From the IMG/VR virus record IMGVR_UViG_3300049793_000365: a stretch of DNA of 64,000 nt. One strand, written 5' to 3'. Numbering within the stretch: the stretch's first letter is position 1; each line of letters opens with the position of its first letter. This document shows positions 1 through 64,000 of this stretch, one piece after another. Made by a program: the position numbers and the translations under genes. The DNA comes from an uncultured virus (IMG/VR IMGVR_UViG_3300049793_000365). Taxonomy: Duplodnaviria > Heunggongvirae > Uroviricota > Caudoviricetes. The notes under the pieces are model-generated. The model had not been told where the DNA came from. It ran no database searches and saw only the letters and a list, made by a program, of their open reading frames with translations.

Positions 1-628
1 TTATGATGTGAATTGTTTAATTATTTTGGTAAATTTAAATCTGAAATCATGTAAGTATAATTGTTGACTGATACCCTCAGCAAAATAGAATTCCTTCTCT
101 TTGTTATACTTAACAACATATACAGCTTTGTGTTTATATGCTTCGATATCTTCTTTAGTCCAAGACGGGTAATGAGTCGAATAGAAGCTATCTGGTGTAT
201 CGAATGAGTCTGGTGATAGTATATCTCCCTCTTTTATAGATTCACCGTTAAAATCAACAGGATCTTTAATACCAGACCCACCTTTGAAATACATTTTAAC
301 CTTTTTCTCTTCCATTATTTCATCAATAAATATTCAATAGTGTTTGATTTATTTGACTTGCTTGCGTTCGGTATGTAGTGAAACTCATATAGGTCGTAAT
401 CATCTTTCTCCGTAATCTCAAGCTTATTAAATCTCATATCATTATTAACAACATATTTGGTGTCATTCTCAATGATGATAAGTGTTTTATTATTATGTGG
501 TTCGTTTAGATAATGTGTGTCCTTTATGAATAATAAGTAATGACTTGGTGCCATTGTATCACTCGATAGACAATCAGCAAAGATTTTGTCTTTGATAAGT
601 TCTCTGATTTCATCGGCATCTTTTATTC

Positions 629-1006
629 TTATTGGCATAGTTCTTCTAACTTTATATCTCGTGCTTCCATTTGTAAAGCTTCCTTAATTGATTCGTTTTT
701 ATATTCTGCCTTAGCCAACAAAAGTAATACTTCATCAACACTTTTCATATAAGCGTATTTTAATACTCTCTGTGTAGATATCTTATCGTAATTTTTAATA
801 GTCTCAAAACTAAGATAAGTCGGGAAATATACAGTATACCAATTGGTATTTACTATACTATTTCCTTGACACCATGCTATCTCAGTGGTGTTTTTACCAA
901 CACCTTCTGCTACTGTTATTCGCCAACCATCGACATCAGTGCGTTCCGAGCATATTAAAAATCCCATATTAATGAGGATTGATATCATTTCTTTAACTTC
1001 TATCAT
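629..1006 (-). CDS. hypothetical protein with C-terminal RDxK tag
   Basis: ends ARDIKLEELCQ; part of the minus-strand operon 1..1356. Confidence 0.7.
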   Translation of the reverse strand: MIEVKEMISILINMGFLICSERTDVDGWRITVAEGVGKNTTEIAWCQGNSIVNTNWYTVYFPTYLSFETIKNYDKISTQRVLKYAYMKSVDEVLLLLAKAEYKNESIKEALQMEARDIKLEELCQ

Positions 1007-1362
1007 CTTTGTAGTTTACCATTTAGGTTAAATCTCATACGATATGGATTTTCATCACACCATTTAAATGTAATTTTCGGTTCACTGATATCAGACTTTT
1101 TAGCCAATCGTATTAATCGACTACGAATTGCTTCTACTGCCTCATTTATCGTTTCTTTATTGGTACCAGTTTTTAATATACGATTTGAACGAACCATTTT
1201 ATACATCTTAGTATTCTCATTGAAATCAACCTCTATGCGAATACAAAAGTTGTATGGCCACTCAGGTGAGCATATCTTTGACGCAGCTAACTCTAAGTCA
1301 ACCTGATTCTCCATTTCAAATGTGAATAGCTCTAATATGTCAGTTATTAAGTTCAAGTTCTA

Positions 1363-1394
1363 CAAATGTACGGATAATATTCCGGATAACCAAA
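1363..1394 (-). promoter_or_regulatory. Bacteroidota-type -33/-7 promoter
   Basis: minus strand TTTG-N20-TACATTTG, 6 nt before the 1356 start; spacer contains CGGA-ATATTA-TCCG. Confidence 0.8.
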
Positions 1395-1437
1395 AATTAG
1401 GTGGTTTTTTGCTTATATCAGGTTTTATATATAACAT

Positions 1438-1824
1438 ATGAAGAATTTAATGGTATTTGAAACGTTCGTAGATGATTATTATACAGAAATAAAGCGACTT
1501 AAGAAGGATGCTATTGATAAGTTACTATATGTTGGTACCACTCTAATTGATGATTTTGGGTTTGATTTATATAAAAAGGGCTTCTCTTTTGTCAATAAGA
1601 AGATAATTAATTACTACACAAATGATATAATTGAATTTTCACCTGAGTTAGCTGATGAATTAAAGAGAATGAAAAACAGACTCAAAGAATACAATATGGA
1701 TCTACTAATAGGTGTTGTAGTGGATGACCATGATAGGACAAGAATTGAATACAATTACAGCGATGAGTTTTGTAAATCTCTTATCGGTAAACGTGGAAAC
1801 TTCTATGTCTTTATTACTAAATAA
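1438..1824 (+). CDS. N-tagged putative head-internal protein, paralog family A
   Basis: MKNLMVFETF; TTATATATA 4 nt upstream; TLIDDFGF...ELKRMKNRL. Confidence 0.65.
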   Translation: MKNLMVFETFVDDYYTEIKRLKKDAIDKLLYVGTTLIDDFGFDLYKKGFSFVNKKIINYYTNDIIEFSPELADELKRMKNRLKEYNMDLLIGVVVDDHDRTRIEYNYSDEFCKSLIGKRGNFYVFITK

Positions 1825-1833
1825 ATTATTACT

Positions 1834-2100
1834 ATGAAGCATTTAAAAACATTCGAATCTTATATAAATGAGGAATTCTATTTGGGTTCTGATGAAGTTG
1901 TTGGTGTGACTTTTAAATTAAAGCAACCAGTTACTTGTGATGGTAAAACATTTGGTACAGAAGATACGTGGACAATTGATAAAGCTATTGATGATGCTCA
2001 TTACTGTACGTCAGACAAAGGAGATAAGGAAGTATTTCACACAGATATTATATTAGGTGATACTATTATGAGTACAGAAGATTCAGCTAAATTTCACTAA
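1834..2100 (+). CDS. N-tagged putative head-internal protein
   Basis: MKHLKTFESYINE. Confidence 0.7.
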   Translation: MKHLKTFESYINEEFYLGSDEVVGVTFKLKQPVTCDGKTFGTEDTWTIDKAIDDAHYCTSDKGDKEVFHTDIILGDTIMSTEDSAKFH

Positions 2101-2831
2101 TCCCACCAAGTATATAGTGTCTTTTTATCTCTATTTAATTCGAATGTATCAGCGTTACCATACATAGTTTGTAGCTCATCCATTTCGGAATCTGTTAATT
2201 CTTTTATGTAAAAGCCTTCTAACTGTACACGAGCATCTGGTCTATCAATTACCCTAAGACCATTGAATACTATTCTATTTTTATACTTTGCTAAATCAAT
2301 CATAAGCTCGCACGTAGTAAAAATACTATTAGCTACTTTTTCTGTTAACTCAGCCTCTTTACTCTTTATCAATTTTTCAATAATACTAAATGGTACTTTA
2401 TCAAATCTCAAAACATCCAACTCAAGACTATATGATAAATAATAAGGGTCTAGTATATCATCACTGGCTGAAAATACAAATGATACAACTATCTCATGAG
2501 AGTTTACATCGTGTTTAGTTACGAAATCCAATAATGGTTTGGCTAACGTATGTAACTTCTCTTCTAATCTAAAATAACCATCATCGTCACCAATTTTATA
2601 ACCCATCGATAATGTGATATCACAGTTAATCTTTTGCGTCAATCGAATAAACTCTTTAGCTATTTCGGGTGTTAGTTTAGACTTATCGCGTGTTTTAAAA
2701 GCACAAATAGTTTTTCTTATGTTATATATCTTCTCGGTGTCATACTGGTCAACAAACCATTGCATAGCCTCATCAATCTCTGATTCTGTTGTGTATGAAT
2801 ATGTTTCGTTAAAGCGTTTTAAATGTTCCAT
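2097..2831 (-). CDS. N-tagged protein, family A-like
   Basis: MEHLKRFNE; EAMQWFVDQY. Confidence 0.65.
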   Translation of the reverse strand: MEHLKRFNETYSYTTESEIDEAMQWFVDQYDTEKIYNIRKTICAFKTRDKSKLTPEIAKEFIRLTQKINCDITLSMGYKIGDDDGYFRLEEKLHTLAKPLLDFVTKHDVNSHEIVVSFVFSASDDILDPYYLSYSLELDVLRFDKVPFSIIEKLIKSKEAELTEKVANSIFTTCELMIDLAKYKNRIVFNGLRVIDRPDARVQLEGFYIKELTDSEMDELQTMYGNADTFELNRDKKTLYTWWD

Positions 2832-2832
2832 A

Positions 2833-3249
2833 TTAATAATATTTATAAGTATATCTTAAACTAAGATTTAGCTTCATTAACTTAAAATCAGTGATGCTAT
2901 CCAGTCTTCTGTAAAAATCATCAGCTCTTTCTTTATTGAATAGGTTTTCATAGCTAAATTTCCTGTTATTAGTTATGATGTCAATATCCAATCTATCAAC
3001 TGTTTCTCGTGTGTGATGAGCTTCTATCTTTTTAAAAAATCTAATCAAATCAAATTTAAATTCCTTTGCTGATATAGAAGTAGAATTAGCCGCGCCATCC
3101 AATGTTTGGTTATATCTTATCTCAAAGCAATTGTAATCAACTACTAGTTTAAAGTCATATTTCTCACAAAAATCATCGAATACCGCTCTGATATGAGCTA
3201 TATTTTCATATGTATCTTCATGTTGTTCAAACCTCTTTAAGTACTTCAT
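2833..3249 (-). CDS. N-tagged protein, family A-like
   Basis: MKYLKRFEQ; AVFDDFCEKYDF. Confidence 0.65.
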   Translation of the reverse strand: MKYLKRFEQHEDTYENIAHIRAVFDDFCEKYDFKLVVDYNCFEIRYNQTLDGAANSTSISAKEFKFDLIRFFKKIEAHHTRETVDRLDIDIITNNRKFSYENLFNKERADDFYRRLDSITDFKLMKLNLSLRYTYKYY

Positions 3250-3464
3250 TTATCAGTAAAATATTTGGATAAAACTATTTCAATAGCATTATGTAAATTA
3301 GACTCAAGTAATTTAGCTTCTTCTTCGTCAATATCAAGTTTCATTGGTAATTCAATATTAACAGAGATAGCTTTATCGCTGATATCTATTTGATATTGGG
3401 TACCTGGTGTCTGACACTCGGTTTTAACCGCCTCAAATGTATTGAAATTTTTAAGATTCTTCAT
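3246..3464 (-). CDS. N-tagged small protein
   Basis: MKNLKNFNTFE; first gene after TAATATATA. Confidence 0.7.
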   Translation of the reverse strand: MKNLKNFNTFEAVKTECQTPGTQYQIDISDKAISVNIELPMKLDIDEEEAKLLESNLHNAIEIVLSKYFTDK

Positions 3465-3468
3465 CTAC

Positions 3469-3477
3469 TATATATTA
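3469..3477 (-). promoter_or_regulatory. putative phage late promoter TAATATATA
   Basis: 4 nt upstream of the ATG at 3464; recurrent motif. Confidence 0.7.
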
Positions 3478-3480
3478 ATT

Positions 3481-3506
3481 AAACTATCGTTTTTATTGTT
3501 TATATA
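3481..3506 (+). promoter_or_regulatory. putative third promoter class AAACT-N16-ATATA
   Basis: aaact-N16-atata immediately before the ORF at 3507. Confidence 0.45.
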
Positions 3507-3757
3507 ATGATTATGAAATTAGAGCAATTTTTTACAATAGAAGAAAATGATTTAAGAGAGATAATAGCCGATTTATTGGTTAAACGTGGTCTTAAATTTA
3601 AGGATGGTATTGATGATATCACCGTAAGTATCAATACAAATAGAAACAGTATAGATGGTCCAGTTGAGATTGGTCGCACATGGGGTTATCTTAACTCAGG
3701 TGTTGTTATTCATTGCGAGGTTGAGAATATCTAAATAATTTATATACTATATATTCT

Positions 3758-3766
3758 TAATATATA
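3758..3766 (+). promoter_or_regulatory. putative late promoter TAATATATA
   Basis: 5 nt upstream of the ATG at 3772. Confidence 0.7.
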
Positions 3767-3771
3767 GATTT

Positions 3772-4587
3772 ATGAAGTATTTAAAACAATTCGAATTGTT
3801 CCATTCTAACCCGCATTATGATATTACTGAGAATCTTTATAGAGATAAACAGTTCTACTATTTCACATCAGAGAACGGGTGGGAATATGAAGTCGGTTTT
3901 TACCTAAAGGGCAATCAATACTTCTTTGGGTTTAAAGCAAAAAGACCAGAAGACTTCATGTTTGATTTCGCTATATTAACCAATGACAATCCTTTTAAAG
4001 TATTAGCTACTATCAAGTGGATATGCGAAGAGCATTATAAGAAATACAAAGGTGAGAAGTACGTATTCTCACTAACTGGTGAAAAGGAAATATCAGCTAA
4101 GAGAGAAAGGTTGTATATGAGAATATTAGATGGGCTTGATGATTGGAATATCGTTAAAGATCCTGAAATGTCTCGTTGGTATCTAACCAGAAAGAATGAT
4201 ATATCTGAGTCTCTTGAAACTACACATCCAATGTTAAAGCTAAAGAGAGACTTTAATATTGAGTTAGAAGTTGATAATGAATTGATACATTCAATTGAAG
4301 TAGTTGACCCAAGTGATGATTACTATTCAAATGAGTGGTGTCAAGTAAGAGTATGGACAAAAGTTATGAGAACTGAACAAACATCAGAGCTTAACAATAA
4401 AGAGGAAATTGCTCTTATAAAAGAGAAATATTTAACTGAGAGTACTGATAAGCTAAATAAGTTTCTTAAAAAGTTCTGTATGAAATATGAGTTTACATAT
4501 TTCGATGTTCATAATAGTCAAGCAAAAGATACCATGTTTACTAAGAATTACGCACTCATTAGTTACATCATACGGATAGGATTCTAA
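3772..4587 (+). CDS. N-tagged two-domain protein (C-terminal family B domain)
   Basis: MKYLKQFELF; C-terminal KKFCMKYEF. Confidence 0.7.
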   Translation: MKYLKQFELFHSNPHYDITENLYRDKQFYYFTSENGWEYEVGFYLKGNQYFFGFKAKRPEDFMFDFAILTNDNPFKVLATIKWICEEHYKKYKGEKYVFSLTGEKEISAKRERLYMRILDGLDDWNIVKDPEMSRWYLTRKNDISESLETTHPMLKLKRDFNIELEVDNELIHSIEVVDPSDDYYSNEWCQVRVWTKVMRTEQTSELNNKEEIALIKEKYLTESTDKLNKFLKKFCMKYEFTYFDVHNSQAKDTMFTKNYALISYIIRIGF

Positions 4588-4907
4588 TTAGACCACATCT
4601 TTTTTAATGCTTCTTTTAAATCTCTGAATATAGGTATCACTCGTCTTCTATACTTAATAGATATTATACACAGTATCGAAACGCCTATTGCTACTATTGT
4701 TATATTAATACTAAGCATCGACAATCCAATGAATTGAAGCATAGATAGTACACATAGTTTAAATCTATTAGCTGTTAACCTTGTTAGTTGTTGATTTCTT
4801 GCGTGACTTTTATCTTTATAAATTTTATTTATAAGGTCTACAAAGACAAATTTATTATACAATAATATAGAGAATATAATAAATAATATGGATAGAACTA
4901 TATACAT
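4584..4907 (-). CDS. hypothetical membrane protein
   Basis: 2-3 hydrophobic segments. Confidence 0.55.
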   Translation of the reverse strand: MYIVLSILFIIFSILLYNKFVFVDLINKIYKDKSHARNQQLTRLTANRFKLCVLSMLQFIGLSMLSINITIVAIGVSILCIISIKYRRRVIPIFRDLKEALKKMWSN

Positions 4908-5221
4908 TATTCTTCATCTACATACATAGCACATTCATCACAGTATGAACCTGGACCGAAGCAGGTAGCTCTGTTGAAGTTACACTCATCACACAAAGGT
5001 ATATAATATTTATCATATCCCATTTGATATCCACGCTTTATACCAGCTTGAATAGCAGATACGATAGTGGTATCAGTGATATCATTCAAATTTGGAACTC
5101 TTTTCTCTAGCTCTTCAAAGCATTTTTTAGCCTCATCAAGTGTGCTTTTTTCTTCTAATTCTTCTATCATTATTGTATATTTGTCCAAAAATAAGGATTA
5201 TTTACATAAAAACAATAAAAA

Positions 5222-5253
5222 TTTGCATATCCGGAATATTATCCGTACATTTA
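5222..5253 (+). promoter_or_regulatory. Bacteroidota-type -33/-7 promoter
   Basis: TTTG-catatccggaatattatccg-TACATTTA; ATG at 5259. Confidence 0.8.
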
Positions 5254-5258
5254 CGCTA

Positions 5259-5561
5259 ATGGAAGACTCATCACAATCTAAAGGTATATTCGTTAAGCTT
5301 ACTAAAATAAGGGATTCTGAATCAGCATATGTTAAGAATCACATTGAGGCTGGCTTTGAAATAACTGGATATATTAAAGAAAAGCCAGTAGTTGGTGAAG
5401 TTATTTTCATATTAGACGAAAGAGGATATTCAATATTTACATCGAGTATTATATTGAACGTATTACCGAATAATAGATGGCAGACAAACAACTCAATCTA
5501 TGAAATGATTTGTATAGAAGAGTTTAGAGATAATCAAATAGACGCAATTATAAATGGATAA
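5259..5561 (+). CDS. hypothetical protein with C-terminal tag
   Basis: start reassigned to MEDSS after the promoter; ends FRDNQIDAIING. Confidence 0.7.
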   Translation: MEDSSQSKGIFVKLTKIRDSESAYVKNHIEAGFEITGYIKEKPVVGEVIFILDERGYSIFTSSIILNVLPNNRWQTNNSIYEMICIEEFRDNQIDAIING

Positions 5562-5790
5562 AACATTGATAGACGGTCTCTCTAAAGAGGATTTAATAAA
5601 GGTCATAGCTACTATGCACGATACCATTCAAGAATGGAATAATGGTTATGGTTTAGAAAAAGAAGAAGGTGATGCGCTTATTGAAATAGGTTCAGCTTGT
5701 ACACAATATTGTTCTAGTAAGGGTAGTTGGGGTATTCCAAACCCAACGCAAATAATCAGAGATAGTAAAATAAACAAAATCGTAGAATGA
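5554..5790 (+). CDS. hypothetical protein with C-terminal tag
   Basis: ends IRDSKINKIVE. Confidence 0.7.
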   Translation: MDKTLIDGLSKEDLIKVIATMHDTIQEWNNGYGLEKEEGDALIEIGSACTQYCSSKGSWGIPNPTQIIRDSKINKIVE

Positions 5791-6112
5791 AAAAATATCC
5801 AAAAATAGCTAACTGGGACCAACTTAAAGAACAGTTTGGTCTTACTGATAAACCGGGTTATAAAAATGCGAAGGATATCTCTCGCGACCTGACATTCATC
5901 GCTAATAATTATGACTTTGATACCGCACCAGATGGTGACCACAAATCTATTAAAAGTGGTTTATCAGTTCATAAGTCTGGTAACGCACATGAAATGTCAA
6001 TCGCGTGTATCGACTATCAATTAAATAATCCAGACTCAGGGATTTGTATCTTTGAATACAAGGGTGTTATTGATGGTTTAGTGACATTTGAATTCTTGAG
6101 TACTGCTAAATA

Positions 6113-6397
6113 ATGTTTGGTAGTAGAAGACAGCGAGAACAAGAACTTGATAATGAATTCAAGGTTAAGTCTCCACCAAAATATAAAGTAGGTCAGAAGA
6201 TATATTACATCGACGGTAATGATAATACCGCGATTAGAAGCATTGCGTGGGTGAATATCGCCACCGATGATTCCGGGAATAGACACTGGGTATATACCAC
6301 AAATTCAACCTTTGAAGAATTATTGGAAACAGACTTTGAGCCTTGGTTATCTAAGCAAGAAGTTAGAGATAGAAAACTAAATAACTTACTTAGTTAA
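6113..6397 (+). CDS. SH3/KOW-like hypothetical protein with C-terminal tag
   Basis: KYKVGQKIY; ends VRDRKLNNLLS. Confidence 0.65.
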   Translation: MFGSRRQREQELDNEFKVKSPPKYKVGQKIYYIDGNDNTAIRSIAWVNIATDDSGNRHWVYTTNSTFEELLETDFEPWLSKQEVRDRKLNNLLS

Positions 6398-6426
6398 TAT
6401 CATCAGAACTTCTTAATATATAGTTT

Positions 6427-6753
6427 ATGAAATATCTGAAAAGTATTAATGAACTACTCGATTCAAAGGAGATAGAAAGACAATTAGAGATTGAACTAGA
6501 AGATGATTATCTCGATAACATCATAGAGTATATCTTGGTTGGTACTAGTTCGACTGGTTATTGGGTTGAGTTAAATATTAAGATACCAAATGACTTAACA
6601 TTCTCTAAAGCTATATACTTAGATTATTTAATCAATCAGCTATTGAAATCCAAGATGGAAAAATTTTGTAGAAAATATAACTACGAACTTCTATCAATTA
6701 AGCCAGCGGCTACTGGTAACAATCAAATTCATGCTCAGATAAGAACTAATTAA
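6427..6753 (+). CDS. N-tagged protein, family B
   Basis: MKYLKSINE; KFCRKYNY; TAATATATA at 6414-6422. Confidence 0.7.
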   Translation: MKYLKSINELLDSKEIERQLEIELEDDYLDNIIEYILVGTSSTGYWVELNIKIPNDLTFSKAIYLDYLINQLLKSKMEKFCRKYNYELLSIKPAATGNNQIHAQIRTN

Positions 6754-7104
6754 AAATAGTCACTTGAGTTAAGATATTCGAAAGCGTATTCCTTATTGAC
6801 GATTAATACATTTGTCTTTCCTTTTAGAACAAACGAACCGTCTGGTTTGATATCTTCTGCTACACCTTCCATACCGATGTATGCGCTACCAACTCCTGGG
6901 TGATTACGAGGGCTTGGTAGCCATGTTAATTTAATAACAGCCTTGTTGTTCGGTACGAAGTGAAAAGCTTCTGTAATCAAAGCCTGTGCCTTTCTACGCG
7001 GTAAGAATATCATTCTCACATAAACCAATATGTGATAAATGCTTGGGAACTTTAAATATAATGCTCTCAAGAATAGAAATGTTTTCGATGGTTTTTTCAT
7101 ACCA

Positions 7105-7136
7105 TAAATATAAGGATAATTTTTCAATTGTCCAAA
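7105..7136 (-). promoter_or_regulatory. Bacteroidota-type -33/-7 promoter
   Basis: TTTG-N20-TATATTTA; likely start at 7100 (MKKPSK). Confidence 0.7.
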
Positions 7137-7145
7137 TATTTGGAT

Positions 7146-7574
7146 TTAATTATGAATAGTGGTAACCAGTCTGATATACAGCGATGTTATGTTGTAATTG
7201 ATATATTTACCATCTTCTAAATCCTTTACTACATCAGATAGATTGGTAAAAACTGTTTGTGATTCATCACTTGAGTTAACAAACAATTGCATTGTTATTT
7301 TGGATGGGTCATAAAACATAGAACCATTATTTGAACGGACTTGTTTAAGTTTAGATATAACCCTTCTTATTTCCCTAAAGAAGTCTTCATTAACAACAAT
7401 TGATAAATTACTATTGTCAGTTTCAAATGTGCTATCAGATAAACCCTCGGTCAAATCATCAAGTTCATATTTAAGCATTAGTGATGATAAACAGTTAAAT
7501 ATTTCTGAGCGGTCAAAGCTATTACCAAACACATCTTCATATGTGGTCTCATTGAATTTTCTTAAATACTTCAT
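7146..7574 (-). CDS. N-tagged protein, family A
   Basis: MKYLRKFNE; NCLSSLMLKYEL...FFREIRRVISKL. Confidence 0.65.
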   Translation of the reverse strand: MKYLRKFNETTYEDVFGNSFDRSEIFNCLSSLMLKYELDDLTEGLSDSTFETDNSNLSIVVNEDFFREIRRVISKLKQVRSNNGSMFYDPSKITMQLFVNSSDESQTVFTNLSDVVKDLEDGKYINYNITSLYIRLVTTIHN

Positions 7575-8107
7575 ATCATTTGTGTTGTTAGATCCTTATA
7601 TGATTTCTGAAGTACATCACCAATACCATATAGATTGAATTCGTTATCCTTTTGCGCTCTTTTGTTAGCATATCCGAATAAGCCTTTGAATTTACCTCTA
7701 TTTTTAACGAAAATACAAGCTGTAATCATTGTGTTATCATCTTCGAATGATTCCTCATAGGGAACTTCAATAGTAACTGTTACGTTGAATTTCTCGTCTT
7801 CTGTATTAGTATCACTTAAAATATATTCAAAACATCTGTGATATTCTTTACGCTCAATTTTCATTTTCATTTTCGACACATCAGGAATCTCAACTTTTCG
7901 TCTACCCAACTCAGCTAATAACTCTGGTGTATAAACAATTGATTTAACCATCTCTCTGATTTGAGAAACGTCCACCTTGTAATTCTTATGATGCTTTTGT
8001 AATTGCGTATTACCAGCCATGAAATCCTTGAAGAATCTCTGTAAATCTTCGGTAGAAGGATTTGAATTTTCTTTTAAAAAGTCACTCCAATGTTTTAGGT
8101 TTCTCAT
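7571..8107 (-). CDS. N-tagged protein
   Basis: MRNLKHWSDFLKE; TAATATATA at 8113-8121 (minus). Confidence 0.7.
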   Translation of the reverse strand: MRNLKHWSDFLKENSNPSTEDLQRFFKDFMAGNTQLQKHHKNYKVDVSQIREMVKSIVYTPELLAELGRRKVEIPDVSKMKMKIERKEYHRCFEYILSDTNTEDEKFNVTVTIEVPYEESFEDDNTMITACIFVKNRGKFKGLFGYANKRAQKDNEFNLYGIGDVLQKSYKDLTTQMI

Positions 8108-8144
8108 AGTTGTATATATTAATTATAATCCGTATATTTGACTC

Positions 8145-8666
8145 ATGTTTGTATGTACTGGTGAAATAGATGAAAAGATTAAATTCTTAATCAGAAATTC
8201 TGATACCATTGCTTTACGTGGGATTTTTAGGGATATCGCTAAAGATGTTATAGAACAGCGCAATTTACCAAATGATGATAGACATACCTATCTGGCTTCA
8301 CTAGCAGTAGAAGTAGCCATAAAGAATATACACAATTATAATGTGAATACAGGAAAAGCTGTTTTGTTTTTCTATAATACAATTGATGGTATATTACTTC
8401 GTTCTAAATTAGACCCGTTTGTAGAAATTTTGTTCGCACACGATTTTTCACATAGAGTACACAATCATTTCATGCACTTCGAGAGTGATAAGTATAAGTT
8501 ATACTTTATGTATGACAAGAAGTATAAAGAATTGCTTTATAACGGTGATATTAAAACCAAAGTCAATAATATTGAAGAGCTTCAAGATATGCTTAAACAA
8601 TCGAAAAGAAATGAATCAATTACTTCGATTTTAAGCTCTCAAAAAACAGATCCAGTTTGTGATTAG
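8145..8666 (+). CDS. sigma region-2 (gp55-like) related protein with C-terminal tag
   Basis: AIKNIHNYNVNTGKAVLFFYNTI resembles sigma region 2.3-2.4; KRNESITSIL; TATATTTG at 8133-8140. Confidence 0.4.
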   Translation: MFVCTGEIDEKIKFLIRNSDTIALRGIFRDIAKDVIEQRNLPNDDRHTYLASLAVEVAIKNIHNYNVNTGKAVLFFYNTIDGILLRSKLDPFVEILFAHDFSHRVHNHFMHFESDKYKLYFMYDKKYKELLYNGDIKTKVNNIEELQDMLKQSKRNESITSILSSQKTDPVCD

Positions 8667-10755
8667 TTAAATACGTTGGTAATTCATCCAATGGTACTTT
8701 AAATACTTTCGCCTTATCAGTAGCCTTATCAGTAATCTTACCAGTGATAGTTAAATCATCTGAGTTGAATTTAGTAAGTCTTATTAAATAATCAGATGTT
8801 TCTTTTGTGATATTATCTCTATATTCTTCGAACTCAAGCTTAGTTATCATTTCTCTGAACTTTTTATAGTTAGCGACAGTTTCTCTTAAATCGTCAGACT
8901 CATCGATATATTCTTCTATTTTATCCAACATAGAATCACCAGCTTTTTTAATATCATCATCCGTAATATATTCACCCATTGATATGTATTCTGGTAAGTC
9001 AACAGTATCATTCGGTTCAGATTCTATGATAGTCATAATCTCATAGTCATTAAGCTTATCGAAATTGTTAGCTATGTATTCAACAATGTTCTCACAACCC
9101 ATTTCTATACGACCTTCGTGATAATCGAATCTCAATTTACCATGTTCTACCTTAAGAGCATCGTGTAAATTACCTTCAGCCTCAGAAGAAAGTTCACCCA
9201 TAAAATCATTAATATATTCTTTCAATCCGTGTTTGGATAATGTTTCATACCACTTATCTTTATCATCATCCTTAAGCTCAATACCAATTGAAGTCATGAT
9301 ATTAACAAGTCTCTTGTTTTGCTCATCACTTAAGTAGTTTGAGAAATATTCTTCCTCTTCTGTACCATAAAAGAAATCATCAGTATTACCATAATAATTT
9401 GCTCTATGTACATAAGCCGCATACTCAGTTGTCATTGTAGAATAATAATCCTCTATTGGTATTTCTACGTTAATATAGGTATCAAAATATTTCCTCTCTA
9501 CGTTATATTTAATCTTTTTACCATTATTATAAACAAGAGGTTCTAATATCTTATCAAGTATCTCATCATAGTTATCCAGTTCTTCCAAATCAAATCGATT
9601 TAAGAACATATATCTCTGATATTCTGCTTCAAATACCATATCACCGTTCGTAAATTCAATAGCATCCTCTATTGTTCCTCTTGCTATCATTTCTTGAATA
9701 GGTGTTAATTTGTCTGTTTTTACTACTAAACCTCTCAATAAACGCCATTCGAATGGTATTCTATCAATTAAATTCTCCCAAATATCTAATTCAACAGTCT
9801 TATTAAAGATATCCTTAGTCATTGGTACACTTCTAAGTCTTTGTATAGCTTCTTCTTTACTAATTGGTTTGAATATATCAATGTCAATTTTATACGTAGC
9901 ACAGTACCCTTTAAGTTGAGTAGACTTATCATCCTTTAAATGTGATGTATGTACTGTACCATCTGATTTAATAGTAGTACCAATTCTGAAATCATTACTT
10001 GAATAAGGCACACCGAAGTTCCAAACGAAATATTGTTTGGTTAATTTTTCCGGGCTATTATAATGATTCCACATACCTCGGCTAGATATACACCATGAAA
10101 CTGAACCAAGCTTCTTAGAAGCTTCTTCTGTTGATATTTCTGCTACAACTATGTTACCTTGGTGGTAAGTTAATACGGCACCTTCTGTTTCATTAATCTG
10201 TTCTACAACTTGTTTCATACTAGTGTAGCTATCTATATGTGCTATGGTTGCTGTATAAAGGTCATCGAAGTCAGTAAAAGAGAACGATTTTGTTTTCATT
10301 AAATGAAGGTAGTCTTTGTAGACATTATTTGGCATATTAGTCACCAATGAAAAATAGTCACTATTCTCTCTGGCTTCCTTCTTATGTTTAGCTGGTAGTT
10401 CAGCTACAATTCTATTGAATCTTGTGTGTTCTTCAATACGCATAATATCATCGAGAACTTTCTCATATGATTCGTATTTGTCTATCTGTTGTGGTAATTC
10501 ACCAATCTTTCTACCTAATTGTTTAATTAGGTTATAGAGATATTTTAAGTCTTCAATTTTAATCTGTTCTTTGTAACGGAATTTAGTGAAAGCGAAGATA
10601 TAACCAGGGTTATTTTTAAGCAATTCTTTTATTTGAATGAAGTCACCATCATTTTCCGGTATATTATTCTTCTTCAAGAATGTTCTGGCAGATGATAAGT
10701 TCTCAAATAGTTGCCAACTTAGTATATCTTTATTAGGTGAATTTAAATATCTCAT
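8620..10755 (-). CDS. large N-tagged protein (711 aa), probable virion/ejected protein
   Basis: start reassigned to MRYLNSPNKDILSWQLFE, 5 nt after TAATATATA (10761-10769); LGSVSWCIS motif; acidic C-terminal half. Confidence 0.7.
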   Translation of the reverse strand: MRYLNSPNKDILSWQLFENLSSARTFLKKNNIPENDGDFIQIKELLKNNPGYIFAFTKFRYKEQIKIEDLKYLYNLIKQLGRKIGELPQQIDKYESYEKVLDDIMRIEEHTRFNRIVAELPAKHKKEARENSDYFSLVTNMPNNVYKDYLHLMKTKSFSFTDFDDLYTATIAHIDSYTSMKQVVEQINETEGAVLTYHQGNIVVAEISTEEASKKLGSVSWCISSRGMWNHYNSPEKLTKQYFVWNFGVPYSSNDFRIGTTIKSDGTVHTSHLKDDKSTQLKGYCATYKIDIDIFKPISKEEAIQRLRSVPMTKDIFNKTVELDIWENLIDRIPFEWRLLRGLVVKTDKLTPIQEMIARGTIEDAIEFTNGDMVFEAEYQRYMFLNRFDLEELDNYDEILDKILEPLVYNNGKKIKYNVERKYFDTYINVEIPIEDYYSTMTTEYAAYVHRANYYGNTDDFFYGTEEEEYFSNYLSDEQNKRLVNIMTSIGIELKDDDKDKWYETLSKHGLKEYINDFMGELSSEAEGNLHDALKVEHGKLRFDYHEGRIEMGCENIVEYIANNFDKLNDYEIMTIIESEPNDTVDLPEYISMGEYITDDDIKKAGDSMLDKIEEYIDESDDLRETVANYKKFREMITKLEFEEYRDNITKETSDYLIRLTKFNSDDLTITGKITDKATDKAKVFKVPLDELPTYLTNHKLDLFFESLKSK

Positions 10756-10792
10756 AAGTGTATATATTAAGATGAGCCGCCAGAAAGCTAAA

Positions 10793-11239
10793 TTATGATA
10801 ACCAAACTTGAATAAGAGTTTTATTTGCTCTTTCGATGTGTCTTGTTGTAGTGAGATCCACATTTAATATACTATCGCATCTATAATGTACGTCATACCC
10901 GACATCAGCTACGAAGCGATACTTCACTGTAAATTCTTCACTGGCTTTCTTTTCAAATTTAAGAAGTAATTTAAAAATATTCTCAACATCTTTCTTACTA
11001 ACTTTTTCCAATTCTATTTTAAAAAGAAATTGGTTTAAAGTGTGGTCAAAACTTGATGTTGCTGACCAATCATCAATTAATTCTTGCCCAGCTTCATTTA
11101 TTAAAACTAAGTAGGAATTAGTCAATTTTTTGCGTTTATTAAAGTAAAGATTGGAAATCTTATTAACTTCAGTTCTTTCCTCTTCTTTGAATTTTTCAAA
11201 GTTCTCCTTAAATCTTTCGAATAATTGAATGTGTTTCAT
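10793..11239 (-). CDS. N-tagged protein, family A
   Basis: MKHIQLFERF; EAGQELIDDW; paralog of 26253. Confidence 0.7.
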   Translation of the reverse strand: MKHIQLFERFKENFEKFKEEERTEVNKISNLYFNKRKKLTNSYLVLINEAGQELIDDWSATSSFDHTLNQFLFKIELEKVSKKDVENIFKLLLKFEKKASEEFTVKYRFVADVGYDVHYRCDSILNVDLTTTRHIERANKTLIQVWLS

Positions 11240-11241
11240 AA

Positions 11242-11820
11242 TTAGTATTCTATTTCTGGGTACGGCGCTTCATCCCAGAAGTAAGCCGTTATTATTTTTA
11301 TATCCTTCTTGTATAACGGAACATAAATATCTATCGCATTTTGATTTTTATCCGTTGGTACTGAATCATCTAAGAAGGAGCTATCGTAGTGTAAAAATCC
11401 ATCATATCCAGTTACACAATCATATCCTTTAGATTTGACAGCATCCTCAAATCTTTTAATATAAAGCATATCATATGGATTAGCTTCTATTAAATCCATT
11501 CTATTTAATTCCTCAGACTTAAAAGTCCATTCATCTTTACTAAATGTGTATGTATATTCTATACCAACCTCATCCATTATAGGAATCCATTTTGATTCAA
11601 ATTCTGCTTTTGAATAAAGAGTTAGTGGATTTTTATATGTTATTTCAAGTTCAGTGACATATCCACTACAACCATTAGCATAAAATCCAGCCACATTCAT
11701 ATCCGTTGTGGTGAATAAGCTACTATCTTTTATATTTGTTAATAACTTCCCACCATGCCAAACAGTCTTTTTAACAAGACTGAATAACTCAAATAGTGCG
11801 AATGGGGTTATATGCTTCAT
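11242..11820 (-). CDS. N-tagged ADP-ribosyltransferase-fold-like protein
   Basis: VWHGG...LFTTTD...AGFYA...YKNPL...KGYDCV pattern of phage ART-like (ART-PolyVal-type) domains; MKHITPFALFE. Confidence 0.5.
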   Translation of the reverse strand: MKHITPFALFELFSLVKKTVWHGGKLLTNIKDSSLFTTTDMNVAGFYANGCSGYVTELEITYKNPLTLYSKAEFESKWIPIMDEVGIEYTYTFSKDEWTFKSEELNRMDLIEANPYDMLYIKRFEDAVKSKGYDCVTGYDGFLHYDSSFLDDSVPTDKNQNAIDIYVPLYKKDIKIITAYFWDEAPYPEIEY

Positions 11821-11834
11821 AGACTATATATAAA

Positions 11835-11899
11835 AAATAGTTAATATATTAGCTAAAACCTCTATAAGTCAGTAAAAATAGCTAATATATTAACTATTT
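11835..11899. repeat. perfect 21-bp inverted repeat with 23-nt spacer
   Basis: aaatagttaatatattagcta (11835-11855) / tagctaatatattaactattt (11879-11899). Confidence 0.9.
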
Positions 11900-11928
11900 G
11901 GTTTTTTGAAAAAGTGTCCGTATATTAG
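11897..11928 (+). promoter_or_regulatory. Bacteroidota-type -33/-7 promoter
   Basis: TTTG-N20-TATATTAG; heads the long plus-strand run starting at 11938. Confidence 0.65.
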
Positions 11929-11937
11929 CAACATATT

Positions 11938-12069
11938 ATGGAGCAACTATTTCACATACTGGGGTTATGCCCAGACAGCTTAGGTCATATAGACTTGATG
12001 GACATATTCATTTGCTATTACGCAGATATACAAAATTTTATAACATTAATACGTAATTATAAGTCGTAA
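11938..12069 (+). CDS. small ORF (43 aa), not in the ORF track
   Basis: MEQLFHILGLCPDSLGHID...; stop overlaps the next ATG (TAATG). Confidence 0.55.
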   Translation: MEQLFHILGLCPDSLGHIDLMDIFICYYADIQNFITLIRNYKS

Positions 12070-12320
12070 TGACTAAAACTTGTATATGTGTAAAGGCGGA
12101 AGGCTTACCACACTTCGATACTATACGACCTTTCGTATTTGAGAATGGTTGTAAATATGATTACAATTATGATGATGAAATGGATGTTTATTTAGTGGAG
12201 TTTAGTGTATTGGGTAACATACCAATACCCAGTCGCATATTCAATAAGCATTTTATGGATATGGATAAATACACAGAAAATAAACGCGATAACAATATAA
12301 ATAATATTTTAAATGAATAG
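12069..12320 (+). CDS. SH3-like family C protein with C-terminal tag
   Basis: TCICVK...FENGCKYDY...FNKHF...KRDNNINNIL. Confidence 0.65.
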   Translation: MTKTCICVKAEGLPHFDTIRPFVFENGCKYDYNYDDEMDVYLVEFSVLGNIPIPSRIFNKHFMDMDKYTENKRDNNINNILNE

Positions 12321-12657
12321 GCAATTCGAAAGAGATAGACAACTCATAAACATCACATCAAAGCTTCCGAGAAAGAAGTATGTTAAAAAGTTCATTATTA
12401 CATCACTTATTGGTTATTTAGTGTATCTAAATTATTCATTAATAACCTCTGATAGTATAGTGAAGTGTGGAGGGTTTTTAAATTTTATGAATATGAATCA
12501 GTCTGAATTGAATGCGTTAAATATACCACATCATTATATTCCTATGCTATCAGGTCTAATTGTATTAGATATATTGGCACTTATTGGATTTTTTATTAGA
12601 TTTGGACCTAATATAAGAGACGGATTTGAAAAACTATGGCATCAATTTCCTGATTAA
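12313..12657 (+). CDS. membrane protein with tag-like motif at the N-terminus
   Basis: ERDRQLINIT at the N-terminus; two hydrophobic segments. Confidence 0.55.
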   Translation: MNRQFERDRQLINITSKLPRKKYVKKFIITSLIGYLVYLNYSLITSDSIVKCGGFLNFMNMNQSELNALNIPHHYIPMLSGLIVLDILALIGFFIRFGPNIRDGFEKLWHQFPD

Positions 12658-13391
12658 ATGAAAACTAAAGCATTTATAGTTATAATCGCTGAGCCAACAC
12701 CAGCACATAATGAGGATAAAGATTTTACTTTAATATCCGCAAAGCAAATAGTAATGGCTTCTATTTTCAATTTATCTGATGATGATATGGATTTTAAAGT
12801 AGCATCTGAAATAAAGCCTATAAATTATGACATACTTGAGGGTTTAGATAACACGATTGGTGGTTGTTTAATTAGAACAACCGAGACAAAAGCTGGTACA
12901 TATTATACACGCTTTGATAACGCAGATGTTGATATGATTAGTAGATTTCTTAGTCATATAAAAACATTGAAGGTGAGAGAAGATGAAATGTCTATATTGG
13001 ATGCTGTAATTCAGAATCACCGAGGTAAAAAAGTTAATGAATTAATTAAATAGTATGCATTACAATGACCCAGAACAAATAGACGATAACTCACTTAAGT
13101 TGGTTATCTATACACACGGTGGTGATCCACTTGGTACTGTATTTGATATAACATCAATACAAGAGTGTAGACATTTTAGCCCTCGATTACTCACTAAAGT
13201 TATGAATATGCGAAAGCCAAGAGGTGGGAGAGATTGTTGGTATCAATGGTTCAATAAACCACAATTCAATGCTCTACCGCTTGAGAAATATTATTTGGTT
13301 TGGTTGGAGCAAACAGGTTGGGATGATATAACCATAATGGATATTACCGATGTAACTAACGACACTAATCAATTTTATCAATTACACTAAT

Positions 13392-13604
13392 ATGGATAGA
13401 GTAGTATTTTTAGAGGACCATGAATTCAATGGTAAAGTATATAAAAAAGGACACCAGTTCAATGTGACTGGTTCATCATATAGAGGTTTAGACCTGGAAG
13501 ATGATGATGGAAATAAAATACATGAAACGTTATTTATAAGTAGCAAATATAAATCTCTATCGGAAATACGTGATGAAAAATTAAGAAAAGATTTAGGATT
13601 ATGA
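13392..13604 (+). CDS. small SH3-like protein with C-terminal tag
   Basis: YKKGHQFNV...IRDEKLRKDL. Confidence 0.6.
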   Translation: MDRVVFLEDHEFNGKVYKKGHQFNVTGSSYRGLDLEDDDGNKIHETLFISSKYKSLSEIRDEKLRKDLGL

Positions 13605-13838
13605 CAGTAGAAACACTCATTAAAATTTTAGAAAAACAAGACCCGAAGAGTCCTGTTTTTATTACACAAGCTGGCTTCGGTCACGACAAAGTAAAAACAA
13701 TTAGAACTGAAAAGCTTTTTAGTAAAAAGCGCGAGAGTCTTGTTCTATATCTACGAAATGATGTAGTGACCTATGGTGGACAAAAAGTAGTCTATCGCAA
13801 AAAGAAAAGCAAAGCTGAGTTAGTAAAACCGAATTAGT

Positions 13839-14318
13839 ATGAAGTCATTGACTATTAACGATATTATACGTTTTCACATTCACTACTATGTTCGTGGATT
13901 AAATATCTATGAAGATAAGCGTATTATAAGTTATGTCAATGGTGTAGCGAGGATAAAGGGTGATAAGAGTATATATGCAGTTAGTATCAAAACATCTGAT
14001 GATAATAGCAAGTTAACAAGCTATATATGTACTTGTCCGACTAAGCATAGAATTTGTAAACACACGATAGCTACATTTATCTATCATATGAAAGGTGGAT
14101 ATAAACCACTCTCTGAATATGAAACATCTGTTCAATATGCTTACTTAGAGATTGAGTCTATGATAGACGTTCTTTATAAAAATAAAAGACAAGCTATGGA
14201 GAAAGTTTTACAATCTCTCAGTGAAGACAAGATTAATTGGAAGATGATTTCAAATAGAAATTTTGAGAAACACGGATTATTAATAACTGAATTAGAAAAA
14301 AGACTTGTACATGAATAG
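13839..14318 (+). CDS. SWIM zinc-finger protein
   Basis: CTCP-x5-CKH motif preceded by YAVSI. Confidence 0.8.
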   Translation: MKSLTINDIIRFHIHYYVRGLNIYEDKRIISYVNGVARIKGDKSIYAVSIKTSDDNSKLTSYICTCPTKHRICKHTIATFIYHMKGGYKPLSEYETSVQYAYLEIESMIDVLYKNKRQAMEKVLQSLSEDKINWKMISNRNFEKHGLLITELEKRLVHE

Positions 14319-14615
14319 TGAAATAAATACACTTGCTCGTAATATAATAAAAGACATTTCTTTATTTGATATAGAAAAGCAAAGAAGTTTATTTATGTGG
14401 ATATTTGATAATGCTGATGTTAAAGAACTTAGGTCGGACTTATTAGCAAATTCAGCATCTATGAAAGCCGCATTGGAATTAAGGGATGATTTTACTAAAA
14501 CGAGTAAAAACAAAAGACCACATATAAAAGCAATATCTACAGAAGAAGCCAGTAAAATATACTACGACTGTACTACAAAAATACGTGACGAAAAAATAAA
14601 CAAAATAATATCGTA

Positions 14616-14960
14616 ATGCGTGAGTTAGAACAATACACAGAACATAAAACTACCGAGTTTGTAAAAGAACTAAAGGGTAGATACTCTGAATTTCTATCAG
14701 ATAAATTTTTACAAGTTTACCTGGTTAGTTCTTTTATGGATTCATACCGGGCCAGACCAAATAGCGATTTAGCGAATACTGCTTATGCGTCAAGTGTTTT
14801 ACTATTCGAATCTTTACTTGAACATGGTTGTGGTGCTATTGGAAATGGCCACCACGTAGCCCAAATGTATTCTGCTATGTTTCCTCAAAAAACTATACAG
14901 GAGTGTTCTAATGAGCTAAAAGCATTCATTAGAGATAATAAACTAAGTGATATTTTATAA
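14616..14960 (+). CDS. hypothetical protein with C-terminal tag
   Basis: ends IRDNKLSDIL. Confidence 0.7.
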   Translation: MRELEQYTEHKTTEFVKELKGRYSEFLSDKFLQVYLVSSFMDSYRARPNSDLANTAYASSVLLFESLLEHGCGAIGNGHHVAQMYSAMFPQKTIQECSNELKAFIRDNKLSDIL

Positions 14961-15572
14961 TGAAAATAATCTGGGATAGAAATTCTACTGATTGGTTACA
15001 TCAGTTTATAACAAATGATATACCAGAGTTTAATCACTTTGGTGGTCAAACCATTTATAAAATAGGAGCAAAGTTTATCCTATCACAAGGCTCTGACTTA
15101 TGGATTGCTGATTGGACTTCTATTACATCAGGCTCAGCTTGGTCATTAACAAAAGTAATAGACCTACCTAAACTAATGAATGGTGGTTATAAGTTCTGGG
15201 AGTTTAAGTATGAGTCTTGGCAAAAGACTGGTTATTATTATAGATTTAACGTAGACAGTCGCTATATCGATTCTAAGAGTGATTTTGATAAATTCCCACA
15301 TAGACCAGGCGCACAAATAATAGTTGATGGTAAACTTAATGCTGTATCTAGTTTCTACAAAGTGGAAACACATACGATGTCTCGTGGGTATCTACCAAGT
15401 GTTCGAATATGTGAATCCAGAGAAATAGAAGAAAAGGCTATTATGGATATATTAAATGGCACTGCACCGAATTTAAGAACATTCAAAAACGAAGTTTTGG
15501 AGAATCCTGACACGAAGAAGATTATCTTGCGAGAACTTCAGCTTAATTCGATTGGCGTTTAATATATAGTAT

Positions 15573-15905
15573 ATGAAAGAATATCTATTTGTATATGGCG
15601 TATTTAGAGACTCCGGTAAAACATTATTGGGTGATAAAATACATTTGGGAAAAGCTACCATTAATGGTACTTTATATAAAGTGAATGAGTTTTATCCAGG
15701 TTATATACCAGGTAAGGGTAAAGTGGTTGGTGATGTCTATTTAATAGACCCTGTTATATTCACAGAGCTTGACGAATTTGAAGGTCATGAATATATTAGA
15801 ACCAAAGCAAGAACTTCCACTGACATTGAATGTTGGGTTTATCAATACAAGTATGATGTTACTGGGTTCAAACAGATAGCTTGTGGTGACTGGATATTGA
15901 GATAA
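15573..15905 (+). CDS. gamma-glutamylcyclotransferase (AIG2/GGCT-like)
   Basis: LFVYG...YPG...V.GDVY...LDEFEG..Y.R...WVY...GDW; TAATATATA at 15560-15568. Confidence 0.85.
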   Translation: MKEYLFVYGVFRDSGKTLLGDKIHLGKATINGTLYKVNEFYPGYIPGKGKVVGDVYLIDPVIFTELDEFEGHEYIRTKARTSTDIECWVYQYKYDVTGFKQIACGDWILR

Positions 15906-17274
15906 TTTATACAAGATAGTCAACTTAGTGATGTTTTAAACTATAAGTGTCTTAGACAACTTATTTATGAAAACAATTATCACTTACATCACGGACGATG
16001 GTCAAGAGTTCGACAACATATTCAGTGCAAGAAGACATGAATGTGAATTAACACAACACACTTGGGAGTTCTACACAAAGAACATGGGATTACAGAAACA
16101 AATGGATTATACGACCCATATGCAATTCTGTAAGAAGTGTCAAAAGCAGGAAATACTTGAAAGAGAAGTAATCAATGCTGAGTTACACAATCGTTTCATA
16201 GTTCAGAATTAAACTACCACTAATCTAACATTAAACTACCACATGGATATTACAGTAACACAAATTTTCTACAAACCAATCGTTGAATTGGAAACTATCG
16301 ATATTTTCGGATTTAAATATATCCAGAGAACTCTATCACCAAATCTTTATGTAGTTGAAACAGAAAACGAAATTCCGGAGGGGTCTGACGTTGAGTTCAA
16401 ATACAATAAATTATTCTATACATTAGAAGGTGTTAGTACAGCTATACATGATGGTAAAACATTCATTCAGTGTAGCAACTGGACCGAATCTATGTTCTAA
16501 TGAAAGATGTAAAGATACTTGAGACTTATTTAGAAGATGTCAAGTTCGCGATATTCACTTATACTGGTTTAGAAGATCCAGTTGAGCCATTGAATATAGC
16601 AATTAGTTTATATACACTTGGTGAAGAATATCACGAATTTATTGATATGAATATGAATAACCCCTGGGTTCGTATAGTAACATCTAAGAAGTTAGATGAT
16701 ATAAAGGGTATGACAGAACCAGAATTAAAGCAATGCATCAGAAATAACCGCATAGACCACATTTTAGACTAATGGAACATTATTACATAGTATGGAGAAA
16801 TCCATTCTTCTCATATGCTCTACAAGGCGATGGTTACTTTGTTAAATATAAAGATAAACTATCTGATTGGTGGTCTACTGATTATAGAGATGCTGCTAAA
16901 TACAAAACTCTTGGTCCAGCTATTTCACGTTTAAATATAGAATACAATAAGGCTACTTCTATTTACAATTTTATAAAAGCTAACACACCTAATACAAAAT
17001 CAGCACACAGAGATTGCAGTATATCAAATGTGTTGGGTGAGTCAGTTGATATTTCGACTGTATTATCCTGGCGAGGAAGAATTGATAAGGTAAGTAAAGA
17101 CTACGAATTTCTTGGTAACGCGGAAGAAGAAGTCATTAAGCACATTGAGAAAACTATTATAAAAAATCACAATGCTATTGAATCGCGTATGCTTAAAATA
17201 GGTGAGGCTCCAATTGATATAGATTATACCACATCAGAATATCAGAATGAATTTGATAACTTTTTCGGATTATA

Positions 17275-17694
17275 ATGAGAGCAGTTTGTATAGACAATGA
17301 TGTAGACGGGTTAACACTTGGTAAATATTATGATATAATTGAACAGGGTTCTCATCCAGATTCAATTCACACATGGTATAAGGATTGGTTTCTTATCAAA
17401 AATGATAGCGGTGAAATTAAGTGGTATGATAGATGCCCATATGGCATCTTGAAAATATTACCAGCTACAAATATGTGGGGTGAATATATTGGTCAAAATA
17501 CTGGCGGATTAACCAAAGGCATTCAATATAACTTATTACATAAGAGTGATAGAGAATTCTATTACTTTTTAGATGATAATAAAAAATTCGTTGGTATTAG
17601 GCAGATTAATTATTTTGGCGGTGATCCTAATTTCAGAGTATTAGAAAAGGATGAAGTAAGGGATAAGAACATAAATGATATATTGAGTATATGA
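17275..17694 (+). CDS. tandem SH3-like family C protein with C-terminal tag
   Basis: GLTLGKYY and GLTKGIQY duplicated; VRDKNINDIL. Confidence 0.65.
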   Translation: MRAVCIDNDVDGLTLGKYYDIIEQGSHPDSIHTWYKDWFLIKNDSGEIKWYDRCPYGILKILPATNMWGEYIGQNTGGLTKGIQYNLLHKSDREFYYFLDDNKKFVGIRQINYFGGDPNFRVLEKDEVRDKNINDILSI

Positions 17695-18080
17695 TAACCA
17701 CCGAAGAACTTCTGCTTATAGCACAACAAGCAACCACTAAAGCTTATGCTCCATATTCAAAATTCTATGTAGGCGCAGCTCTATTAACAGAGAAGGGTAA
17801 TGTTTACTCTGGTTGTAATGTAGAGAACGCTTCATATGGCTTAACTATTTGCGCTGAACGAAATGCTATATTCGCGGCGGTCAATGCTGAGGGACCTGAT
17901 ATGAGTATTGTTAAGATGGTTGTACTGACAAGCGAACACGTAACTGCTCCTTCATGTGGTGCGTGTAGACAGGTTATTTTTGAATTCGCAGATAGTAATA
18001 CTGAGATTCACTTTTACAAAGATGATGAATTGGTGTGTAGGAAAATGAACGAATTATTACCTGATTCGTTTGACCTTTAA
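17691..18080 (+). CDS. cdd: cytidine deaminase (homotetrameric type)
   Basis: AYAPYSKF.VGAA, GCNVENASYGLTICAERNA, SCGACRQ, LLP.SF. Confidence 0.95.
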   Translation: MITTEELLLIAQQATTKAYAPYSKFYVGAALLTEKGNVYSGCNVENASYGLTICAERNAIFAAVNAEGPDMSIVKMVVLTSEHVTAPSCGACRQVIFEFADSNTEIHFYKDDELVCRKMNELLPDSFDL

Positions 18081-18451
18081 GATACAATACTTTCTATCCT
18101 CTTATCACGATTCTCTTTATCCTCATCATATTCTTCAACAGTTATTGACCTGGTGAATCTCACCTTTGGTTCTGAAATTGAGTTAGAGTAATCACGTTTA
18201 TAACCGTTAGAAATCTTGGTCACTATGAATTGTCTAATGTGATATTCATCGGCTTTTTTATTTATACCATCGATGTATGATTGTAGAAAATCTTCACTGA
18301 ACTCACCTCTGAGTCTGAGATAGTCGTGTTCACTTCTAGGTGAAGTACCTCGAATACTAAAGTAGAAAACATCACCTACGTTAAGCGGCATAATACCATC
18401 AACATCTTCTAATGCTTCTTCATTGAAGATAACTTCTGTCTTAAGCTCCAT
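18077..18451 (-). CDS. hypothetical protein with C-terminal tag (end of a tagged minus-strand run, 18077-21531)
   Basis: ends NRDKRIESIVS; 10 of the 11 consecutive minus-strand ORFs here carry the tag. Confidence 0.7.
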   Translation of the reverse strand: MELKTEVIFNEEALEDVDGIMPLNVGDVFYFSIRGTSPRSEHDYLRLRGEFSEDFLQSYIDGINKKADEYHIRQFIVTKISNGYKRDYSNSISEPKVRFTRSITVEEYDEDKENRDKRIESIVS

Positions 18452-19953
18452 GTGTAATATTGTTTATTTTATTATTTCTAATTTGTATTCTCAATTCATT
18501 CTCATTCTTAAACCTATAAATTAAACTATCACATTTATTCTGTGCTATATTATATTCAATAGCTATGTCTAAGTAATATAGAAATTCCTCTTCAGTAAGT
18601 TCCTTATCAATGCTATGATTGACTCTATCTTTTATATATGCTTTGTCGGATATACCCAAAACATAATTATTAAAGAATATAAATATGCGGTTCTCTGATG
18701 GTAATACACCGACAAGTCTCTTCGCGCTTTCGCTATACAGAAGTGTACGATTATTCTCAAGAATTATATTGACTTTGTTTATCAAATCTATCATCATAAT
18801 AGCTTCTTAAGTTTCTTTTGCCTTTCTTTCATCTTCTCTTCTTCCGGATTTATTTCAGGTCTCACACCGTCTACCCTAAGTATAACTGGGTCAAATCCAT
18901 ATGATATATACTCTCGGTATGTAGGATCGCTAATCCAACCACGCTTCTCTGTTTTAACCCAGATACCACCTTTAAAGTATCGAACAAACCATAGTGAGTA
19001 CCAAAAATTAATCATTACCTATGATATTATCTATTTTAGAATCTCTAAATAAAGCATTGATAGCTGGGTGATTTATTTCATCAATCTTTTCTACCAAAAA
19101 TTGTAGATAGTCTCTGTATAATTTATTCTGTGTAAAACTACCTATATCAACCCAAGTAGTGTTATCATATGAATAATCTATATGTAATTCATCACCATAT
19201 CTCTTCTTAGACACTCTGAAATATATTATTATTCTACCATCAGAGTCGTGTACTCTGAAATTATTCATGCTACCCGCGAAGCATAGACCTTTGTAATTTA
19301 TAAACGGATCCATTATTCGAGTAACTTATTAAGCTGACTTTTCCTTATCAGTGATTTACAAATATTAATACTTCCAGTTTTGTGATAGTTATTATTAGTG
19401 AATACTTCTAATTTAGCAACGTATTCATCTGGTTCTATTAGAATGCTTATTAGCTTCCAGGTTTTAACATCAGCACCAAGCTGACCCTTTTTATGAGCAT
19501 CTATGAGGAATTCTAATATGATTTCTTCAACCAAGTTAAGCTTCATTTTATAAAATCTTTTTCAATTCGAGTTCTCGTTTAGCATCTAATGGCATTGTGA
19601 AATTAACATCATCATATCCTTCAATGACAAATCCAATAGCTGGGTTCTTACCACTTATGCTATAAACACTCTCTTCGTTGTCGATATTTTTTTCATCAAC
19701 CTCTTTCATGGCTTCTTCGAACATAGGTAAGAATTCACTCGCTACATCAAAGAATGCCATGTTGTGATAACATCTTACTTTACCATCTGCTTCTCTTAGA
19801 AAGATTGTATCAGACCCAAACGCACCTGATTTCTTTCTAACTTGTAGAAGTCTACCGAATGATAGATTATCATTTCCTTGAATTGGACCAGATATAACAA
19901 TAGTTTTATAACCATGTTCTTCTGTTCTTGTTCTGAGTCTACCCCAGTGAGTA

Positions 19954-20154
19954 TTATTTGCTATCATCTAATAGTTGATTAAGTTTAGCATCGCGTCTAT
20001 TTCGTTTAATGGTATCTGAATTAAAATGAATATCAGCCGTCATAATTATTTTATGTACAGTCTGTGGTGTCTTATCAATAGCAATAGCTATCTGTGATAT
20101 GGTGAGACCATTCATTCTTAAATCACGTATTTCAGATATCATTTTATCTTTCAT
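19954..20154 (-). CDS. helix-turn-helix protein with C-terminal tag
   Basis: GLTISQIAIAIDKTPQTVHKI; RRDAKLNQLL. Confidence 0.7.
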   Translation of the reverse strand: MKDKMISEIRDLRMNGLTISQIAIAIDKTPQTVHKIIMTADIHFNSDTIKRNRRDAKLNQLLDDSK

Positions 20155-21571
20155 ACTACCAAGGAGTTGTGAAGTCTAAGTCAATACCACCTGGTAGACC
20201 AGTACCCATCATATCACCAACACCTGGTGTATTACCACCAAAGCCTCCACTTTCTTCTTTTTCGAAGTTTCTCTTTTCTGAGTATTCTAAGCGGTCATAT
20301 GTATAAGAGTCAATATTATCACCATATCTGTAATCTTTTCCACCAGTAGTTTTGAACGAGTATTTACATTTGTATTTCATATTAATCTTTTTAATTTATA
20401 ATCTCTCATCTTTGCCGACAGAGTGTAATTAGGTTTTATATTAACAGTTAGTGTATATGTTTCATATCCGTTATAAGTAAGATATGAGCTTCTACCTACA
20501 ACACTTAAAATAGAATACCCACTTTCCTTAAGTGATGTTTCTATTCTTTTTGATTTACTATATGATTCTGCTACATTTATCGCTGATGTAAATACATCAC
20601 ACTTAATAGCATAATATGTGTCATGTGGTTCAATACTACAATTTTTAAATTTACCACCAAACTCAATACTGATAGCTGGCTTAACAATATCGGTTAGGCA
20701 TTGTGCTTCATATTCAGTTGGTTCATTCATGTTATAAATATACGGATTAATCCAATAGAATTTCACTTAGTTTAAAATCCCTTAAATTTACGGTAAAGGA
20801 ATTACCCATTAGTAATCTGGTATTTGAGTTATAAGATTTCCAGGCTTCGTCTGCGTACCAACAAAGGTTATGTATGTTAATGAAGAAGTCGAATTCGGTT
20901 ATACCCAACTCAAAATCTCTACGCATTTTATCTATACATATCGGTGGACACGCTGGTCTATAACCTTGTGCTGTAATGTAGTTGTGAATATCTTTCTCAG
21001 TGATATTGAATACTTTCATTATTCGGTTATATCGTTAATTGCTTCGTGTCTTTTAACTGCGGCTCTATCTAATTTAGATATATCTAAATATAAAACACCA
21101 TCTAAATAGCGACAGGTTCTAACGATGCTACCCTCGCGCATACTGCTATTCTTTTTATAGAAAGTTAACCAAACGCCTTTGACGTTAATACATCGCTTAT
21201 TTATTTTAGGATTTGCTTTAAGAATGGCATATGCCTTATTTTTAACAACATCGCAAATGTATTCATCGTTTTCAGCAGTTCTGGCATTGGTATGCTTTTT
21301 ACTACTCCAATTATGAATGACATCCATATCAAGTTCAGTAAAATCGTCTGATTCGATATTTATGGTTACATCATCGATGTGTTCTTCTTTCAGTCTACAA
21401 CCGAAGAAGTGTGCTGTCTTTATGAGTATTTTGTTTATTTTTATTGTCATAGCTTTATCACTTCTTACCATTTCGTCCAACAAATATAAGGATAATACCC
21501 CAATTATGCAAATCCGGTGAATAATATCCACTATTTAATTATAATGCGTTAATTTTTAATATATACCAAAT

Positions 21572-22333
21572 ATGAAGATAAAGTTATATTCACAATTTTG
21601 TAATGAACACATAGCTGCTGTTTCTAACCCACAAATGGAAATAACAAATGATGACCTTAATCATTTTTGTGGATTTAATGACAGAACTTTACAAGGACCA
21701 AAACGAGATTTTATACAAAGTCATATTGATTCAAGTAATATTAAAATTGGTTCTGAATATGACTGGAAGGATAATAGTGTTGAAAAAGAACACGCATTAT
21801 GGTCTACTGATTACAAGTATTGCTATAACGCAAGAGCTGGGTATGACTCATTTATATTGGTTTATTCTAATATAGAATTACCAAAATGTACACCATTTGA
21901 TTCTTTTATTGAATTCACATCAGTTAATGAGGATCACGCTACAAATGATATCGTAGATGGTTGTGTTCAAACACTGATGGATGACTATAATCTATTTTTT
22001 GAACCACGTAATATACACGGATTTAACTATAAAATAGAAGGTGAGTTTCCATATAGTGACCAATTTATGTTAGAGTTAAAGAAGGCTATCAATAGATTGG
22101 AATCTGAGGATTATAAAGTAAGAGTATTCTTTGAATTAATCTTAAATGGTTCTCAATATCATATTGAATCAACTGGTATTGACACATACGATTATATGAA
22201 ATCACAAGTAGAATACGCTATTGAAAAGTGTATTTCTCAGGTACCACATAAGAGAACACGAGAGAATCTTCATACAAACATTTATCATTTCGGCTTTAGA
22301 GTAATGACCAGAGGGGATTGGGTTAGATTTTAG
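21572..22333 (+). CDS. N-tagged two-module protein (C-terminal family A domain)
   Basis: MKIKLYSQFCNE; internal FDSFIEFTSVNE; GCVQTLMDDYNL; TAATATATA at 21557-21565. Confidence 0.7.
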   Translation: MKIKLYSQFCNEHIAAVSNPQMEITNDDLNHFCGFNDRTLQGPKRDFIQSHIDSSNIKIGSEYDWKDNSVEKEHALWSTDYKYCYNARAGYDSFILVYSNIELPKCTPFDSFIEFTSVNEDHATNDIVDGCVQTLMDDYNLFFEPRNIHGFNYKIEGEFPYSDQFMLELKKAINRLESEDYKVRVFFELILNGSQYHIESTGIDTYDYMKSQVEYAIEKCISQVPHKRTRENLHTNIYHFGFRVMTRGDWVRF

Positions 22334-22739
22334 CAGTTAATACGATTAAACCAACCACATAACCTCTTGTTTTAGAAACAGTACCACCATTGTGTTTCAC
22401 TTCTATAAAATCATATTCGGCACAAACCCTTTTACAAATTTTATCAAGTTTGGGATATAACTCATCACCATGTATATTACTCTCAAACTCATATGTCAAA
22501 AGTAGCATAGGGAAGTCAACATTTGGATCTCTTCCAACGAATAGTTCTTTTGCTGATTCTATTTTATCCAAAAAACGATTACTATTTATAATTTTCATAT
22601 TCATAAAAGAATATGGTAAATCCTCAGAAAGATTTTCTATATTTACTTTTTCTACTTGGCTTAATAAATTATGTTGCTCATCGTAAGAAATCTGCTTTTT
22701 CGGATGTATATAGTCGCGGAATTTTTTAAGTAATTTCAT
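22323..22739 (-). CDS. N-tagged protein, family B-like
   Basis: MKLLKKFRDY; KRVCAEYDF; CAATATATA upstream. Confidence 0.6.
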   Translation of the reverse strand: MKLLKKFRDYIHPKKQISYDEQHNLLSQVEKVNIENLSEDLPYSFMNMKIINSNRFLDKIESAKELFVGRDPNVDFPMLLLTYEFESNIHGDELYPKLDKICKRVCAEYDFIEVKHNGGTVSKTRGYVVGLIVLTAKI

Positions 22740-22785
22740 AAACTATATATTGATTTCGACTTATTAACAAACACCTAACAATCAT

Positions 22786-22811
22786 AAACTTCCTAATATA
22801 CATTCAATATA
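22786..22811 (+). promoter_or_regulatory. putative third promoter class AAACT-N16-ATATA
   Basis: before ORF 22818. Confidence 0.45.
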
Positions 22812-23968
22812 ACTCTGATGAAGTCACAAACTCGCGAAAATACACTCGACTCACTATTCACTGATATAGCATTCAGACTTCACACGATAGAAGCCACTAT
22901 TAATAATTCTAATAATCTATTACAAGGTGTCTATTATGATGTTAGATACGAATCATTCTGGCGATTTGAGATTACTTTAAAACCAGGTGAACTTGAAATG
23001 ATTAGTGGTAGACACGATACACCAGAATTTAGAAACTTCATACATATGCGCGGTTCACACATTCGTATATCAGATGATAAGTACCGCGATGTTTATAAAA
23101 CAGTAGAATTTAAAAATACAGTTGCGATAAAATCTCGCGCTATTTCAATTGAAAGTGTATTAGATGAAAACATATAATGATATATTTCTTGAATTTATAG
23201 TAAACCATAAACAATATAACGAGTTTATGAAGTCTAACTATGTATCAATAGATTTACTAGAACATTTAACTGATGATGAAATTGCTAAAGTCCCTTATGA
23301 ATTAAGGGAATCTCTATTATATAATACACCTTTTAAAAATTATTTCTTATGTGATTTTAATATTGAAATAAGAGAAAAGAGATATTTAACAATTTTAGTT
23401 GATGAGTGGACACGTATAAAGAAAATAATAATTGGAGTTAACCGAGATATAAAAATTGATACAATAACAGATGGAAACTAAAATAATAAAAGGTCAGAAA
23501 ATGAAACTCATCAACAACCCAGTTGTTGGTCAGAAAGTTTGGATAGATGTCATTGGTAATGAAGTCTATAATGAGTTTACATATATGGAACATTATCCAG
23601 AAGTTGGTGATGAAGAAACCGAAAACTGGGAACCAGAAACGTGGAAGTTCGAAGGAACTGGTACATTCTATCACTACCCTGAGTTAGAAGAATTTCAAGG
23701 CTACGTTGTAGATGAAGAATCTAACTAAGATAAAGAAGTCAGAGGTAAAAGTTGGCTCTTGGATAAAAGTCGGAGCCAAAGATTATCTCTATCACGGAGG
23801 TAAGCTATTTCAGGTAACCGAAATTGGTGAAATGTATTGTGAATCTACTGATAAGATTAAGAAAATATTAATGACATCTGATGGTTATTACTTTACATCA
23901 GAAATAAAAGAAGCATACGAATCTCTACGCGAAACAAGAGATAAACAGATAAGAAAGATAATTGAATA

Positions 23969-24682
23969 ATGCACAGTCCTGAATCAATAGCTCACGAAAT
24001 ATGTATACCATTTACTAAAGATAAATATGGTAATGGAATAATAATTTTCACTATTTGGCATATAGATCCTGAAAAGGATGGTACGGATGATTCATGTGGT
24101 AGATTTATAAGAGCAAGACACGCTAACCAAGAAGTATTGAAAAAGATTGAAAGTGAGTTTGACTTTAACTATAAACACAATTATTGGTTCGATGCTAATG
24201 GTAAGCAACTATTTAGCACATCTGGTATTTTACTTATGATGTATAAGAGCGCAGCTTGGATTCATTTTAAACATGACAGAAAAAAATCAGATGCGTTCTT
24301 TAAAAAATATTTACACGAGATATTATACTTCGCTGAGAATCCAATAGATTGCGGTGGTGATAGTATTACCAATAAATGGAATGATCCAAAGTTTGAAAGT
24401 CGCATGGGTAGTATGGCTTCTATGGTTTATACTGACATACTCAGAAAAGAAAGACCTTGGTATAGACATCCCAAGTGGCACGTACATCATTGGAGAATTC
24501 AAATCCCTGCTTTTCAGAGGCTCAAGCGTAGATTCTGGGATAAGTGTTCAGTTTGTAATAAGCGTGGTTTTAAAAGCTCTGCTATGAGTGATTGGGGTGG
24601 TAAGCGAATATGGCATCAAGGATGTGATATCTCACCACAACAACAGCAAAGACATGAGAAGTTAGAAAAACTGGTTAAATAG
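23969..24682 (+). CDS. hypothetical protein, C-terminal Cys/His cluster and tag
   Basis: CSVC...HQGC; QRHEKLEKLV. Confidence 0.65.
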   Translation: MHSPESIAHEICIPFTKDKYGNGIIIFTIWHIDPEKDGTDDSCGRFIRARHANQEVLKKIESEFDFNYKHNYWFDANGKQLFSTSGILLMMYKSAAWIHFKHDRKKSDAFFKKYLHEILYFAENPIDCGGDSITNKWNDPKFESRMGSMASMVYTDILRKERPWYRHPKWHVHHWRIQIPAFQRLKRRFWDKCSVCNKRGFKSSAMSDWGGKRIWHQGCDISPQQQQRHEKLEKLVK

Positions 24683-25214
24683 TATCAACCATAGTAAAGG
24701 CAAATACTTTATGCCCAATACAATCTTCTATGTTTTCTAAATAACAATGTGATGGTGTTCCAGATAAGCTGAATCTATCAATTTTTATATTCATAGCTCG
24801 TAGCTTTCCATTAGCCCTTTTCAATTCTGCTATAAGCTCAGTTGTTATTTCTACTGATGATTGACCTTCATCGTTTTTAAATTGAAACCCAGTAGTTTCT
24901 CTCGGCATAGTATTCGGAGCTTGAATGACTTTGTTATTAACAAATGGTACAGATTCTAAACCATAATCTTCGATAAGTGTGAAGAATATCTCATTGAAGT
25001 TACTACCCAATTCTCTGATGTTGTTAATCAACACATTGTTATACGCATCATCCAATTCACGAGTCTCACTATTAAGCTTATTTTTCAAGCGGAGTACTTC
25101 TTTATCGTGTACATACTTTACTTCTTTCTTCTTTAAGTCAATATCATTATAGACTTCCCTCGTTTTATCGTAGAAGCTTTTAATAAAGCCGTTGTATGAT
25201 TCTAAGTGTTTCAT
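24675..25214 (-). CDS. N-tagged protein, family A
   Basis: MKHLESYNGF; TLIEDYGL...ELKRANGKL; TAATATATA at 25221-25229. Confidence 0.7.
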   Translation of the reverse strand: MKHLESYNGFIKSFYDKTREVYNDIDLKKKEVKYVHDKEVLRLKNKLNSETRELDDAYNNVLINNIRELGSNFNEIFFTLIEDYGLESVPFVNNKVIQAPNTMPRETTGFQFKNDEGQSSVEITTELIAELKRANGKLRAMNIKIDRFSLSGTPSHCYLENIEDCIGHKVFAFTMVDTI

Positions 25215-26252
25215 TGTGATTATATATTAAATGTTTAAAACAGTGTTAATAATTTGTTAATAACTGAATGGCATCAGTAGATTTAAGCATCTCCAAAGAT
25301 TTAGCGTCTTACTTACATTTTTCATTTAATTTATTTGAATTATATTAGTATCACATAAATAACTATGAGCTTAGAAAAAGTAAAACGATACATAGAATTA
25401 GATATCAAGATATCTAATTGGAAAAGGGATAAGAAAAATAACGAAAAGCCCACAGAAGGTGAAATGTTTCACCACGCTAAACTGTCACATGAGCTTAGTT
25501 TACAGACTGATGCTATTTATCGGCATCAGCAACCCTGTATGGTTTCATATCATTAAAAACTGTTTCTATAAATAGTTTTAATCCCTTCTTGGTTGTGACT
25601 ATGTAATTGATATATTCCTTGAAAACACTCTCATTATTACATAGTAGTTTGAATAAATATGTTTCATTTGCTGTATCAATCGGATGAATCTCAAAATAAA
25701 GCTTCTCAATTCTATCATACGATTTATGATTAATAGGGCTTACTTCGTGTAATGTGTTGAATGGTGAGCGTAATAATGGCTTATATGAGCTATTTTCATA
25801 GGTTATATAGTTATAATGCGTAGCTTCTTCAACAGCAAACCCCTCATTTACAAATTCATTTAACCACTCAGCATTATAATTCTCAGCATTGTAGCCGAAA
25901 TCATCAGACATAACGCACTGCCAGTAGCACTTACTAAGAGATTTATCATAGTGTGAGATTGCTTCTAATAGTTGTGTTAGTGTTTCATAGTAAGCATAAC
26001 TATAAGCATCATAAGCAGGACCACCAGAATTGTCTCTTTTATTAGGATCCAACGACATTATTATCTTCTTATCTTCGAATTCAAATAGGAAAAATTGAAA
26101 TCCATCATGTGCCAATAAGTGAAATTTATTGATATCGTTATCAACGATATTATAGTCAAGCTCATTCGTTTTGATGAACTCTAAAACTCTTTGTTTATCT
26201 TTATCTGAAATCTGATTCATAATCTATATATTTGAGATTTATATATACATTT

Positions 26253-26753
26253 ATGAAACACATTCAACTATTTGAATCATTCAGAAGTGGTTTAAAAGAA
26301 TTAGAGAGTAAATATAGACAGGATAAGGAAAGCCTGGACTATGATTATTCTATCAAGAAAAAGAACTTCTTCTCTGAGAAGAAGAAAATAGTGGAAGATG
26401 CTTTACCAGAACTCATAGAATTCTATGATGCCACTTATGAACTGGATGACTCTGGTGATATTGACAGTAATCACTTCATGGTTTATATTACGATACATTT
26501 TGATGAAAAGAATATATCACAAGAAGTATCATCATTTATGAACACACTTAAAAGGTTCAAAAATAAAATGGTTGATGAATTTAAGATAGAGTTCTATTAC
26601 GATTTTGATAAGGGTACCAAAGATTGGTATCAAAAGTTTGACCCATTTTTACCACTTGATACTGAAGATGATGGTTTATGGGATAGTCTAATCGCTGTGA
26701 GAGATAAGAAAGTAATATCAAACGACCTTGTAATCAGAATTCGATTGGAGTAA
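26253..26753 (+). CDS. N-tagged protein, family A
   Basis: start reassigned to MKHIQLFESF after TTATATATA. Confidence 0.7.
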   Translation: MKHIQLFESFRSGLKELESKYRQDKESLDYDYSIKKKNFFSEKKKIVEDALPELIEFYDATYELDDSGDIDSNHFMVYITIHFDEKNISQEVSSFMNTLKRFKNKMVDEFKIEFYYDFDKGTKDWYQKFDPFLPLDTEDDGLWDSLIAVRDKKVISNDLVIRIRLE

Positions 26754-27223
26754 ATTACTTCAACATATCACGAATCTCTTCCTTAGTAATAGTCTTTGAA
26801 CCAATCTGAACATCTGGTAGATAATCCCACAACTTAGCATTTGGGTTATGTTTTTTCTTTTCTTCTGCTCTTAGTTTAGGATCTGTACCTTGAGGGAAAT
26901 CACCTAAACAAATATTACCATAAAATTCATTGAATAGTTCAAGTGCTTTATGTGCTAAGGCTTCTTTATTAATCTTGCTCAATTTCACTCTACAGGCTTT
27001 GAATAATGGTATAAGTTCGTCTTCTCTAAAACTTACAGTTGAATTAAGGCAACGTTCATCTTCCCACCAACGCGGTAATTGAATTGACCTAACACCTGAT
27101 GAACAACTGATACAAGTCTGTGTGTAATATTTACAACCATCAGATGTGTAAAATTCCAAATGTTCAGCATTATACTTAACGCTTATCTTAGTGATGTCAG
27201 CGATAGTATGTAAATTATTTCTT

Positions 27224-27673
27224 TTAGTAGTCTTCATCTTCATCATCATCTTTATATAAATCTCTTTCTGGTATTATAATATCGGCTCCTACGGGCTTCC
27301 ATCGCCACATAGGTGGTAGACAGTCACAACAAGATAATCGTTCACCACAAGTGTTACAATAGTCGTGGTCACCATCATGTATGTGTTCATCAATAGCATT
27401 TGGGTTGAGTTCAACATCCGGTACATCTGATTTACAGAATGGACAAGCATTTACTTCAACCATATCATTAAACTCAAACTCAGCATGACTAATAGTAGAA
27501 AACCAAGATGGTTTATAGCCTTTATATGTTAAGTCAGCATCATCCGCACCATCATCTGGTCTGCGTGGATATTTATTGTGGTCAAATTCCAAATATACAA
27601 CTTTGGATAATTTAGCTTTATCACAACACTGTAATGGTAGCTTAAATTTATATACTCTATTCACTCTTAACAT
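27224..27673 (-). CDS. Cys-rich (zinc-binding) hypothetical protein
   Basis: CC, CPFC, CNTC, CCDC. Confidence 0.6.
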   Translation of the reverse strand: MLRVNRVYKFKLPLQCCDKAKLSKVVYLEFDHNKYPRRPDDGADDADLTYKGYKPSWFSTISHAEFEFNDMVEVNACPFCKSDVPDVELNPNAIDEHIHDGDHDYCNTCGERLSCCDCLPPMWRWKPVGADIIIPERDLYKDDDEDEDY

Positions 27674-28091
27674 ATCCTAAATATATGGATAATTATTGAC
27701 AAGTTGCATAAATTTTTATTACCTTTGTTGTTATGATAAATATTAAACACATTGCTTTAGAACACGACTGTTTCCCAATACGTTGGTGGTTAAAAGACGA
27801 CAAGGGTAAAGTATATACCATCCGAGAACGCGGTGGTACGTGTGTTGTACATCACGGTATAAAATCGATATTCTCAGTAACCGATGCTGATGTAATTTCT
27901 GAATTTGAAGTCGAAGAACAATCTGATGTATCTACATTACCAATTGCGTTGGATAAAATGAATGCTATACTTTTACCTGGTGCAACAGATGCAACTATTG
28001 ATGAGAATTTCATAGAATATACCGATAATCACGCTGCTCAAGTACAACAGACAAGAGACAAAAAGATTAAAAAATTAATAAAGAAAAAGTA

Positions 28092-28514
28092 GTGTCACAT
28101 CAATTAATCTGTATATCAACTAAGGATAATTACTATAATGGATGCAGTATAGTAGTTGGTAGTCGTTATGCTTTTAGTGAGAAATATGATGGCGAAGAAC
28201 AGTGGTTTGATGAATCAAAAAAATGTGTCTATATCATAGACGACGATGGTAGAAATACTGAATATCCTAAAACTTGTTTCAAAGAAGTTATAGAATATAG
28301 AGAAGAAAAAATAAACACTATTATTATGGATATATGTATGGATTGTGATAAGAACGCTATGTACGTTCGTCACACACAATTTGCTGGCTCACACCCTTAT
28401 TGTAAAGAACACGCACTGCAACAAAAAGATTTTGATATAACTGGACCAAGTGATTGGTGTGTTATTCAAGAAGAAGTACGTGACCAAAAAATTGATGAAA
28501 TAACAAAGAGTTAA
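28092..28514 (+). CDS. fusion of two tagged modules (SH3-like + zinc finger)
   Basis: YREEKINTII followed by MDICMDC...HPYC...VRDQKIDEIT. Confidence 0.65.
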   Translation: MSHQLICISTKDNYYNGCSIVVGSRYAFSEKYDGEEQWFDESKKCVYIIDDDGRNTEYPKTCFKEVIEYREEKINTIIMDICMDCDKNAMYVRHTQFAGSHPYCKEHALQQKDFDITGPSDWCVIQEEVRDQKIDEITKS

Positions 28515-28898
28515 ATGCCATATAAAGCACCCCGTTCTGATAGTTTTTTCTATATTGAAATTATAGACAAACAAGTTGTGCGTGATTGTAAAATAAATGA
28601 TGTATTGGGTGACACCTCAAATACACCACACATACGATATCTAAATGGATCTCAAACTACATTACAAATAGCACACTATCTACATACCGCATTATTTTGG
28701 AAGAATAGATTTTCAGCAGAGCATAGAGTAGAGTTGCTTGATAAATATAAGCAAGTGTTTCAGATGGAAATTAAAGAATTGAAAAGAGAAGATTTTATTA
28801 AAGCTATTCCAGATACGGTTGAACTTAAAGGATATGCTTTATTTTATTGGCAGAAAAACAGAGATTTAAAACTTAAAGAATTAGCATATGAGAAATAA
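28515..28898 (+). CDS. family D protein with internal tag
   Basis: paralog of 38053: FFYIEIIDKQVVRDCKINDVLG...YLNG...ALFWK. Confidence 0.7.
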   Translation: MPYKAPRSDSFFYIEIIDKQVVRDCKINDVLGDTSNTPHIRYLNGSQTTLQIAHYLHTALFWKNRFSAEHRVELLDKYKQVFQMEIKELKREDFIKAIPDTVELKGYALFYWQKNRDLKLKELAYEK

Positions 28899-31800
28899 AA
28901 TAACACTTGGATTTTTGTGTATTATAATGTCGATGGCATTATACCTAATGGTATCTTTGTTTGTAGATGTACCATTTCCTAAATTCTTCACTGACTTTCA
29001 AGAGAAGCACACTAAGAGTAGAATGGAACATGATCCATTTATGAGACTCGCTAAGTTTACCGATAGCTTGAGTACATCATTGATTGAAGTTAAACAAGAG
29101 AGAGATAGTCTACAACATATGGTAGATAGTTTGACTAAACGTTAGATTCCAATTTCCTCTAACTTCTTTATTCTATCTGGTGTTTTGTCGCGAATAAAAT
29201 ATTGCTGGAATGTTTTTTCATATATTATACCGATTGTTTCGACATCATATACATTCTCATTATTAACCGGAATAATAGCATAGCGTATTGTCTGACCTTT
29301 ATAAATATCTCTACCCATCTGTAATCCATCTGCTGTGACTACACTTACGTAAGTCTCTATACATATACCAGGATTAGCATAGTAATCATCTACATCTATA
29401 TTGATACCCAGGTCGGATGCGAATTTCAATGCGTTAGTCTTCCCCATATTCCTTTTCGTATTCTTTTATCTTCTTGGATAGGTATTTATTGGAAGCTTCA
29501 TTCAGAGCCAACTGTGCCTTTAATTCATGTACATCTGGGTGTTGATTACCCAACATCCAATCCAATGGACTCTTTCGTAAGTAGAAACAAGATTGAAGTA
29601 TGTCAATTCCGGTTTGTATAGTCAGTTCGATATCTTTGATTTTCTTATTGAGAATATGCTCAACAGCCCATGTGTGAAACACCAGATGTCTCATAGAAGC
29701 GTACTCATAGTCTGGTTCAGTATCATCATCTTCAATCCAACCATAGTCATTGTATTCACCTTGAATTACACGATTAATTGGTTTGTTATGAAACCCATCA
29801 TCAATAAATTGGAAGCCCAACTTATCATCATAAGTTTTCTTTTTCTCTTCCGCAATTTTTCTCTGTTGAGAATATGTGTATTGAAGAATCTGATACAATT
29901 CAGATTCCTTTGGTGATGGTTGATTGAATACAATGATTACTACTGACTCACCTTCATTTATTCCGGTATTTGATATACCACAGGTTCTCGCGAAACATCC
30001 CATATTACTTTATTTTAAATTAACTACTTGCTTCTACTGAATAGAACCCTGGCTTTTTACTATTTAGAAACTTGATAAGCTTATCAACCAAATCATCATA
30101 TTCTTTTTCCTCTCCTTTATTGGATTCTAAATCAACAATGAATTTGGCAAGTAGTGCTTGGTAGTCAGCTAAGTAATCTTCTTCTTTAGCATTTCTTACT
30201 TCGTTGATGAAGTTTTTATTACCATCATCATCCGTAATAACAATACCAAAGATAAGTGATTGTAAATCACCAGCTACTTGACCACCATGATATGGTGTGC
30301 TTACTTCGAATTTTCTTTTATTAAGAGTGTCGCGAAATTCAATATCGAATTCACACACAGCTTCATTTAATTTTGGATTAACTGATAAGTCGTGACCAAA
30401 TACAAAAATGTTATAAGTGTACATATGTTTAGAAGTTAAATGTTTCTTGAATTTTTGATTTCTTATCTTGTGATTCGAACCAGCTATTTACTTTTTTACG
30501 AGTTAAGATATCTTTCTTACATTTCTCGATACTCTCTTCGGACTTAGTAAGGTCACCAACGTGTTTCTTATCACCTAACTCAATTGAGCGTTTGTATAGA
30601 CTGATAAGTTGTTTATTGATATCAATCTCTTTCAAATCATCTTCCGAACCTTCTTTATTACCTTTGATACAATCAGAGATTGATTTATTATCAGTGAACC
30701 ATTCTCTTCCTTTGATCCAGGAAACTTCATCTGGTGTGAAAGTAACTACTGGTGATTTATAGAAATCATCCAGGTTAAGCATTTCTTCTAATGCTTCTTC
30801 ATTTCTTTTTAACCACTCAGCATACATACCGATTGCTTCGGTGTTTCTGATTACATCCATCATCGCTGGGTTCAATGCTCTCTTAGTATCGGATGCTCCT
30901 TCTTCGTGTTCAACAGTTAAAGCACCAAGATAGAATCTTACGAATTGTAAGTATCTACCTTTGTGACGACTATACTGACCATCAGTACCTTCATCTTCCC
31001 AAACATTATAGCCCTTGGTTGGCATATAGAATATATTTGATTCTGGGTGACCAAGTGAACCACCAGTCTCACAAGCTTTCATTAATCCTTCTTCGATTAA
31101 TTCGTCAATCCAACGATTGATGTTTGCCGACTTATCACCCATTACACGAACAATACCTGATAGTCCCTGACCACCTTGCTTTTGAATATCAATAAATGAT
31201 TTGTAGAATTCTTCTTTACTTTCCATATAGATTTTTAATTTAATTTGCTAATTTACGGACAAATGTTTAGATATGCAAATCTATTTAAATAGATTTGTAG
31301 AAACAAGGAATGATAAGGTATTCACCCTGTAACTTTTTCATTTGTGCTTCGAGTTGTTCCCATACTCTCCAATCATCCAAATATAATTTGTTGATGTATT
31401 CGTTCTTACTTGTTAGTATGCTTTTTTCATAAGCGAGTACTTGACTCGACATCACTTTGCGATTCTTAGCTTCCTTTCTGATTCTCGCAAGTTCAGCAAA
31501 CAAACCTTTATAAAATTCCACTTCTTCGTCTATGATACGTAGCGCACCATAAGCTTCTTCTTCAGTCACACCACCAACAATCACATCAATATTTGGTGTG
31601 TTATATGTTACGCGAATATTGTTAGAAGCATCAGCTTCTTTTTCTATTGAGCTTAGTAGCTTAATAAGAGAATACTTTGGATTGAACATAGTTTAGTAGG
31701 TATGAATAGTATGACGTTTGTAAATTTCTGCTATCGTCTCAACGTTAATATATCTTTCAAGTTCATTCTTTAAATTACCAGAAGTGAATACATGAAATGT

Positions 31801-32437
31801 AATTGGTGGTAGAGAAGAGAATAATTTAATCATCTTCTGAATCTGTGACTTATCAGCAAGTTGAGTTTCGAATATAATTGTCTTACAACCTTTATGAATT
31901 GCTTCTGCTATCCAATCACCAATCTGATTGTTATAATCTGTATTGAGTCGGATAACATATGAATAGTTATCTTCGTTCAATTCATCTTTGATGAAGTCTG
32001 TTACATTTTTTGAAATGCTTTCTTGATTCTCTAATACGAGAATTTTATTAGTACCGATATTAACAACGGGTGAATAGTCGGAACTGTTTATCTTGCGATT
32101 GCTTTCATCAACGAGTGACATAACTTTATCATCCCAGGTAGTCCAACCACCCGCCATATTAATTACCGCGACTCTACCCTCAGATACTTCTTTTGATAAA
32201 GACATAACTTTAGCATCAGTCATTCGAATAGCAGTTATAAGTAGTGACTCACCACTTAGTTCAGCAAGATTAATTATTGCGTCTCTAATTGTACTTGGTT
32301 TACCTGATGAATCAAGTAAGTGTTCACCATTTTGTCGCGCTGATATTTTTTGATATTCAAGCACGTCTTCTTGAGTTTTAATGAGGAATTTTTCCTGAAT
32401 TATTCCACTGTGATTTACAAGAGTAGTCTTCATATCA

Positions 32438-32469
32438 CAAATATACGGATAATAATGCGGATATGCAAA
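32438..32469 (-). promoter_or_regulatory. Bacteroidota-type -33/-7 promoter
   Basis: TTTG-N20-TATATTTG, 4 nt before the ATG at 32433. Confidence 0.85.
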
Positions 32470-32745
32470 TTACTCACAAAGTACCTCTTTAAGACGCTTT
32501 TCTCTCATTTCTCTGAAATACTCATACTCCGTTTTGAAGAATTCTGTGCCATATAAATTAGCGAACCCTAATGGATTATTAGTCTCACCATCATCATCAA
32601 CAATAAGATAGTGTGATTTATTATTATCTACCCTAACTTCTATTGAATCATAAGCTTTACCAACTGTCAATGGCATACGTTCGATACCATTACGACCTCT
32701 ACTAAGTTCTTTAATTCGATTGTTGTTTATACAGATTATTTTCAT
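32470..32745 (-). CDS. SH3-like family C protein with C-terminal tag
   Basis: MKIICINN...LTVGKAY...YLIVDDDG...MREKRLKEVL. Confidence 0.65.
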   Translation of the reverse strand: MKIICINNNRIKELSRGRNGIERMPLTVGKAYDSIEVRVDNNKSHYLIVDDDGETNNPLGFANLYGTEFFKTEYEYFREMREKRLKEVLCE

Positions 32746-32825
32746 ATGCTTAGGTTTTTAAATGTCCAGAATTGTAAAAATATGGATTATAAATTAAACG
32801 GACAAATAAATAATATATACTTTAT

Positions 32826-33167
32826 ATGAAGCATCTAAAAACATATGAGAAATACATAATTGGTGAAGAACCAGTTGATATCAAAACAAGTATCAAGTAT
32901 TTAAAAAAGCTTCCAAAAGAGCTTAAAGATGCGGCATCTGATTTAGTTAAGCAATACTCAACAGCTAAGAATGGTAAGGTAACTGGGTTAGAATTACATC
33001 CAGATTTAGTAGATAAGATAGAAGATGGTGGTTATCCTGATGGATTTGATATGGGTGTTGATAAAGATGGTTACTTCGTACATACTCACAGAGCAAGAAG
33101 TAAATCTTATGATAAGCCAGATGGGATTCCAGTAAAAGATTTGAAGTTCATTGATTCAACTGGTTAA
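32826..33167 (+). CDS. N-tagged protein
   Basis: MKHLKTYEKYIIGE; TAATATATA at 32811-32819. Confidence 0.7.
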   Translation: MKHLKTYEKYIIGEEPVDIKTSIKYLKKLPKELKDAASDLVKQYSTAKNGKVTGLELHPDLVDKIEDGGYPDGFDMGVDKDGYFVHTHRARSKSYDKPDGIPVKDLKFIDSTG

Positions 33168-33592
33168 GTTGTTTCGTTATCTTTCTTAGTCTTATTAGTT
33201 AAAGCTTCTGCTTTCGTATCAACGAATGTCTTCACTACCTTGGTTAAATATACCGGGATGTCTACAAAAATATTAGAGAATATAACAGTGAATATCATAG
33301 AGCGAAGCATAGATGAAATATAAGCCGCATTTATAATATTACCTTCTGCGAATCTAAACCCAATGAAAAATACACAAGTCAATGCTGAGACTAACCAGTA
33401 TGTATATTTTTTGAAAATTCCACCTTTGGTTACGTTCTTAGCCCAGTCTAAAAGGTCAGTGTGTTTGAGACCATAGAATATAATAACAAGCATAATGATA
33501 TACAACCAGTTTAACCCATCAAAAAATGTGATTAATTCTGGTTCTAAGCCATCTTTCCAAAACACTTGATACATATCCTTATGAACATCCAT
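33164..33592 (-). CDS. holin-like membrane protein
   Basis: three TM segments, basic C-terminus, late-type TAATATATA at 33598-33606. Confidence 0.45.
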   Translation of the reverse strand: MDVHKDMYQVFWKDGLEPELITFFDGLNWLYIIMLVIIFYGLKHTDLLDWAKNVTKGGIFKKYTYWLVSALTCVFFIGFRFAEGNIINAAYISSMLRSMIFTVIFSNIFVDIPVYLTKVVKTFVDTKAEALTNKTKKDNETT

Positions 33593-33901
33593 AAGACTAT
33601 ATATTAAGGCTAAAATTAAGGCTTGAAAGAAAACCCGTATTCTTGCATTATTTCCTCTATCTTATTGACAAATTCTTTGCGAATTTTTCTGTGCTTCGTT
33701 AGTTCTTTTTTACTAACATTTGATAGTTCACCAAGGGTCAGTTGGTATTGGTTTTTATCAGGGTTTACATCCCTGTCGTATTCGAAATAAGCAACGTGTG
33801 TAAGTACACGCATCACACCAGTTATGGTTGTTGGTTCCTCTTTAGGTAATCGTTGTTCGAATAACTCAAATACATCTGTGTATTGATTCATAGTAAAAAA
33901 A

Positions 33902-34390
33902 TTAATAGTTAACTATCAATATTTCATGTCGAAATCTGAACTGAGTACCAGCGTATTTAATTATTCTGACATTCTTATCTGCCCATAATTCACGTATAAA
34001 AGGTACATCTTCGTATGATATAGCGAATTTACCATCAATATTGAGCATATTGTTCATAAAATCAACATGAAATGACTTATCAAAACTTGGTAATCCGTAT
34101 AACTGTTCCTTTCCGTAGTATGGTACATCGCAGTAGAACAATACATTCTTACCATCAAACTTCTCAATTATCTCACGATAGTCAGTGTGATATACTTCGA
34201 CATCTGATTCGAATGATAAATCATAATCATTGATATCATTATAGATTAATTTATCCGGTTTGTTTGAAAGATGTTTACCAGTAAATGTACCACCGAATGG
34301 TTCTACATAAACAGAGTATTCAGGTAAGTTAGGCTCGATGAACTCACTTACAATATCTTTATCCTTCTGACCAGGAAAACGTTGATTCAT
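33902..34390 (-). CDS. minimal Dam/D12-like DNA adenine methyltransferase
   Basis: YVEPFGG (motif I), IYNDIN, FYCDVPYY (DPPY-like), KFAISY, EILIVNY; only 162 aa. Confidence 0.75.
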   Translation of the reverse strand: MNQRFPGQKDKDIVSEFIEPNLPEYSVYVEPFGGTFTGKHLSNKPDKLIYNDINDYDLSFESDVEVYHTDYREIIEKFDGKNVLFYCDVPYYGKEQLYGLPSFDKSFHVDFMNNMLNIDGKFAISYEDVPFIRELWADKNVRIIKYAGTQFRFRHEILIVNY

Positions 34391-35190
34391 TAGTATGGGC
34401 GTTTAAACTGCATTGATGGTATAACTAACTCCAATAATTCTGTCATTAAACTACTTGACTTATTCCACTCTCTAAGTTCTCCGAAAAATTTAGAATCTTT
34501 GTAAACTCGATATGCCCATGTTGTAGCATCTTCTAAGTTCTCAAGTGAAATCTTACAATTGTGTTGCTTTAAAAACTTTTTAAGTGGTAATGGATCATTA
34601 CCAGTAAGGGCATCATAGTATTCCATTCTACCAGCTAATACATCAGTCATTTCAGATGCCTTAATGATACCAAGATATAGAGCCGCCGCTTGCCAAATAG
34701 CAATGTGACCAATCTCTGAATTAATATCACTAACCCTTTTATCAAGGAATACACTGAATTGTAGGTTTGAAAATTTATCTATCTCTACGACTTTACCCGT
34801 TTTAACAGAGTCATACATAGACATGAATTCTTTACATAAGCTCTTATTGCTCTTGTTGTTTTTAATAAATTCCTCTGGGTTATCTGTATCGAATTGGTCA
34901 ATAAGATCCTCGTTTGATAAGTATCTACCAAGTTGAACTCTATATTCAACTTTATCTTTTTCATCATCAAGTAAAACACCATGATTTTTAATCCAGCTAC
35001 CAATACCAACTGATTCAATTCCAAGACCATATTTTCTGAATATGTCAGAGAATTTTTTACCAAAAGTTGTATTCAAGTCAAGACTTGCCGCACTTACTTT
35101 TGGTTTACCTTTGGTTGCTTCGTTTTCAGTCGCAGACCAATCATCCATATCGGAGAATTTCTTTACTTTAAGAGTTTGCTTTTTGCCCAT
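34390..35190 (-). CDS. late-promoter hypothetical protein
   Basis: TAATATATA at 35198-35206; weak tag LKVKKFSDM. Confidence 0.6.
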   Translation of the reverse strand: MGKKQTLKVKKFSDMDDWSATENEATKGKPKVSAASLDLNTTFGKKFSDIFRKYGLGIESVGIGSWIKNHGVLLDDEKDKVEYRVQLGRYLSNEDLIDQFDTDNPEEFIKNNKSNKSLCKEFMSMYDSVKTGKVVEIDKFSNLQFSVFLDKRVSDINSEIGHIAIWQAAALYLGIIKASEMTDVLAGRMEYYDALTGNDPLPLKKFLKQHNCKISLENLEDATTWAYRVYKDSKFFGELREWNKSSSLMTELLELVIPSMQFKRPY

Positions 35191-36174
35191 AATATGGTAT
35201 ATATTAATCTAAGATTGTATTAATTTTTTCATCGCGTTCTTCATCTTTGGTATACTCACCAAGAAAGTCCCTTCTGAAGCTTGTGAGAAATCCCTTATAT
35301 GATTCAATTGTGTTGTCAATCTCAGCTTGTGTGTATAAAGACTGAGCAATCATTGGTGCGTAAATATCAAGAACCTGCTCTTCGGTTATATTTAAAAACT
35401 TAGCAATATCAGCAGAACCAACATAATATCTACCCTCTCTACAATTGGATATTCTAAGCTCTGGTGCTGTTGGTGTGAAGTTGGTATTGTTATCACATTT
35501 AGATTCAACACAAAGCTCAAGTTTATACTTGATACCATCACACTGAAACATCTTAGAGTCATATCCACCGATGCTTACTTTCTTGATGTAACCACCATTC
35601 CAATATACCATCTTAGCGGAAGTGGATAGTTCTTTTAGTCTCTTTATTAGTTTTTCCATTAAATTAATTTATCAAGTTGTTCACCTCTTTGCTTTGCTAA
35701 AACTTTAGCATCATATTCTGCTTTACTAACCACCATTCTTTCTTCAAATGGTGAGCGATATACTACAACAATATCACCACTACCACCAATGATAACATTA
35801 TCAAACACTAAGAAATCATCGCGGTGTTGAGGTTGTTTTATGAATGTCTTTAGTATTTCGTGGTCGAATTTCACCTTTATCTCGTAATTAATCATTTTAA
35901 TAATGCGTCTAACTTCTCTCCGCGTAGTATCTGTTTAATCGGTAGTTCTATTGTGAACAAACCTGAGCCTTTTATAGTCTCATTGAATAGAACATTTACC
36001 TCTTCTATCATTATAAACTCTTGTGATATTATGTGTAGCTTGGTACCTTTCAATTTGATTTCTATACCACGGTCAATATTGAATAGCGCACTGTCAATAT
36101 CAGTATAGGTGAATGTACCCTTTCTTTTAGTAAGGAAGTCATAAACTCTTTCTCTACGTGTTTTATTCACGTAC

Positions 36175-36206
36175 CAAATATATGGATAATAATCCGGAGA
36201 TGCAAA
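36175..36206 (-). promoter_or_regulatory. Bacteroidota-type -33/-7 promoter
   Basis: TTTG-N20-TATATTTG before the GTG at 36170; drives three tagged ORFs. Confidence 0.85.
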
Positions 36207-36599
36207 TTATAGCTCTATCTCAACCCAGAAGTCATATTCTGAATCACCACGATTAAATTCGTCATTATCTTGGTATTCAATATCAACTAAGGTATAGTTA
36301 TATTTTCTACAAAATTTATTCATTAATTCTCTGACAAATGGCTCACCATCTTTGATAATATAATTTTCAACGTAGTCGTAGAAGTCTTCATTTTCCGGGT
36401 CACATACTTCATCTGGTAAAGTTAATCCGATTGAGATGATATATCTATCATCGAAGTTTCTAACCTTACCAACGTTCTGTAGCTCTACATCAACTTTATC
36501 CTCTAATTCAAGAGAAACCTCACTTGTTAATTTATCTAAGATAGATTGGTCTATTGCTTCGTTGATACCGAATTTGTTGAAATGTTTAAGATGTTTCAT
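36207..36599 (-). CDS. N-tagged protein, family B
   Basis: MKHLKHFNKFGINE; KFCRKYNY; TAATATATA at 36604-36612. Confidence 0.7.
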   Translation of the reverse strand: MKHLKHFNKFGINEAIDQSILDKLTSEVSLELEDKVDVELQNVGKVRNFDDRYIISIGLTLPDEVCDPENEDFYDYVENYIIKDGEPFVRELMNKFCRKYNYTLVDIEYQDNDEFNRGDSEYDFWVEIEL

Positions 36600-36645
36600 A
36601 GGGTATATATTAAAACTACCCGCATATTTCTGATATAATTAGATA

Positions 36646-37164
36646 GTGGCTAGACTTTTATGTAATATAAGCGGTACAAATGAATACACCGATATAAAGA
36701 ATTTTCTTCTTTCTATCCAATTCGCTAATGAAGTTAATTCATCCTATGCACCCAATCGCTTAGAAAAGTGGTTCGGATATGCTTCCAACTTAAAGTCTGT
36801 AAAAGATAGTCACGAACTTCAAGTAACAGATACTATCCCTTCTGTATTTCAGTCATTACATGACCGATGGTTTATAGAATCTGATTCACTATTATGTTGC
36901 TATGGGTTTAAACCTTATTCAAACACGTCTATTGATTGGCATCGAGACCACTCTTGCTTTCACGATAAAGCAGTGATGATAAATTTTGGTGAAGCTGTCT
37001 ATACAGAAGGATATAACTCCGAAACAATACTTCACTTGAAAGATGGTGATGTAGTTGAATTAAATACCAAAACTATACATAAAGCAGAGCAGAGAAGTCA
37101 AACCAGAATCAATGCCACATTTAGAAAAGTTAAAAATGAGTATATAAACTCTTTGTTATTTTAG
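36646..37164 (+). CDS. 2OG-Fe(II) oxygenase, AlkB-like
   Basis: IDWHRD (HxD), distal H (TIHKA), RINATFR. Confidence 0.8.
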   Translation: MARLLCNISGTNEYTDIKNFLLSIQFANEVNSSYAPNRLEKWFGYASNLKSVKDSHELQVTDTIPSVFQSLHDRWFIESDSLLCCYGFKPYSNTSIDWHRDHSCFHDKAVMINFGEAVYTEGYNSETILHLKDGDVVELNTKTIHKAEQRSQTRINATFRKVKNEYINSLLF

Positions 37165-37177
37165 TAATACAATACTG

Positions 37178-37462
37178 ATGAATCTTATTAAGTCAATAAC
37201 TCCTTTACAAACCAAACGATTCAAATCCTGGTTGATTAAGTATATCACTAATAATCCTGACGTAGCTTACGGTAGTATATGGCGTGATGTGTGTATTTTA
37301 TGTAGAATAAAAGTTATGTACAAAGATGTTTATATGAATAAAGCATTGGATGAATTGGTATCAGATGGATCTGTTACAATTACTAAGAGGAATAATGATA
37401 CGTTCTATAATCTTGGTAAAGAATACGAGCGTGAAAATAAACTTAAAGCCATACTTAAATGA
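37178..37462 (+). CDS. winged-helix-like protein with C-terminal tag
   Basis: KALDELVSDGSV...FYNL; ERENKLKAIL. Confidence 0.55.
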   Translation: MNLIKSITPLQTKRFKSWLIKYITNNPDVAYGSIWRDVCILCRIKVMYKDVYMNKALDELVSDGSVTITKRNNDTFYNLGKEYERENKLKAILK

Positions 37463-38052
37463 TACCAATTGATATTCAACTCAAAGCGTTATTGTACCCG
37501 ATAACCGATTATAAAAAGAAATATGATTGTTCAACAACCATCAACGTATCTAAGGGTGAGATTGACAAGCCAAATATGAGTCGCTTCCCGGAAGATACAT
37601 TCATTGGTAGAACATTTCTCGGTAGTGATTATGTCGATGGTGTAGAAGTATCTGATTACATAAAGGTTTATTTAGGTAAAGGATATTTTAAATGTATATC
37701 AAGAGTAATGACTGATAGATATTTAAATAGCACAGAATATCAAGCAAGTATAAGAGAGTCAAAAATAGACCAGATATTTAAATGAGTGTTGATTTGTTTA
37801 TAAGAGTAGGTGAGAGACGCAATAAGAATGCTATTATTGCCCAATTAGTATTGAAACATGGGTATGAATATTCAGACTTCAATACATCAGAGGATGATTG
37901 TAATTTCATATCTGTTGATAGGACTGATAAAGTATTTAACTTCTATCACTTTGAACCATCATATGCTCCTATAATAAGCCATACTGAATTCTATAAGAAT
38001 GGTCCATATACTATGGGTGAGTTACGCAATTTAAAAATAGAAAGCATACTCT

Positions 38053-38457
38053 GTGTCAGATAAGAAGATAACAAAAAGAGGTGATTTGTTTTACTACATC
38101 GAGGTGTGGGATAGACAAGATTTACGCGACCACTCAATAAATATCATTGTAGGTGAAGAACCGACAAATACAACATATGTAAACGGTACTCAGGTTCAAT
38201 TACATAAGACTGATATTATATACGCTGCTTTATTCTGGAAGAGAAAAGTATCAGCGACATTCAGAGTAAGTCAATTACTAAAGAGACCAAAAAATAAGAA
38301 TCTAAAATTCATTGTAAAAGAAATGAGTAGAGAAGAATTTATAGAAACTATACCGGATGAATCCAAATTAAAAAGTACTGATTTATTGTATTGGAATATA
38401 AACCGCTCCTTACGAAAGAAAGAGCTGGAGTACTTGGAAAAACTGAAAAAGAACTAA
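38053..38457 (+). CDS. family D protein with internal tag
   Basis: paralog of 28515; LRDHSINIIVG. Confidence 0.7.
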   Translation: MSDKKITKRGDLFYYIEVWDRQDLRDHSINIIVGEEPTNTTYVNGTQVQLHKTDIIYAALFWKRKVSATFRVSQLLKRPKNKNLKFIVKEMSREEFIETIPDESKLKSTDLLYWNINRSLRKKELEYLEKLKKN

Positions 38458-39012
38458 AAAAATTTTTGCAACGAGGCCGGCGAAACTATGCGAATAGATT
38501 TGAATATAACTAAAAATAATTAACAATATGCTATACTTTAAAGACAATGATGGGAAAGAAATAAAATGGTCTGAAATGAAGACCAGTAGAAAAATAGCAA
38601 GTATATCAGTTTTGATTGTGATTATAACAGTATTTATATCTTTGGTTTGGTTCGCCTTGCACGGATTGATATTAATGCTAACTGGTGAGTTCATAAAAGG
38701 TCTTTCTATATTTGTTGTTCTGTTCTGTTTATATAAGCTTTCTAAGCATCCAAAATCACCTATCAAAATATCATCCTCATCAGAAGAAGAATAATGGAAA
38801 CGGGAGAAATAATAAAATCAGCACTATTTAACACACCGCGCTACTGGGCTATACAGTGTGATAACACAGATTTACCTGGTAATAGAAACGGTGTCTTGCC
38901 AATTGACCCACTATCAACTGGTAGAATAGAAATGGGTAGACGTGTTGAATTTGAGGTAGTTGAAATTGGTAATGATGAGTCTATGAAGTACTACGCTCGT
39001 ATTACTAATTGA

Positions 39013-39044
39013 TTTGGTTATTCGGATTTTTGTCCGTATATTTA
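39013..39044 (+). promoter_or_regulatory. Bacteroidota-type -33/-7 promoter
   Basis: TTTG-N20-TATATTTA; ATG at 39049. Confidence 0.8.
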
Positions 39045-40131
39045 TAGTATGATATTATTTCTTATTCTATTCGTATCTATACTTGTGTCTGCCTTTTGTA
39101 TTTCTTCATTTGTTTTGGATATTAGAGACAGAAAGATTAGACTTAAAAAGTTTCACGAAAATGGTGATATAAATGGACTCACCATAGAAGATGTCATTAA
39201 TAATGCTGTGATAAATAAGTGTGTAACAGATCCAGAGGAATATAAGAAATTTCTAAAGACGCTCGACTCTAAGAATGTACAGCAAAAACGAGAAGAGAAA
39301 ATAGATAAGCTATTTGAAAGTTAAATATAGCTTAGGATTCAGAGCCAAAGCCATACAACTAATACTTCCATTTTTGCTTTCAACATAATCATGTCCATTA
39401 AGAATACAATACATCTTAATATTACGATTCAAAGCCTTTATCCTCAAATCGATTAGTGAACTACTGAGTATAGACTGCTTCACACCGATTATGGTTTGTG
39501 TTATAAGAACATCGCGTATTTCCCCACCATTATATGCGTATGATAACTTAATATGTGGTGCCATAACGAACTTACCATTGTGATATATGTGATGTGTTAT
39601 TGGGCTTAAGTAGACATCAAGATTTTCATATGAGAATAGAAAGCCACCGTTATTCGTGGTGAATCCTAAATCTCTCAATAGATTTTGTGAATCAATAAAA
39701 TCTTGCCGTATGTTTGTTTTCATTAAACCAAAATATCCAAATTATTTTGCCTCAAGATATACTTATTATAAGGATTACCAGCATTGCGATATACATCACT
39801 ATTTTTATTCGGTTGTGATATCATATTTTTTTCAACTAGAACTTTGAGACAGTGGTTTCTCTGATTATAGCTAACTGCTGATACTTTTGCTTCACTCTTA
39901 ATCTGAAAGTCTTGCCACAAATCAAGGTACGCATCGAATGGAAAATAGCCGTAATTATTTTGAAATGCATTTAGTTTCTCTTCATCAATGGCAAAGAATG
40001 CTAACATAAATCCAACACCATAGCAATCCATACTAATATCCGTAGCATCACAGAAAGATATTACTTCTTCTGTTAGATATGGCTCAATGGTGAATTTATA
40101 ACCCCAACCAAATATATCTTTGTTTTTCATA

Positions 40132-40428
40132 TCAATTCAATAAATCGTTTATTTTATCATCACGCAATGTAGACACATCAGCGAAGAATCTATTAAATTC
40201 ATCTGGTAACATTGTGTAATTGCCGCTATTTGGTGTTGATATTACATACTTATTGAGTTCCTGACTATATAAATAGTCATATAATTTAGACTCTAAGAAT
40301 ATAGGTCGTCTTGCTATCGTAGATAATACCTTAACATCCCTCGCCCAACCAATACTTGATTTAGTAACATCAAAGAGGCACTTACATTTCTGCTTAACAA
40401 TAACAAAGTTTTCTTCTTTATTTTCCAT
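40132..40428 (-). CDS. SH3-like family C protein with C-terminal tag
   Basis: KCKCLFD...YDY...FNRFF...LRDDKINDLL. Confidence 0.65.
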   Translation of the reverse strand: MENKEENFVIVKQKCKCLFDVTKSSIGWARDVKVLSTIARRPIFLESKLYDYLYSQELNKYVISTPNSGNYTMLPDEFNRFFADVSTLRDDKINDLLN

Positions 40429-40691
40429 TCAGTAGTTTACTTAGTGCTTCGTTTCTTTTTTCGATATCGAAGAAGTTGCTCATTGAAATAGGCGCTTCTT
40501 CACCATCTTTTAAATTTCTCAATATTTCATCGTGTTCGTATTTAACAGATGCAAGCGCACCAGTTAAAAACTTAAGCGGAACCATTTCAACATTCTTCAT
40601 AAGTGATATCAATGAAGCAGAGTTGTCCCACTTGTTCAGGTATGATAAGTAGTCACTTACTATCTGTCTATCTGATTCAGTTACGTTCATA

Positions 40692-41699
40692 TTATTTTTC
40701 GCTATCGTAAAACTTATTGATAATTTTGAAAGACCCATTTTTGTGCTTAACAACAGCACCTTCAAATTTAACTTCTTTACCTTCGAACATAACACGCTTA
40801 ACACCCTTTGAGTATTTTTCAATTACCTCAGGTGTAACCAATACGTCTCTTTCGATAACTGGAACTGTTTCAATTCCCAATTGATTACATAGGTCTAAGA
40901 AATATAGAGTGCTTCCCTTTGTCTCATACTTACGCTCTGTGATGTTATAGACATTGAAACAAGCAAAAGACTTATCTTTCTTGTTGTGTGGGTTATTACC
41001 ACCTTGGCTGATTCCGGTACCGTATACCTCACCGCGTAAAGCAAGACTCACTTTATTTTCTTTACAAAAGGCAACAAATGGATCACGTACCTTACCAACT
41101 TGTTGTGTATATACGTTATTGTGATTTATGTCAAACTCAAGACTACGACCACATACTCCGAACTTATCGTTCAAATGGTCATAGTAATATGTCGCACTCT
41201 TACCATCAATCTTAAGAGTGATGTCAGCAACAACACCAAGTGGTAATTGTTCTTCTGAAAGATTTTCAAAACGGTCTTCACCAGTTTCTCTCATAAATAA
41301 TGGGAGAATAGAAGAAATTGCACCAGGTTCTTCTGGTTCTGGAGCAGTGAATTTAGTGACACCAATGTTATGAGATACCTCAGCACCAGAAACCATATCA
41401 ACTTTGATTAAATCTATTACATCATTTAGTGGAATGATAAGACCTTCTGACCATTCTCCGCGAATCTGAATAGCTTTAACTCGCACACCAACATACTTAC
41501 GGAAAGAATCCGCCCAGATATACACTGAGTCAGCAGATGGTAGGCAAGTATCTGGTTGTATGAACACAACCGTATCACCCTTTTTTAAAATATCCTTTTG
41601 TACAACGCACTGGAAACCAAGTACGGTAACGAGTTCAAGTCTCTCTGCGTTTGGATGAGGAAAGACATTATCAATTGTTTCTATTGTAGCTAATTTCAT
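40692..41699 (-). CDS. RNA ligase, DRB0094 family (N-terminal OB domain)
   Basis: HPNAERLE OB domain; KIDG (motif I), LRGEVYG, FNVY, EGAV, FKIIN; start reassigned to MKLATIE. Confidence 0.9.
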   Translation of the reverse strand: MKLATIETIDNVFPHPNAERLELVTVLGFQCVVQKDILKKGDTVVFIQPDTCLPSADSVYIWADSFRKYVGVRVKAIQIRGEWSEGLIIPLNDVIDLIKVDMVSGAEVSHNIGVTKFTAPEPEEPGAISSILPLFMRETGEDRFENLSEEQLPLGVVADITLKIDGKSATYYYDHLNDKFGVCGRSLEFDINHNNVYTQQVGKVRDPFVAFCKENKVSLALRGEVYGTGISQGGNNPHNKKDKSFACFNVYNITERKYETKGSTLYFLDLCNQLGIETVPVIERDVLVTPEVIEKYSKGVKRVMFEGKEVKFEGAVVKHKNGSFKIINKFYDSEK

Positions 41700-41704
41700 A
41701 TCTA

Positions 41705-41736
41705 CAAATATATGGATAATAATCCGGATTTGCAAA
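41705..41736 (-). promoter_or_regulatory. Bacteroidota-type -33/-7 promoter
   Basis: TTTG-N20-TATATTTG; back-to-back with TAATATATA at 41744-41752. Confidence 0.85.
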
Positions 41737-41756
41737 TGGATTCTAATATATAGTTA

Positions 41757-42236
41757 ATGAAGCATTTAAGAACTTTTGAGTCACATATCAACAGCGACAA
41801 TATCAAGGCTTGTGTCCAAGAATTAGTGGATGATTATTCATTAGTCGAGCATGATAATAAAGACAGAGTAGCATATTTATATAATGGTTCACCGAGTAGA
41901 ATTGGTGAGATTAACATGGTTATAGACCATAAATTATTATCCACTTTAAAAAACTGTGTTAAAAAACTAATAGCTCTTGATAATACATTCACCATTAAGA
42001 TTACGGTAGCGGCAGCTTTATTCATTGATGATAATATGGAAGATGTTGAATATGACTCTGTTAATTTCATCTGTAACGGAATGGACATAGAAGAAGCTAT
42101 TCTATCAAAAGCCGAGGAATGTTATGGTATAATTTACGCAAATGCTTTTGCTGGTGATTCGAATGCTAGTAGTCTGAGAGACAAGGTTGTACGTTATATT
42201 GATGAGATGGACATCCAGGTTATGAAAGATAAATAG
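41757..42236 (+). CDS. N-tagged protein, family A
   Basis: MKHLRTFESH; ACVQELVDDYSL. Confidence 0.7.
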   Translation: MKHLRTFESHINSDNIKACVQELVDDYSLVEHDNKDRVAYLYNGSPSRIGEINMVIDHKLLSTLKNCVKKLIALDNTFTIKITVAAALFIDDNMEDVEYDSVNFICNGMDIEEAILSKAEECYGIIYANAFAGDSNASSLRDKVVRYIDEMDIQVMKDK

Positions 42237-42649
42237 TCTAAAATACTCAACTTATCGATAAAAGGGGCATATACGTAGAAATTATACTATGAACCCCACT
42301 CAATTGATGACATATCTTAAGAGTCTTGGATTTCACCACAACTCATATACTCTATCACTGGAGTATCATTCTTTTCATTATGTTTTTGAGGTAGATAATA
42401 AGAAATTGAATAATGTTGTTATCTCTATTTGTAGAGATGAGAATGGTAAATATCGTCAGCAGTTCGGTAGAGAATATGATATATTCAATGTTAAGTATCT
42501 ATCCGATAATAAGAATATGTTATTCGACGGTGATGCTAATGCTGTATATAAGTTTATAACTCAATATAAAATAGGTAATTTTGATGCTCTTCGTGATATT
42601 AAATTAAATCAAGTTTTGGATTCTTAAATATTATCCATAATTTTATGCG

Positions 42650-42826
42650 ATGGAATTAAGTCAAGAGGCAAAAAACCAAATATTAATGTTAGATCCAGGT
42701 GCTACATTTAGTGGTAGTGTCGTTTATACTAAGCTTGATTACGTTGTATTATGTGATATATTCGAATCATGTGGTGAATCAAAAGAAGAACAAAGAGATA
42801 GATTAATCGATAAAATTTTAAACTAA
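42650..42826 (+). CDS. small tagged ORF (58 aa), not in the ORF track
   Basis: MELSQEAKNQ...QRDRLIDKILN; stop overlaps the next ATG. Confidence 0.65.
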   Translation: MELSQEAKNQILMLDPGATFSGSVVYTKLDYVVLCDIFESCGESKEEQRDRLIDKILN

Positions 42827-43382
42827 TGGGATATAGAACCTACATCGCGCCAATGCCGCGCTCTGAATATGAAATGATGAAAGATTTCACAAAGGATGAA
42901 TTACTTAAATATAAAAATGCGGAGGAAGATGGTTATGTTGGTGTCTATAATATAACACAAAAAGCAATTTATGAGTTTGGTAAATATACTGAATTCGATG
43001 ATAGTAAATTTTTTAAGCCATTCTTTACCAATAAAGACTTACAGGATGACTTCACATCTGAACAAGACTTCTGGGTTGTAGAGAAGGATTACCTTCGTCA
43101 TATAATTGAGTTTTATAAAAAATTGGTTCAAGATTTCTATACTGAACTTTTATCAGGTATTACACATAATAACTCTGCTCAAATTTACAGCGTTAAATCA
43201 CAGGAGTTATACAATCATGTTAGAAGTAATGCTACCGAGTGGTTACAATTATCACCGTTTGATTTGGATAAAGGTGATGCTGTAACAACAAGCTGGAAAT
43301 ATGAATATTCAATATTCGAATTAGTTCGCATTTATAAAAGTTTTGATTGGGAAAATAACGTAATGGTTTACTACGGGTATTA

Positions 43383-43709
43383 ATGGATGCTACTATATTT
43401 TATAATGAGATAAAGCGTTCATTGAACGATGGTGCTATTACGGGTGATGCTTGTAAGGGTATCATAGAAATGACTAAAGGTAATCTTAAATCATTAAGAA
43501 TTGATGGTGATATGTATGATGATATTGTGTTTCATTCATTACATAACTGTATTAAATATTATACAAAGTATAGAGATTGTGGCAATGCGATGAAGTGTAA
43601 AATGTACTTCAATACAATCATTAAACAATCAATCGTTGAATGTATATCACCTATTTCTCAGAAACAACTAAGAAGAGAGAAAAAATTAGAAGAGTTATTA
43701 GAATTATGA
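43383..43709 (+). CDS. gp55-like (sigma region 2) protein with C-terminal tag
   Basis: YDDIVFHSLHNCIKYYTKY...KMYFNTIIKQS resembles the D.I....NC..Y...F....YFT.I pattern of T4-like late sigma factors; RREKKLEELL. Confidence 0.55.
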   Translation: MDATIFYNEIKRSLNDGAITGDACKGIIEMTKGNLKSLRIDGDMYDDIVFHSLHNCIKYYTKYRDCGNAMKCKMYFNTIIKQSIVECISPISQKQLRREKKLEELLEL

Positions 43710-44563
43710 GGAACGTATTAACAGCAGAGAATATCACATCAGGTATGACAGTCTATGATAGTGATGGAAATAAAGGAATTGTTAGAGATTGTAAAGACTT
43801 ACACAATGTTCATGTCACATTTGATGGTACTGGAATAACCATAGATTGGTATGAAACTCCAATCGAATGTAGTGGTAGTGGCTTATATTGTTTTATTGAA
43901 AATTGTGATGATAATAGTGAGAAATCAGATATTCTCTATTATTAATCTACTATGACTAATTCGTTTACATCTTTGTTGGTCTTTTTAGCATATTTTCTAA
44001 AGCCCGCTATAAAGCCATCAATATAAGCTTTGATGTAATCAACGTCAAATCCCTTTTCAGATAGACAACCATCAAATAGTTCTCTTGGATTCTCACCTGC
44101 TTTGAAGCCAGATTCAAACCCACTTGAAAGTTCGCTGTTTTTCATAAAATAAATATACGGTGAACTTTTGACATGGCCAAATAGAATCCACTATTTATTT
44201 GGAATAGGCTCTATAACGAATCCCAATGCTTTAGAACGCTCTATACTTCTCGACTCTAACTCAGAGTCAATAAACTGTTCATTGCGCTTAAAACGCTCTA
44301 TTCTCTCTTGGTCAGAACCAGCAATCTCATAAAGAATACCTTCTTTGTCTTCTCGGTAATCCCATATACCACCAATTGTTTCTACATCATTATCACTTAC
44401 AATTTCAAGTGCTAACCCAAGTGGGTGAAGAAATCTACGGTTTAGTTCTTGTAGATAGCCCTTCTCTCTGAATTCTTTAATGTCAATTCTTTTAATATCC
44501 ATTTGTAGAATGTTATTTTTTAGTTATACTTGTTTTTAGACTGGTTGTTTAATATATACTGTA

Positions 44564-44971
44564 ATGAAACATCTTAAAAAATTCGAAAATATTGAAGATT
44601 TAATGGGTCTCCCTAAAGAAGATAGGAATGAGATATTCATTAATAATTTAAAATCTCACTTTGTTGAAATTGAAGATACATTCGATGTTTCAATTCATTT
44701 CTTTATGTCAACAGTATCAGTAGAATTTAATGATGAGTGGGGTTATAAGGAATATTCTCTAAAGGGTGCTACTGATTGGCCAAACGAATTTAAACCACCA
44801 CTTGATGATGCTATCAATAGATACACCGAGTTTATTAAATTATTGGAAGCAACAAAGAAAGTACTTCGTAAATTGGAACTTTCTGGGCTTTATGGTAGAA
44901 TATCTACGATAAATAGAAAGTCAGATGCTCCACCAGATGGTGTGAAAATTCATTTAAAAAGAGAAGAATAA
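44564..44971 (+). CDS. N-tagged protein
   Basis: MKHLKKFEN; TAATATATA at 44550-44558. Confidence 0.7.
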   Translation: MKHLKKFENIEDLMGLPKEDRNEIFINNLKSHFVEIEDTFDVSIHFFMSTVSVEFNDEWGYKEYSLKGATDWPNEFKPPLDDAINRYTEFIKLLEATKKVLRKLELSGLYGRISTINRKSDAPPDGVKIHLKREE

Positions 44972-45427
44972 ATGAAATACTTAAAATTATTTGAAAGCTT
45001 TACAAGTGACATCGATTCATGTATGACAACATTAATCGATGAATATTCATTTGATAAGATTACAGCACGACGAGGTAATAAAATCATTGATATGTGCTAT
45101 TATCGCACAGCAGAGTCTATTAAAGTGTCTTTAACCACTGAACTTATTAGTGAGATAATACTTCTTAATAAGAAAGCCATAGCACAAGGAAGAAAAGCAT
45201 TCATATCAATGGAAGAAGAATATGAAAATTCAATGGAATACTGCTATTTTGGTGGATGTAGAAAGATAGAAGACTGTATATCAAATGGTGATGTTTCAAA
45301 AGATTCTGACTTCATAATCCCAGGTCACGGTGATTTCTTCGACCTTGACGAGGTTTTAACACCAAATGGTGGTGATTTAAATAACTTCATAGGGTCTTCG
45401 GTTATTATTGAGTTACTGATTGTTTAA
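44972..45427 (+). CDS. N-tagged protein, family A
   Basis: MKYLKLFESF; SCMTTLIDEYSF. Confidence 0.7.
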   Translation: MKYLKLFESFTSDIDSCMTTLIDEYSFDKITARRGNKIIDMCYYRTAESIKVSLTTELISEIILLNKKAIAQGRKAFISMEEEYENSMEYCYFGGCRKIEDCISNGDVSKDSDFIIPGHGDFFDLDEVLTPNGGDLNNFIGSSVIIELLIV

Positions 45428-45872
45428 TCTCTTCATAGAAGACACAAACCGTAGCTTTACTTCTGTGTAAGCTTATTATAACATCTTTCAATTTAAGTTC
45501 ATATTTTCTACCAATTTTGGAAAACATCTCTTTATTCATATCAAGAAGTGTATTATACAAAGCTTCAAACGCATCATCACTTTCATCCTTAGCCTTTATT
45601 CTAATCAAAGCATCGTCTTCATCTTTGACTTTTTTAAAGTATTCTCGTGTATTATAGCAATTGTCAAATAGCTCTAACATATATGGCTCGTGGAATTCTT
45701 CATCCAAAGAAACTGTGATATCTTCATAATGCGTTCTATCAGGATCTCCGTTTTGTATATGTACATTACTAAATTCTATATTCTTATGGTATTCGAACTC
45801 AATGTGAAGTGATTTCAGTATTTCATCAGTACTGGCATTTTCGAATAATTTATATGATTTAATATATCTCAT
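45405..45872 (-). CDS. N-tagged protein, family B-like
   Basis: MRYIKSYKLFE; KIGRKYEL; TAATATATA at 45877-45885. Confidence 0.7.
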   Translation of the reverse strand: MRYIKSYKLFENASTDEILKSLHIEFEYHKNIEFSNVHIQNGDPDRTHYEDITVSLDEEFHEPYMLELFDNCYNTREYFKKVKDEDDALIRIKAKDESDDAFEALYNTLLDMNKEMFSKIGRKYELKLKDVIISLHRSKATVCVFYEEIKQSVTQ

Positions 45873-46169
45873 TTACTATATATTAATCTCAACTTATATA
45901 CAACATCATGATATATTTTCGTATGGGACTAATTACTGATATACTCAAAGAGCTTATACATAAATACAAGGAAGATTGTGGTCAAAATTACCATATAGAA
46001 ACCATCACAGAATACGATGAATACTACGAATTTTCATTATCATATGAGAAAGATGATAGTGGTTTAATGATGGAAGAACACGTAACTATTCCTAAAGATA
46101 CGATAATGGAGATATACCGGGATAGGGCAATCGGTAATATTTTAGATGATTGTAATTAATATATAGTTA

Positions 46170-46373
46170 ATGAAAAACTTAAAATCAATTAAGGAACATT
46201 TTGGTAATACTGATATTATCAGAAGTGAATCTGAAATAAACGAATTACTCGATAAGGTTTCAGAAGGTAGAAATCACGGTTCTAAATTCGCTGGAATGTC
46301 ATATGAAGATGGTATACAAGCGATGTATGATTGGTTGGTCGGTAATGTAGATGAAAATCCAATGGAAGACTAA
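46170..46373 (+). CDS. N-tagged small protein
   Basis: MKNLKSIKEHF; TAATATATA at 46157-46165. Confidence 0.7.
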   Translation: MKNLKSIKEHFGNTDIIRSESEINELLDKVSEGRNHGSKFAGMSYEDGIQAMYDWLVGNVDENPMED

Positions 46374-46876
46374 TGAAACACTTAAAATTATTCGAAGAAT
46401 ATGGTGCTGACATCTTCAATGCTGAAGATTTAAAGTATATGTTACATAAATATCTTGATGAAGATATTATTGGTGAAATAACAGTTATGGAAGTAGCCGC
46501 CTTCATTGAAGAAGATGAATATATGTATTGCGTAAACTTACCAGATGATATTTGTGGAGATTTTGGTGATACTACTTTTCACACAGATGGAAATGCTAAG
46601 ATGTTATGGCACGAAGAACGCGAACCAGAAGGTGATAGTGAAATAAAAGCTTTCGTTTTAGAATTTAAAATGCCAAATAATACGAATAAATTCTCATATG
46701 ATAACAACACATTACGTAGTGAATTAGAAAGCAAATATGATATCTTAACAGACTTTGGTTCTTGTTCAGATGATGATGCACCAGGCGCACCAATCGTAGA
46801 TGAGCCAACTGTTCAGCTATTCTGTGTTAGGCGCAATGATTTAGTTAAGTTGATGCATAACTATCTGGGAGAATAA
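46373..46876 (+). CDS. N-tagged acidic protein
   Basis: MKHLKLFEEY. Confidence 0.7.
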   Translation: MKHLKLFEEYGADIFNAEDLKYMLHKYLDEDIIGEITVMEVAAFIEEDEYMYCVNLPDDICGDFGDTTFHTDGNAKMLWHEEREPEGDSEIKAFVLEFKMPNNTNKFSYDNNTLRSELESKYDILTDFGSCSDDDAPGAPIVDEPTVQLFCVRRNDLVKLMHNYLGE

Positions 46877-47231
46877 TTAGAATGCTGAAACTAATTGTTT
46901 TAGTTGACTATCTCTTTTGTGAATAGTGTAAAGCTCAAGTAAAATATCCTGAACCTCTTTGCTGTTGTTAGAATAGTTAATTCTATCATCAACTCGAACA
47001 TTCACATGACCCTGTATGAAGTTTGTATAGGTACCAACCGAACCTCTTTCTAAAGTTTCAATAGTACACATATCATTCTCACGAGTAGTTGAAACGTTGA
47101 ATTGGTCTCTTTCTTTTTTATAATTAACGATATTACCTTTTAGGGTTTTCTCTATTTCGATAGCTATCATTTCTTTGTTTTTAGTAACAAAGTCAAAGAT
47201 ACCGTGTATTTGAATTATTGGTGACATATTA

Positions 47232-47263
47232 CAAATATAAGGATATTATTCCATATACGCAAA
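47232..47263 (-). promoter_or_regulatory. Bacteroidota-type -33/-7 promoter
   Basis: TTTG-N20-TATATTTG before the ATG at 47227. Confidence 0.85.
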
Positions 47264-47291
47264 TTTGAATAATATCCTTAATATATACTAC

Positions 47292-47789
47292 ATGAAACTT
47301 AAACTATTTGAAGAATTCACTGGGAAAGAAATAGCTACACGCATTGCTTATAATGATGTAATTAATATGGAGACATATCATTCAATATTCTATGAGATTT
47401 TAGAAGATGATATAACTATGAATATCAAGAGAGCAGTATTCGAGAACAAACCAGAATCAGAAAATGGAATTAACCAGTTCTTGAAGAACTCAGGAATTAA
47501 TGGTATTGATGAATGTATGTTATCTGTTCAGTTATATGGTTTCAACAAGGATAAATATGAAGATAGATTATATAAAATATATTCAATTAATGATGATTTC
47601 GGTGATTGCTTTGTAGTAGATAAGATAGACTTGTTTTATGATGATGAAGAACAAGTGAGTAAGGCAATTAGAAAAATAAAAGCTGAAAGCTGTGTGAAGA
47701 ATGTAGTCTATAAATTCAAATCGAATAGTTTCACTAACGGAATTAGAATTCTTATTTTATATAAAAATTCAAGTGCCAAATTATCTTAA
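47292..47789 (+). CDS. N-tagged protein
   Basis: start reassigned to MKLKLFEEF after TAATATATA at 47279-47287. Confidence 0.7.
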   Translation: MKLKLFEEFTGKEIATRIAYNDVINMETYHSIFYEILEDDITMNIKRAVFENKPESENGINQFLKNSGINGIDECMLSVQLYGFNKDKYEDRLYKIYSINDDFGDCFVVDKIDLFYDDEEQVSKAIRKIKAESCVKNVVYKFKSNSFTNGIRILILYKNSSAKLS

Positions 47790-48624
47790 TACTTCTTCAA
47801 GTTTAGAACCTCTTCTATCAGCTAACATCATATTCATAAAGTGTTCTTCTTGTTTACCACATAGATGATATGCTTCTTTCTCAAATGGTATACTACCACT
47901 AAGAACTATGTTTGGATATCGAAGATAGAATAAATCAAGATTCAATTCTTCGTTTAACTTCTGCAATAAACCCCAATCAGTTTTAATACCAATTCCGTTA
48001 TAACCAGGATCGTTATCCCAAAACATTTGATAAGCCAGCATCCAGGTCATATCATTTATAGTGTTGAGTTCACTATTATATTCAACATAATATTTATCCT
48101 GACCGTCTTTCTGAAAGTAAATACTAGAAGCATCGTTGTGACTTCTACCGGCACCACCACTTCTTTGAAAAAACATCTTAACTGGGATATCTGGTTGAAT
48201 CATACCACCAAACGGAAATCTTTGTTCATTCACTGTGTTTAGAAATTTCATACCCATTATAAATTTATGGATTGTTATTCCTAAGAATTTAGATTTGTAA
48301 TATAATCTTACACAAGGTGTGTTTTGGGGAAATATCAAGAAGCTTACAGAACCACCCGTGGTGTATTTCTTTTCTTCGATATCATATTGTAATTTCCAAA
48401 TAAAAGTATCTGTTTCTTTTATTATGGTAGCTTTCTTGAACATTAGTCGTAATGTTCTTCGAATCTTTTCTTATCCTCAGGAGTTAAATCTCTACCAATC
48501 CAGTCGAGTATACCTAAACGCTTATCAATATCCCATTGTGATTCTGGTGATAACTTAAAAAAGTTCTTTGGTCTTTCGAATGATTTCTCAAACATTTCTT
48601 TTTCTGACATACTATTTTTTTGTG

Positions 48625-48698
48625 TGGTCCCTGCTGGGTTCGAACCAGCGACCCCCAGATTATGAGTCTGACGCTCTAACCAACTGAGCTAAGGGACC
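48625..48698 (-). tRNA. tRNA with CAU anticodon, probably tRNA-Ile2 (lysidine type); CCA not encoded
   Basis: GGTCCCTTAGCTCAGTTGGTTAGAGCGTCAGACTCATAATCTGGGGGTCGCTGGTTCGAACCCAGCAGGGACCA; full cloverleaf; resembles bacterial ileX-type tRNA. Confidence 0.92.
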
Positions 48699-48727
48699 TT
48701 GTATTGACCTAAGAGACCAATCGAGTA

Positions 48728-48759
48728 CAAATATATACTAAATAATTAAAATGTCCAAA
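48728..48759 (-). promoter_or_regulatory. Bacteroidota-type promoter for the tRNA
   Basis: TTTG-N20-TATATTTG. Confidence 0.75.
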
Positions 48760-48784
48760 TAAATATAAAAATAATTTAAAATAA

Positions 48785-49315
48785 ATGAATTCATATGAAT
48801 ATCAAACAATAAGAGGTATGGGTAGAAAACTATATCTAATTGACCAAAGAGGTGGAAAGTGTGAGAAGTGTGGTTATTGTGAAAACTTAGGATCACTTGA
48901 CTTTCATCACCGAGATTCTAATGAAAAGGAAGGTAAATTAGATATGCGAACATTATCCAACTCCACAATGAAATGGATTCTATTAGAGTTTGAAAAATGT
49001 CAAGTTCTGTGTTCAAATTGTCATAGAGAGACGCACTACCCAGACTTAAATATAAATTTAGTTAGAACCAAAGTGAGTGAGTTTAATAACTATTTAAAAG
49101 ATAGATCCGTTAATCTACCAAGATGTGTAGATTGTGATAAGCCAGTGAATTATAAATCTATAAGATGCAGAGAATGTAAATGCAAATCTACCAGAAAGAT
49201 AGGAAGACCAACTATTGATATCTTATTAGAAGAAGTAAGACTAAATGGTAGAAAGTATTGTGCTAATAAATATCAAGTAACTGTGAGAACAATTGGTAAA
49301 TGGTTAATTTTGTAG
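48785..49315 (+). CDS. HNH endonuclease (homing-type) with zinc finger and C-terminal HTH
   Basis: CEKCG...LDFHH...CQVLCSNCH; CVDC...CREC; ANKYQVTVRTIGKW. Confidence 0.85.
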   Translation: MNSYEYQTIRGMGRKLYLIDQRGGKCEKCGYCENLGSLDFHHRDSNEKEGKLDMRTLSNSTMKWILLEFEKCQVLCSNCHRETHYPDLNINLVRTKVSEFNNYLKDRSVNLPRCVDCDKPVNYKSIRCRECKCKSTRKIGRPTIDILLEEVRLNGRKYCANKYQVTVRTIGKWLIL

Positions 49316-49561
49316 TAATAACTCTATCTGCTTTTCTCTATGTTCTTCTATGAAGGAAAAGTGGTTTAAGAAATACTCTTCATTCAATCTTATCACAGTA
49401 ATACCATTACCAGTACTTACATCATAACTAGTGTAACCTATATAGCCTTGAACCGGATCAGATGCTCTCACTAGTAGCTTGTCATATACATATGATTCAT
49501 TTTCTTTGAATACTATTTTTTTATTCTTATCAAGAACAAGTTTTGTGCAAATACATTTCAT
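49304..49561 (-). CDS. SH3-like family C protein with C-terminal tag
   Basis: MKCICTK...FLNHF...HREKQIELLL. Confidence 0.65.
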   Translation of the reverse strand: MKCICTKLVLDKNKKIVFKENESYVYDKLLVRASDPVQGYIGYTSYDVSTGNGITVIRLNEEYFLNHFSFIEEHREKQIELLLQN

Positions 49562-49845
49562 CGTCCTACTATATAATTATCCGGTGTAGAATTTGGTATT
49601 TTTTTATCTGGTTTAAAGTATGTATCTAAACGCGCAATCAATTGACCAGACTCAACATCAACGTTATCTACCAGTATTTCTATTCTACCTGCTTCTGGTG
49701 AGTTGATTGTTATACAAGCCTTATCTGAATCAACCTCAGCAATAACTTCATCTTTCTCAACAACGTCACCAGTTTCCTTAACCCATCTGGCTATGGTCAT
49801 ACCATTAACTTCACCGAAATCCGGAACCCTTATTTCTACAATCAT
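49558..49845 (-). CDS. stand-alone lipoyl (biotinyl/lipoyl attachment) domain
   Basis: VPDFGE...W...GDVVEKDEVIAEVDSDKA; similar to the SucB E2 lipoyl domain; acceptor Lys intact. Confidence 0.9.
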   Translation of the reverse strand: MIVEIRVPDFGEVNGMTIARWVKETGDVVEKDEVIAEVDSDKACITINSPEAGRIEILVDNVDVESGQLIARLDTYFKPDKKIPNSTPDNYIVGR

Positions 49846-50875
49846 TTTAAGTCTTTTAGTTTTTTAATTTCTTTATATCTGTCAGCGAAATTAATCTCAT
49901 CGCTTCTCATGTTCTTCCACAACCACTTTGCTGTTTTCCTATCCAATGTGAAAACTTGCTTTCTGAAATATTTTATTATGTTAGTCGCCTCTCTTTTGGT
50001 AATAGCTATACCGCCATGACCGACACTACCATAGATATACTTCTCAAACTCATCATTTGATTTGGTTACTGTGCTGTCGAAATATCTAAACAGAGCAACA
50101 CGGACTAAATTAAATAACATTGTTTTTCTCATAGTGGTAAAAATAAATATAAATGTCCTGATTTCCAAATTTTATTTGACTATATTTGTAGTGAACAGTC
50201 AAATGTTAAATTTCAGCATTCTTCTAAACTTCTTATTTTACAAGGCATATACGTTATATATGGAGCAAATAATTTATAATAAAACGGATATATTTCATAA
50301 AATACTACCAGCTAAATTCTTAAAATATGATGTAATCTGGATAGAAGGTAATGAATTATGTGCCTACAATTCTAAAAATATGTTTGGTTCGCATTATAGT
50401 GAACAATACAAGTCTAAATTTCCTAATTTAATTAGAGATTATCGCGATATCTTGTGTGATATGTCATTAGAAGTAGAGATTGATTGGTAATTATTCTTCG
50501 TTTGATGTACGATATTTGTTATATATCTTCATATAATTGAAGTGTAATTCTTCCCTATCTACATCACTCACATCAATGTGTAAGTCACAACCATCGCTAC
50601 CTAAGACTAAACATAGGTCACACAATGCTATATCTAAAATGAATTCAACATTTCTATCAACCGCATATTCAACCAAGTCAACAAGTTCCTTCTTATCACG
50701 ATTACTAAGCTGTGAAACATATTCTGAACCATATGTACAATGTTCTTGTGTTTCAATTAACTCGAATACATCAGATATCGAATCGAATTTCTGATTCAGT
50801 AATGTTTGTAGAACTTCTAATAGGGGTGCGACTCCGAATACAGTCTCTACATTGAACTTATTAACCATAGTTTAA

Positions 50876-51355
50876 TTATTTACGTAGTGTTGATAATATA
50901 GTATGTACCTGGTACAGTTTTAAGCTTACCTCAAGCATTTCATCTAACGAATCTACAATATACACATTCGGCTTTTTAACCCTTGTTAAATGCGCTCTAA
51001 CCAATGCCCTTGCTCTGGTACTTTCTTTTGATGCTACTGGGTCAGCAACCTTCAATTCTTCCTTAACATCTTTCTCAACCATTATAACAACCGACCTGTT
51101 GTCATTGCTATTTATAGCTTGCATGATAGAGAAGCCTGTTTCGGCAAGACTACCAGTACCAAATGTTTCATTTGTAACCGGAAATAAGATGATATCATCA
51201 TTTACCAAATGGTCAGCTTCTATTTCAGCTAATTCTGGTTTCCAATCATCGACTTGTGGGTTGAAAAATGATACATCAAGTTCTGAATATTTCTTGATAA
51301 ATTCATTTCTCCATGTGCTACCACCGCACGTTCCGAATAATCCAATACAAAGCAT
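50876..51355 (-). CDS. nucleoside 2-deoxyribosyltransferase-like protein
   Basis: GLFGTCGGSTWR...FFNPQVDDW...SLAETG. Confidence 0.65.
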   Translation of the reverse strand: MLCIGLFGTCGGSTWRNEFIKKYSELDVSFFNPQVDDWKPELAEIEADHLVNDDIILFPVTNETFGTGSLAETGFSIMQAINSNDNRSVVIMVEKDVKEELKVADPVASKESTRARALVRAHLTRVKKPNVYIVDSLDEMLEVSLKLYQVHTILSTLRK

Positions 51356-51441
51356 ATGTAATATATTTTATATAATTTGTCCAAATATAAGGATTTTTAT
51401 TTAAATTTACAAACTTATATCACCACGCAATATAAAACATT

Positions 51442-51804
51442 ATGTTTAAACGAATAATTAAAGCTATGTCAAAAATTACAATTAATGGAAATGTTATATC
51501 TACAAGTGGTAGAAATGTCGTTGTGAATAACGGAAAAGTATTCATCGATGGTGTAGATGTTACACCTGATTCTAAAACAATTAATATATCTGTTGAGGGT
51601 GATATTGATAAATTAGATGTCGATGCTTGTTCTAAAGTAGAAGTGGTTGGTAAAGTAGGGCAGATAAAAACAGCAAGTGGTGATGTTGAAGTAGATGGTG
51701 ATATATCTGGTTCAGTTTCAACAATGTCTGGTGATGTTAGATGCGGTGATGTAGGTGGTAATGTTACAACAATGTCTGGTGACGTAATGAGATACGGTTT
51801 ATGA
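51442..51804 (+). CDS. beta-repeat (DUF4097-like) protein
   Basis: repeated T(A/M)SGDV units. Confidence 0.65.
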   Translation: MFKRIIKAMSKITINGNVISTSGRNVVVNNGKVFIDGVDVTPDSKTINISVEGDIDKLDVDACSKVEVVGKVGQIKTASGDVEVDGDISGSVSTMSGDVRCGDVGGNVTTMSGDVMRYGL

Positions 51805-52076
51805 TAGAAATGATAAAAGAAGAACACGTCTATCTTGCTATGAAGGAAGTATTGGATGTGAATCGAGCTGATGTTGACTTCAATAAAACATGGATTGAAC
51901 ACGGGTGTGATGAATTAGATAATGTTGAAGTGGTTATGTGGTTTGAGTGCTATTTGAATATAAGCATCAATGATGATATAGCCATGACTTATATGGGCTT
52001 GGATAACAAAATATATGACCTACCTGGACTTAAAGTTAAGATGCGTCAAACTAAATTAGATGCTATTTTACCGTGA
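51801..52076 (+). CDS. acyl carrier protein-like protein lacking the phosphopantetheine Ser, with C-terminal tag
   Basis: GCDELDNVEVVMWFE vs canonical GADSLDTVELVMALE; MRQTKLDAIL. Confidence 0.75.
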   Translation: MIEMIKEEHVYLAMKEVLDVNRADVDFNKTWIEHGCDELDNVEVVMWFECYLNISINDDIAMTYMGLDNKIYDLPGLKVKMRQTKLDAILP

Positions 52077-52593
52077 AGTTTTGGGAAATGATAGACCGCT
52101 CAAGGAAGAGAAAATCTTTAGAGCGTATAAGACAGCAGTATTTAGGTAAGATAAACGAGATACAACAGAATATGGGCTACATTCATATGATGAGTTGGTC
52201 AGATTCCGAAAAGAGAAGTATGTTTGCTGCTTATCAGCAAGAGAAAATGGAACTTCAATCTAAAGCTGATAGTATAGAAATGGAAATAAGATTATTATAA
52301 TATGTGTGAAGAAGATTGGTGCGAAATGCTTGATAAAGCTACGTATAAAAACTATTTAGATAAGTTATCTGAATTAGAAGAAGCAACTGGGCGTAAGTAC
52401 TCAGTGACAAATAATACATGGCGCTCTGCTGGTGATACTGATAGAAATGGTTATGTTTTTATGGAAACAAATACATTGTTTATTAAGGGTGGTATAATTA
52501 AATATACTAAGCACGATGCGATGGGTTATATAAAAGAGTCTTTCGAGATTAGCATTGGTGAGCATAGAAACACACAATTAGAAAAGGTATTAG

Positions 52594-52908
52594 ATGCTGA
52601 TTAAAAGTAATAGAGCAATTAAATTTTTCGAGTTTATACTTGGAATGAAAATAGCCGCGATAGCAATATTCCCATTTATAATAGCACCGACATCTACTAT
52701 TATAAATGATAGATTATTGAATCACGAGAGAATACATCTTAGACAACAAATAGAAATGTTGATTATACCATTTTATATTGTCTATTTAATTGAGTATTAT
52801 AAGAAAGGATATTATAATATTTCATTTGAAAAAGAAGCATATGGTAACGAACATAATATGAACTATCTAAGTAGTCGAAAATTATTTTCGTTTCGCAAAT
52901 ACTATTAA
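52594..52908 (+). CDS. HExxH-containing hypothetical protein (zincin-like)
   Basis: LLNHERIHLRQQ...ISFEKEAY. Confidence 0.6.
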   Translation: MLIKSNRAIKFFEFILGMKIAAIAIFPFIIAPTSTIINDRLLNHERIHLRQQIEMLIIPFYIVYLIEYYKKGYYNISFEKEAYGNEHNMNYLSSRKLFSFRKYY

Positions 52909-53929
52909 TATGGAAAAACCATTCGTACCATTTTATAAACCATACGGTATGTCGGATGAAGAATTCGAATACGAAGTAAAGATTGCTGAACAAAAACTTT
53001 CTGAATGGGAAGACCATCAAGAGGAATTGCGTAAATCTTGTACGCATGAATTTATATCAAGAGAATATTTATCACAACCCTACGGGCATTGTTTATGTTG
53101 CGGTAGAACAATATTAAGCTGATGAGTTATAGTCAATTATTAGATAATTTCGAATTAGAACATCGCGTAGGTGGATGTTATGTTACCGAATATGTGTATG
53201 GTAAAAATAAGCTTTATTATACCAATGTGGAACAGATAACTGTCTATGAATATAGAGCATTAACTAATATTACACAAGAGTGTCGTTTAAATGATGAGGT
53301 GTTCAATCATGTACCTAAAAAGGTTCGTGAGCATATGGGTGATGAACCAAGAGACATATCATTCAAGGGTAGTTTATATGAGTTACAAAAACATCTAATG
53401 CTTCTATACCCACACAAAGGTCGTAATCAAAAAATAGATGATATTATAGATTATGGAAAAGAACGTTAAACAATATGCTAATTATTTAATTGATATGTAT
53501 CAAGATATTGGTGGTACAAAGAACTCATCAATATATCGAAGGTTAACTGATAAAGGTCTTGATATATTCAAGGTAACCGAGTTAGCTTGTGAGATTGAGA
53601 TTATTTATCAAAGAGAAGAAAAACTAAACACACTGCTTAATGAAAAGAGAAAAAGAACTATTCGATAATAAACAAGAAGCCATATACGGCTTTAGTAATT
53701 TTCTATCTTATAAATGGTATCGTAAATTATTTGGTGGTAAATGGCGCTTGTTGAAGTTTGGTAAAGATACACCATACATATACTTATTTGCGACATGGAC
53801 TAAACGAGACGACTCATGCTTCGAAGGTTACATTGAAACAATAGATGTTGAAGTATATCCTGAAACTGGTGTTGATTCTCGTTGGAAATTACGTAAACAG
53901 TTTATTAAAAATATACTAAGAATTAAATA

Positions 53930-54115
53930 ATGGATTGCGGTAAAGCTTTTTATTCATCATTCTCTGAGGCTGAGAAAGGTATTCGTATTATACAATCATA
54001 TAAGCGCGATGGTGATAGATTAGTTAAAAGACGAAATAAGCAAAAAAATAGCAGACCACTAAAGCCCTATAAGTGTCCAGACTGTAACGGGTGGCATCTA
54101 ACAAGTCAGAAGTGA
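53930..54115 (+). CDS. small zinc-finger phage protein
   Basis: CGK.F.S..EA...PYKCPDCNGWHLTS. Confidence 0.65.
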   Translation: MDCGKAFYSSFSEAEKGIRIIQSYKRDGDRLVKRRNKQKNSRPLKPYKCPDCNGWHLTSQK

Positions 54116-54514
54116 TTATACGTATATAGTTCTTATTTCCATTGTAATCTTCTTGAATCGACCCCTATCTAAGTATCTCTTACCACTATACAACTTTTGA
54201 AAATCATCAAATGTTACTCCGTATTTACCAGAAACACCAACCACTTCTACCCAGCTAAAATATACCTCCAAGCCGAGATCCTTAGCTTTTCTATTTACAA
54301 TTTTTATTTCTCTTAAGAACTCGTTTGTCGATAACGTTTCAGATTTTGTTTCATATGCGAATCCATTGACCGGGAAATCGTGACTATCTATCTCAGTATT
54401 TCTAAAATAAAACCCATATTGGTCTATTAGATTTTGCATAATATCATCGACTGGTGTTCGATTTCGAGCTATTTCAGCTTTTATTTTATCATTTAAATCT
54501 TCTATATACGACAT
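54116..54514 (-). CDS. family A protein without N-tag
   Basis: start MSYIEDL after a host-type promoter; DIMQNLIDQYGF...FLREIKIVNRKA. Confidence 0.65.
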   Translation of the reverse strand: MSYIEDLNDKIKAEIARNRTPVDDIMQNLIDQYGFYFRNTEIDSHDFPVNGFAYETKSETLSTNEFLREIKIVNRKAKDLGLEVYFSWVEVVGVSGKYGVTFDDFQKLYSGKRYLDRGRFKKITMEIRTIYV

Positions 54515-54543
54515 TTTGTAAATATACGGATAATATATAGTAA

Positions 54544-54810
54544 ATGGCAAATAGAAAGATAGACAAATTTAAAAAGGCAACTGAAGTTGTCACTAAAAGC
54601 ACTAAGCTCATAATCCTTATCATTGGATCTATTGTTGCTATTGGATGTGCTACAATGTACGGATTAGCTGAACTTGGTGTAATCGGTGATGAAGAACAAT
54701 ACGATGAAGAGTACTATGATGAAGAAATTCCGTTGGATGATTCTACATACGTAGATGATGATTCTACCTATTATTATGAAGTTGTTGATGAAAATCAGAG
54801 AGAAGAATAA
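54544..54810 (+). CDS. late-type membrane protein with acidic tail
   Basis: one TM segment, D/E/Y-rich tail; TAATATATA at 54531-54539. Confidence 0.6.
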   Translation: MANRKIDKFKKATEVVTKSTKLIILIIGSIVAIGCATMYGLAELGVIGDEEQYDEEYYDEEIPLDDSTYVDDDSTYYYEVVDENQREE

Positions 54811-55214
54811 TGAAGTATTTGAAAGAGTTCGCTCATTGGATGGAAAATCCAATTAGTATTTCTGAGGTAAAAGAAGTCTTTCAAGAAATGATTGACTTGG
54901 GTATCAGTGTTAAACTGGTTGAATATAACGGTAAGCCTGAGTTATACAAGGGTAAAATATTAGGTATATTGAACGATGATTCTGAATACCAGGATAAACT
55001 CGTACCGCTTAGATATTATCAGGTTGTGTGTAGTGCTGATGCTGGTAACTACCCAGAGCTATTATCGTTATTAGATGCTGAATCAAATACGGGTAGTAGT
55101 TTTAGTCCAACCAATAGAATATTCAAGAAGCTCTCAGCACTTGGTATGGAGATAAGGAAATTTGAATTTTTAGATAAAGAAATAGCAATTGTAGAATTTA
55201 GATACTTTAGATAA
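54810..55214 (+). CDS. N-tagged protein
   Basis: MKYLKEFAHWME. Confidence 0.65.
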   Translation: MKYLKEFAHWMENPISISEVKEVFQEMIDLGISVKLVEYNGKPELYKGKILGILNDDSEYQDKLVPLRYYQVVCSADAGNYPELLSLLDAESNTGSSFSPTNRIFKKLSALGMEIRKFEFLDKEIAIVEFRYFR

Positions 55215-55216
55215 TA

Positions 55217-55247
55217 AAAAAACCCGGTTCAAATGAACCGGGTTTTT
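55217..55247. terminator. bidirectional rho-independent terminator
   Basis: aaaaaacccggttc-aaat-gaaccgggttttt between convergent genes. Confidence 0.9.
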
Positions 55248-55264
55248 ATTTATCAAGCAAATTA

Positions 55265-55717
55265 TTACTTCGCTTTCTTAGCAGTTGCTTTACGTGCTGT
55301 TTTACGAGCAGGCTTAGCTACTGATTTAGAAGCTGACTTAGAAGCGTTAGCTTTGCGTGTCTTCCATGCTTTTTTACCAGCATCAGACCATTTCTTCTGT
55401 TGAGAAGCACTTGGTTTGCTTACTGACTTAGTAGTTGCTTTTGGAGCAGATACTTTAGCTTTGGTAGCAACCTTAGTAGTTTTAGTAGTTGCCTTTGGAG
55501 CAGATACTTTAGCCGCTTTAGCCGCATTTGCTTTACGTGTAGCGTTAGCTTTACGTGCAGCTTCTGAGCGTTTTTCTCTAACAGCTTTAGAAACTGTTGC
55601 TTTTGTTGTAGACTTAGCAGCAGTTTTGCTTGCTTTCTTTGTACTTGTTGCTTTTGATTTTCTCATTTGCTTTTTGTTTTTGGTTGTTTTACTTGTTTTA
55701 GATTTACTCTTTTTCAT
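55265..55717 (-). CDS. histone H1-like Lys/Ala-rich DNA-binding protein
   Basis: K/A/S/T-rich with KVSAPKATTK x2 and TRKANA x2; heavy GCT/GCA/CGT codon use. Confidence 0.75.
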   Translation of the reverse strand: MKKSKSKTSKTTKNKKQMRKSKATSTKKASKTAAKSTTKATVSKAVREKRSEAARKANATRKANAAKAAKVSAPKATTKTTKVATKAKVSAPKATTKSVSKPSASQQKKWSDAGKKAWKTRKANASKSASKSVAKPARKTARKATAKKAK

Positions 55718-56358
55718 TTGAATTATAATTAATAATATCCGGAAGTTGTCTATTGTTAATAAGATGTTAATAACTTTAGATAATTTCCAAATCTTCTAAG
55801 TGATTTTTAAGTATTCCAGAAATTACATCTTCACCAATTAGATTTACTTCTTTCTCTAATTCGTCATACTCTTTCTGAGTTACCTTCTGGTTTGTTTGTA
55901 GTCGAGTAATAAGATTTTGAATCTTTTCTCTGCTTCTACTTTTATCTTCTTTTGGAATTTGATGCTCTTCGTTCTCAAGCAGGCTGTAACGAATATCATG
56001 AATATTCGCCATGAATGTTTTAACTGGGCATGGTACAATAGTACCGTCTTCTGTTAATACACGAACACAACTATCAACCATATCAAGAATGATATTTTGA
56101 TTAGCAGTAACAATCTGAAATTCTTGATGCTTTGGATTTGCAACAATCATAGAGATTAAATTACGTAACTGTGTAATTGGTAAATCACGCTCAGGAAATA
56201 GATACGTGGTTGGTGAATAAGCGATTGCTTTTTCTAACATCGCATATGTGTGATACGGTGCTACTAAACATCGGATGGTTTTCCCATCGTACATCATTTT
56301 AGATGTTGCTTCCTGATCCGGAGTCAGGTCAAATAAATTTTGAGGTATTTTCATAAAG

Positions 56359-56390
56359 CAAATGTACGGACAAAAATCCGAATTACCAAA
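56359..56390 (-). promoter_or_regulatory. Bacteroidota-type -33/-7 promoter
   Basis: TTTG-N20-TACATTTG before the ATG at 56354. Confidence 0.85.
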
Positions 56391-56748
56391 TTTTTTGTAA
56401 ATTATTTTTTATCGGACATTAATTCTTTTATTTTCTTGTCGCGCTTTTCTTGAATTCCGATGTACTGTATGTTGAGATATAATACTTTCTTTTTACCGGA
56501 ACCTAAGTACACATCCACTCTTGGATTCTTAGCATCCAATTGAGTGTTTATTAAATCCTGTTTGTGTTTATACTTAGAGATATTAAGTGAGAAGTCACCA
56601 GTCAATGATGCCATTTCCTTTGTTAGTGCTTTCTTAACATGATTTCCAATGTTTAAATTCTTGATTGAGTTTAAACAATCCGTGTTAATTATCACTTCAA
56701 ATTTATTTGAGAAGGCTGTTATTTCAGTACGTGCTATATTCATGTCCA

Positions 56749-56780
56749 CAAATATATTAAAAGATATCCGGAAAACCAAA
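56749..56780 (-). promoter_or_regulatory. Bacteroidota-type -33/-7 promoter
   Basis: TTTG-N20-TATATTTG; likely start at 56743. Confidence 0.8.
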
Positions 56781-58409
56781 TACAATTTATTTAATATAAT
56801 GCTCATGTATATCATAATTGTATTTTACGACCAACAGGCATATAGAGATAATTCTCTATCAATGTTATTGACAGATAATAAGCTACCAGAGAAGTATGTA
56901 TGGTCTGGAAGTAGCACTCGTTTCACTGAAACAAGTAGTATAGGATTTTCTAAGGTTTTTAAAAATGAAGGCAGTGCTGTTCGATTCATTGATGAATTCA
57001 ATCAACATAAAACAAGAGATAGATATGATTTACTAAGAAATAAATACCTAACATATCGTAAGCTAACTAGACAGGAATGGGACTTAATTGTGGACAATGA
57101 GCAATCGAGATTGAAGTATAAATATGAAAAAGCCAACGAAAAGATAGAGAAGAAGAGACGTATGTTTAAGTAAGTTATTAACAATATAAAACTATATGAT
57201 ATTACTAAATATAAATGCTTATGGATAATATTCGAGTAACTCCAAAGAAAGGTGATAATGTTGAAATACTTCGTTTAGATATCTTGTGTAATAAACCAAG
57301 ACCTTTATTTGGTAGAATAACCCGCATTGATGGTTTCTACATCTATGTGAAGCCAAAATACCAAAGATATGAATGTGAACTCTACCAAAATGAGATTAGA
57401 ATACTATGACACATACATACGAATATAGTTTCAATAGAAAACTTAGCACTGCAATAACAACTCAAACTATTCGTCTACCTGATGATATAGAGTCTGTTGA
57501 GAATGTGATAATGTTAGATAAAGAAACGGGTGAAATCTTCGAAGTAGATGATTATATTAAGGCTTTCTCTACCAATGAAAAGTCAATGTTTGGATCTTTT
57601 CAATTCTCAATTGAAAAATTATACTACGCTACTGAGAGAAATCTATTTATCAGATTTCACACACCAAAATTTAATTATACCCACGCTATTATTGTCTTTA
57701 AATCTAAAGTATTTGATAGACAAGTTAAGTGTGAATTTCTATTAGCATAAACTTATAATAATATATTGGTATAATAAAAATTATGGATGAAGTTATCACA
57801 TTTAATTGTCAAGGTAAGGAATATGCTATCTCAATTGAAGAGAAGAAAGTATATCCTAGATTTTTCGGTATAATCGGTTTGTTGGAAATTGGGTATGGTA
57901 CACCAGTGGTTGTTAAGTCAATAACCTTCGATTTGAGAACAAATTACAAAAGCTTTCTGGGAATGAATATTAGCTGTATAAGAGATAGAAAGGAAAAGCA
58001 CAGCTATTCATTTGTTAAGGAATTTATATCTGAATTAAGTAAGTCATTAAAAAATAGTAATATTTCTGATAGTGATATCATTCACTATAAAGCAATATCT
58101 AATTCGCGCAAGAGATTATTTGCCCGCTTATTAGATGATAGTGGTTGGAAACTAATAGACTCTTGTGACGGTAGTTACTACTCTAAGACAACCGAATACA
58201 ACTCAGCTATGTTTGAACAAATCAGACTGTTTGGTGAGATATCAATCACAATCAATGTATGAGGTTCGTAAACATATTATTGGCTTTAATAATAGGCTTA
58301 TTTATTAGTCACACTACAATTACTGGGAATAGAATATATGTTGAGTACCCAATACTTGGGTTAGTGACATTCTTTTTATTTATAATAGTAGTTAGAAAGC
58401 GTAGATAAT

Positions 58410-59003
58410 TTAAGAAACAATATCACTTATCTTTCTGTCTCTATCATCTGATATAACATCAGCGATAAGATCCGCACCAAAAGCTTCTTTTACCAAGTCC
58501 ATGTGCTTGAAGATATTATTTTTACTTATGTGTTCTTCTAAATAGAATGGTTGATGTGCCTTAACCCATTCATATATATCATCTGGCTTTTCCCATTTAA
58601 TATCAATCACTTCTGAGTTCTCGAATGTTGGTAAAGTCATACTACCACTTCTTCTCATTTCCTTTACTATCTTAATAAATTTATTATCAACTTTATTATC
58701 TAAGTTGAGAGAGGAAATAATGATTTTACTTAAACTAGCTGATGATGGCATGAATTTAACGGTGCCATTAATTATTACGAGAAAGTATGCTCTTCGTATC
58801 ATCTGTACATCTTTACTACGATTGGATAATTTAGAATATTTATCCCAAATTTTATATATGTATTTTTTATTTAAATCATCAAATATAAATACATTCTTAA
58901 GATATAATCCTATTATATCGTAGAAAGGTACTAACGTACCATCATGCTTTATAATGGGTATTACTTTTATAATATCACCATCTTCTGGTTTATACCACAT
59001 CAT
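58410..59003 (-). CDS. possible gp32-like ssDNA-binding protein homolog with C-terminal tag
   Basis: WYKP...IKVIP...RAYFLV..GTVKF...PTFENS pattern; DRDRKISDIV. Confidence 0.4.
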   Translation of the reverse strand: MMWYKPEDGDIIKVIPIIKHDGTLVPFYDIIGLYLKNVFIFDDLNKKYIYKIWDKYSKLSNRSKDVQMIRRAYFLVIINGTVKFMPSSASLSKIIISSLNLDNKVDNKFIKIVKEMRRSGSMTLPTFENSEVIDIKWEKPDDIYEWVKAHQPFYLEEHISKNNIFKHMDLVKEAFGADLIADVISDDRDRKISDIVS

Positions 59004-60445
59004 ATCGTCCAGTTTGTATTATCCTTACCATCTTTAACTTCGATACCAGCATCATTTAATTTATTTCTGATTTCATCTGATGTTGCGTAGTCCTTATTTG
59101 ACTTAGCCTTATCCCTTAGTTCTAATACCAAATCCATAACTTTACTCAACGCATAAGTAGCTTTGGAATTCTCTTCTAATTTTAGACCCATTATATCAAA
59201 TACGAAATTTTCATAAATGCGCTTCAAGACATCTATATCATATTGAGTAAGTGGTTTGTTGTTTATAATATCTACAGCTTCGAATAATTTTGCTACCAAA
59301 GATGATGTATCAAAATCATTATCCATAGCCTCATACATCTTTCTTTCCAATGTAATAACATCAACTGATGATATATTAGATGGTGTTAATTTATGAAGCG
59401 TCTTATAAGCATTCATCAATCGATTAAACGCCTTCTCAGAACCACTTAGAGCGACATCACTTATATCCAATGTGCTTCTATAATGCGCCTGCATCATAAA
59501 GAATCTCACTACTGATGGTTCATATGATTTACTAAGTGATTCATGATTGCCAGAAAATAAATCAAGAGGTAGTAAATAATTACCATCACTCTTTGACATC
59601 TTCTTACCATTCAACGTAAGCATATTTGTATGTACCCAATATGTAGCTGGTGACTTACCACTATAAGCAACATTTTGTGCAATCTCATTGGTATGATGCG
59701 TAGCTTGTAGATCCATTCCACCACCATGTATATCAAATTGCTCACCGAGATATTTAGTACTCATAGCTGAACATTCAATGTGCCATCCCGGAAATCCCAT
59801 ACCCCATTGACTTGGCCACTGCATTAAGTGTTCCGGTTTTGCTTTAATCCATAACGCGAAATCATGTCTTCCCTTTTTCTCTTCCTGTCCACTTAATTCG
59901 GTTCTACTACCATCTATTAATTCATCAAGCTTTCGACCCGTTAATTCTGTATAATTGTGACTCTTGGAATATCTATCAACATCAAAGTAAACTGTTCCGT
60001 TCTTTTCATAAGCTAAACCGTTATCAATTATCTTCTTAATCATAACCTGTTGCTCTATGATATGACCAGTTGCGGTTGGTTCTATACTTGGTGGTAATAC
60101 GTTGAACAAGGACATCACATCGCGAAATCCAACTGTGAACTTCTGAACAATCTCCATTGGTTCTTTCTTTTCCAATTTAGCTTTGTTTGAAATCTTATCA
60201 ACACCAGTATCATCAGTTAAGTGACCAGCATCAGTTATGTTTCTGACATAACGAACATTATATCCAAGATGCGTTAAATAGCGATACATTATATCGAATG
60301 ATATAAATGTTCTACTGTTTCCTAAGTGTACATGATTATACACCGTTGGACCACAAACATACAAACCAACAAATGGTGGGTTCAGTGGCTTAAACTTCTC
60401 TTTAGTTCGAGATAGTGTATTGTATATGTGTAAGTTATTATCCAT
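59000..60445 (-). CDS. cysS: cysteine--tRNA ligase
   Basis: [12 protein letters not shown] (HIGH), [25 protein letters not shown]-terminal anticodon-binding domain. Confidence 0.97.
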
Positions 60446-60713
60446 TATCCTCTTAGTTCGTAAATTATACTTTGCGCTCTTTCACCATTGACCCATAGAA
60501 CAGCCATATCATTGACGATGTTACAGAAGTCTCTTTCGTCAAGTTCATACCATTCTTGAAACTCTTCTACGGTATCAAAAATATATGTGACTGGTTTCTC
60601 AGGCACAACATCATCTATATCAAAAAATGATGTTTCTGTGTCGTATAATAGACAAACTTTTGTTGGGTATGTCTCTTTGATATACTTATCCAGAGCATCC
60701 CAGTAATTAAATT

Positions 60714-60854
60714 CTAACGGCTTTTTTTCCATTTATCGATTAGTTTATAAATCCAATTTCTTTTAAAAATTTTATCAAGCTTCTCTTCTCTCTTAACGGA
60801 TTGAGGCTTTAAGTCTTCCAATAATGCTTTAGTTATTCTACCACCTTGAAACAT
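60714..60854 (-). CDS. 46-aa tag-dominated microprotein, not in the ORF track
   Basis: MFQGGRITKALLEDLKPQSVKREEKLDKIFKRNWI... Confidence 0.55.
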   Translation of the reverse strand: MFQGGRITKALLEDLKPQSVKREEKLDKIFKRNWIYKLIDKWKKSR

Positions 60855-60999
60855 CGTACCATTTCTTTTTAAAGATTTTATCTATCTTCTCGTCTCTTCT
60901 ATCTGCTCTTGTTTTGAGCATTTCATTGAGTTGTTTACTCACACCATTTGTTGCTGAGATAATACGAACCAGTGCTATTAAATTTTTAATAAGATTCAT
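60838..60999 (-). CDS. 53-aa tag-dominated microprotein, not in the ORF track
   Basis: MNLIKNLIALVR...RRDEKIDKIFKKKWY... Confidence 0.55.
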   Translation of the reverse strand: MNLIKNLIALVRIISATNGVSKQLNEMLKTRADRRDEKIDKIFKKKWYDVSRW

Positions 61000-61247
61000 C
61001 TTGCTCAGAATAATAGTCTATACAATCATCATGAAACTTCTCAGTTGCTTCTGATAACGTCATTACTTTGAATTTTTCAAAGCGAGAGGTGTTATTTTTG
61101 ATTGTCAAGTTAAACTCATCATTCATTTCTGAACACTTAACCTCTAATGATTTTCGGTCAAGTGATACATTATCTGTGTAGAATGAACTTAGTGATTCAA
61201 AGTCATTGACGATTATAAATACTTCTGAGAGTGGCTTTATCATAGCG

Positions 61248-61324
61248 TAAATATATGGATAATAATTCATTTAACCAAATTATCGGATGAAATTTGGATA
61301 TTAAGTATTAATTACTTATATTTG
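61248..61324. promoter_or_regulatory. divergent pair of Bacteroidota-type promoters
   Basis: minus TTTG-N20-TATATTTA (61248-61279); plus TTTG-N20-TATATTTG (61293-61324). Confidence 0.8.
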
Positions 61325-61552
61325 TAGAAGTGAAGCGCAAAATATATTTCATATTGGATAAGGTAATGAATGTCATTGGATTCATTTGTATAGCACCAAT
61401 TTACGCATTTGCTTCTCTATTCGAAGATAAAGAATTCTCAAGACAAGCACAAGAATTAATGGAAGATGCTATCGAAGAGGCAGAGAATCCCAAGTCATAT
61501 AAGCGCAATAAGCAGTTAGAAAAATTATTAGACGATAAATAATATATACATT

Positions 61553-62128
61553 ATGCTGAAAAGATACACAGAATTCGTAACCGAGACCGTTTCAAACTTA
61601 TCTAAAGTGAGAAGCTTCCCAACCAATATGTATGAGATATACAAACTAAGTAAAAGCGACTTGGGTAAGTATTTAAATACTTGGTTTACTGGTAAACGAA
61701 TTATGTTATCAGATATTGAACAACACAAGGTTAAGTTTAAAAAGGGAACTTTAAAAGACTATTTGTGTCTTGATGAAGTTTGGACAGTAAAGCGAGTAGA
61801 TGATAAAACAAGTCAAAGATTATACAATCGCGACATCAATCCTATATCAATTATAATAATGGCACCAGCTAGTTCTAAATTCATAGAAGACGAGGCATTC
61901 AAAAGAAATGAAGCTGGTGAAACACTTTATAATATGAAGTGTATGATTCACTCGGTAGATGATTCTTCGTTCGGTATTTGGTTCAATGGAAGACCTCTTT
62001 CAGAATTAGAACCAGTTAAACACGAAATGATGAAGTGGGTTAATTCTAAACCAATTATTAATGGTGATGAATTTATCAATAAATGTATTGAGTTAGGAGC
62101 AGAAGAAGATTCAATCGATTATAACTAA
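61553..62128 (+). CDS. N-tagged protein
   Basis: MLKRYTEFVTE, very close to the T4 CTS MKTYQEFIAE; TAATATATA at 61540-61548. Confidence 0.7.
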   Translation: MLKRYTEFVTETVSNLSKVRSFPTNMYEIYKLSKSDLGKYLNTWFTGKRIMLSDIEQHKVKFKKGTLKDYLCLDEVWTVKRVDDKTSQRLYNRDINPISIIIMAPASSKFIEDEAFKRNEAGETLYNMKCMIHSVDDSSFGIWFNGRPLSELEPVKHEMMKWVNSKPIINGDEFINKCIELGAEEDSIDYN

Positions 62129-62406
62129 TTCCAGCAGATATTGAATTCTTTCAATTTCTTATTGCGAAGCATCGTCATTAAATAGTATTCTATCTCTTCT
62201 GTGTTATCAGCTATTTCGATTACTACACCAGACATGATATAAATAAGCTTAGGTGAACTATTTTCACGAAAGTATATATCATCATCACCATCACGATAAA
62301 CCCAGTCACCGGCTGATACCTCACATGGGTCATATACAGAACAGTACTTCGATTCAACGAGTTGTTTGAACCCGATAGATTTTAATATTTTAACAATGTC
62401 CGACAT

Positions 62407-62751
62407 TTAGTTTACAATAATACTAATTTGTTCGTTACGATGTGCAGATATATCTAAAAAATATTTGTGAAATAAATGAACACTGTTAATATCCCATAAG
62501 ATTGGTAGCTTACCAGCTAGTATGTCAGCCTCTTGCTTTCTATCGAAATCATTGACCATTCCTTCCCAATCTGCTGGATTATCTAACTTAAGAAAGTAGT
62601 CAGGAAAGTTACCAACAGATACCCAACAACTTGTGTATTTCGTGTGGATATCTTCTTGTTTATCATCAGATGCTATCAGATAAGAATAATTCTCACCAAC
62701 TAAAAAGGAAACACCATAACCATCAAACTGTTTTATACATCTACAAGTCAT
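62407..62751 (-). CDS. SH3-like family C protein with C-terminal tag
   Basis: CRCIKQF...FLVGENYSY...FHKYF...HRNEQISII. Confidence 0.65.
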   Translation of the reverse strand: MTCRCIKQFDGYGVSFLVGENYSYLIASDDKQEDIHTKYTSCWVSVGNFPDYFLKLDNPADWEGMVNDFDRKQEADILAGKLPILWDINSVHLFHKYFLDISAHRNEQISIIVN

Positions 62752-62990
62752 AATATAGAGTTTATTTTCTCATCCCTGTGACAAGACATACATAGATTAT
62801 CTCTATCTCTACAATCTACACAAGCAGTAAAATAATGCTTACAGTCATTACATTCACAAGTTCGAGTAACACCTTCCTTATTACAGAAAATACACACAGG
62901 TTCTACCCTATTAATCGATATGATAGTATCACATGATTTTAGCTTATTCATAGAATCGCGTATTGATTCCGAAAAGGTAGACAACAACAT
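62748..62990 (-). CDS. Cys-rich zinc-finger protein with C-terminal tag
   Basis: four CxxC pairs; HRDEKINSIL. Confidence 0.65.
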   Translation of the reverse strand: MLLSTFSESIRDSMNKLKSCDTIISINRVEPVCIFCNKEGVTRTCECNDCKHYFTACVDCRDRDNLCMSCHRDEKINSIL

Positions 62991-63189
62991 TACGCGAGAA
63001 CAGATTTGATTTTCTTATCTCTCATAGCTATTTTACCACATAGTAGTTTTACTACGTCACCTGGTATTTTTTCATTCTTCTCGCAGTAGTCATGTAACTC
63101 TTCGAGTGTGATTATAGATTCACCTTGGTATATTAAATTGTGATTATCATCAATTGTGATACCTTCCATTCCAAATAGTCCCATATTTA

Positions 63190-63501
63190 TTAGTTTATTA
63201 GTTCGTCTAACTGTATGTTGCGATACTCAATAACATCCATGAAGCGATATTTAAAATTATCATGTGATAGTCTAACCAAACCACAATCGCTATTAGGATC
63301 TAATAGAAGCTCATCTATTGACTTATAATATGTATAATACTCACCTTCTTCGAATACGACAGTAGATGATTGTGTATCGGTATGATATGACCGAATACAA
63401 ACACATTTGCTTTCTATTAACTGTTGTTGCATCACTAATTTATAGTTAAGTTGTCCTGAAAGGTTGGTTCTGTATAGTGAAATTAATAGACTGTGTATCA
63501 A
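63190..63501 (-). CDS. SH3-like family C protein with C-terminal tag
   Basis: KCVCIRSY...FEEGEYYTY...YRNIQLDELI. Confidence 0.65.
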   Translation of the reverse strand: MIHSLLISLYRTNLSGQLNYKLVMQQQLIESKCVCIRSYHTDTQSSTVVFEEGEYYTYYKSIDELLLDPNSDCGLVRLSHDNFKYRFMDVIEYRNIQLDELIN

Positions 63502-63564
63502 TGACTTATTTTAATAGAATGTTATTAACATAAATTTTAACACTTAAATCCATATATTTGGACT

Positions 63565-63759
63565 ATGAGAGATTATTTTAAAAGATTAAGACATCACCCA
63601 GGATTAACAATTGCTACATTAATGACAATTGTTGGGTTTTTAGCAGGAGCTTCTAACAAACACATGAATTTTTGGAGCGGTGGTATAATGGGATTAATTG
63701 TAATGGGTGGATTTTGTTGGACACTTGTGTTGCTATCTAATATCAAAAGAAAAGGATGA
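63565..63759 (+). CDS. small two-TM membrane protein
   Basis: two hydrophobic helices; TATATTTG upstream. Confidence 0.6.
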   Translation: MRDYFKRLRHHPGLTIATLMTIVGFLAGASNKHMNFWSGGIMGLIVMGGFCWTLVLLSNIKRKG

Positions 63760-64000
63760 AGCTATATAAATTGAATACCTTTATAGAAAACATCGAAGGT
63801 GATATATCCGATGGTATAATAACCAATGACGAAGCATTGAGAACAATTATGAACTATGCGAGATTTCTAAGAACTGAATTAGATATCAATATGTTTATAG
63901 GTGAATCAAAGATTTTCGAAGGAGAGTTTAAAGAAAGTGATTGTTGGGAAGCTGGATATGACTATCATGTGAAGGGCGCATTCATAAAATCAACAACTGT

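Follow-up and report, generated by a model that had tools for sequence, protein, structure and literature searches.

Why should many small, apparently unrelated proteins of one phage end in the same few residues? The window analysed here, a 64,000-nucleotide stretch, is part of a phage contig of ~712 kb. From its letters alone, an original prediction held that about a third of the open reading frames (ORFs) carry a common C-terminal motif, a portable docking, sorting or degradation signal that brings many early proteins to one partner or makes them co-assemble. We found no description of such a tag in the literature. We evaluated the motif in the window and across related huge phages, and weighed the readings that its distribution allows.

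Results

A shared C-terminal tag in the window

The 156 ORFs analysed do not overlap, are each at least 40 aa long and were chosen greedily from 303 listed ORFs. Tags were defined by a strict pattern, R[DEN].[KQ][IL]..[ILV][ILVF], and by a looser pattern that additionally admits an ...[IL]-G-[ILV] ending. Over 20,049 residues the strict pattern matched 34 times, with 29 matches no more than 8 residues from the stop; 1000 per-protein shuffles gave means of 0.20 overall (maximum 2) and 0.019 at C-termini (maximum 1). The predicted enrichment over shuffled controls and over internal positions is therefore real. With the looser pattern a tag was present in 30% of ORFs (47 of 156 within 8 residues of the stop, 50 within 16), in keeping with the claimed third; a further ~10 degenerate tails were recognised by eye, for example in ORFs 629-1006, 13392-13604, 29142-29447, 42650-42826 and 45908-46159, so that the earlier figure of about 60 tagged proteins was fair, and all 11 tags quoted as examples were located at their ORFs.

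On the forward strand, the tags (position, then ORF) are RDNQIDAII (5526..5552, 5067-5561), RDSKINKIV (5758..5784, 5554-5790), RDRKLNNLL (6365..6391, 6113-6397), RDNNINNIL (12285..12311, 12069-12320), RGKKVNELI (13021..13047, 12658-13053), RDEKINKII (14584..14610, 14305-14616), RDNKLSDIL (14931..14957, 14616-14960), RNNRIDHIL (16740..16766, 16500-16772), RDKNINDIL (17659..17685, 17275-17694), RDKQIRKII (23937..23963, 23712-23969), RHEKLEKLV (24650..24676, 23969-24682), RDKKIKKLI (28054..28080, 27733-28092), RENKLKAIL (37430..37456, 37178-37462), RESKIDQIF (37753..37779, 37459-37785), RNLKIESIL (38025..38051, 37782-38063), REEKIDKLF (39289..39315, 39049-39324), RDIKLNQVL (42592..42618, 42289-42627), REKKLEELL (43674..43700, 43383-43709), RNTQLEKVL (52566..52592, 52302-52604) and RNKQLEKLL (61504..61530, 61330-61542), besides those described below. 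The reverse strand carries RDKRIESIV (18083..18109, 18077-18451), RNNKINNIT (18453..18479, 18441-18797), RQKKLKKLL (18797..18823, 18794-19015), RDSKIDNII (19020..19046, 19008-19313), RKSQLNKLL (19319..19345, 19313-19546), RELELKKIL (19551..19577, 19548-19967), RDAKLNQLL (19969..19995, 19954-20154), RDYKLKRLI (20380..20406, 20377-20766), RDFKLSEIL (20756..20782, 20747-21019), REKRLKEVL (32479..32505, 32470-32745), RDEKINTIL (35210..35236, 35204-35659), RGEQLDKLI (35662..35688, 35659-35895), RGEKLDALL (35898..35924, 35892-36170), RQNNLDILV (39726..39752, 39723-40130), RDDKINDLL (40138..40164, 40132-40428), RDSQLKQLV (46889..46915, 46877-47227), RGSKLEEVL (47787..47813, 47781-48443), REKQIELLL (49313..49339, 49304-49561), RNEQISIIV (62413..62439, 62407-62751), RDEKINSIL (62751..62777, 62748-62990), RDKKIKSVL (62996..63022, 62990-63184) and RNIQLDELI (63196..63222, 63190-63501).

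Most tags stop just short of the end: 0, 1, 2 and 3 residues follow in 7, 19, 10 and 8 ORFs respectively, and more than 3 in 5, and the trailing residues are polar for 40 of 47 window tags. Longer trailers follow RNQKIDDII (53422..53448, +, ORF 53122-53469; 6 residues), REEKLNTLL (53612..53638, +, ORF 53453-53668; 9), RDEKIDKIF (60871..60897, -, ORF 60838-60999; 10) and REEKLDKIF (60765..60791, -, ORF 60714-60854; 16).

Selection on the protein sequence and shape of the tag

The first tag residue is Arg in 49 of 49 cases, although the pattern also permitted Lys, and it is encoded by AGA (24), CGT (8), CGC (7), AGG (6) and CGA (4). Information at third codon positions is 0.0–0.4 bit, compared with up to 2.6 bit at second positions; the DNA flanking the window tags is not conserved. 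Because five Arg codons are used and third positions are uninformative, selection acts at the protein level and the motif is not a DNA repeat, as had been proposed. Two genomes give the same tag logo, and the agreement extends to positions that the pattern leaves free (-4 Lys, -1 hydrophobic, +6 Asn/Asp, +10 Asp/Lys/Asn).

Some tags are internal. ORF 28092-28514 (+) ends in RDQKIDEIT (28479..28505) and holds another copy, REEKINTII, 62 residues from its end; ORF 28515..28898 (+), a paralogue of 38053-38457, carries RDCKINDVL at residue 23. Internal copies sit at the same residue in orthologues, with polar linkers behind them, so the tag does not need a free carboxylate. The Gly variant, represented by RELQLNSIGV (15530..15559, +, ORF 14960-15562) and by a degenerate tail (...RIKKLEEIGI) in ORF 29142..29447 (-), also occurs in orthologues; it would fit a helix C-cap, and its reading as a Schellman motif is our own. 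The tag is probably helical, yet it is not a classic amphipathic helix, the label first given to it, because its helical hydrophobic moment (0.24) falls below that of untagged C-termini (0.32). Confidence in two AlphaFold2 models was low (mean pLDDT 48 and 50), with values below 50 across the tag.

Tagged proteins have unrelated bodies

The bodies in front of the tag had been given fold names (HTH, SH3, zinc finger and others), which found no support: no Pfam family scored above threshold on the tagged window proteins, and PHROGs matched 3 of 57, all of unknown function. That the bodies are unrelated was borne out, both by BLASTP among window bodies, which yielded a single pair at E<1e-4, and by clustering, which resolved 303 tagged proteins into 256 body clusters, 194 of them singletons. 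Tagged bodies span 41 to 731 aa, and 6 of the 303 proteins correspond to pieces of larger phage proteins, the capsid protein among them. Pfam named several window enzymes (GGACT, cytidine deaminase, a Dam-like methylase, RNA ligase, a lipoyl/biotinyl domain, a deoxyribosyltransferase-like protein and CysRS); none appears in the tag table, which agrees with the view that intact enzymes lack the tag.

The tag marks a lineage of huge phages

The suggested search of related huge phages found the tag on 8–14% of ORFs in five records (137/975, 135/1000, 33/235, 19/203 and 44/523), and on 1/768, 1/521 and 1/423 ORFs in three records of other AT-rich huge phages. A tag DNA pattern was used to fetch 80 IMG/VR loci; 34 of them had at least two strict C-terminal tags, and these came from at least 26 further contigs. 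Cross-genome homologues found by the body alone were tagged in 128 of 174 cases, compared with a background of 371 of 2569. Individual tags persist likewise: the ORF ending in RDRKISDIV (58416..58442, -, ORF 58410-59003) has two homologues that are still tagged, P0002 (56% identical) and the one in LR745206, the LR745206 homologue of the ORF ending in RDIKIDTIT (23443..23469, +, ORF 23164-23481) is tagged too, and the degenerate tail (...IRDEKLRKDLGL) of ORF 13392..13604 (+) corresponds to a canonical tag in LR745206. By these comparisons the tag marks a lineage of huge phages and is not peculiar to this one. Phyletic profiling for a candidate tag reader leaves 144 candidates.

A separate N-terminal leader

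These phages carry another tag system, an N-terminal leader resembling the T4 capsid-targeting sequence, on a separate set of proteins. Three proteins bear both, 368 the C-tag only, 149 the leader only and 2049 neither (odds ratio 0.11, p 1.5e-7); the two sets are mutually exclusive. Leader genes lie behind a promoter-like TAATATATA motif, which is also found upstream of the LR756502 capsid gene and is mostly absent from tagged genes; the promoter-like TAATATAT/AATATATA motif precedes 107/126 leader, 27/211 tagged and 358/962 other runs. This leader, behind its promoter-like motif and exclusive of the C-tag, is a new observation. Two huge phages, G002 and G003, have the leader without the C-tag.

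The leader-bearing genes are putative late genes. Whether tagged proteins are early, as claimed, is only partly upheld: their genes avoid the putative late motif, but the full host-type two-box promoter (TTTG...TAnnTTTG) is not enriched before them (10/211 tagged vs 51/962 other runs). The TAnnTTTG box alone is enriched (55/211 vs 148/962). Early timing is thus suggested mainly by the absence of one promoter-like motif.

Discussion

We consider it somewhat probable that the motif serves as a portable docking tag, recognised in trans by one putative partner, for small accessory proteins that are not late. The tag would be an address label of ~9–12 residues, probably a short helix with a C-cap, that a huge-phage lineage with a probably Bacteroidota host adds to the C-termini of small, fast-evolving accessory proteins. 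A single binding site on a conserved partner may accommodate the invariant Arg, the acidic or amide residue that follows, the Lys/Gln and the [IL]-x-x-[IL]-[LI] cluster, with the variable bodies contributing individual activities or targets. Portability and protein-level action, as first proposed, stand; a scaffold or capsid destination has become less likely because a separate T4-like leader sits on a mutually exclusive set with a distinct promoter-like motif. Docking alone leaves the strong preference for 0–3 trailing residues unexplained.

The tag could instead be a degradation signal or adaptor tether. It would pass its carrier, or a target that the carrier's body has bound, to proteostasis machinery (the phage's own Hsp70/DnaJ/GrpE set, or an AAA+ protease of the host) that removes or remodels it at a set time. 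Among the best-conserved genes found specifically in tag-bearing records, from a scan of 100 of 203 candidates, are Hsp70, two J-proteins, GrpE, PrkA, SpoVR, M16 and M28 peptidases and a rhomboid. Hsp70 occurs in LR745206, LR756502 and G004, the tag DNA pattern independently led to 5 tag-bearing contigs, all 5 of which encode it, a tagged gene lies between GrpE and DnaJ in LR745206, and the phage-protein fragments would suit a bait-plus-tether design. However, G010, a complete phage of 308 kb that encodes Hsp70, shows no strict tag among its 423 ORFs, so that phage Hsp70 is not sufficient; the phage Hsp70 resembles ordinary DnaK, and shared ancestry can account for the co-occurrence. PrkA is not supported as the partner: only 2 of 5 tag-bearing contigs have it, and two of those without it are at least 97% complete. 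The polar trailing residues and conserved internal copies also set the tag apart from known carboxy-terminal degrons. On balance we think this reading unlikely.

Common descent would offer another explanation, in which one old gene family has exploded until only the last helix is recognisable, serving each protein's own fold or self-association with no common reader. The long, tightly coupled runs of tagged genes (85% coupled in the window) are typical of duplication arrays, two window ORFs have a tandem 'body-tag-body-tag' structure, and G003 holds an array of ~30 clearly paralogous proteins ending KMGLL. Against this, body similarity is almost nil and body length varies widely, with capsid-protein fragments among the carriers, and fold maintenance hardly explains why a nine-residue element should keep its Arg unchanged in proteins of unrelated lengths; we regard such descent as improbable.

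Still less probable is docking to a sliding clamp on phage DNA through a PIP-box-like or beta-clamp-like peptide. PIP boxes combine h-x-x-h-h hydrophobics with a polar residue three positions earlier, which the tag resembles in spacing and extreme C-terminal place, and the variant ending in ...LGL/LGI-COOH is reminiscent of the clamp motif of E. coli Pol IV. Yet the tag does not have the known consensus letters, and a phage clamp is not supported as reader, as PF09116, PF00712 and PF02916 were each found in 0 of 5 records. More than 130 clamp clients in one genome would, to our knowledge, be unprecedented.

That the tails bind each other, so that many early proteins co-assemble in a single body or condensate, is a very doubtful proposition: a short hydrophobic cluster between opposite charges could pair, and two-tag proteins exist, but a stretch of nine residues is very short for stable helix pairing, the hydrophobic moment is low and the sequence data give no call for it. 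A nucleic-acid-level signal or recombination joint at the 3' ends of gene cassettes is scarcely credible, for although tagged genes overlap the next start codon more often (72–85% vs 49–67%), the codon usage, the alternation of Ile and Leu and the unconserved flanks largely refute it.

Loading into the prohead for injection is likewise unlikely as the role of the tag, to a degree that we put level with tail pairing. In several phages and in encapsulins, scaffold and cargo proteins dock via C-terminal peptides, and a few tagged proteins are capsid-protein fragments; but the same genomes place the leader on the other protein set, the TAATATATA motif unites leader genes with a capsid gene and mostly bypasses tagged genes, and G002 and G003 manage with the leader only. 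In T4, IPII and IPIII start MKTYQEFIAEA, and the leader of these phages is T4-like; the docking tag that we favour would then be a second system, separate from it.

Results

A nine-residue motif recurs at the C-termini of small window proteins

The window has a G+C content of 31–33%, and both of its strands are dense with small ORFs (n = 303 of at least 40 amino acids), from which 156 non-overlapping ORFs were retained by greedy choice, longest first. A strict pattern for the C-terminal motif, hereafter the C-tag (R[DEN].[KQ][IL]..[ILV][ILVF]), matched 34 times in the 20,049 residues of these ORFs, and 29 of the 34 matches lay within eight residues of the stop codon. Per-protein shuffling (1000 replicates) gave a mean of 0.20 strict matches anywhere (maximum 2) and 0.019 at the C-terminus (maximum 1); this comparison had been set beforehand as a check on the original prediction of a shared C-terminal motif, which it upholds, and all 11 tags cited there as examples are in our final list for the window. 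With a looser pattern the motif was found within 16 residues of the end in 49 ORFs, its first position being Arg in 49 of 49, Lys having been permitted too. When a glycine variant ending in [IL]-G-[ILV] is included, 47 window ORFs carry the C-tag within eight residues of the stop and 50 within 16. It forms the exact end of the protein in 7 of the 47, and elsewhere it is mostly D, E, K, N or S that trail.

Conservation is at the protein level, as had been proposed. The C-tag arginine is encoded by five codons in the window (AGA 24, CGT 8, CGC 7, AGG 6, CGA 4), Ile and Leu interchange at the hydrophobic positions, and codon information is 0.0–0.4 bit at third positions and up to 2.6 bit at second positions. 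No conservation was seen in the 30 bases before or the 45 bases after the window motifs. A DNA-level repeat is rejected on these three counts: the variety of Arg codons, the nearly uninformative third positions and the variable flanks.

Several window proteins depart from the simple layout. The product of 28092-28514 alternates body, tag, body and tag, 'body' denoting the protein minus its tail. In the paralogues 28515-28898 and 38053-38457 the tag stands at residue 23 and is followed by a conserved domain of ~100 residues, a layout repeated at 376406-376840 of LR745206, a related 0.6-Mb huge-phage record. Two overlapping small ORFs, 60714-60854 and 60838-60999 (both minus strand), which look like a local duplication, continue past the tag into similar Trp/Lys-rich extensions of 10–16 residues.

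Tagged proteins are otherwise unrelated and include no recognised enzyme

After removal of the tails, BLASTP (E < 1e-4) linked just two window proteins to each other, neither of them C-terminally tagged; Pfam assigned no family above threshold to any of the tagged proteins (150 window proteins scanned), and PHROGs returned three families of unknown function (57 proteins scanned). The bodies are thus unrelated at the sequence level, and the folds that the original prediction had assigned to them were supported by neither Pfam nor PHROGs. Its remark that enzymes lack the tag holds for every Pfam-recognised enzyme in the window: the untagged proteins that Pfam could name comprise GGACT, cytidine deaminase, a Dam-like methylase fragment, RNA ligase, a lipoyl/biotinyl domain, a deoxyribosyltransferase-like protein and CysRS.

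Across five tag-bearing records, clustering by body similarity resolved 303 tagged proteins into 256 clusters, 194 of them singletons. Six of the 303, none in the window, duplicate segments of larger phage proteins, including a Gp23-like capsid protein. The latter is encoded at 200752-202434 of LR745206.1, with small paralogues at 207176-207907, 255010-255237 and 291407-291880 and counterparts in LR756502.1, a second record of this type; these capsid mini-proteins duplicate the N- or C-terminal part of the Gp23-like protein and bear the tag at the end or internally. A GMGAV...AQP...LAG segment is common to several other small proteins and the N-terminal region of the capsid protein.

The C-tag marks a lineage of huge phages

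The tagged protein encoded at 58410-59003 is recorded on a 711,805-base contig, and its homologues at 56% identity and at 27% (LR745206.1) are both tagged. A 747-aa window ORF matches only the uncultured phage records LR745206.1 and LR756502.1 (635–642 kb), at ~25% identity, and a related-locus search of IMG/VR found no relative of it. Both 0.6-Mb records and several whole IMG/VR contigs (G001 to G005 and G010) were processed like the window, counting tags within eight residues of the stop. Tagged ORFs numbered 47/156 in the window, 137/975 in LR745206, 135/1000 in LR756502, 33/235 in G001, 19/203 in G004 and 44/523 in the first 400 kb of G005. Three contigs served as real-genome composition controls, and each yielded a single tagged ORF: G002 (482 kb, complete, 37% G+C; 1/768), G003 (345 kb, 25% G+C; 1/521) and G010 (309 kb, complete, 32% G+C; 1/423), the last chosen through its Hsp70 gene. 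G002 and G003 carry genes homologous to window genes at ~50% identity.

Scanning IMG/VR at the DNA level for a single codon version of the tag yielded at least 122 matching stretches; among 80 flanked loci from that scan, 19 had at least three strict C-terminal tags, 15 had two, 16 had one and 30 had none, and the 34 loci with two or more derive from at least 26 contigs. The search of related megaphages that had been recommended thus shows that the C-tag marks a lineage, comprising the related records and these contigs, and is near-absent in G002, G003 and G010. A profile of 28 aligned tails, run against a 5.8-billion-protein collection whose word index is blind to nine-residue motifs, returned three window proteins among 64 candidates. 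No published description of the C-tag was found in the literature covered, which comprised listings, the beginnings of abstracts and one review, most subscription journals lying outside it.

Sequence logos from the window and LR745206 agree, including at positions left unconstrained by the pattern (Lys at -4, a hydrophobic residue at -1, Asn/Asp at +6 and Asp/Lys/Asn at +10). Cross-genome homologues of similar length, found by body alone, were tagged in 128 of 174 pairs, against a background of 371/2569, and many 'untagged' homologues have R-[DE]-x-K-[LI]-x-x-[LI]-G-[IL] at their very end. Strict matches far from the C-terminus number 15 in LR745206 and one each in G002, G003 and G010. Such internal tags occupy the same residue position from one orthologue to the next and run on into polar stretches with Pro, which argues that a free carboxylate is not needed.

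G003, record IMGVR_UViG_3300022868_000009, has a tail of its own: Met-Gly occurs among the final 16 residues of 39 of its 521 ORFs, ~30 of them ending exactly in KMGLL. These proteins are small and visibly paralogous, and lie mostly in one array (300–339 kb) of a genome that is without the RDxKI tag.

The shape of the tag

Hydrophobic spacing at i, i+3 and i+4, together with the glycine variant, would be compatible with a short C-capped helix, and the variant would fit a Schellman-type cap. AlphaFold2 models of two tagged proteins were of low confidence (mean pLDDT 48.4 and 49.8), and the last 30 residues of ORF 14305-14616 drew nothing but generic helical matches from the ESM Atlas. The description of the motif as amphipathic proved not to be apt: at 100 degrees the helical hydrophobic moment is 0.24 for the tags (n = 371) and 0.32 for untagged C-termini (n = 2198), a low value for the tag that results from the invariant Arg on the hydrophobic side. 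The high moment expected of membrane-targeting helices (the MinD/FtsA MTS) or of microcompartment (BMC) encapsulation helices is accordingly not seen in the C-tag. Complex prediction for two different tagged window proteins, with a two-row alignment each, scored 0.00 with a mark of 0.32 and gave no answer either way.

A second, N-terminal signal defines a separate set of genes

Another set of proteins begins with the leader M-K-[HY]-L-K-x-F-E-x-[FY], found in 13 window ORFs, 51 in LR745206, 72 in LR756502, 54 in G002 and 20 in G003; it is therefore present in huge phages without the C-tag. The leader resembles the T4 capsid targeting sequence, the N-termini of T4 IPII and IPIII being MKTYQEFIAEA (T4 record AF158101). 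None of the 13 window leader ORFs has a C-tag, and in nine of them a promoter-like TAATATATA motif lies 5–6 bases upstream of the ATG, among them 3246-3464 (-), 3772-4587 (+), 7571-8107 (-), 32826-33167 (+), 36207-36599 (-), 44564-44971 (+) and 45405-45872 (-); the 13 leader ORFs are completed by 1834-2100 (+), 11242-11820 (-), 22323-22739 (-), 44972-45427 (+), 46373-46876 (+) and 54810-55214 (+). Given its closeness to the start codon, mRNAs from the TAATATATA motif would be nearly leaderless. When five records are pooled, 3 proteins have both signals, 368 the C-tag only, 149 the leader only and 2049 neither, so that the two are mutually exclusive (odds ratio 0.11, p = 1.5e-7).

The upstream regions differ likewise. 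This promoter-like motif, written as TAATATAT/AATATATA, stands ahead of 107 of 126 runs of leader genes, 27 of 211 runs of C-tag genes and 358 of 962 remaining runs (p = 1.5e-41 between C-tag and leader runs; p = 4.5e-13 between C-tag and other runs). The same promoter-like motif precedes the LR756502 capsid gene, and a variant precedes that of LR745206. From this distribution, capsid gene upstream regions included, we infer that the leader genes are late and the C-tagged genes are not.

A positive signal of early expression for the C-tag genes is weaker. The Bacteroidota-type promoter box TAnnTTTG occurs upstream of 55/211 C-tag runs against 148/962 other runs; the full TTTG...TAnnTTTG pattern, the two-box form of Bacteroidota promoters, is not enriched (10/211 C-tag runs against 51/962 other runs), and for this reason we do not claim early transcription by host RNA polymerase. 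By eye, TTTG...TA..TTTG can be seen upstream of C-tag operons at 11821-11937, 36171-36206, 39013-39048, 47228-47264 and 61271-61329.

The CysRS gene in the window (59000-60445, minus strand) is 58–74% identical to CysRS on Bacteroidota, Sphingobacteriaceae, Flavobacteriaceae, Pedobacter and similar records; all but two of its best 80 matches are titled as Bacteroidota-type, some of the best lying on short MAG contigs that are possibly phage themselves. This identity points to Bacteroidota as the host or gene donor. The window also contains a tRNA-Met gene (anticodon CAT) at 48624-48698 (-).

Candidates for a partner of the C-tag

Candidates for a reader, a hypothetical partner that recognises the C-tag, were drawn from 203 conserved untagged proteins common to LR745206 and LR756502 and absent from G002 and G003. 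Among the 100 best conserved, Pfam made proteostasis genes conspicuous, with Hsp70, two J-proteins, GrpE, PrkA and SpoVR next to M16 and M28 peptidases and a rhomboid. A stricter phyletic profile, which asked for presence in LR745206, LR756502 and the opening 400 kb of G005 and for absence from each of G002, G003 and G010, leaves 144.

Hsp70 was found in LR745206, LR756502 and contigs G004 and G005 to G009, among them 5/5 tag-bearing contigs reached through the tag itself; BLASTP gave no match to it in G002 or G003. G010, a complete phage that does encode Hsp70, is without a single strict tag among its 423 ORFs. None was seen beside 27 other Hsp70 loci either, but the Hsp70 flank of the tag-bearing G004 is equally devoid of them. 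The phage Hsp70 resembles an ordinary DnaK. PrkA, present in 2/5 tag-bearing contigs, is rejected as a universal reader.

At 460–485 kb of LR745206.1 and elsewhere, tag-bearing phages have genes for a complete Hsp70/DnaJ/GrpE set with a second J-protein, for PrkA, SpoVR, M16 and M28 peptidases and a rhomboid, and for EF-G, an NFACT-R domain protein and the RNase P protein. In the window, a 103-aa ORF at 44191-44502 (-) shares 65% identity with residues 1–100 of the LR745206 GrpE, a stretch preceding its Pfam GrpE domain. Since the window yielded no such domain, this GrpE-like gene may be truncated or split.

Discussion

The data fit a portable docking tag, carried by non-late accessory proteins and read in trans by one conserved partner, a reading drawn from sequence comparisons throughout. 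Its most concrete sub-hypothesis is that the C-tag would serve turnover of its carriers or their hand-over to a proteostasis machine. Loading into the capsid is unlikely to be the role of the C-tag, because a separate leader system is present for that purpose.

A docking tag beside a leader could amount to a two-signal addressing code, a wider scheme that we offer tentatively and consider doubtful as a whole. Late proteins would be sent into the capsid by the T4-like N-terminal leader, and the orthogonal C-tag would allot over 130 non-late accessory proteins in each genome to a reader of their own. Such a reader could be a chaperone or J-protein machine encoded by the phage, a compartment, or a peptidase that processes the tagged proteins. 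The variable bodies might be target-binding adaptors, forming a phage analogue of substrate-receptor libraries, and other huge-phage lineages would use their own tails, such as KMGLL in G003, with their own readers.

If one reader serves a tenth to a third of the proteins of a giant phage, identifying it would provide a functional handle on hundreds of orphan genes and would reveal how the early proteome of very large phages is organised. The nine residues are also an experimental tool for pull-downs and reporter fusions, and C-tag and leader together sort the genes of uncultured huge phages into classes by sequence alone.

Among known systems, AAA+ degrons and tethers such as the SspB XB tail and the ssrA tag are short C-terminal peptides that link diverse proteins to one machine, and known degrons have a non-polar extreme C-terminus and need a free carboxylate. 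Unlike these, the C-tag is usually trailed by polar residues, ends the protein in 7 of 47 cases, and has conserved internal copies. Cargo-loading peptides of encapsulins and encapsulation peptides of microcompartments are terminal and sort unrelated cargo into one protein shell; the C-tag differs from them in not being classically amphipathic and in belonging to genes that are apparently not late.

Clamp-binding peptides follow the consensus Q-x-x-[LIM]-x-x-[FY]-[FY] (the PIP box) or Q-L-[SD]-L-F, and C-terminal examples include PIP boxes, bacterial QL[SD]LF-type peptides and the tails of T4/RB69 gp43, gp33 and gp55. The C-tag resembles them in its place at the extreme C-terminus and its h-x-x-h-h spacing, and clamp peptides serve many clients of one hub; however, agreement with the consensus is limited to that spacing, since the C-tag has an invariant Arg, no Gln, aliphatic rather than aromatic hydrophobics and far more carriers. 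The clamp families PF09116, PF00712 and PF02916 were each found in 0/5 phage records.

F-box, SOCS/BC-box and poxviral ankyrin-PRANC proteins form substrate-receptor libraries, the viral ones redirecting a host or viral machine. As in such libraries, many variable bodies share one constant element, for which a docking role is proposed here; their modules are domains of 40–50 residues in the eukaryotic ubiquitin system, whereas the C-tag has nine residues and is found in phages.

According to a 2026 review, phage-nucleus import does not use terminal signals, and a terminal-tag system would to that extent be a different principle. A phage counterpart is the capsid targeting sequence, or CTS, that T4 internal proteins IPI-III carry (Mullaney and Black 1996, cited after PMC9024508). 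The CTS, a late-acting N-terminal peptide of a different sequence, is cleaved off, whereas the C-tag is C-terminal and sits on a set that excludes the leader. Rather than following the start Met, the C-tag is placed 0–8 residues ahead of the stop codon in 47 of the 50 window ORFs that have it; it shows no likeness to an M-K-x-Y-x-x-F-type sequence, which a separate set of 13 window ORFs carries; and the motif upstream of 27/211 tagged against 107/126 leader runs does not indicate co-expression with head genes. What the C-tag has in common with the CTS is that each is a short terminal peptide on unrelated, fast-evolving small phage proteins and, as we propose for the C-tag, a portable one that addresses a single partner.

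What the first reader, a model, noticed from the sequence alone, without database searches (positions are those of the whole stretch)
1438..62128. N-terminal MK(H/Y)LKxFxxF...E leader on about 27 proteins: a greatly expanded T4-like capsid-targeting cargo system
Seen: 27 ORFs start with the same leader. Examples: MKHLKTFESYINE (1834), MKYLKRFE (3249), MKHIQLFE (11239, 26253), MKHLKHFNKFGINE (36599), MKHLRTFE (41757), MKYLKLFESF (44972), MKHLKLFEEY (46373), MLKRYTEFVTE (61553). Established: T4 internal proteins carry a roughly 10-aa capsid-targeting sequence (MKTYQEFIAE type) that directs packaging into the prohead and is removed by the gp21 protease after Glu. Inference: these are late-made proteins packaged in the head and ejected into the next host. 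T4 has only a few such proteins, so dozens per 64 kb would be a very large injected arsenal, possibly anti-defence.
Basis: partly seen in the sequence, partly recalled or inferred. Interest (0 to 1): 0.88.

Follow-up and report, generated by a model that had tools for sequence, protein, structure and literature searches.

The report
Late-gene leader tag in huge phage
About two dozen unrelated small proteins in this piece of a roughly 712-kb soil phage start with the same 11-residue tag and sit behind the promoter type that relatives use for their head genes, so the tag most likely loads proteins into the virus head as phage T4 does, although nothing has been measured.

Summary
16 of 154 called genes match a strict M-[KR]-[HYN]-[LI]-[KRQ]-x-[FYW] start (0.01-0.02 expected; 0 of 378 internal Met), 23 match a looser rule, and about 27 if weak cases are counted. 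Conservation ends at residue 11, codons vary synonymously, and the rest of the proteins are unrelated.

New here: 17 of 27 leader genes lie 4-6 nt behind a TTAATATATA motif (6 of 127 other genes), and 8 more follow such a gene. None has the Bacteroidota host-type promoter found on 15 other genes.

In five related huge-phage records the same motif precedes portal, protease-scaffold and capsid genes (10 of 10), so it is a late promoter by inference. Those relatives carry 15-79 leader genes each and a T4-type prohead protease fused to a scaffold full of [LI]AE sites.

This supports a T4-like capsid-targeting role but does not show it:
- likeness to the T4 tag itself is weak;
- only 13 of 23 leaders carry an [LI]xE site;
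- the cargo is acidic;
- the window's own head genes cannot be seen.

The scan has met such leaders before on other phage DNA. Verdict: new variant of a known kind, confidence about 0.45.

The parts
1438..1824 (+). leader gene, 128 aa, MKNLMVFETF; TTATATATA 4 nt upstream
1834..2100 (+). leader gene, 88 aa, MKHLKTFESYINE; second gene of the unit that starts at 1438
2097..2831 (-). leader gene (weak: E at residue 2), 244 aa, MEHLKRFNET; third gene of unit 3464>3249>2831
2833..3249 (-). leader gene, 138 aa, MKYLKRFEQH; second gene of the unit
3246..3464 (-). leader gene, 72 aa, MKNLKNFNTF; TTAATATATA 4 nt upstream (3469-3478)
3507..3734 (+). weak leader, 75 aa, MIMKLEQFFTIEE
3772..4587 (+). leader gene, 271 aa, MKYLKQFELF; TTAATATATA at 3757-3766; its only match among 5.8 billion clusters is itself, on a contig of 711,805 bp
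6427..6753 (+). leader gene, 108 aa, MKYLKSINEL; TTAATATATA at 6413-6422; paralogue of 36207-36599
7146..7574 (-). leader gene, 142 aa, MKYLRKFNET; follows 7571-8107
7571..8107 (-). leader gene, 178 aa, MRNLKHWSDF; TTAATATATA at 8113-8122
8620..10755 (-). 711-aa protein read from the internal start MRYLNSPNKD (half-leader) 5 nt behind TTAATATATA (10761-10770); the 747-aa ORF from 10863 is probably too long
10793..11239 (-). leader gene, 148 aa, MKHIQLFERF; follows 11242-11820
11242..11820 (-). leader gene, 192 aa, MKHITPFALF; TTATATATA variant upstream
22323..22739 (-). leader gene, 138 aa, MKLLKKFRDY; AATATATA 4 nt upstream
24675..25214 (-). leader gene, 179 aa, MKHLESYNGF; TTAATATATA at 25221-25230
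26253..26753 (+). leader gene, 166 aa, MKHIQLFESF; TTATATATA variant upstream
32826..33167 (+). leader gene, 113 aa, MKHLKTYEKY; AATATATA 6 nt upstream; C-terminal match to phrog_3666
36207..36599 (-). leader gene, 130 aa, MKHLKHFNKFGINE; TTAATATATA at 36604-36613
41757..42236 (+). leader gene, 159 aa, MKHLRTFESH; AATATATA 4 nt upstream, divergent from the host-type promoter of the RNA ligase gene
44564..44971 (+). leader gene, 135 aa, MKHLKKFENI; TTAATATATA at 44549-44558
44972..45427 (+). leader gene, 151 aa, MKYLKLFESF; second gene of the unit
45405..45872 (-). leader gene, 155 aa, MRYIKSYKLF; TTAATATATA at 45877-45886
46170..46373 (+). leader gene, 67 aa, MKNLKSIKEH; TTAATATATA at 46156-46165
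46373..46876 (+). leader gene, 167 aa, MKHLKLFEEY; second gene of the unit
47292..47789 (+). leader gene (one residue shorter), 165 aa, MKLKLFEEF; TTAATATATA at 47278-47287
54810..55214 (+). leader gene, 134 aa, MKYLKEFAHW; follows 54544-54810, which has the motif but no leader
61553..62128 (+). variant leader, 191 aa, MLKRYTEFVTE (the closest in form to T4 MKTYQEFIAE); AATATATA 4 nt upstream
63756..64000 (+). weak leader, open at the window end, MKLYKLNTFIEN; follows a gene with a host-type -7 box

Best explanation
The window is part of a huge (contig about 712 kb), AT-rich phage of a Bacteroidota host. Its genes fall into two promoter classes.

1. A host sigma-A type (TTTG, about 19 nt, TAnnTTTG). 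I infer that this drives early genes.
2. A phage-specific TTAATATATA type. Related huge phages place it in front of their portal, protease-scaffold and capsid genes, so I infer that it is late.

Nearly all small late genes in this accessory region encode unrelated, mostly acidic proteins. These carry one 11-residue N-terminal tag, M-K-(H/Y)-L-K-x-F-(E/N)-x-F-(E), which would form a short amphipathic helix with hydrophobic residues at positions 4, 7 and 10.

The most likely role is an address tag that binds the scaffold core of the assembling prohead. The proteins would then be trapped inside the head, as with the capsid targeting sequence (CTS) of T4 internal proteins. In the members that carry an (L/I)-x-E site, the tag would be clipped by the T4-type prohead protease, and the proteins would leave with the DNA at the next infection.

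Shown here: the tag, its selection at the peptide level, its link to the promoter class, and the head-gene use of that promoter and the protease-scaffold in relatives. Inferred: late timing, binding to the scaffold, cleavage, packaging, ejection, and any anti-defence function.
For: 1. The tag is N-terminal, 11 residues long, strongly non-random and under peptide-level selection. It sits on proteins that are otherwise unrelated.

2. Outside the window, 61 leader proteins from viral contigs were scanned. 54 have no Pfam family. Six of the other seven carry five different families (NFACT-R in two, DUF7448, C39 peptidase, LRR) that begin at residue 21 or later. The seventh has a C-terminal HNH domain.

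3. Promoter link: TTAATATATA occurs 15 times in the window against 2.2 expected, and all 15 lie 4-6 nt before an ATG. 17 of 27 leader genes have the motif at 2-8 nt, against 6 of 127 other genes (P 3e-11). 8 of the other 10 follow such a gene on the same strand. 0 of 27 have the host-type promoter, against 15 of 127.

4. In LR745206, G006, G007, G009 and G010 the motif [AT]ATATATA lies 19-36 nt upstream of 10 of 10 portal, protease-scaffold and MCP genes. In G005 it directly precedes two tail-fibre genes and the neck protein gene.

5. The promoter-plus-leader unit is widespread. In 98 of 123 ORFs residues 7 and 8 continue as [FYW][EDNQ], although the search pattern did not ask for that. Genomes with many leaders (65, 79, 32, 15 and 25 pattern matches against 0-2 in reversed controls) include those with the T4-like head module.

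6. A protease-scaffold homologue (62-84% identical) is present in 4 of 5 large leader-bearing IMG/VR records. The PTm1 homologue passes Pfam Peptidase_S77 (45.7 bits). The LR745206 homologue scores 20.1 bits, below the cut-off.

7. These protease-scaffolds hold 27-32 [LI]xE motifs (13-18 expected), 10-11 of them in tandem SEY[LI]AEN repeats. That fits a T4-like cutting rule.

8. [LI]xE ending at residues 6-14 is enriched in leaders: 13/23 vs 21/131 in the window, 22/45 vs 51/350 in G005, and 23/33 vs 46/223 in G003.

9. Positions 4 (L/I in all 23 leaders by the looser rule) and 7 (F/Y/I/W) match the positions reported as T4 CTS targeting determinants (PMC9026906, passages).

10. Leader genes sit directly downstream of the neck gene in G005 and LR745206, and within 6-18 kb of the head genes in LR745206.
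Against: - No experiment exists and no cultured phage is known with this leader. The four cultured cousins PTm1, PAU, MA9V-2 and MaF61 have 0-1 pattern matches.
- Sequence likeness to the T4 CTS is weak. T4 IPI, IPII and IPIII score 0.6, -4.3 and -4.3 on the leader profile, near the 95th percentile (-1.6) of ordinary N-termini, against a minimum of 9.5 for real leaders.
- 10 of 23 window leaders have no [LI]xE ending by residue 14, and the site's position varies from 6 to 14.
- The cargo is acidic (median pI 4.9; none of 23 above 8.5, against 26% of other proteins), unlike the basic T4 internal proteins.
- The window holds no head gene, and its genome cannot be searched.
- The window shares almost no proteins with the relatives used. 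Only a GGACT protein is shared with G005, at 66% identity. Transfer of the head-gene evidence therefore rests on the shared promoter and leader alone.
- PF03420 found nothing in five other leader-bearing records (G001-G005), which may be fragments.
- Dozens to perhaps over a hundred different cargo species per genome is far more than any phage is known to load.
Confidence: 0.45

Rival explanations
1. The tag is a sorting or handling signal for late proteins, but not for the capsid. It might recruit a phage chaperone or protease (Hsp70, ClpB, Lon), set protein lifetime, or direct proteins to some other late structure or to the cell envelope.
For: Relatives that carry the leader encode an Hsp70 fragment and a ClpB-like ATPase (G003) and a Lon-type protease (G005). 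The tag is a basic-hydrophobic stretch. Only about half of the leaders have a T4-type cut site. The cargo is acidic and very numerous. All of this fits a cytoplasmic role as well as packaging.
Against: No partner is identified. Sharing a promoter with head, neck and tail-fibre genes and the enrichment of [LI]xE are not explained. There is no hydrophobic signal peptide in the leader.
Confidence: 0.2
2. The leader is a by-product of translation start. Because the late promoter sits 4-6 nt from the ATG, the mRNAs are leaderless or nearly so, and the first ten A/U-rich codons are kept because they make such mRNAs translatable.
For: 17 of 27 leader genes have the motif 2-8 nt from the ATG, and no Shine-Dalgarno sequence is visible. 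The leader is built mostly from A/U-rich codons (K, Y, L, F, N).
Against: Conserved residues use varied synonymous codons, including CTT, CTA and TTG for Leu4. 8-10 leader genes are internal to operons, with no promoter at their start. 6 genes have the same short spacing but no leader. Head genes use the same motif with 19-36 nt leaders.
Confidence: 0.1
3. The proteins are one fast-evolving paralogous family, and only its N-terminal helix is still recognisable. On this reading it is common descent, not a portable tag.
For: Almost all are ORFans. Two paralogous pairs exist in the window. G003 holds a family of 14 or more copies that share about 30 N-terminal residues.
Against: Beyond residue 12 only 1 pair of 27 is alike. 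Lengths range from 67 to 271 aa. In relatives the same leader precedes different Pfam or PHROG domains (NFACT-R, C39 peptidase, LRR, DUF7448, a polynucleotide-kinase-like ATPase), and a variant of it precedes a CCA-adding enzyme.
Confidence: 0.08

Closest known systems
Capsid targeting sequence (CTS) of phage T4 internal proteins IPI, IPII and IPIII, removed by the gp21 prohead protease (Mullaney and Black 1996, cited through PMC9026906 and PMC3012670, passages read)
   Same: It is an N-terminal peptide of about 10 residues on otherwise unrelated proteins. Hydrophobic or aromatic residues at positions 4 and 7 are the conserved core. A Glu-ended (L/I)-x-E site follows in about half of the leaders. 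The lineage has a T4-type portal, protease-scaffold and capsid module. The review already suggests that the CTS may let T4-like phages load varied proteins.
   Different: It is a different sequence class (MK[HY]LKxFExF against MKTYQEFIAE, read from the T4 record), with weak profile likeness. The cut site is variable or missing. The cargo is acidic, not basic. There are 16-27 genes in 64 kb and 15-79 pattern matches per related genome, against three IPs in T4. Most copies are fused to a promoter 4-6 nt upstream and are scattered through accessory regions on both strands. Nothing has been shown by experiment.
Propeptides of ejection and inner-body proteins of giant phages SPN3US and phiKZ (PMC5694885, passages read)
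   Same: Giant phages load many proteins into the head, and a T4-related prohead protease trims them after Glu.
   Different: Several of those propeptides exceed 100 residues (127, 125 and 124 in gp50, gp53 and gp54) and are not one shared short tag. Here there is one 11-residue tag.
Cargo-loading peptides of encapsulins and scaffold-mediated loading in HK97-fold shells (recalled, not searched here)
   Same: A short peptide tag directs diverse cargo into an HK97-fold protein shell.
   Different: Encapsulin tags are mostly C-terminal, are not removed, and work without a protease or DNA packaging.
Cultured Bacteroidota jumbo phages PTm1/PTm5 (Shirahamavirus), PAU, MA9V-1/2 and MaF61
   Same: They share a neck protein family with the leader-bearing clade. 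PTm1 has the T4-like portal, a gene annotated 'prohead core scaffolding protein and protease', and a capsid gene.
   Different: They have 0-1 leader pattern matches per genome. PTm1 head genes show other upstream motifs. These phages therefore cannot serve as experimental stand-ins.

Membership tests
T4-type capsid targeting sequence system | Short (10-19 aa) N-terminal peptide shared by otherwise unrelated proteins | tested here: met
   Conservation covers residues 1-11 only. Beyond residue 12, 1 pair of 27 is alike.
T4-type capsid targeting sequence system | Targeting determinants at residues 4 and 7 (hydrophobic or aromatic) | tested here: met
   Among the 23 leaders by the looser rule, residue 4 is L 82% / I 17% and residue 7 is F 69% / Y 13% / I 13%. 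Both positions were part of the selection pattern, so this shows agreement, not an independent hit. The T4 rule comes from PMC9026906.
T4-type capsid targeting sequence system | Leader ends in the prohead-protease site (L/I)-x-E | tested here: inconclusive
   13 of 23 leaders against 21 of 131 other proteins have the site ending at residues 6-14 (P 9e-5). 10 of 23 lack it.
T4-type capsid targeting sequence system | Sequence likeness to the T4 CTS | tested here: not met
   T4 IP N-termini score 0.6, -4.3 and -4.3 on the leader profile. Window leaders score at least 9.5.
T4-type capsid targeting sequence system | gp21-type prohead protease and scaffold core in the same genome | not testable with these tools
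   The window's genome is not held and its contig is not in the collections scanned. The feature is met in relatives that carry the leader: LR745206 and 4 of 5 large IMG/VR records.
T4-type capsid targeting sequence system | Made when proheads are built (late) | tested here: inconclusive
   No expression data exist. The leader genes share the motif that precedes 10 of 10 head genes in relatives, and none has the host-type promoter.
T4-type capsid targeting sequence system | Proteins present in virions with the leader removed, and ejected on infection | not testable with these tools
   The phage is uncultured and no proteome is available.
T4 internal proteins (IPs) as a protein class | Small basic DNA-associated proteins | tested here: not met
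   The median pI of residues 13 to the end is 4.9, and 0 of 23 exceed 8.5.
Bacteroidota sigma-A promoters (the other promoter class in the window) | TAnnTTTG at -7 and TTTG near -33 | tested here: met
   15 of 154 genes have TTTG-N17-22-TAnnTTT[GA] ending 2-12 nt before the ATG, for example the RNA ligase gene at 41699. The consensus is taken from PMC7366714 (passage).

The most novel reading that the evidence does not exclude
The largest known phages of Bacteroidota use one portable 11-residue tag, wired directly to their late promoter as a cassette. With it they load on the order of a hundred different, fast-evolving, mostly acidic proteins into each head. RNA-repair-type enzymes seen with the leader or a variant of it in relatives would be among them. 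Infection would then begin with the injection of a ready-made protein arsenal rather than DNA alone. A still more novel option that the evidence does not exclude is that the tag addresses late proteins to a structure other than the capsid.
Probability: 0.3. Interest if true: 0.85.

Novelty: new variant of a known kind. Interest (0 to 1): 0.6.

Why it matters
If the tag is a head-loading signal, it gives a simple sequence rule for listing the packaged, and probably injected, proteome of uncultured huge phages. That would turn hundreds of ORFans into candidate first-minute effectors.

It would also explain part of what these 400-700 kb genomes spend their coding capacity on. It would offer a portable tag for loading foreign proteins into very large capsids.

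The coupling of a late promoter to the tag at 4-6 nt also suggests how new genes are recruited into the set, as promoter-plus-tag cassettes.

My searches of the held literature found no paper that describes this leader or such an expansion. The scan itself has flagged comparable leaders on many other phage windows, so this window is one more instance, not a first sighting.

Tried and rejected
- Whole genome of the window: not held. An exact 40-mer of the window is absent from viral contigs and metagenome contigs.
- Megablast of 20 kb against phages: no match.
- The search for related loci with the RNA ligase: none.
- tblastn of the leader protein 3772-4587 against phages: none. Among 5.8 billion clusters it matches only itself.
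- PF03420, PF17289 and PF04451 in five IMG/VR records (G001-G005): no matches, and the controls were partly silent, so this is uninformative.
- RNA ligase searched in G005-G010: nothing.
- I tried to find the window's own protease through the contig length in a homologue list. 1637 hits came back but only the best 120, all close relatives of the query, are listed, so the attempt failed.
- Complex prediction of the G009 protease-scaffold with a leader protein of the same record: no answer.
- AlphaFold2 on leader protein 41757-42236 without an alignment: poor model (mean pLDDT 50; residues 1-13 below 50), not usable.
- ESM Atlas on the 711-aa protein: no family.
- Sequencing runs: no RNA holder listed. 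The one DNA holder (a soil metagenome) may be the source of this DNA.
- Idea that the protease's own N-terminus is a leader: rejected, with profile scores of -6 to -8.
- Giant eukaryotic virus origin: considered because of the TATATA motif at the ATG and the CysRS gene. Dropped because of PHROG matches, Bacteroidota promoters and T4-like gp32, topoisomerase II and head genes in relatives.
- I did not read the PTm1 paper or any virion proteome of the cultured cousins.

Full report
WHAT THE WINDOW IS

The window is 64 kb at 31-33% G+C. It is packed (92% coding in my simple gene call) with 153-154 small genes on both strands.

Pfam and PHROG name few of them:
- an RNA ligase (40692-41699, -);
- a cysteinyl-tRNA synthetase (59000-60445, -);
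- an HNH endonuclease (48785-49315, +);
- a cytidine/dCMP deaminase;
- a GGACT-type cyclotransferase;
- a nucleoside deoxyribosyltransferase-like protein;
- a lipoyl/biotinyl-domain protein;
- the C-terminal part of a Dam methylase;
- one tRNA-Met.

No genome is held for the window. One of its proteins is on record on a single contig of 711,805 bp, so this is a piece of one of the largest phage genomes. The only sequencing run that holds it is a soil metagenome that may be its source.

- All quoted starts are ORF starts with the quoted peptides.
- A strict pattern is met by 16 of 154 genes, against 0.009-0.023 expected, and by 0 of 378 internal Met positions.
- A looser pattern gives 23, and my hand list with weak members gives 27.
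- Unselected positions are conserved as well (residue 8 E/N in 13 of 16; residue 10 F/Y/H in 13 of 16). Information content drops to background after residue 11.
- The consensus is M-K-(H/Y)-L-K-x-F-(E/N)-x-F-(E).
- Synonymous codons vary freely at conserved residues, so the peptide is what is kept.
- Behind the leader the proteins are unrelated. Only 1 pair of 27 is alike by phmmer, 2 pairs by BLAST when the leader is included, and almost none matches a family.

TWO PROMOTER CLASSES

This is the main new point. Reading the 60-70 nt before every gene head shows two motifs.

Class A is TTTG(C/G), about 19 nt, then TA(T/C)ATTT(G/A), ending a few bases before the ATG. It occurs on 15 genes, among them the RNA ligase gene. 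This is the published consensus of the primary sigma factor of Bacteroides (TAnnTTTG at -7, TTTG near -33; PMC7366714, passage). The host is therefore a member of the Bacteroidota, and these genes can be read by the unmodified host polymerase. I infer that they are early.

Class B is TTAATATATA(G/C).
- It occurs 15 times against 2.2 expected (0 of 100 shuffles reach 15), and every copy lies 4-6 nt before an ATG.
- 17 of 27 leader genes have it or a one-base variant at 2-8 nt, against 6 of 127 other genes (P 3e-11).
- Of the 10 leader genes without it, 8 directly follow a class-B gene on the same strand (1834; 3249 and 2831; 7574; 11239; 44972; 46373; 54810).
- No leader gene has class A.

The two features can be separated in both directions. 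Six class-B genes lack the leader (for example the GGACT gene at 15573), and eight operon-internal genes have the leader without a promoter at their start. That argues against the leader being a mere consequence of leaderless translation.

WHAT CLASS B IS

In 98 of 123 of the ORFs, residues 7 and 8 continue as [FYW][EDNQ], although the pattern did not ask for this. The promoter-plus-leader unit is therefore a widespread feature of AT-rich viral contigs, many of them 150-640 kb long.

I read two such records in full.
- G003 (183 kb): 33 of 256 genes carry the leader. It has T4-like gp32, topoisomerase II, an RNA ligase, an Hsp70 fragment and a ClpB-like ATPase.
- G005 (281 kb): 45 of 395 genes carry the leader, and both promoter classes are present. 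Class B directly precedes two tail-fibre genes, a tail-fibre-like operon and a conserved 745-aa protein.

That 745-aa protein is the neck protein family of Tenacibaculum phages PTm1 and PTm5 and gp88 of phage PAU. It is 62-65% identical to proteins of the published huge phages LR745206 and LR756502.

PTm1 has a T4-like head module, including a gene annotated 'prohead core scaffolding protein and protease', which passes Pfam Peptidase_S77. LR745206 has homologues of the PTm1 portal, protease-scaffold and capsid proteins (E 1e-47, 4e-21 and 3e-53). Its own Peptidase_S77 score is below the cut-off (20.1 bits). Homologues of its protease-scaffold, 62-84% identical, are present in 4 of 5 further large leader-bearing IMG/VR records.

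In these five records, 10 of 10 portal, protease-scaffold and capsid genes have [AT]ATATATA 19-36 nt upstream. Class B is therefore, by inference, the late promoter of this clade. Head genes keep a 5' leader of 20-35 nt, whereas the tagged genes start almost at the promoter.

HOW COMMON THE LEADER IS

A relaxed back-translated pattern gives the following counts (forward plus reverse strand).

| Record | Size | Matches | Reversed control |
|---|---|---|---|
| LR745206 | 635 kb | 65 | 0 |
| LR756502 | 642 kb | 79 | 1 |
| LR756504 | 636 kb | 32 | 1 |
| LR756500 | 462 kb | 15 | 1 |
| G006 (complete) | 640 kb | 25 | 2 |
| LR756501 | 735 kb | 2 | 1 |
| PTm1 | 225 kb | 1 | 0 |
| PAU | 219 kb | 0 | 0 |
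| MA9V-2 | 219 kb | 1 | 0 |
| MaF61 | 168 kb | 1 | 0 |
| This window | 64 kb | 11 | 0 |

The window is thus a typical or somewhat dense region of a clade-wide system. No cultured phage in this set offers a proteome to check it against.

DOES IT WORK LIKE THE T4 CTS?

For:
- The T4 tags, read from the T4 record, are MKTYQEFIAE (IPII, IPIII) and MKTFKEF... (IPI).
- A review reports that targeting depends mainly on residues 4 and 7, and processing on residues 8 and 10 (PMC9026906, passages). Residues 4 and 7 are the leader's conserved hydrophobic positions.
- The clade's protease is fused to a scaffold with 27-32 [LI]xE motifs (13-18 expected), 10-11 of them in tandem SEY[LI]AEN repeats. That is what a T4-like cutting rule would need in order to dismantle the core.
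- [LI]xE ending at residues 6-14 is enriched in leaders in all three gene sets.
- Leader genes lie next to neck and head genes in G005 and LR745206.

Against:
- On a profile of the leader, the T4 tags score 0.6, -4.3 and -4.3. They rank 3rd to 5th of 53 T4 N-termini but fall far below real leaders, which score at least 9.5. The likeness is one of form, not demonstrable homology.
- 10 of 23 window leaders lack the cut site.
- The cargo is acidic.
- The head-gene evidence comes from relatives that share with the window little more than the promoter, the leader and one GGACT protein.
- Nothing has been measured.

RIVALS

- A non-capsid sorting or handling tag: about 0.2.
- A translation-start by-product: about 0.1. 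Synonymous codon variation and the operon-internal copies count against it.
- One diverged paralogous family: about 0.08. The unrelated cargo parts, and the distinct domains behind the leader in relatives, count against it.

COMPARISON AND NOVELTY

The closest known system is the T4 CTS with its internal proteins. The review already voices the idea that the CTS lets T4-like phages load varied proteins.

What differs here:
- the sequence class of the tag;
- the scale (tens per genome against three IPs in T4);
- the acidic ORFan cargo;
- the fusion of the tag to a late promoter 4-6 nt away;
- the host group;
- the genome size class.

My literature searches found no paper with the leader strings, and none that links capsid targeting with huge phages beyond SPN3US. 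Earlier agents of this scan have reported comparable leaders on many other phage windows. One of those reports was later marked 'part of it fell'. I treated all of them as leads only.

VERDICT

This is a new variant of a known kind. Confidence in the capsid-loading mechanism is about 0.45.

Noticed in passing
window 41700-41756; also 47228-47291, 54515-54543, 21472-21571, 32746-32825: Short divergent intergenic regions hold a host-type (Bacteroidota) promoter facing one way and the TTAATATATA promoter facing the other. Presumed early and late genes are therefore interleaved back to back through the region.
   Followed up: partly
window, 15 sites listed (e.g. 3757-3766, 44549-44558): The late-type motif ends only 4-6 nt before the ATG and no Shine-Dalgarno sequence is visible. 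These mRNAs would be leaderless or nearly so. Head genes of relatives keep 19-36 nt between the motif and the ATG.
   Followed up: partly
window 44956-44971, 54794-54809, 38778-38793: Operon-internal genes, two of them with the leader, are preceded by a purine-rich ...AGAAGAATAA run that overlaps the upstream stop codon. It may be a coupling or ribosome-binding element in a genome that otherwise lacks Shine-Dalgarno sites.
   Followed up: no
window 59000-60445 (-) and 48624-48698 (-): A full-length cysteinyl-tRNA synthetase (Pfam tRNA-synt_1e, 310 bits) and a tRNA-Met are encoded by the phage. An HNH endonuclease gene (48785-49315) lies next to the tRNA.
   Followed up: no
window 33902-34390 (-): This 162-aa ORF matches only the C-terminal third of D12-class Dam methylases (profile positions 155-243 of 253). 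It is either a truncated gene or a split one.
   Followed up: no
window 8620-10863 (-): The longest ORF (747 aa) most likely starts at 10755 (711 aa, MRYLNS...), 5 nt behind a TTAATATATA copy. The ESM Atlas holds exactly that 711-aa form. No family was found.
   Followed up: partly
L157:1501-3639 (G009), with L158, L159 and L160: The prohead protease of the related huge phages is fused to a scaffold-like region of 10-11 tandem 14-residue repeats (SEY[LI]AEN[LV]DKNI.Y), an acidic linker and a conserved C-terminal domain. The repeat contains the T4-type cut motif and resembles the second half of the T4 CTS (EFIAE).
   Followed up: partly
G003 (L124-L133), e.g. 58357-60736, 65284-67609, 71616-72964: A family of 14 or more paralogues begins with the leader followed by about 20 more shared residues (MKYLKLFENFNQSEID..C..Y.I.NYTIN). 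The copies are arranged in tandem runs on both strands.
   Followed up: no
G005 (L134-L148) 95934-97094, 242296-243606; G003 69107-70360: RNA-repair-type enzymes sit near or inside the leader set. In G005 a polynucleotide-kinase-like ATPase carries the leader, and a CCA-adding enzyme behind a late-type motif starts with a leader-like variant (MKLKKYEQFLES) that did not match the leader rule. In G003 a T4-type RNA ligase behind the same motif starts likewise (MKLKKYLEFIKE).
   Followed up: partly
G005 149159-149767: A phage-encoded sigma-70-family factor (phrog_1740, E 5e-18) is a candidate reader of the TTAATATATA promoters. No such gene lies in the window.
   Followed up: no
window 49558-49845 (-) and 51801-52076 (+): There is a lipoyl/biotinyl-carrier domain protein (Pfam Biotin_lipoyl, 57 bits) and a weak acyl-carrier-like protein (PP-binding, below the cut-off). 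Both are unusual auxiliary genes for a phage.
   Followed up: no
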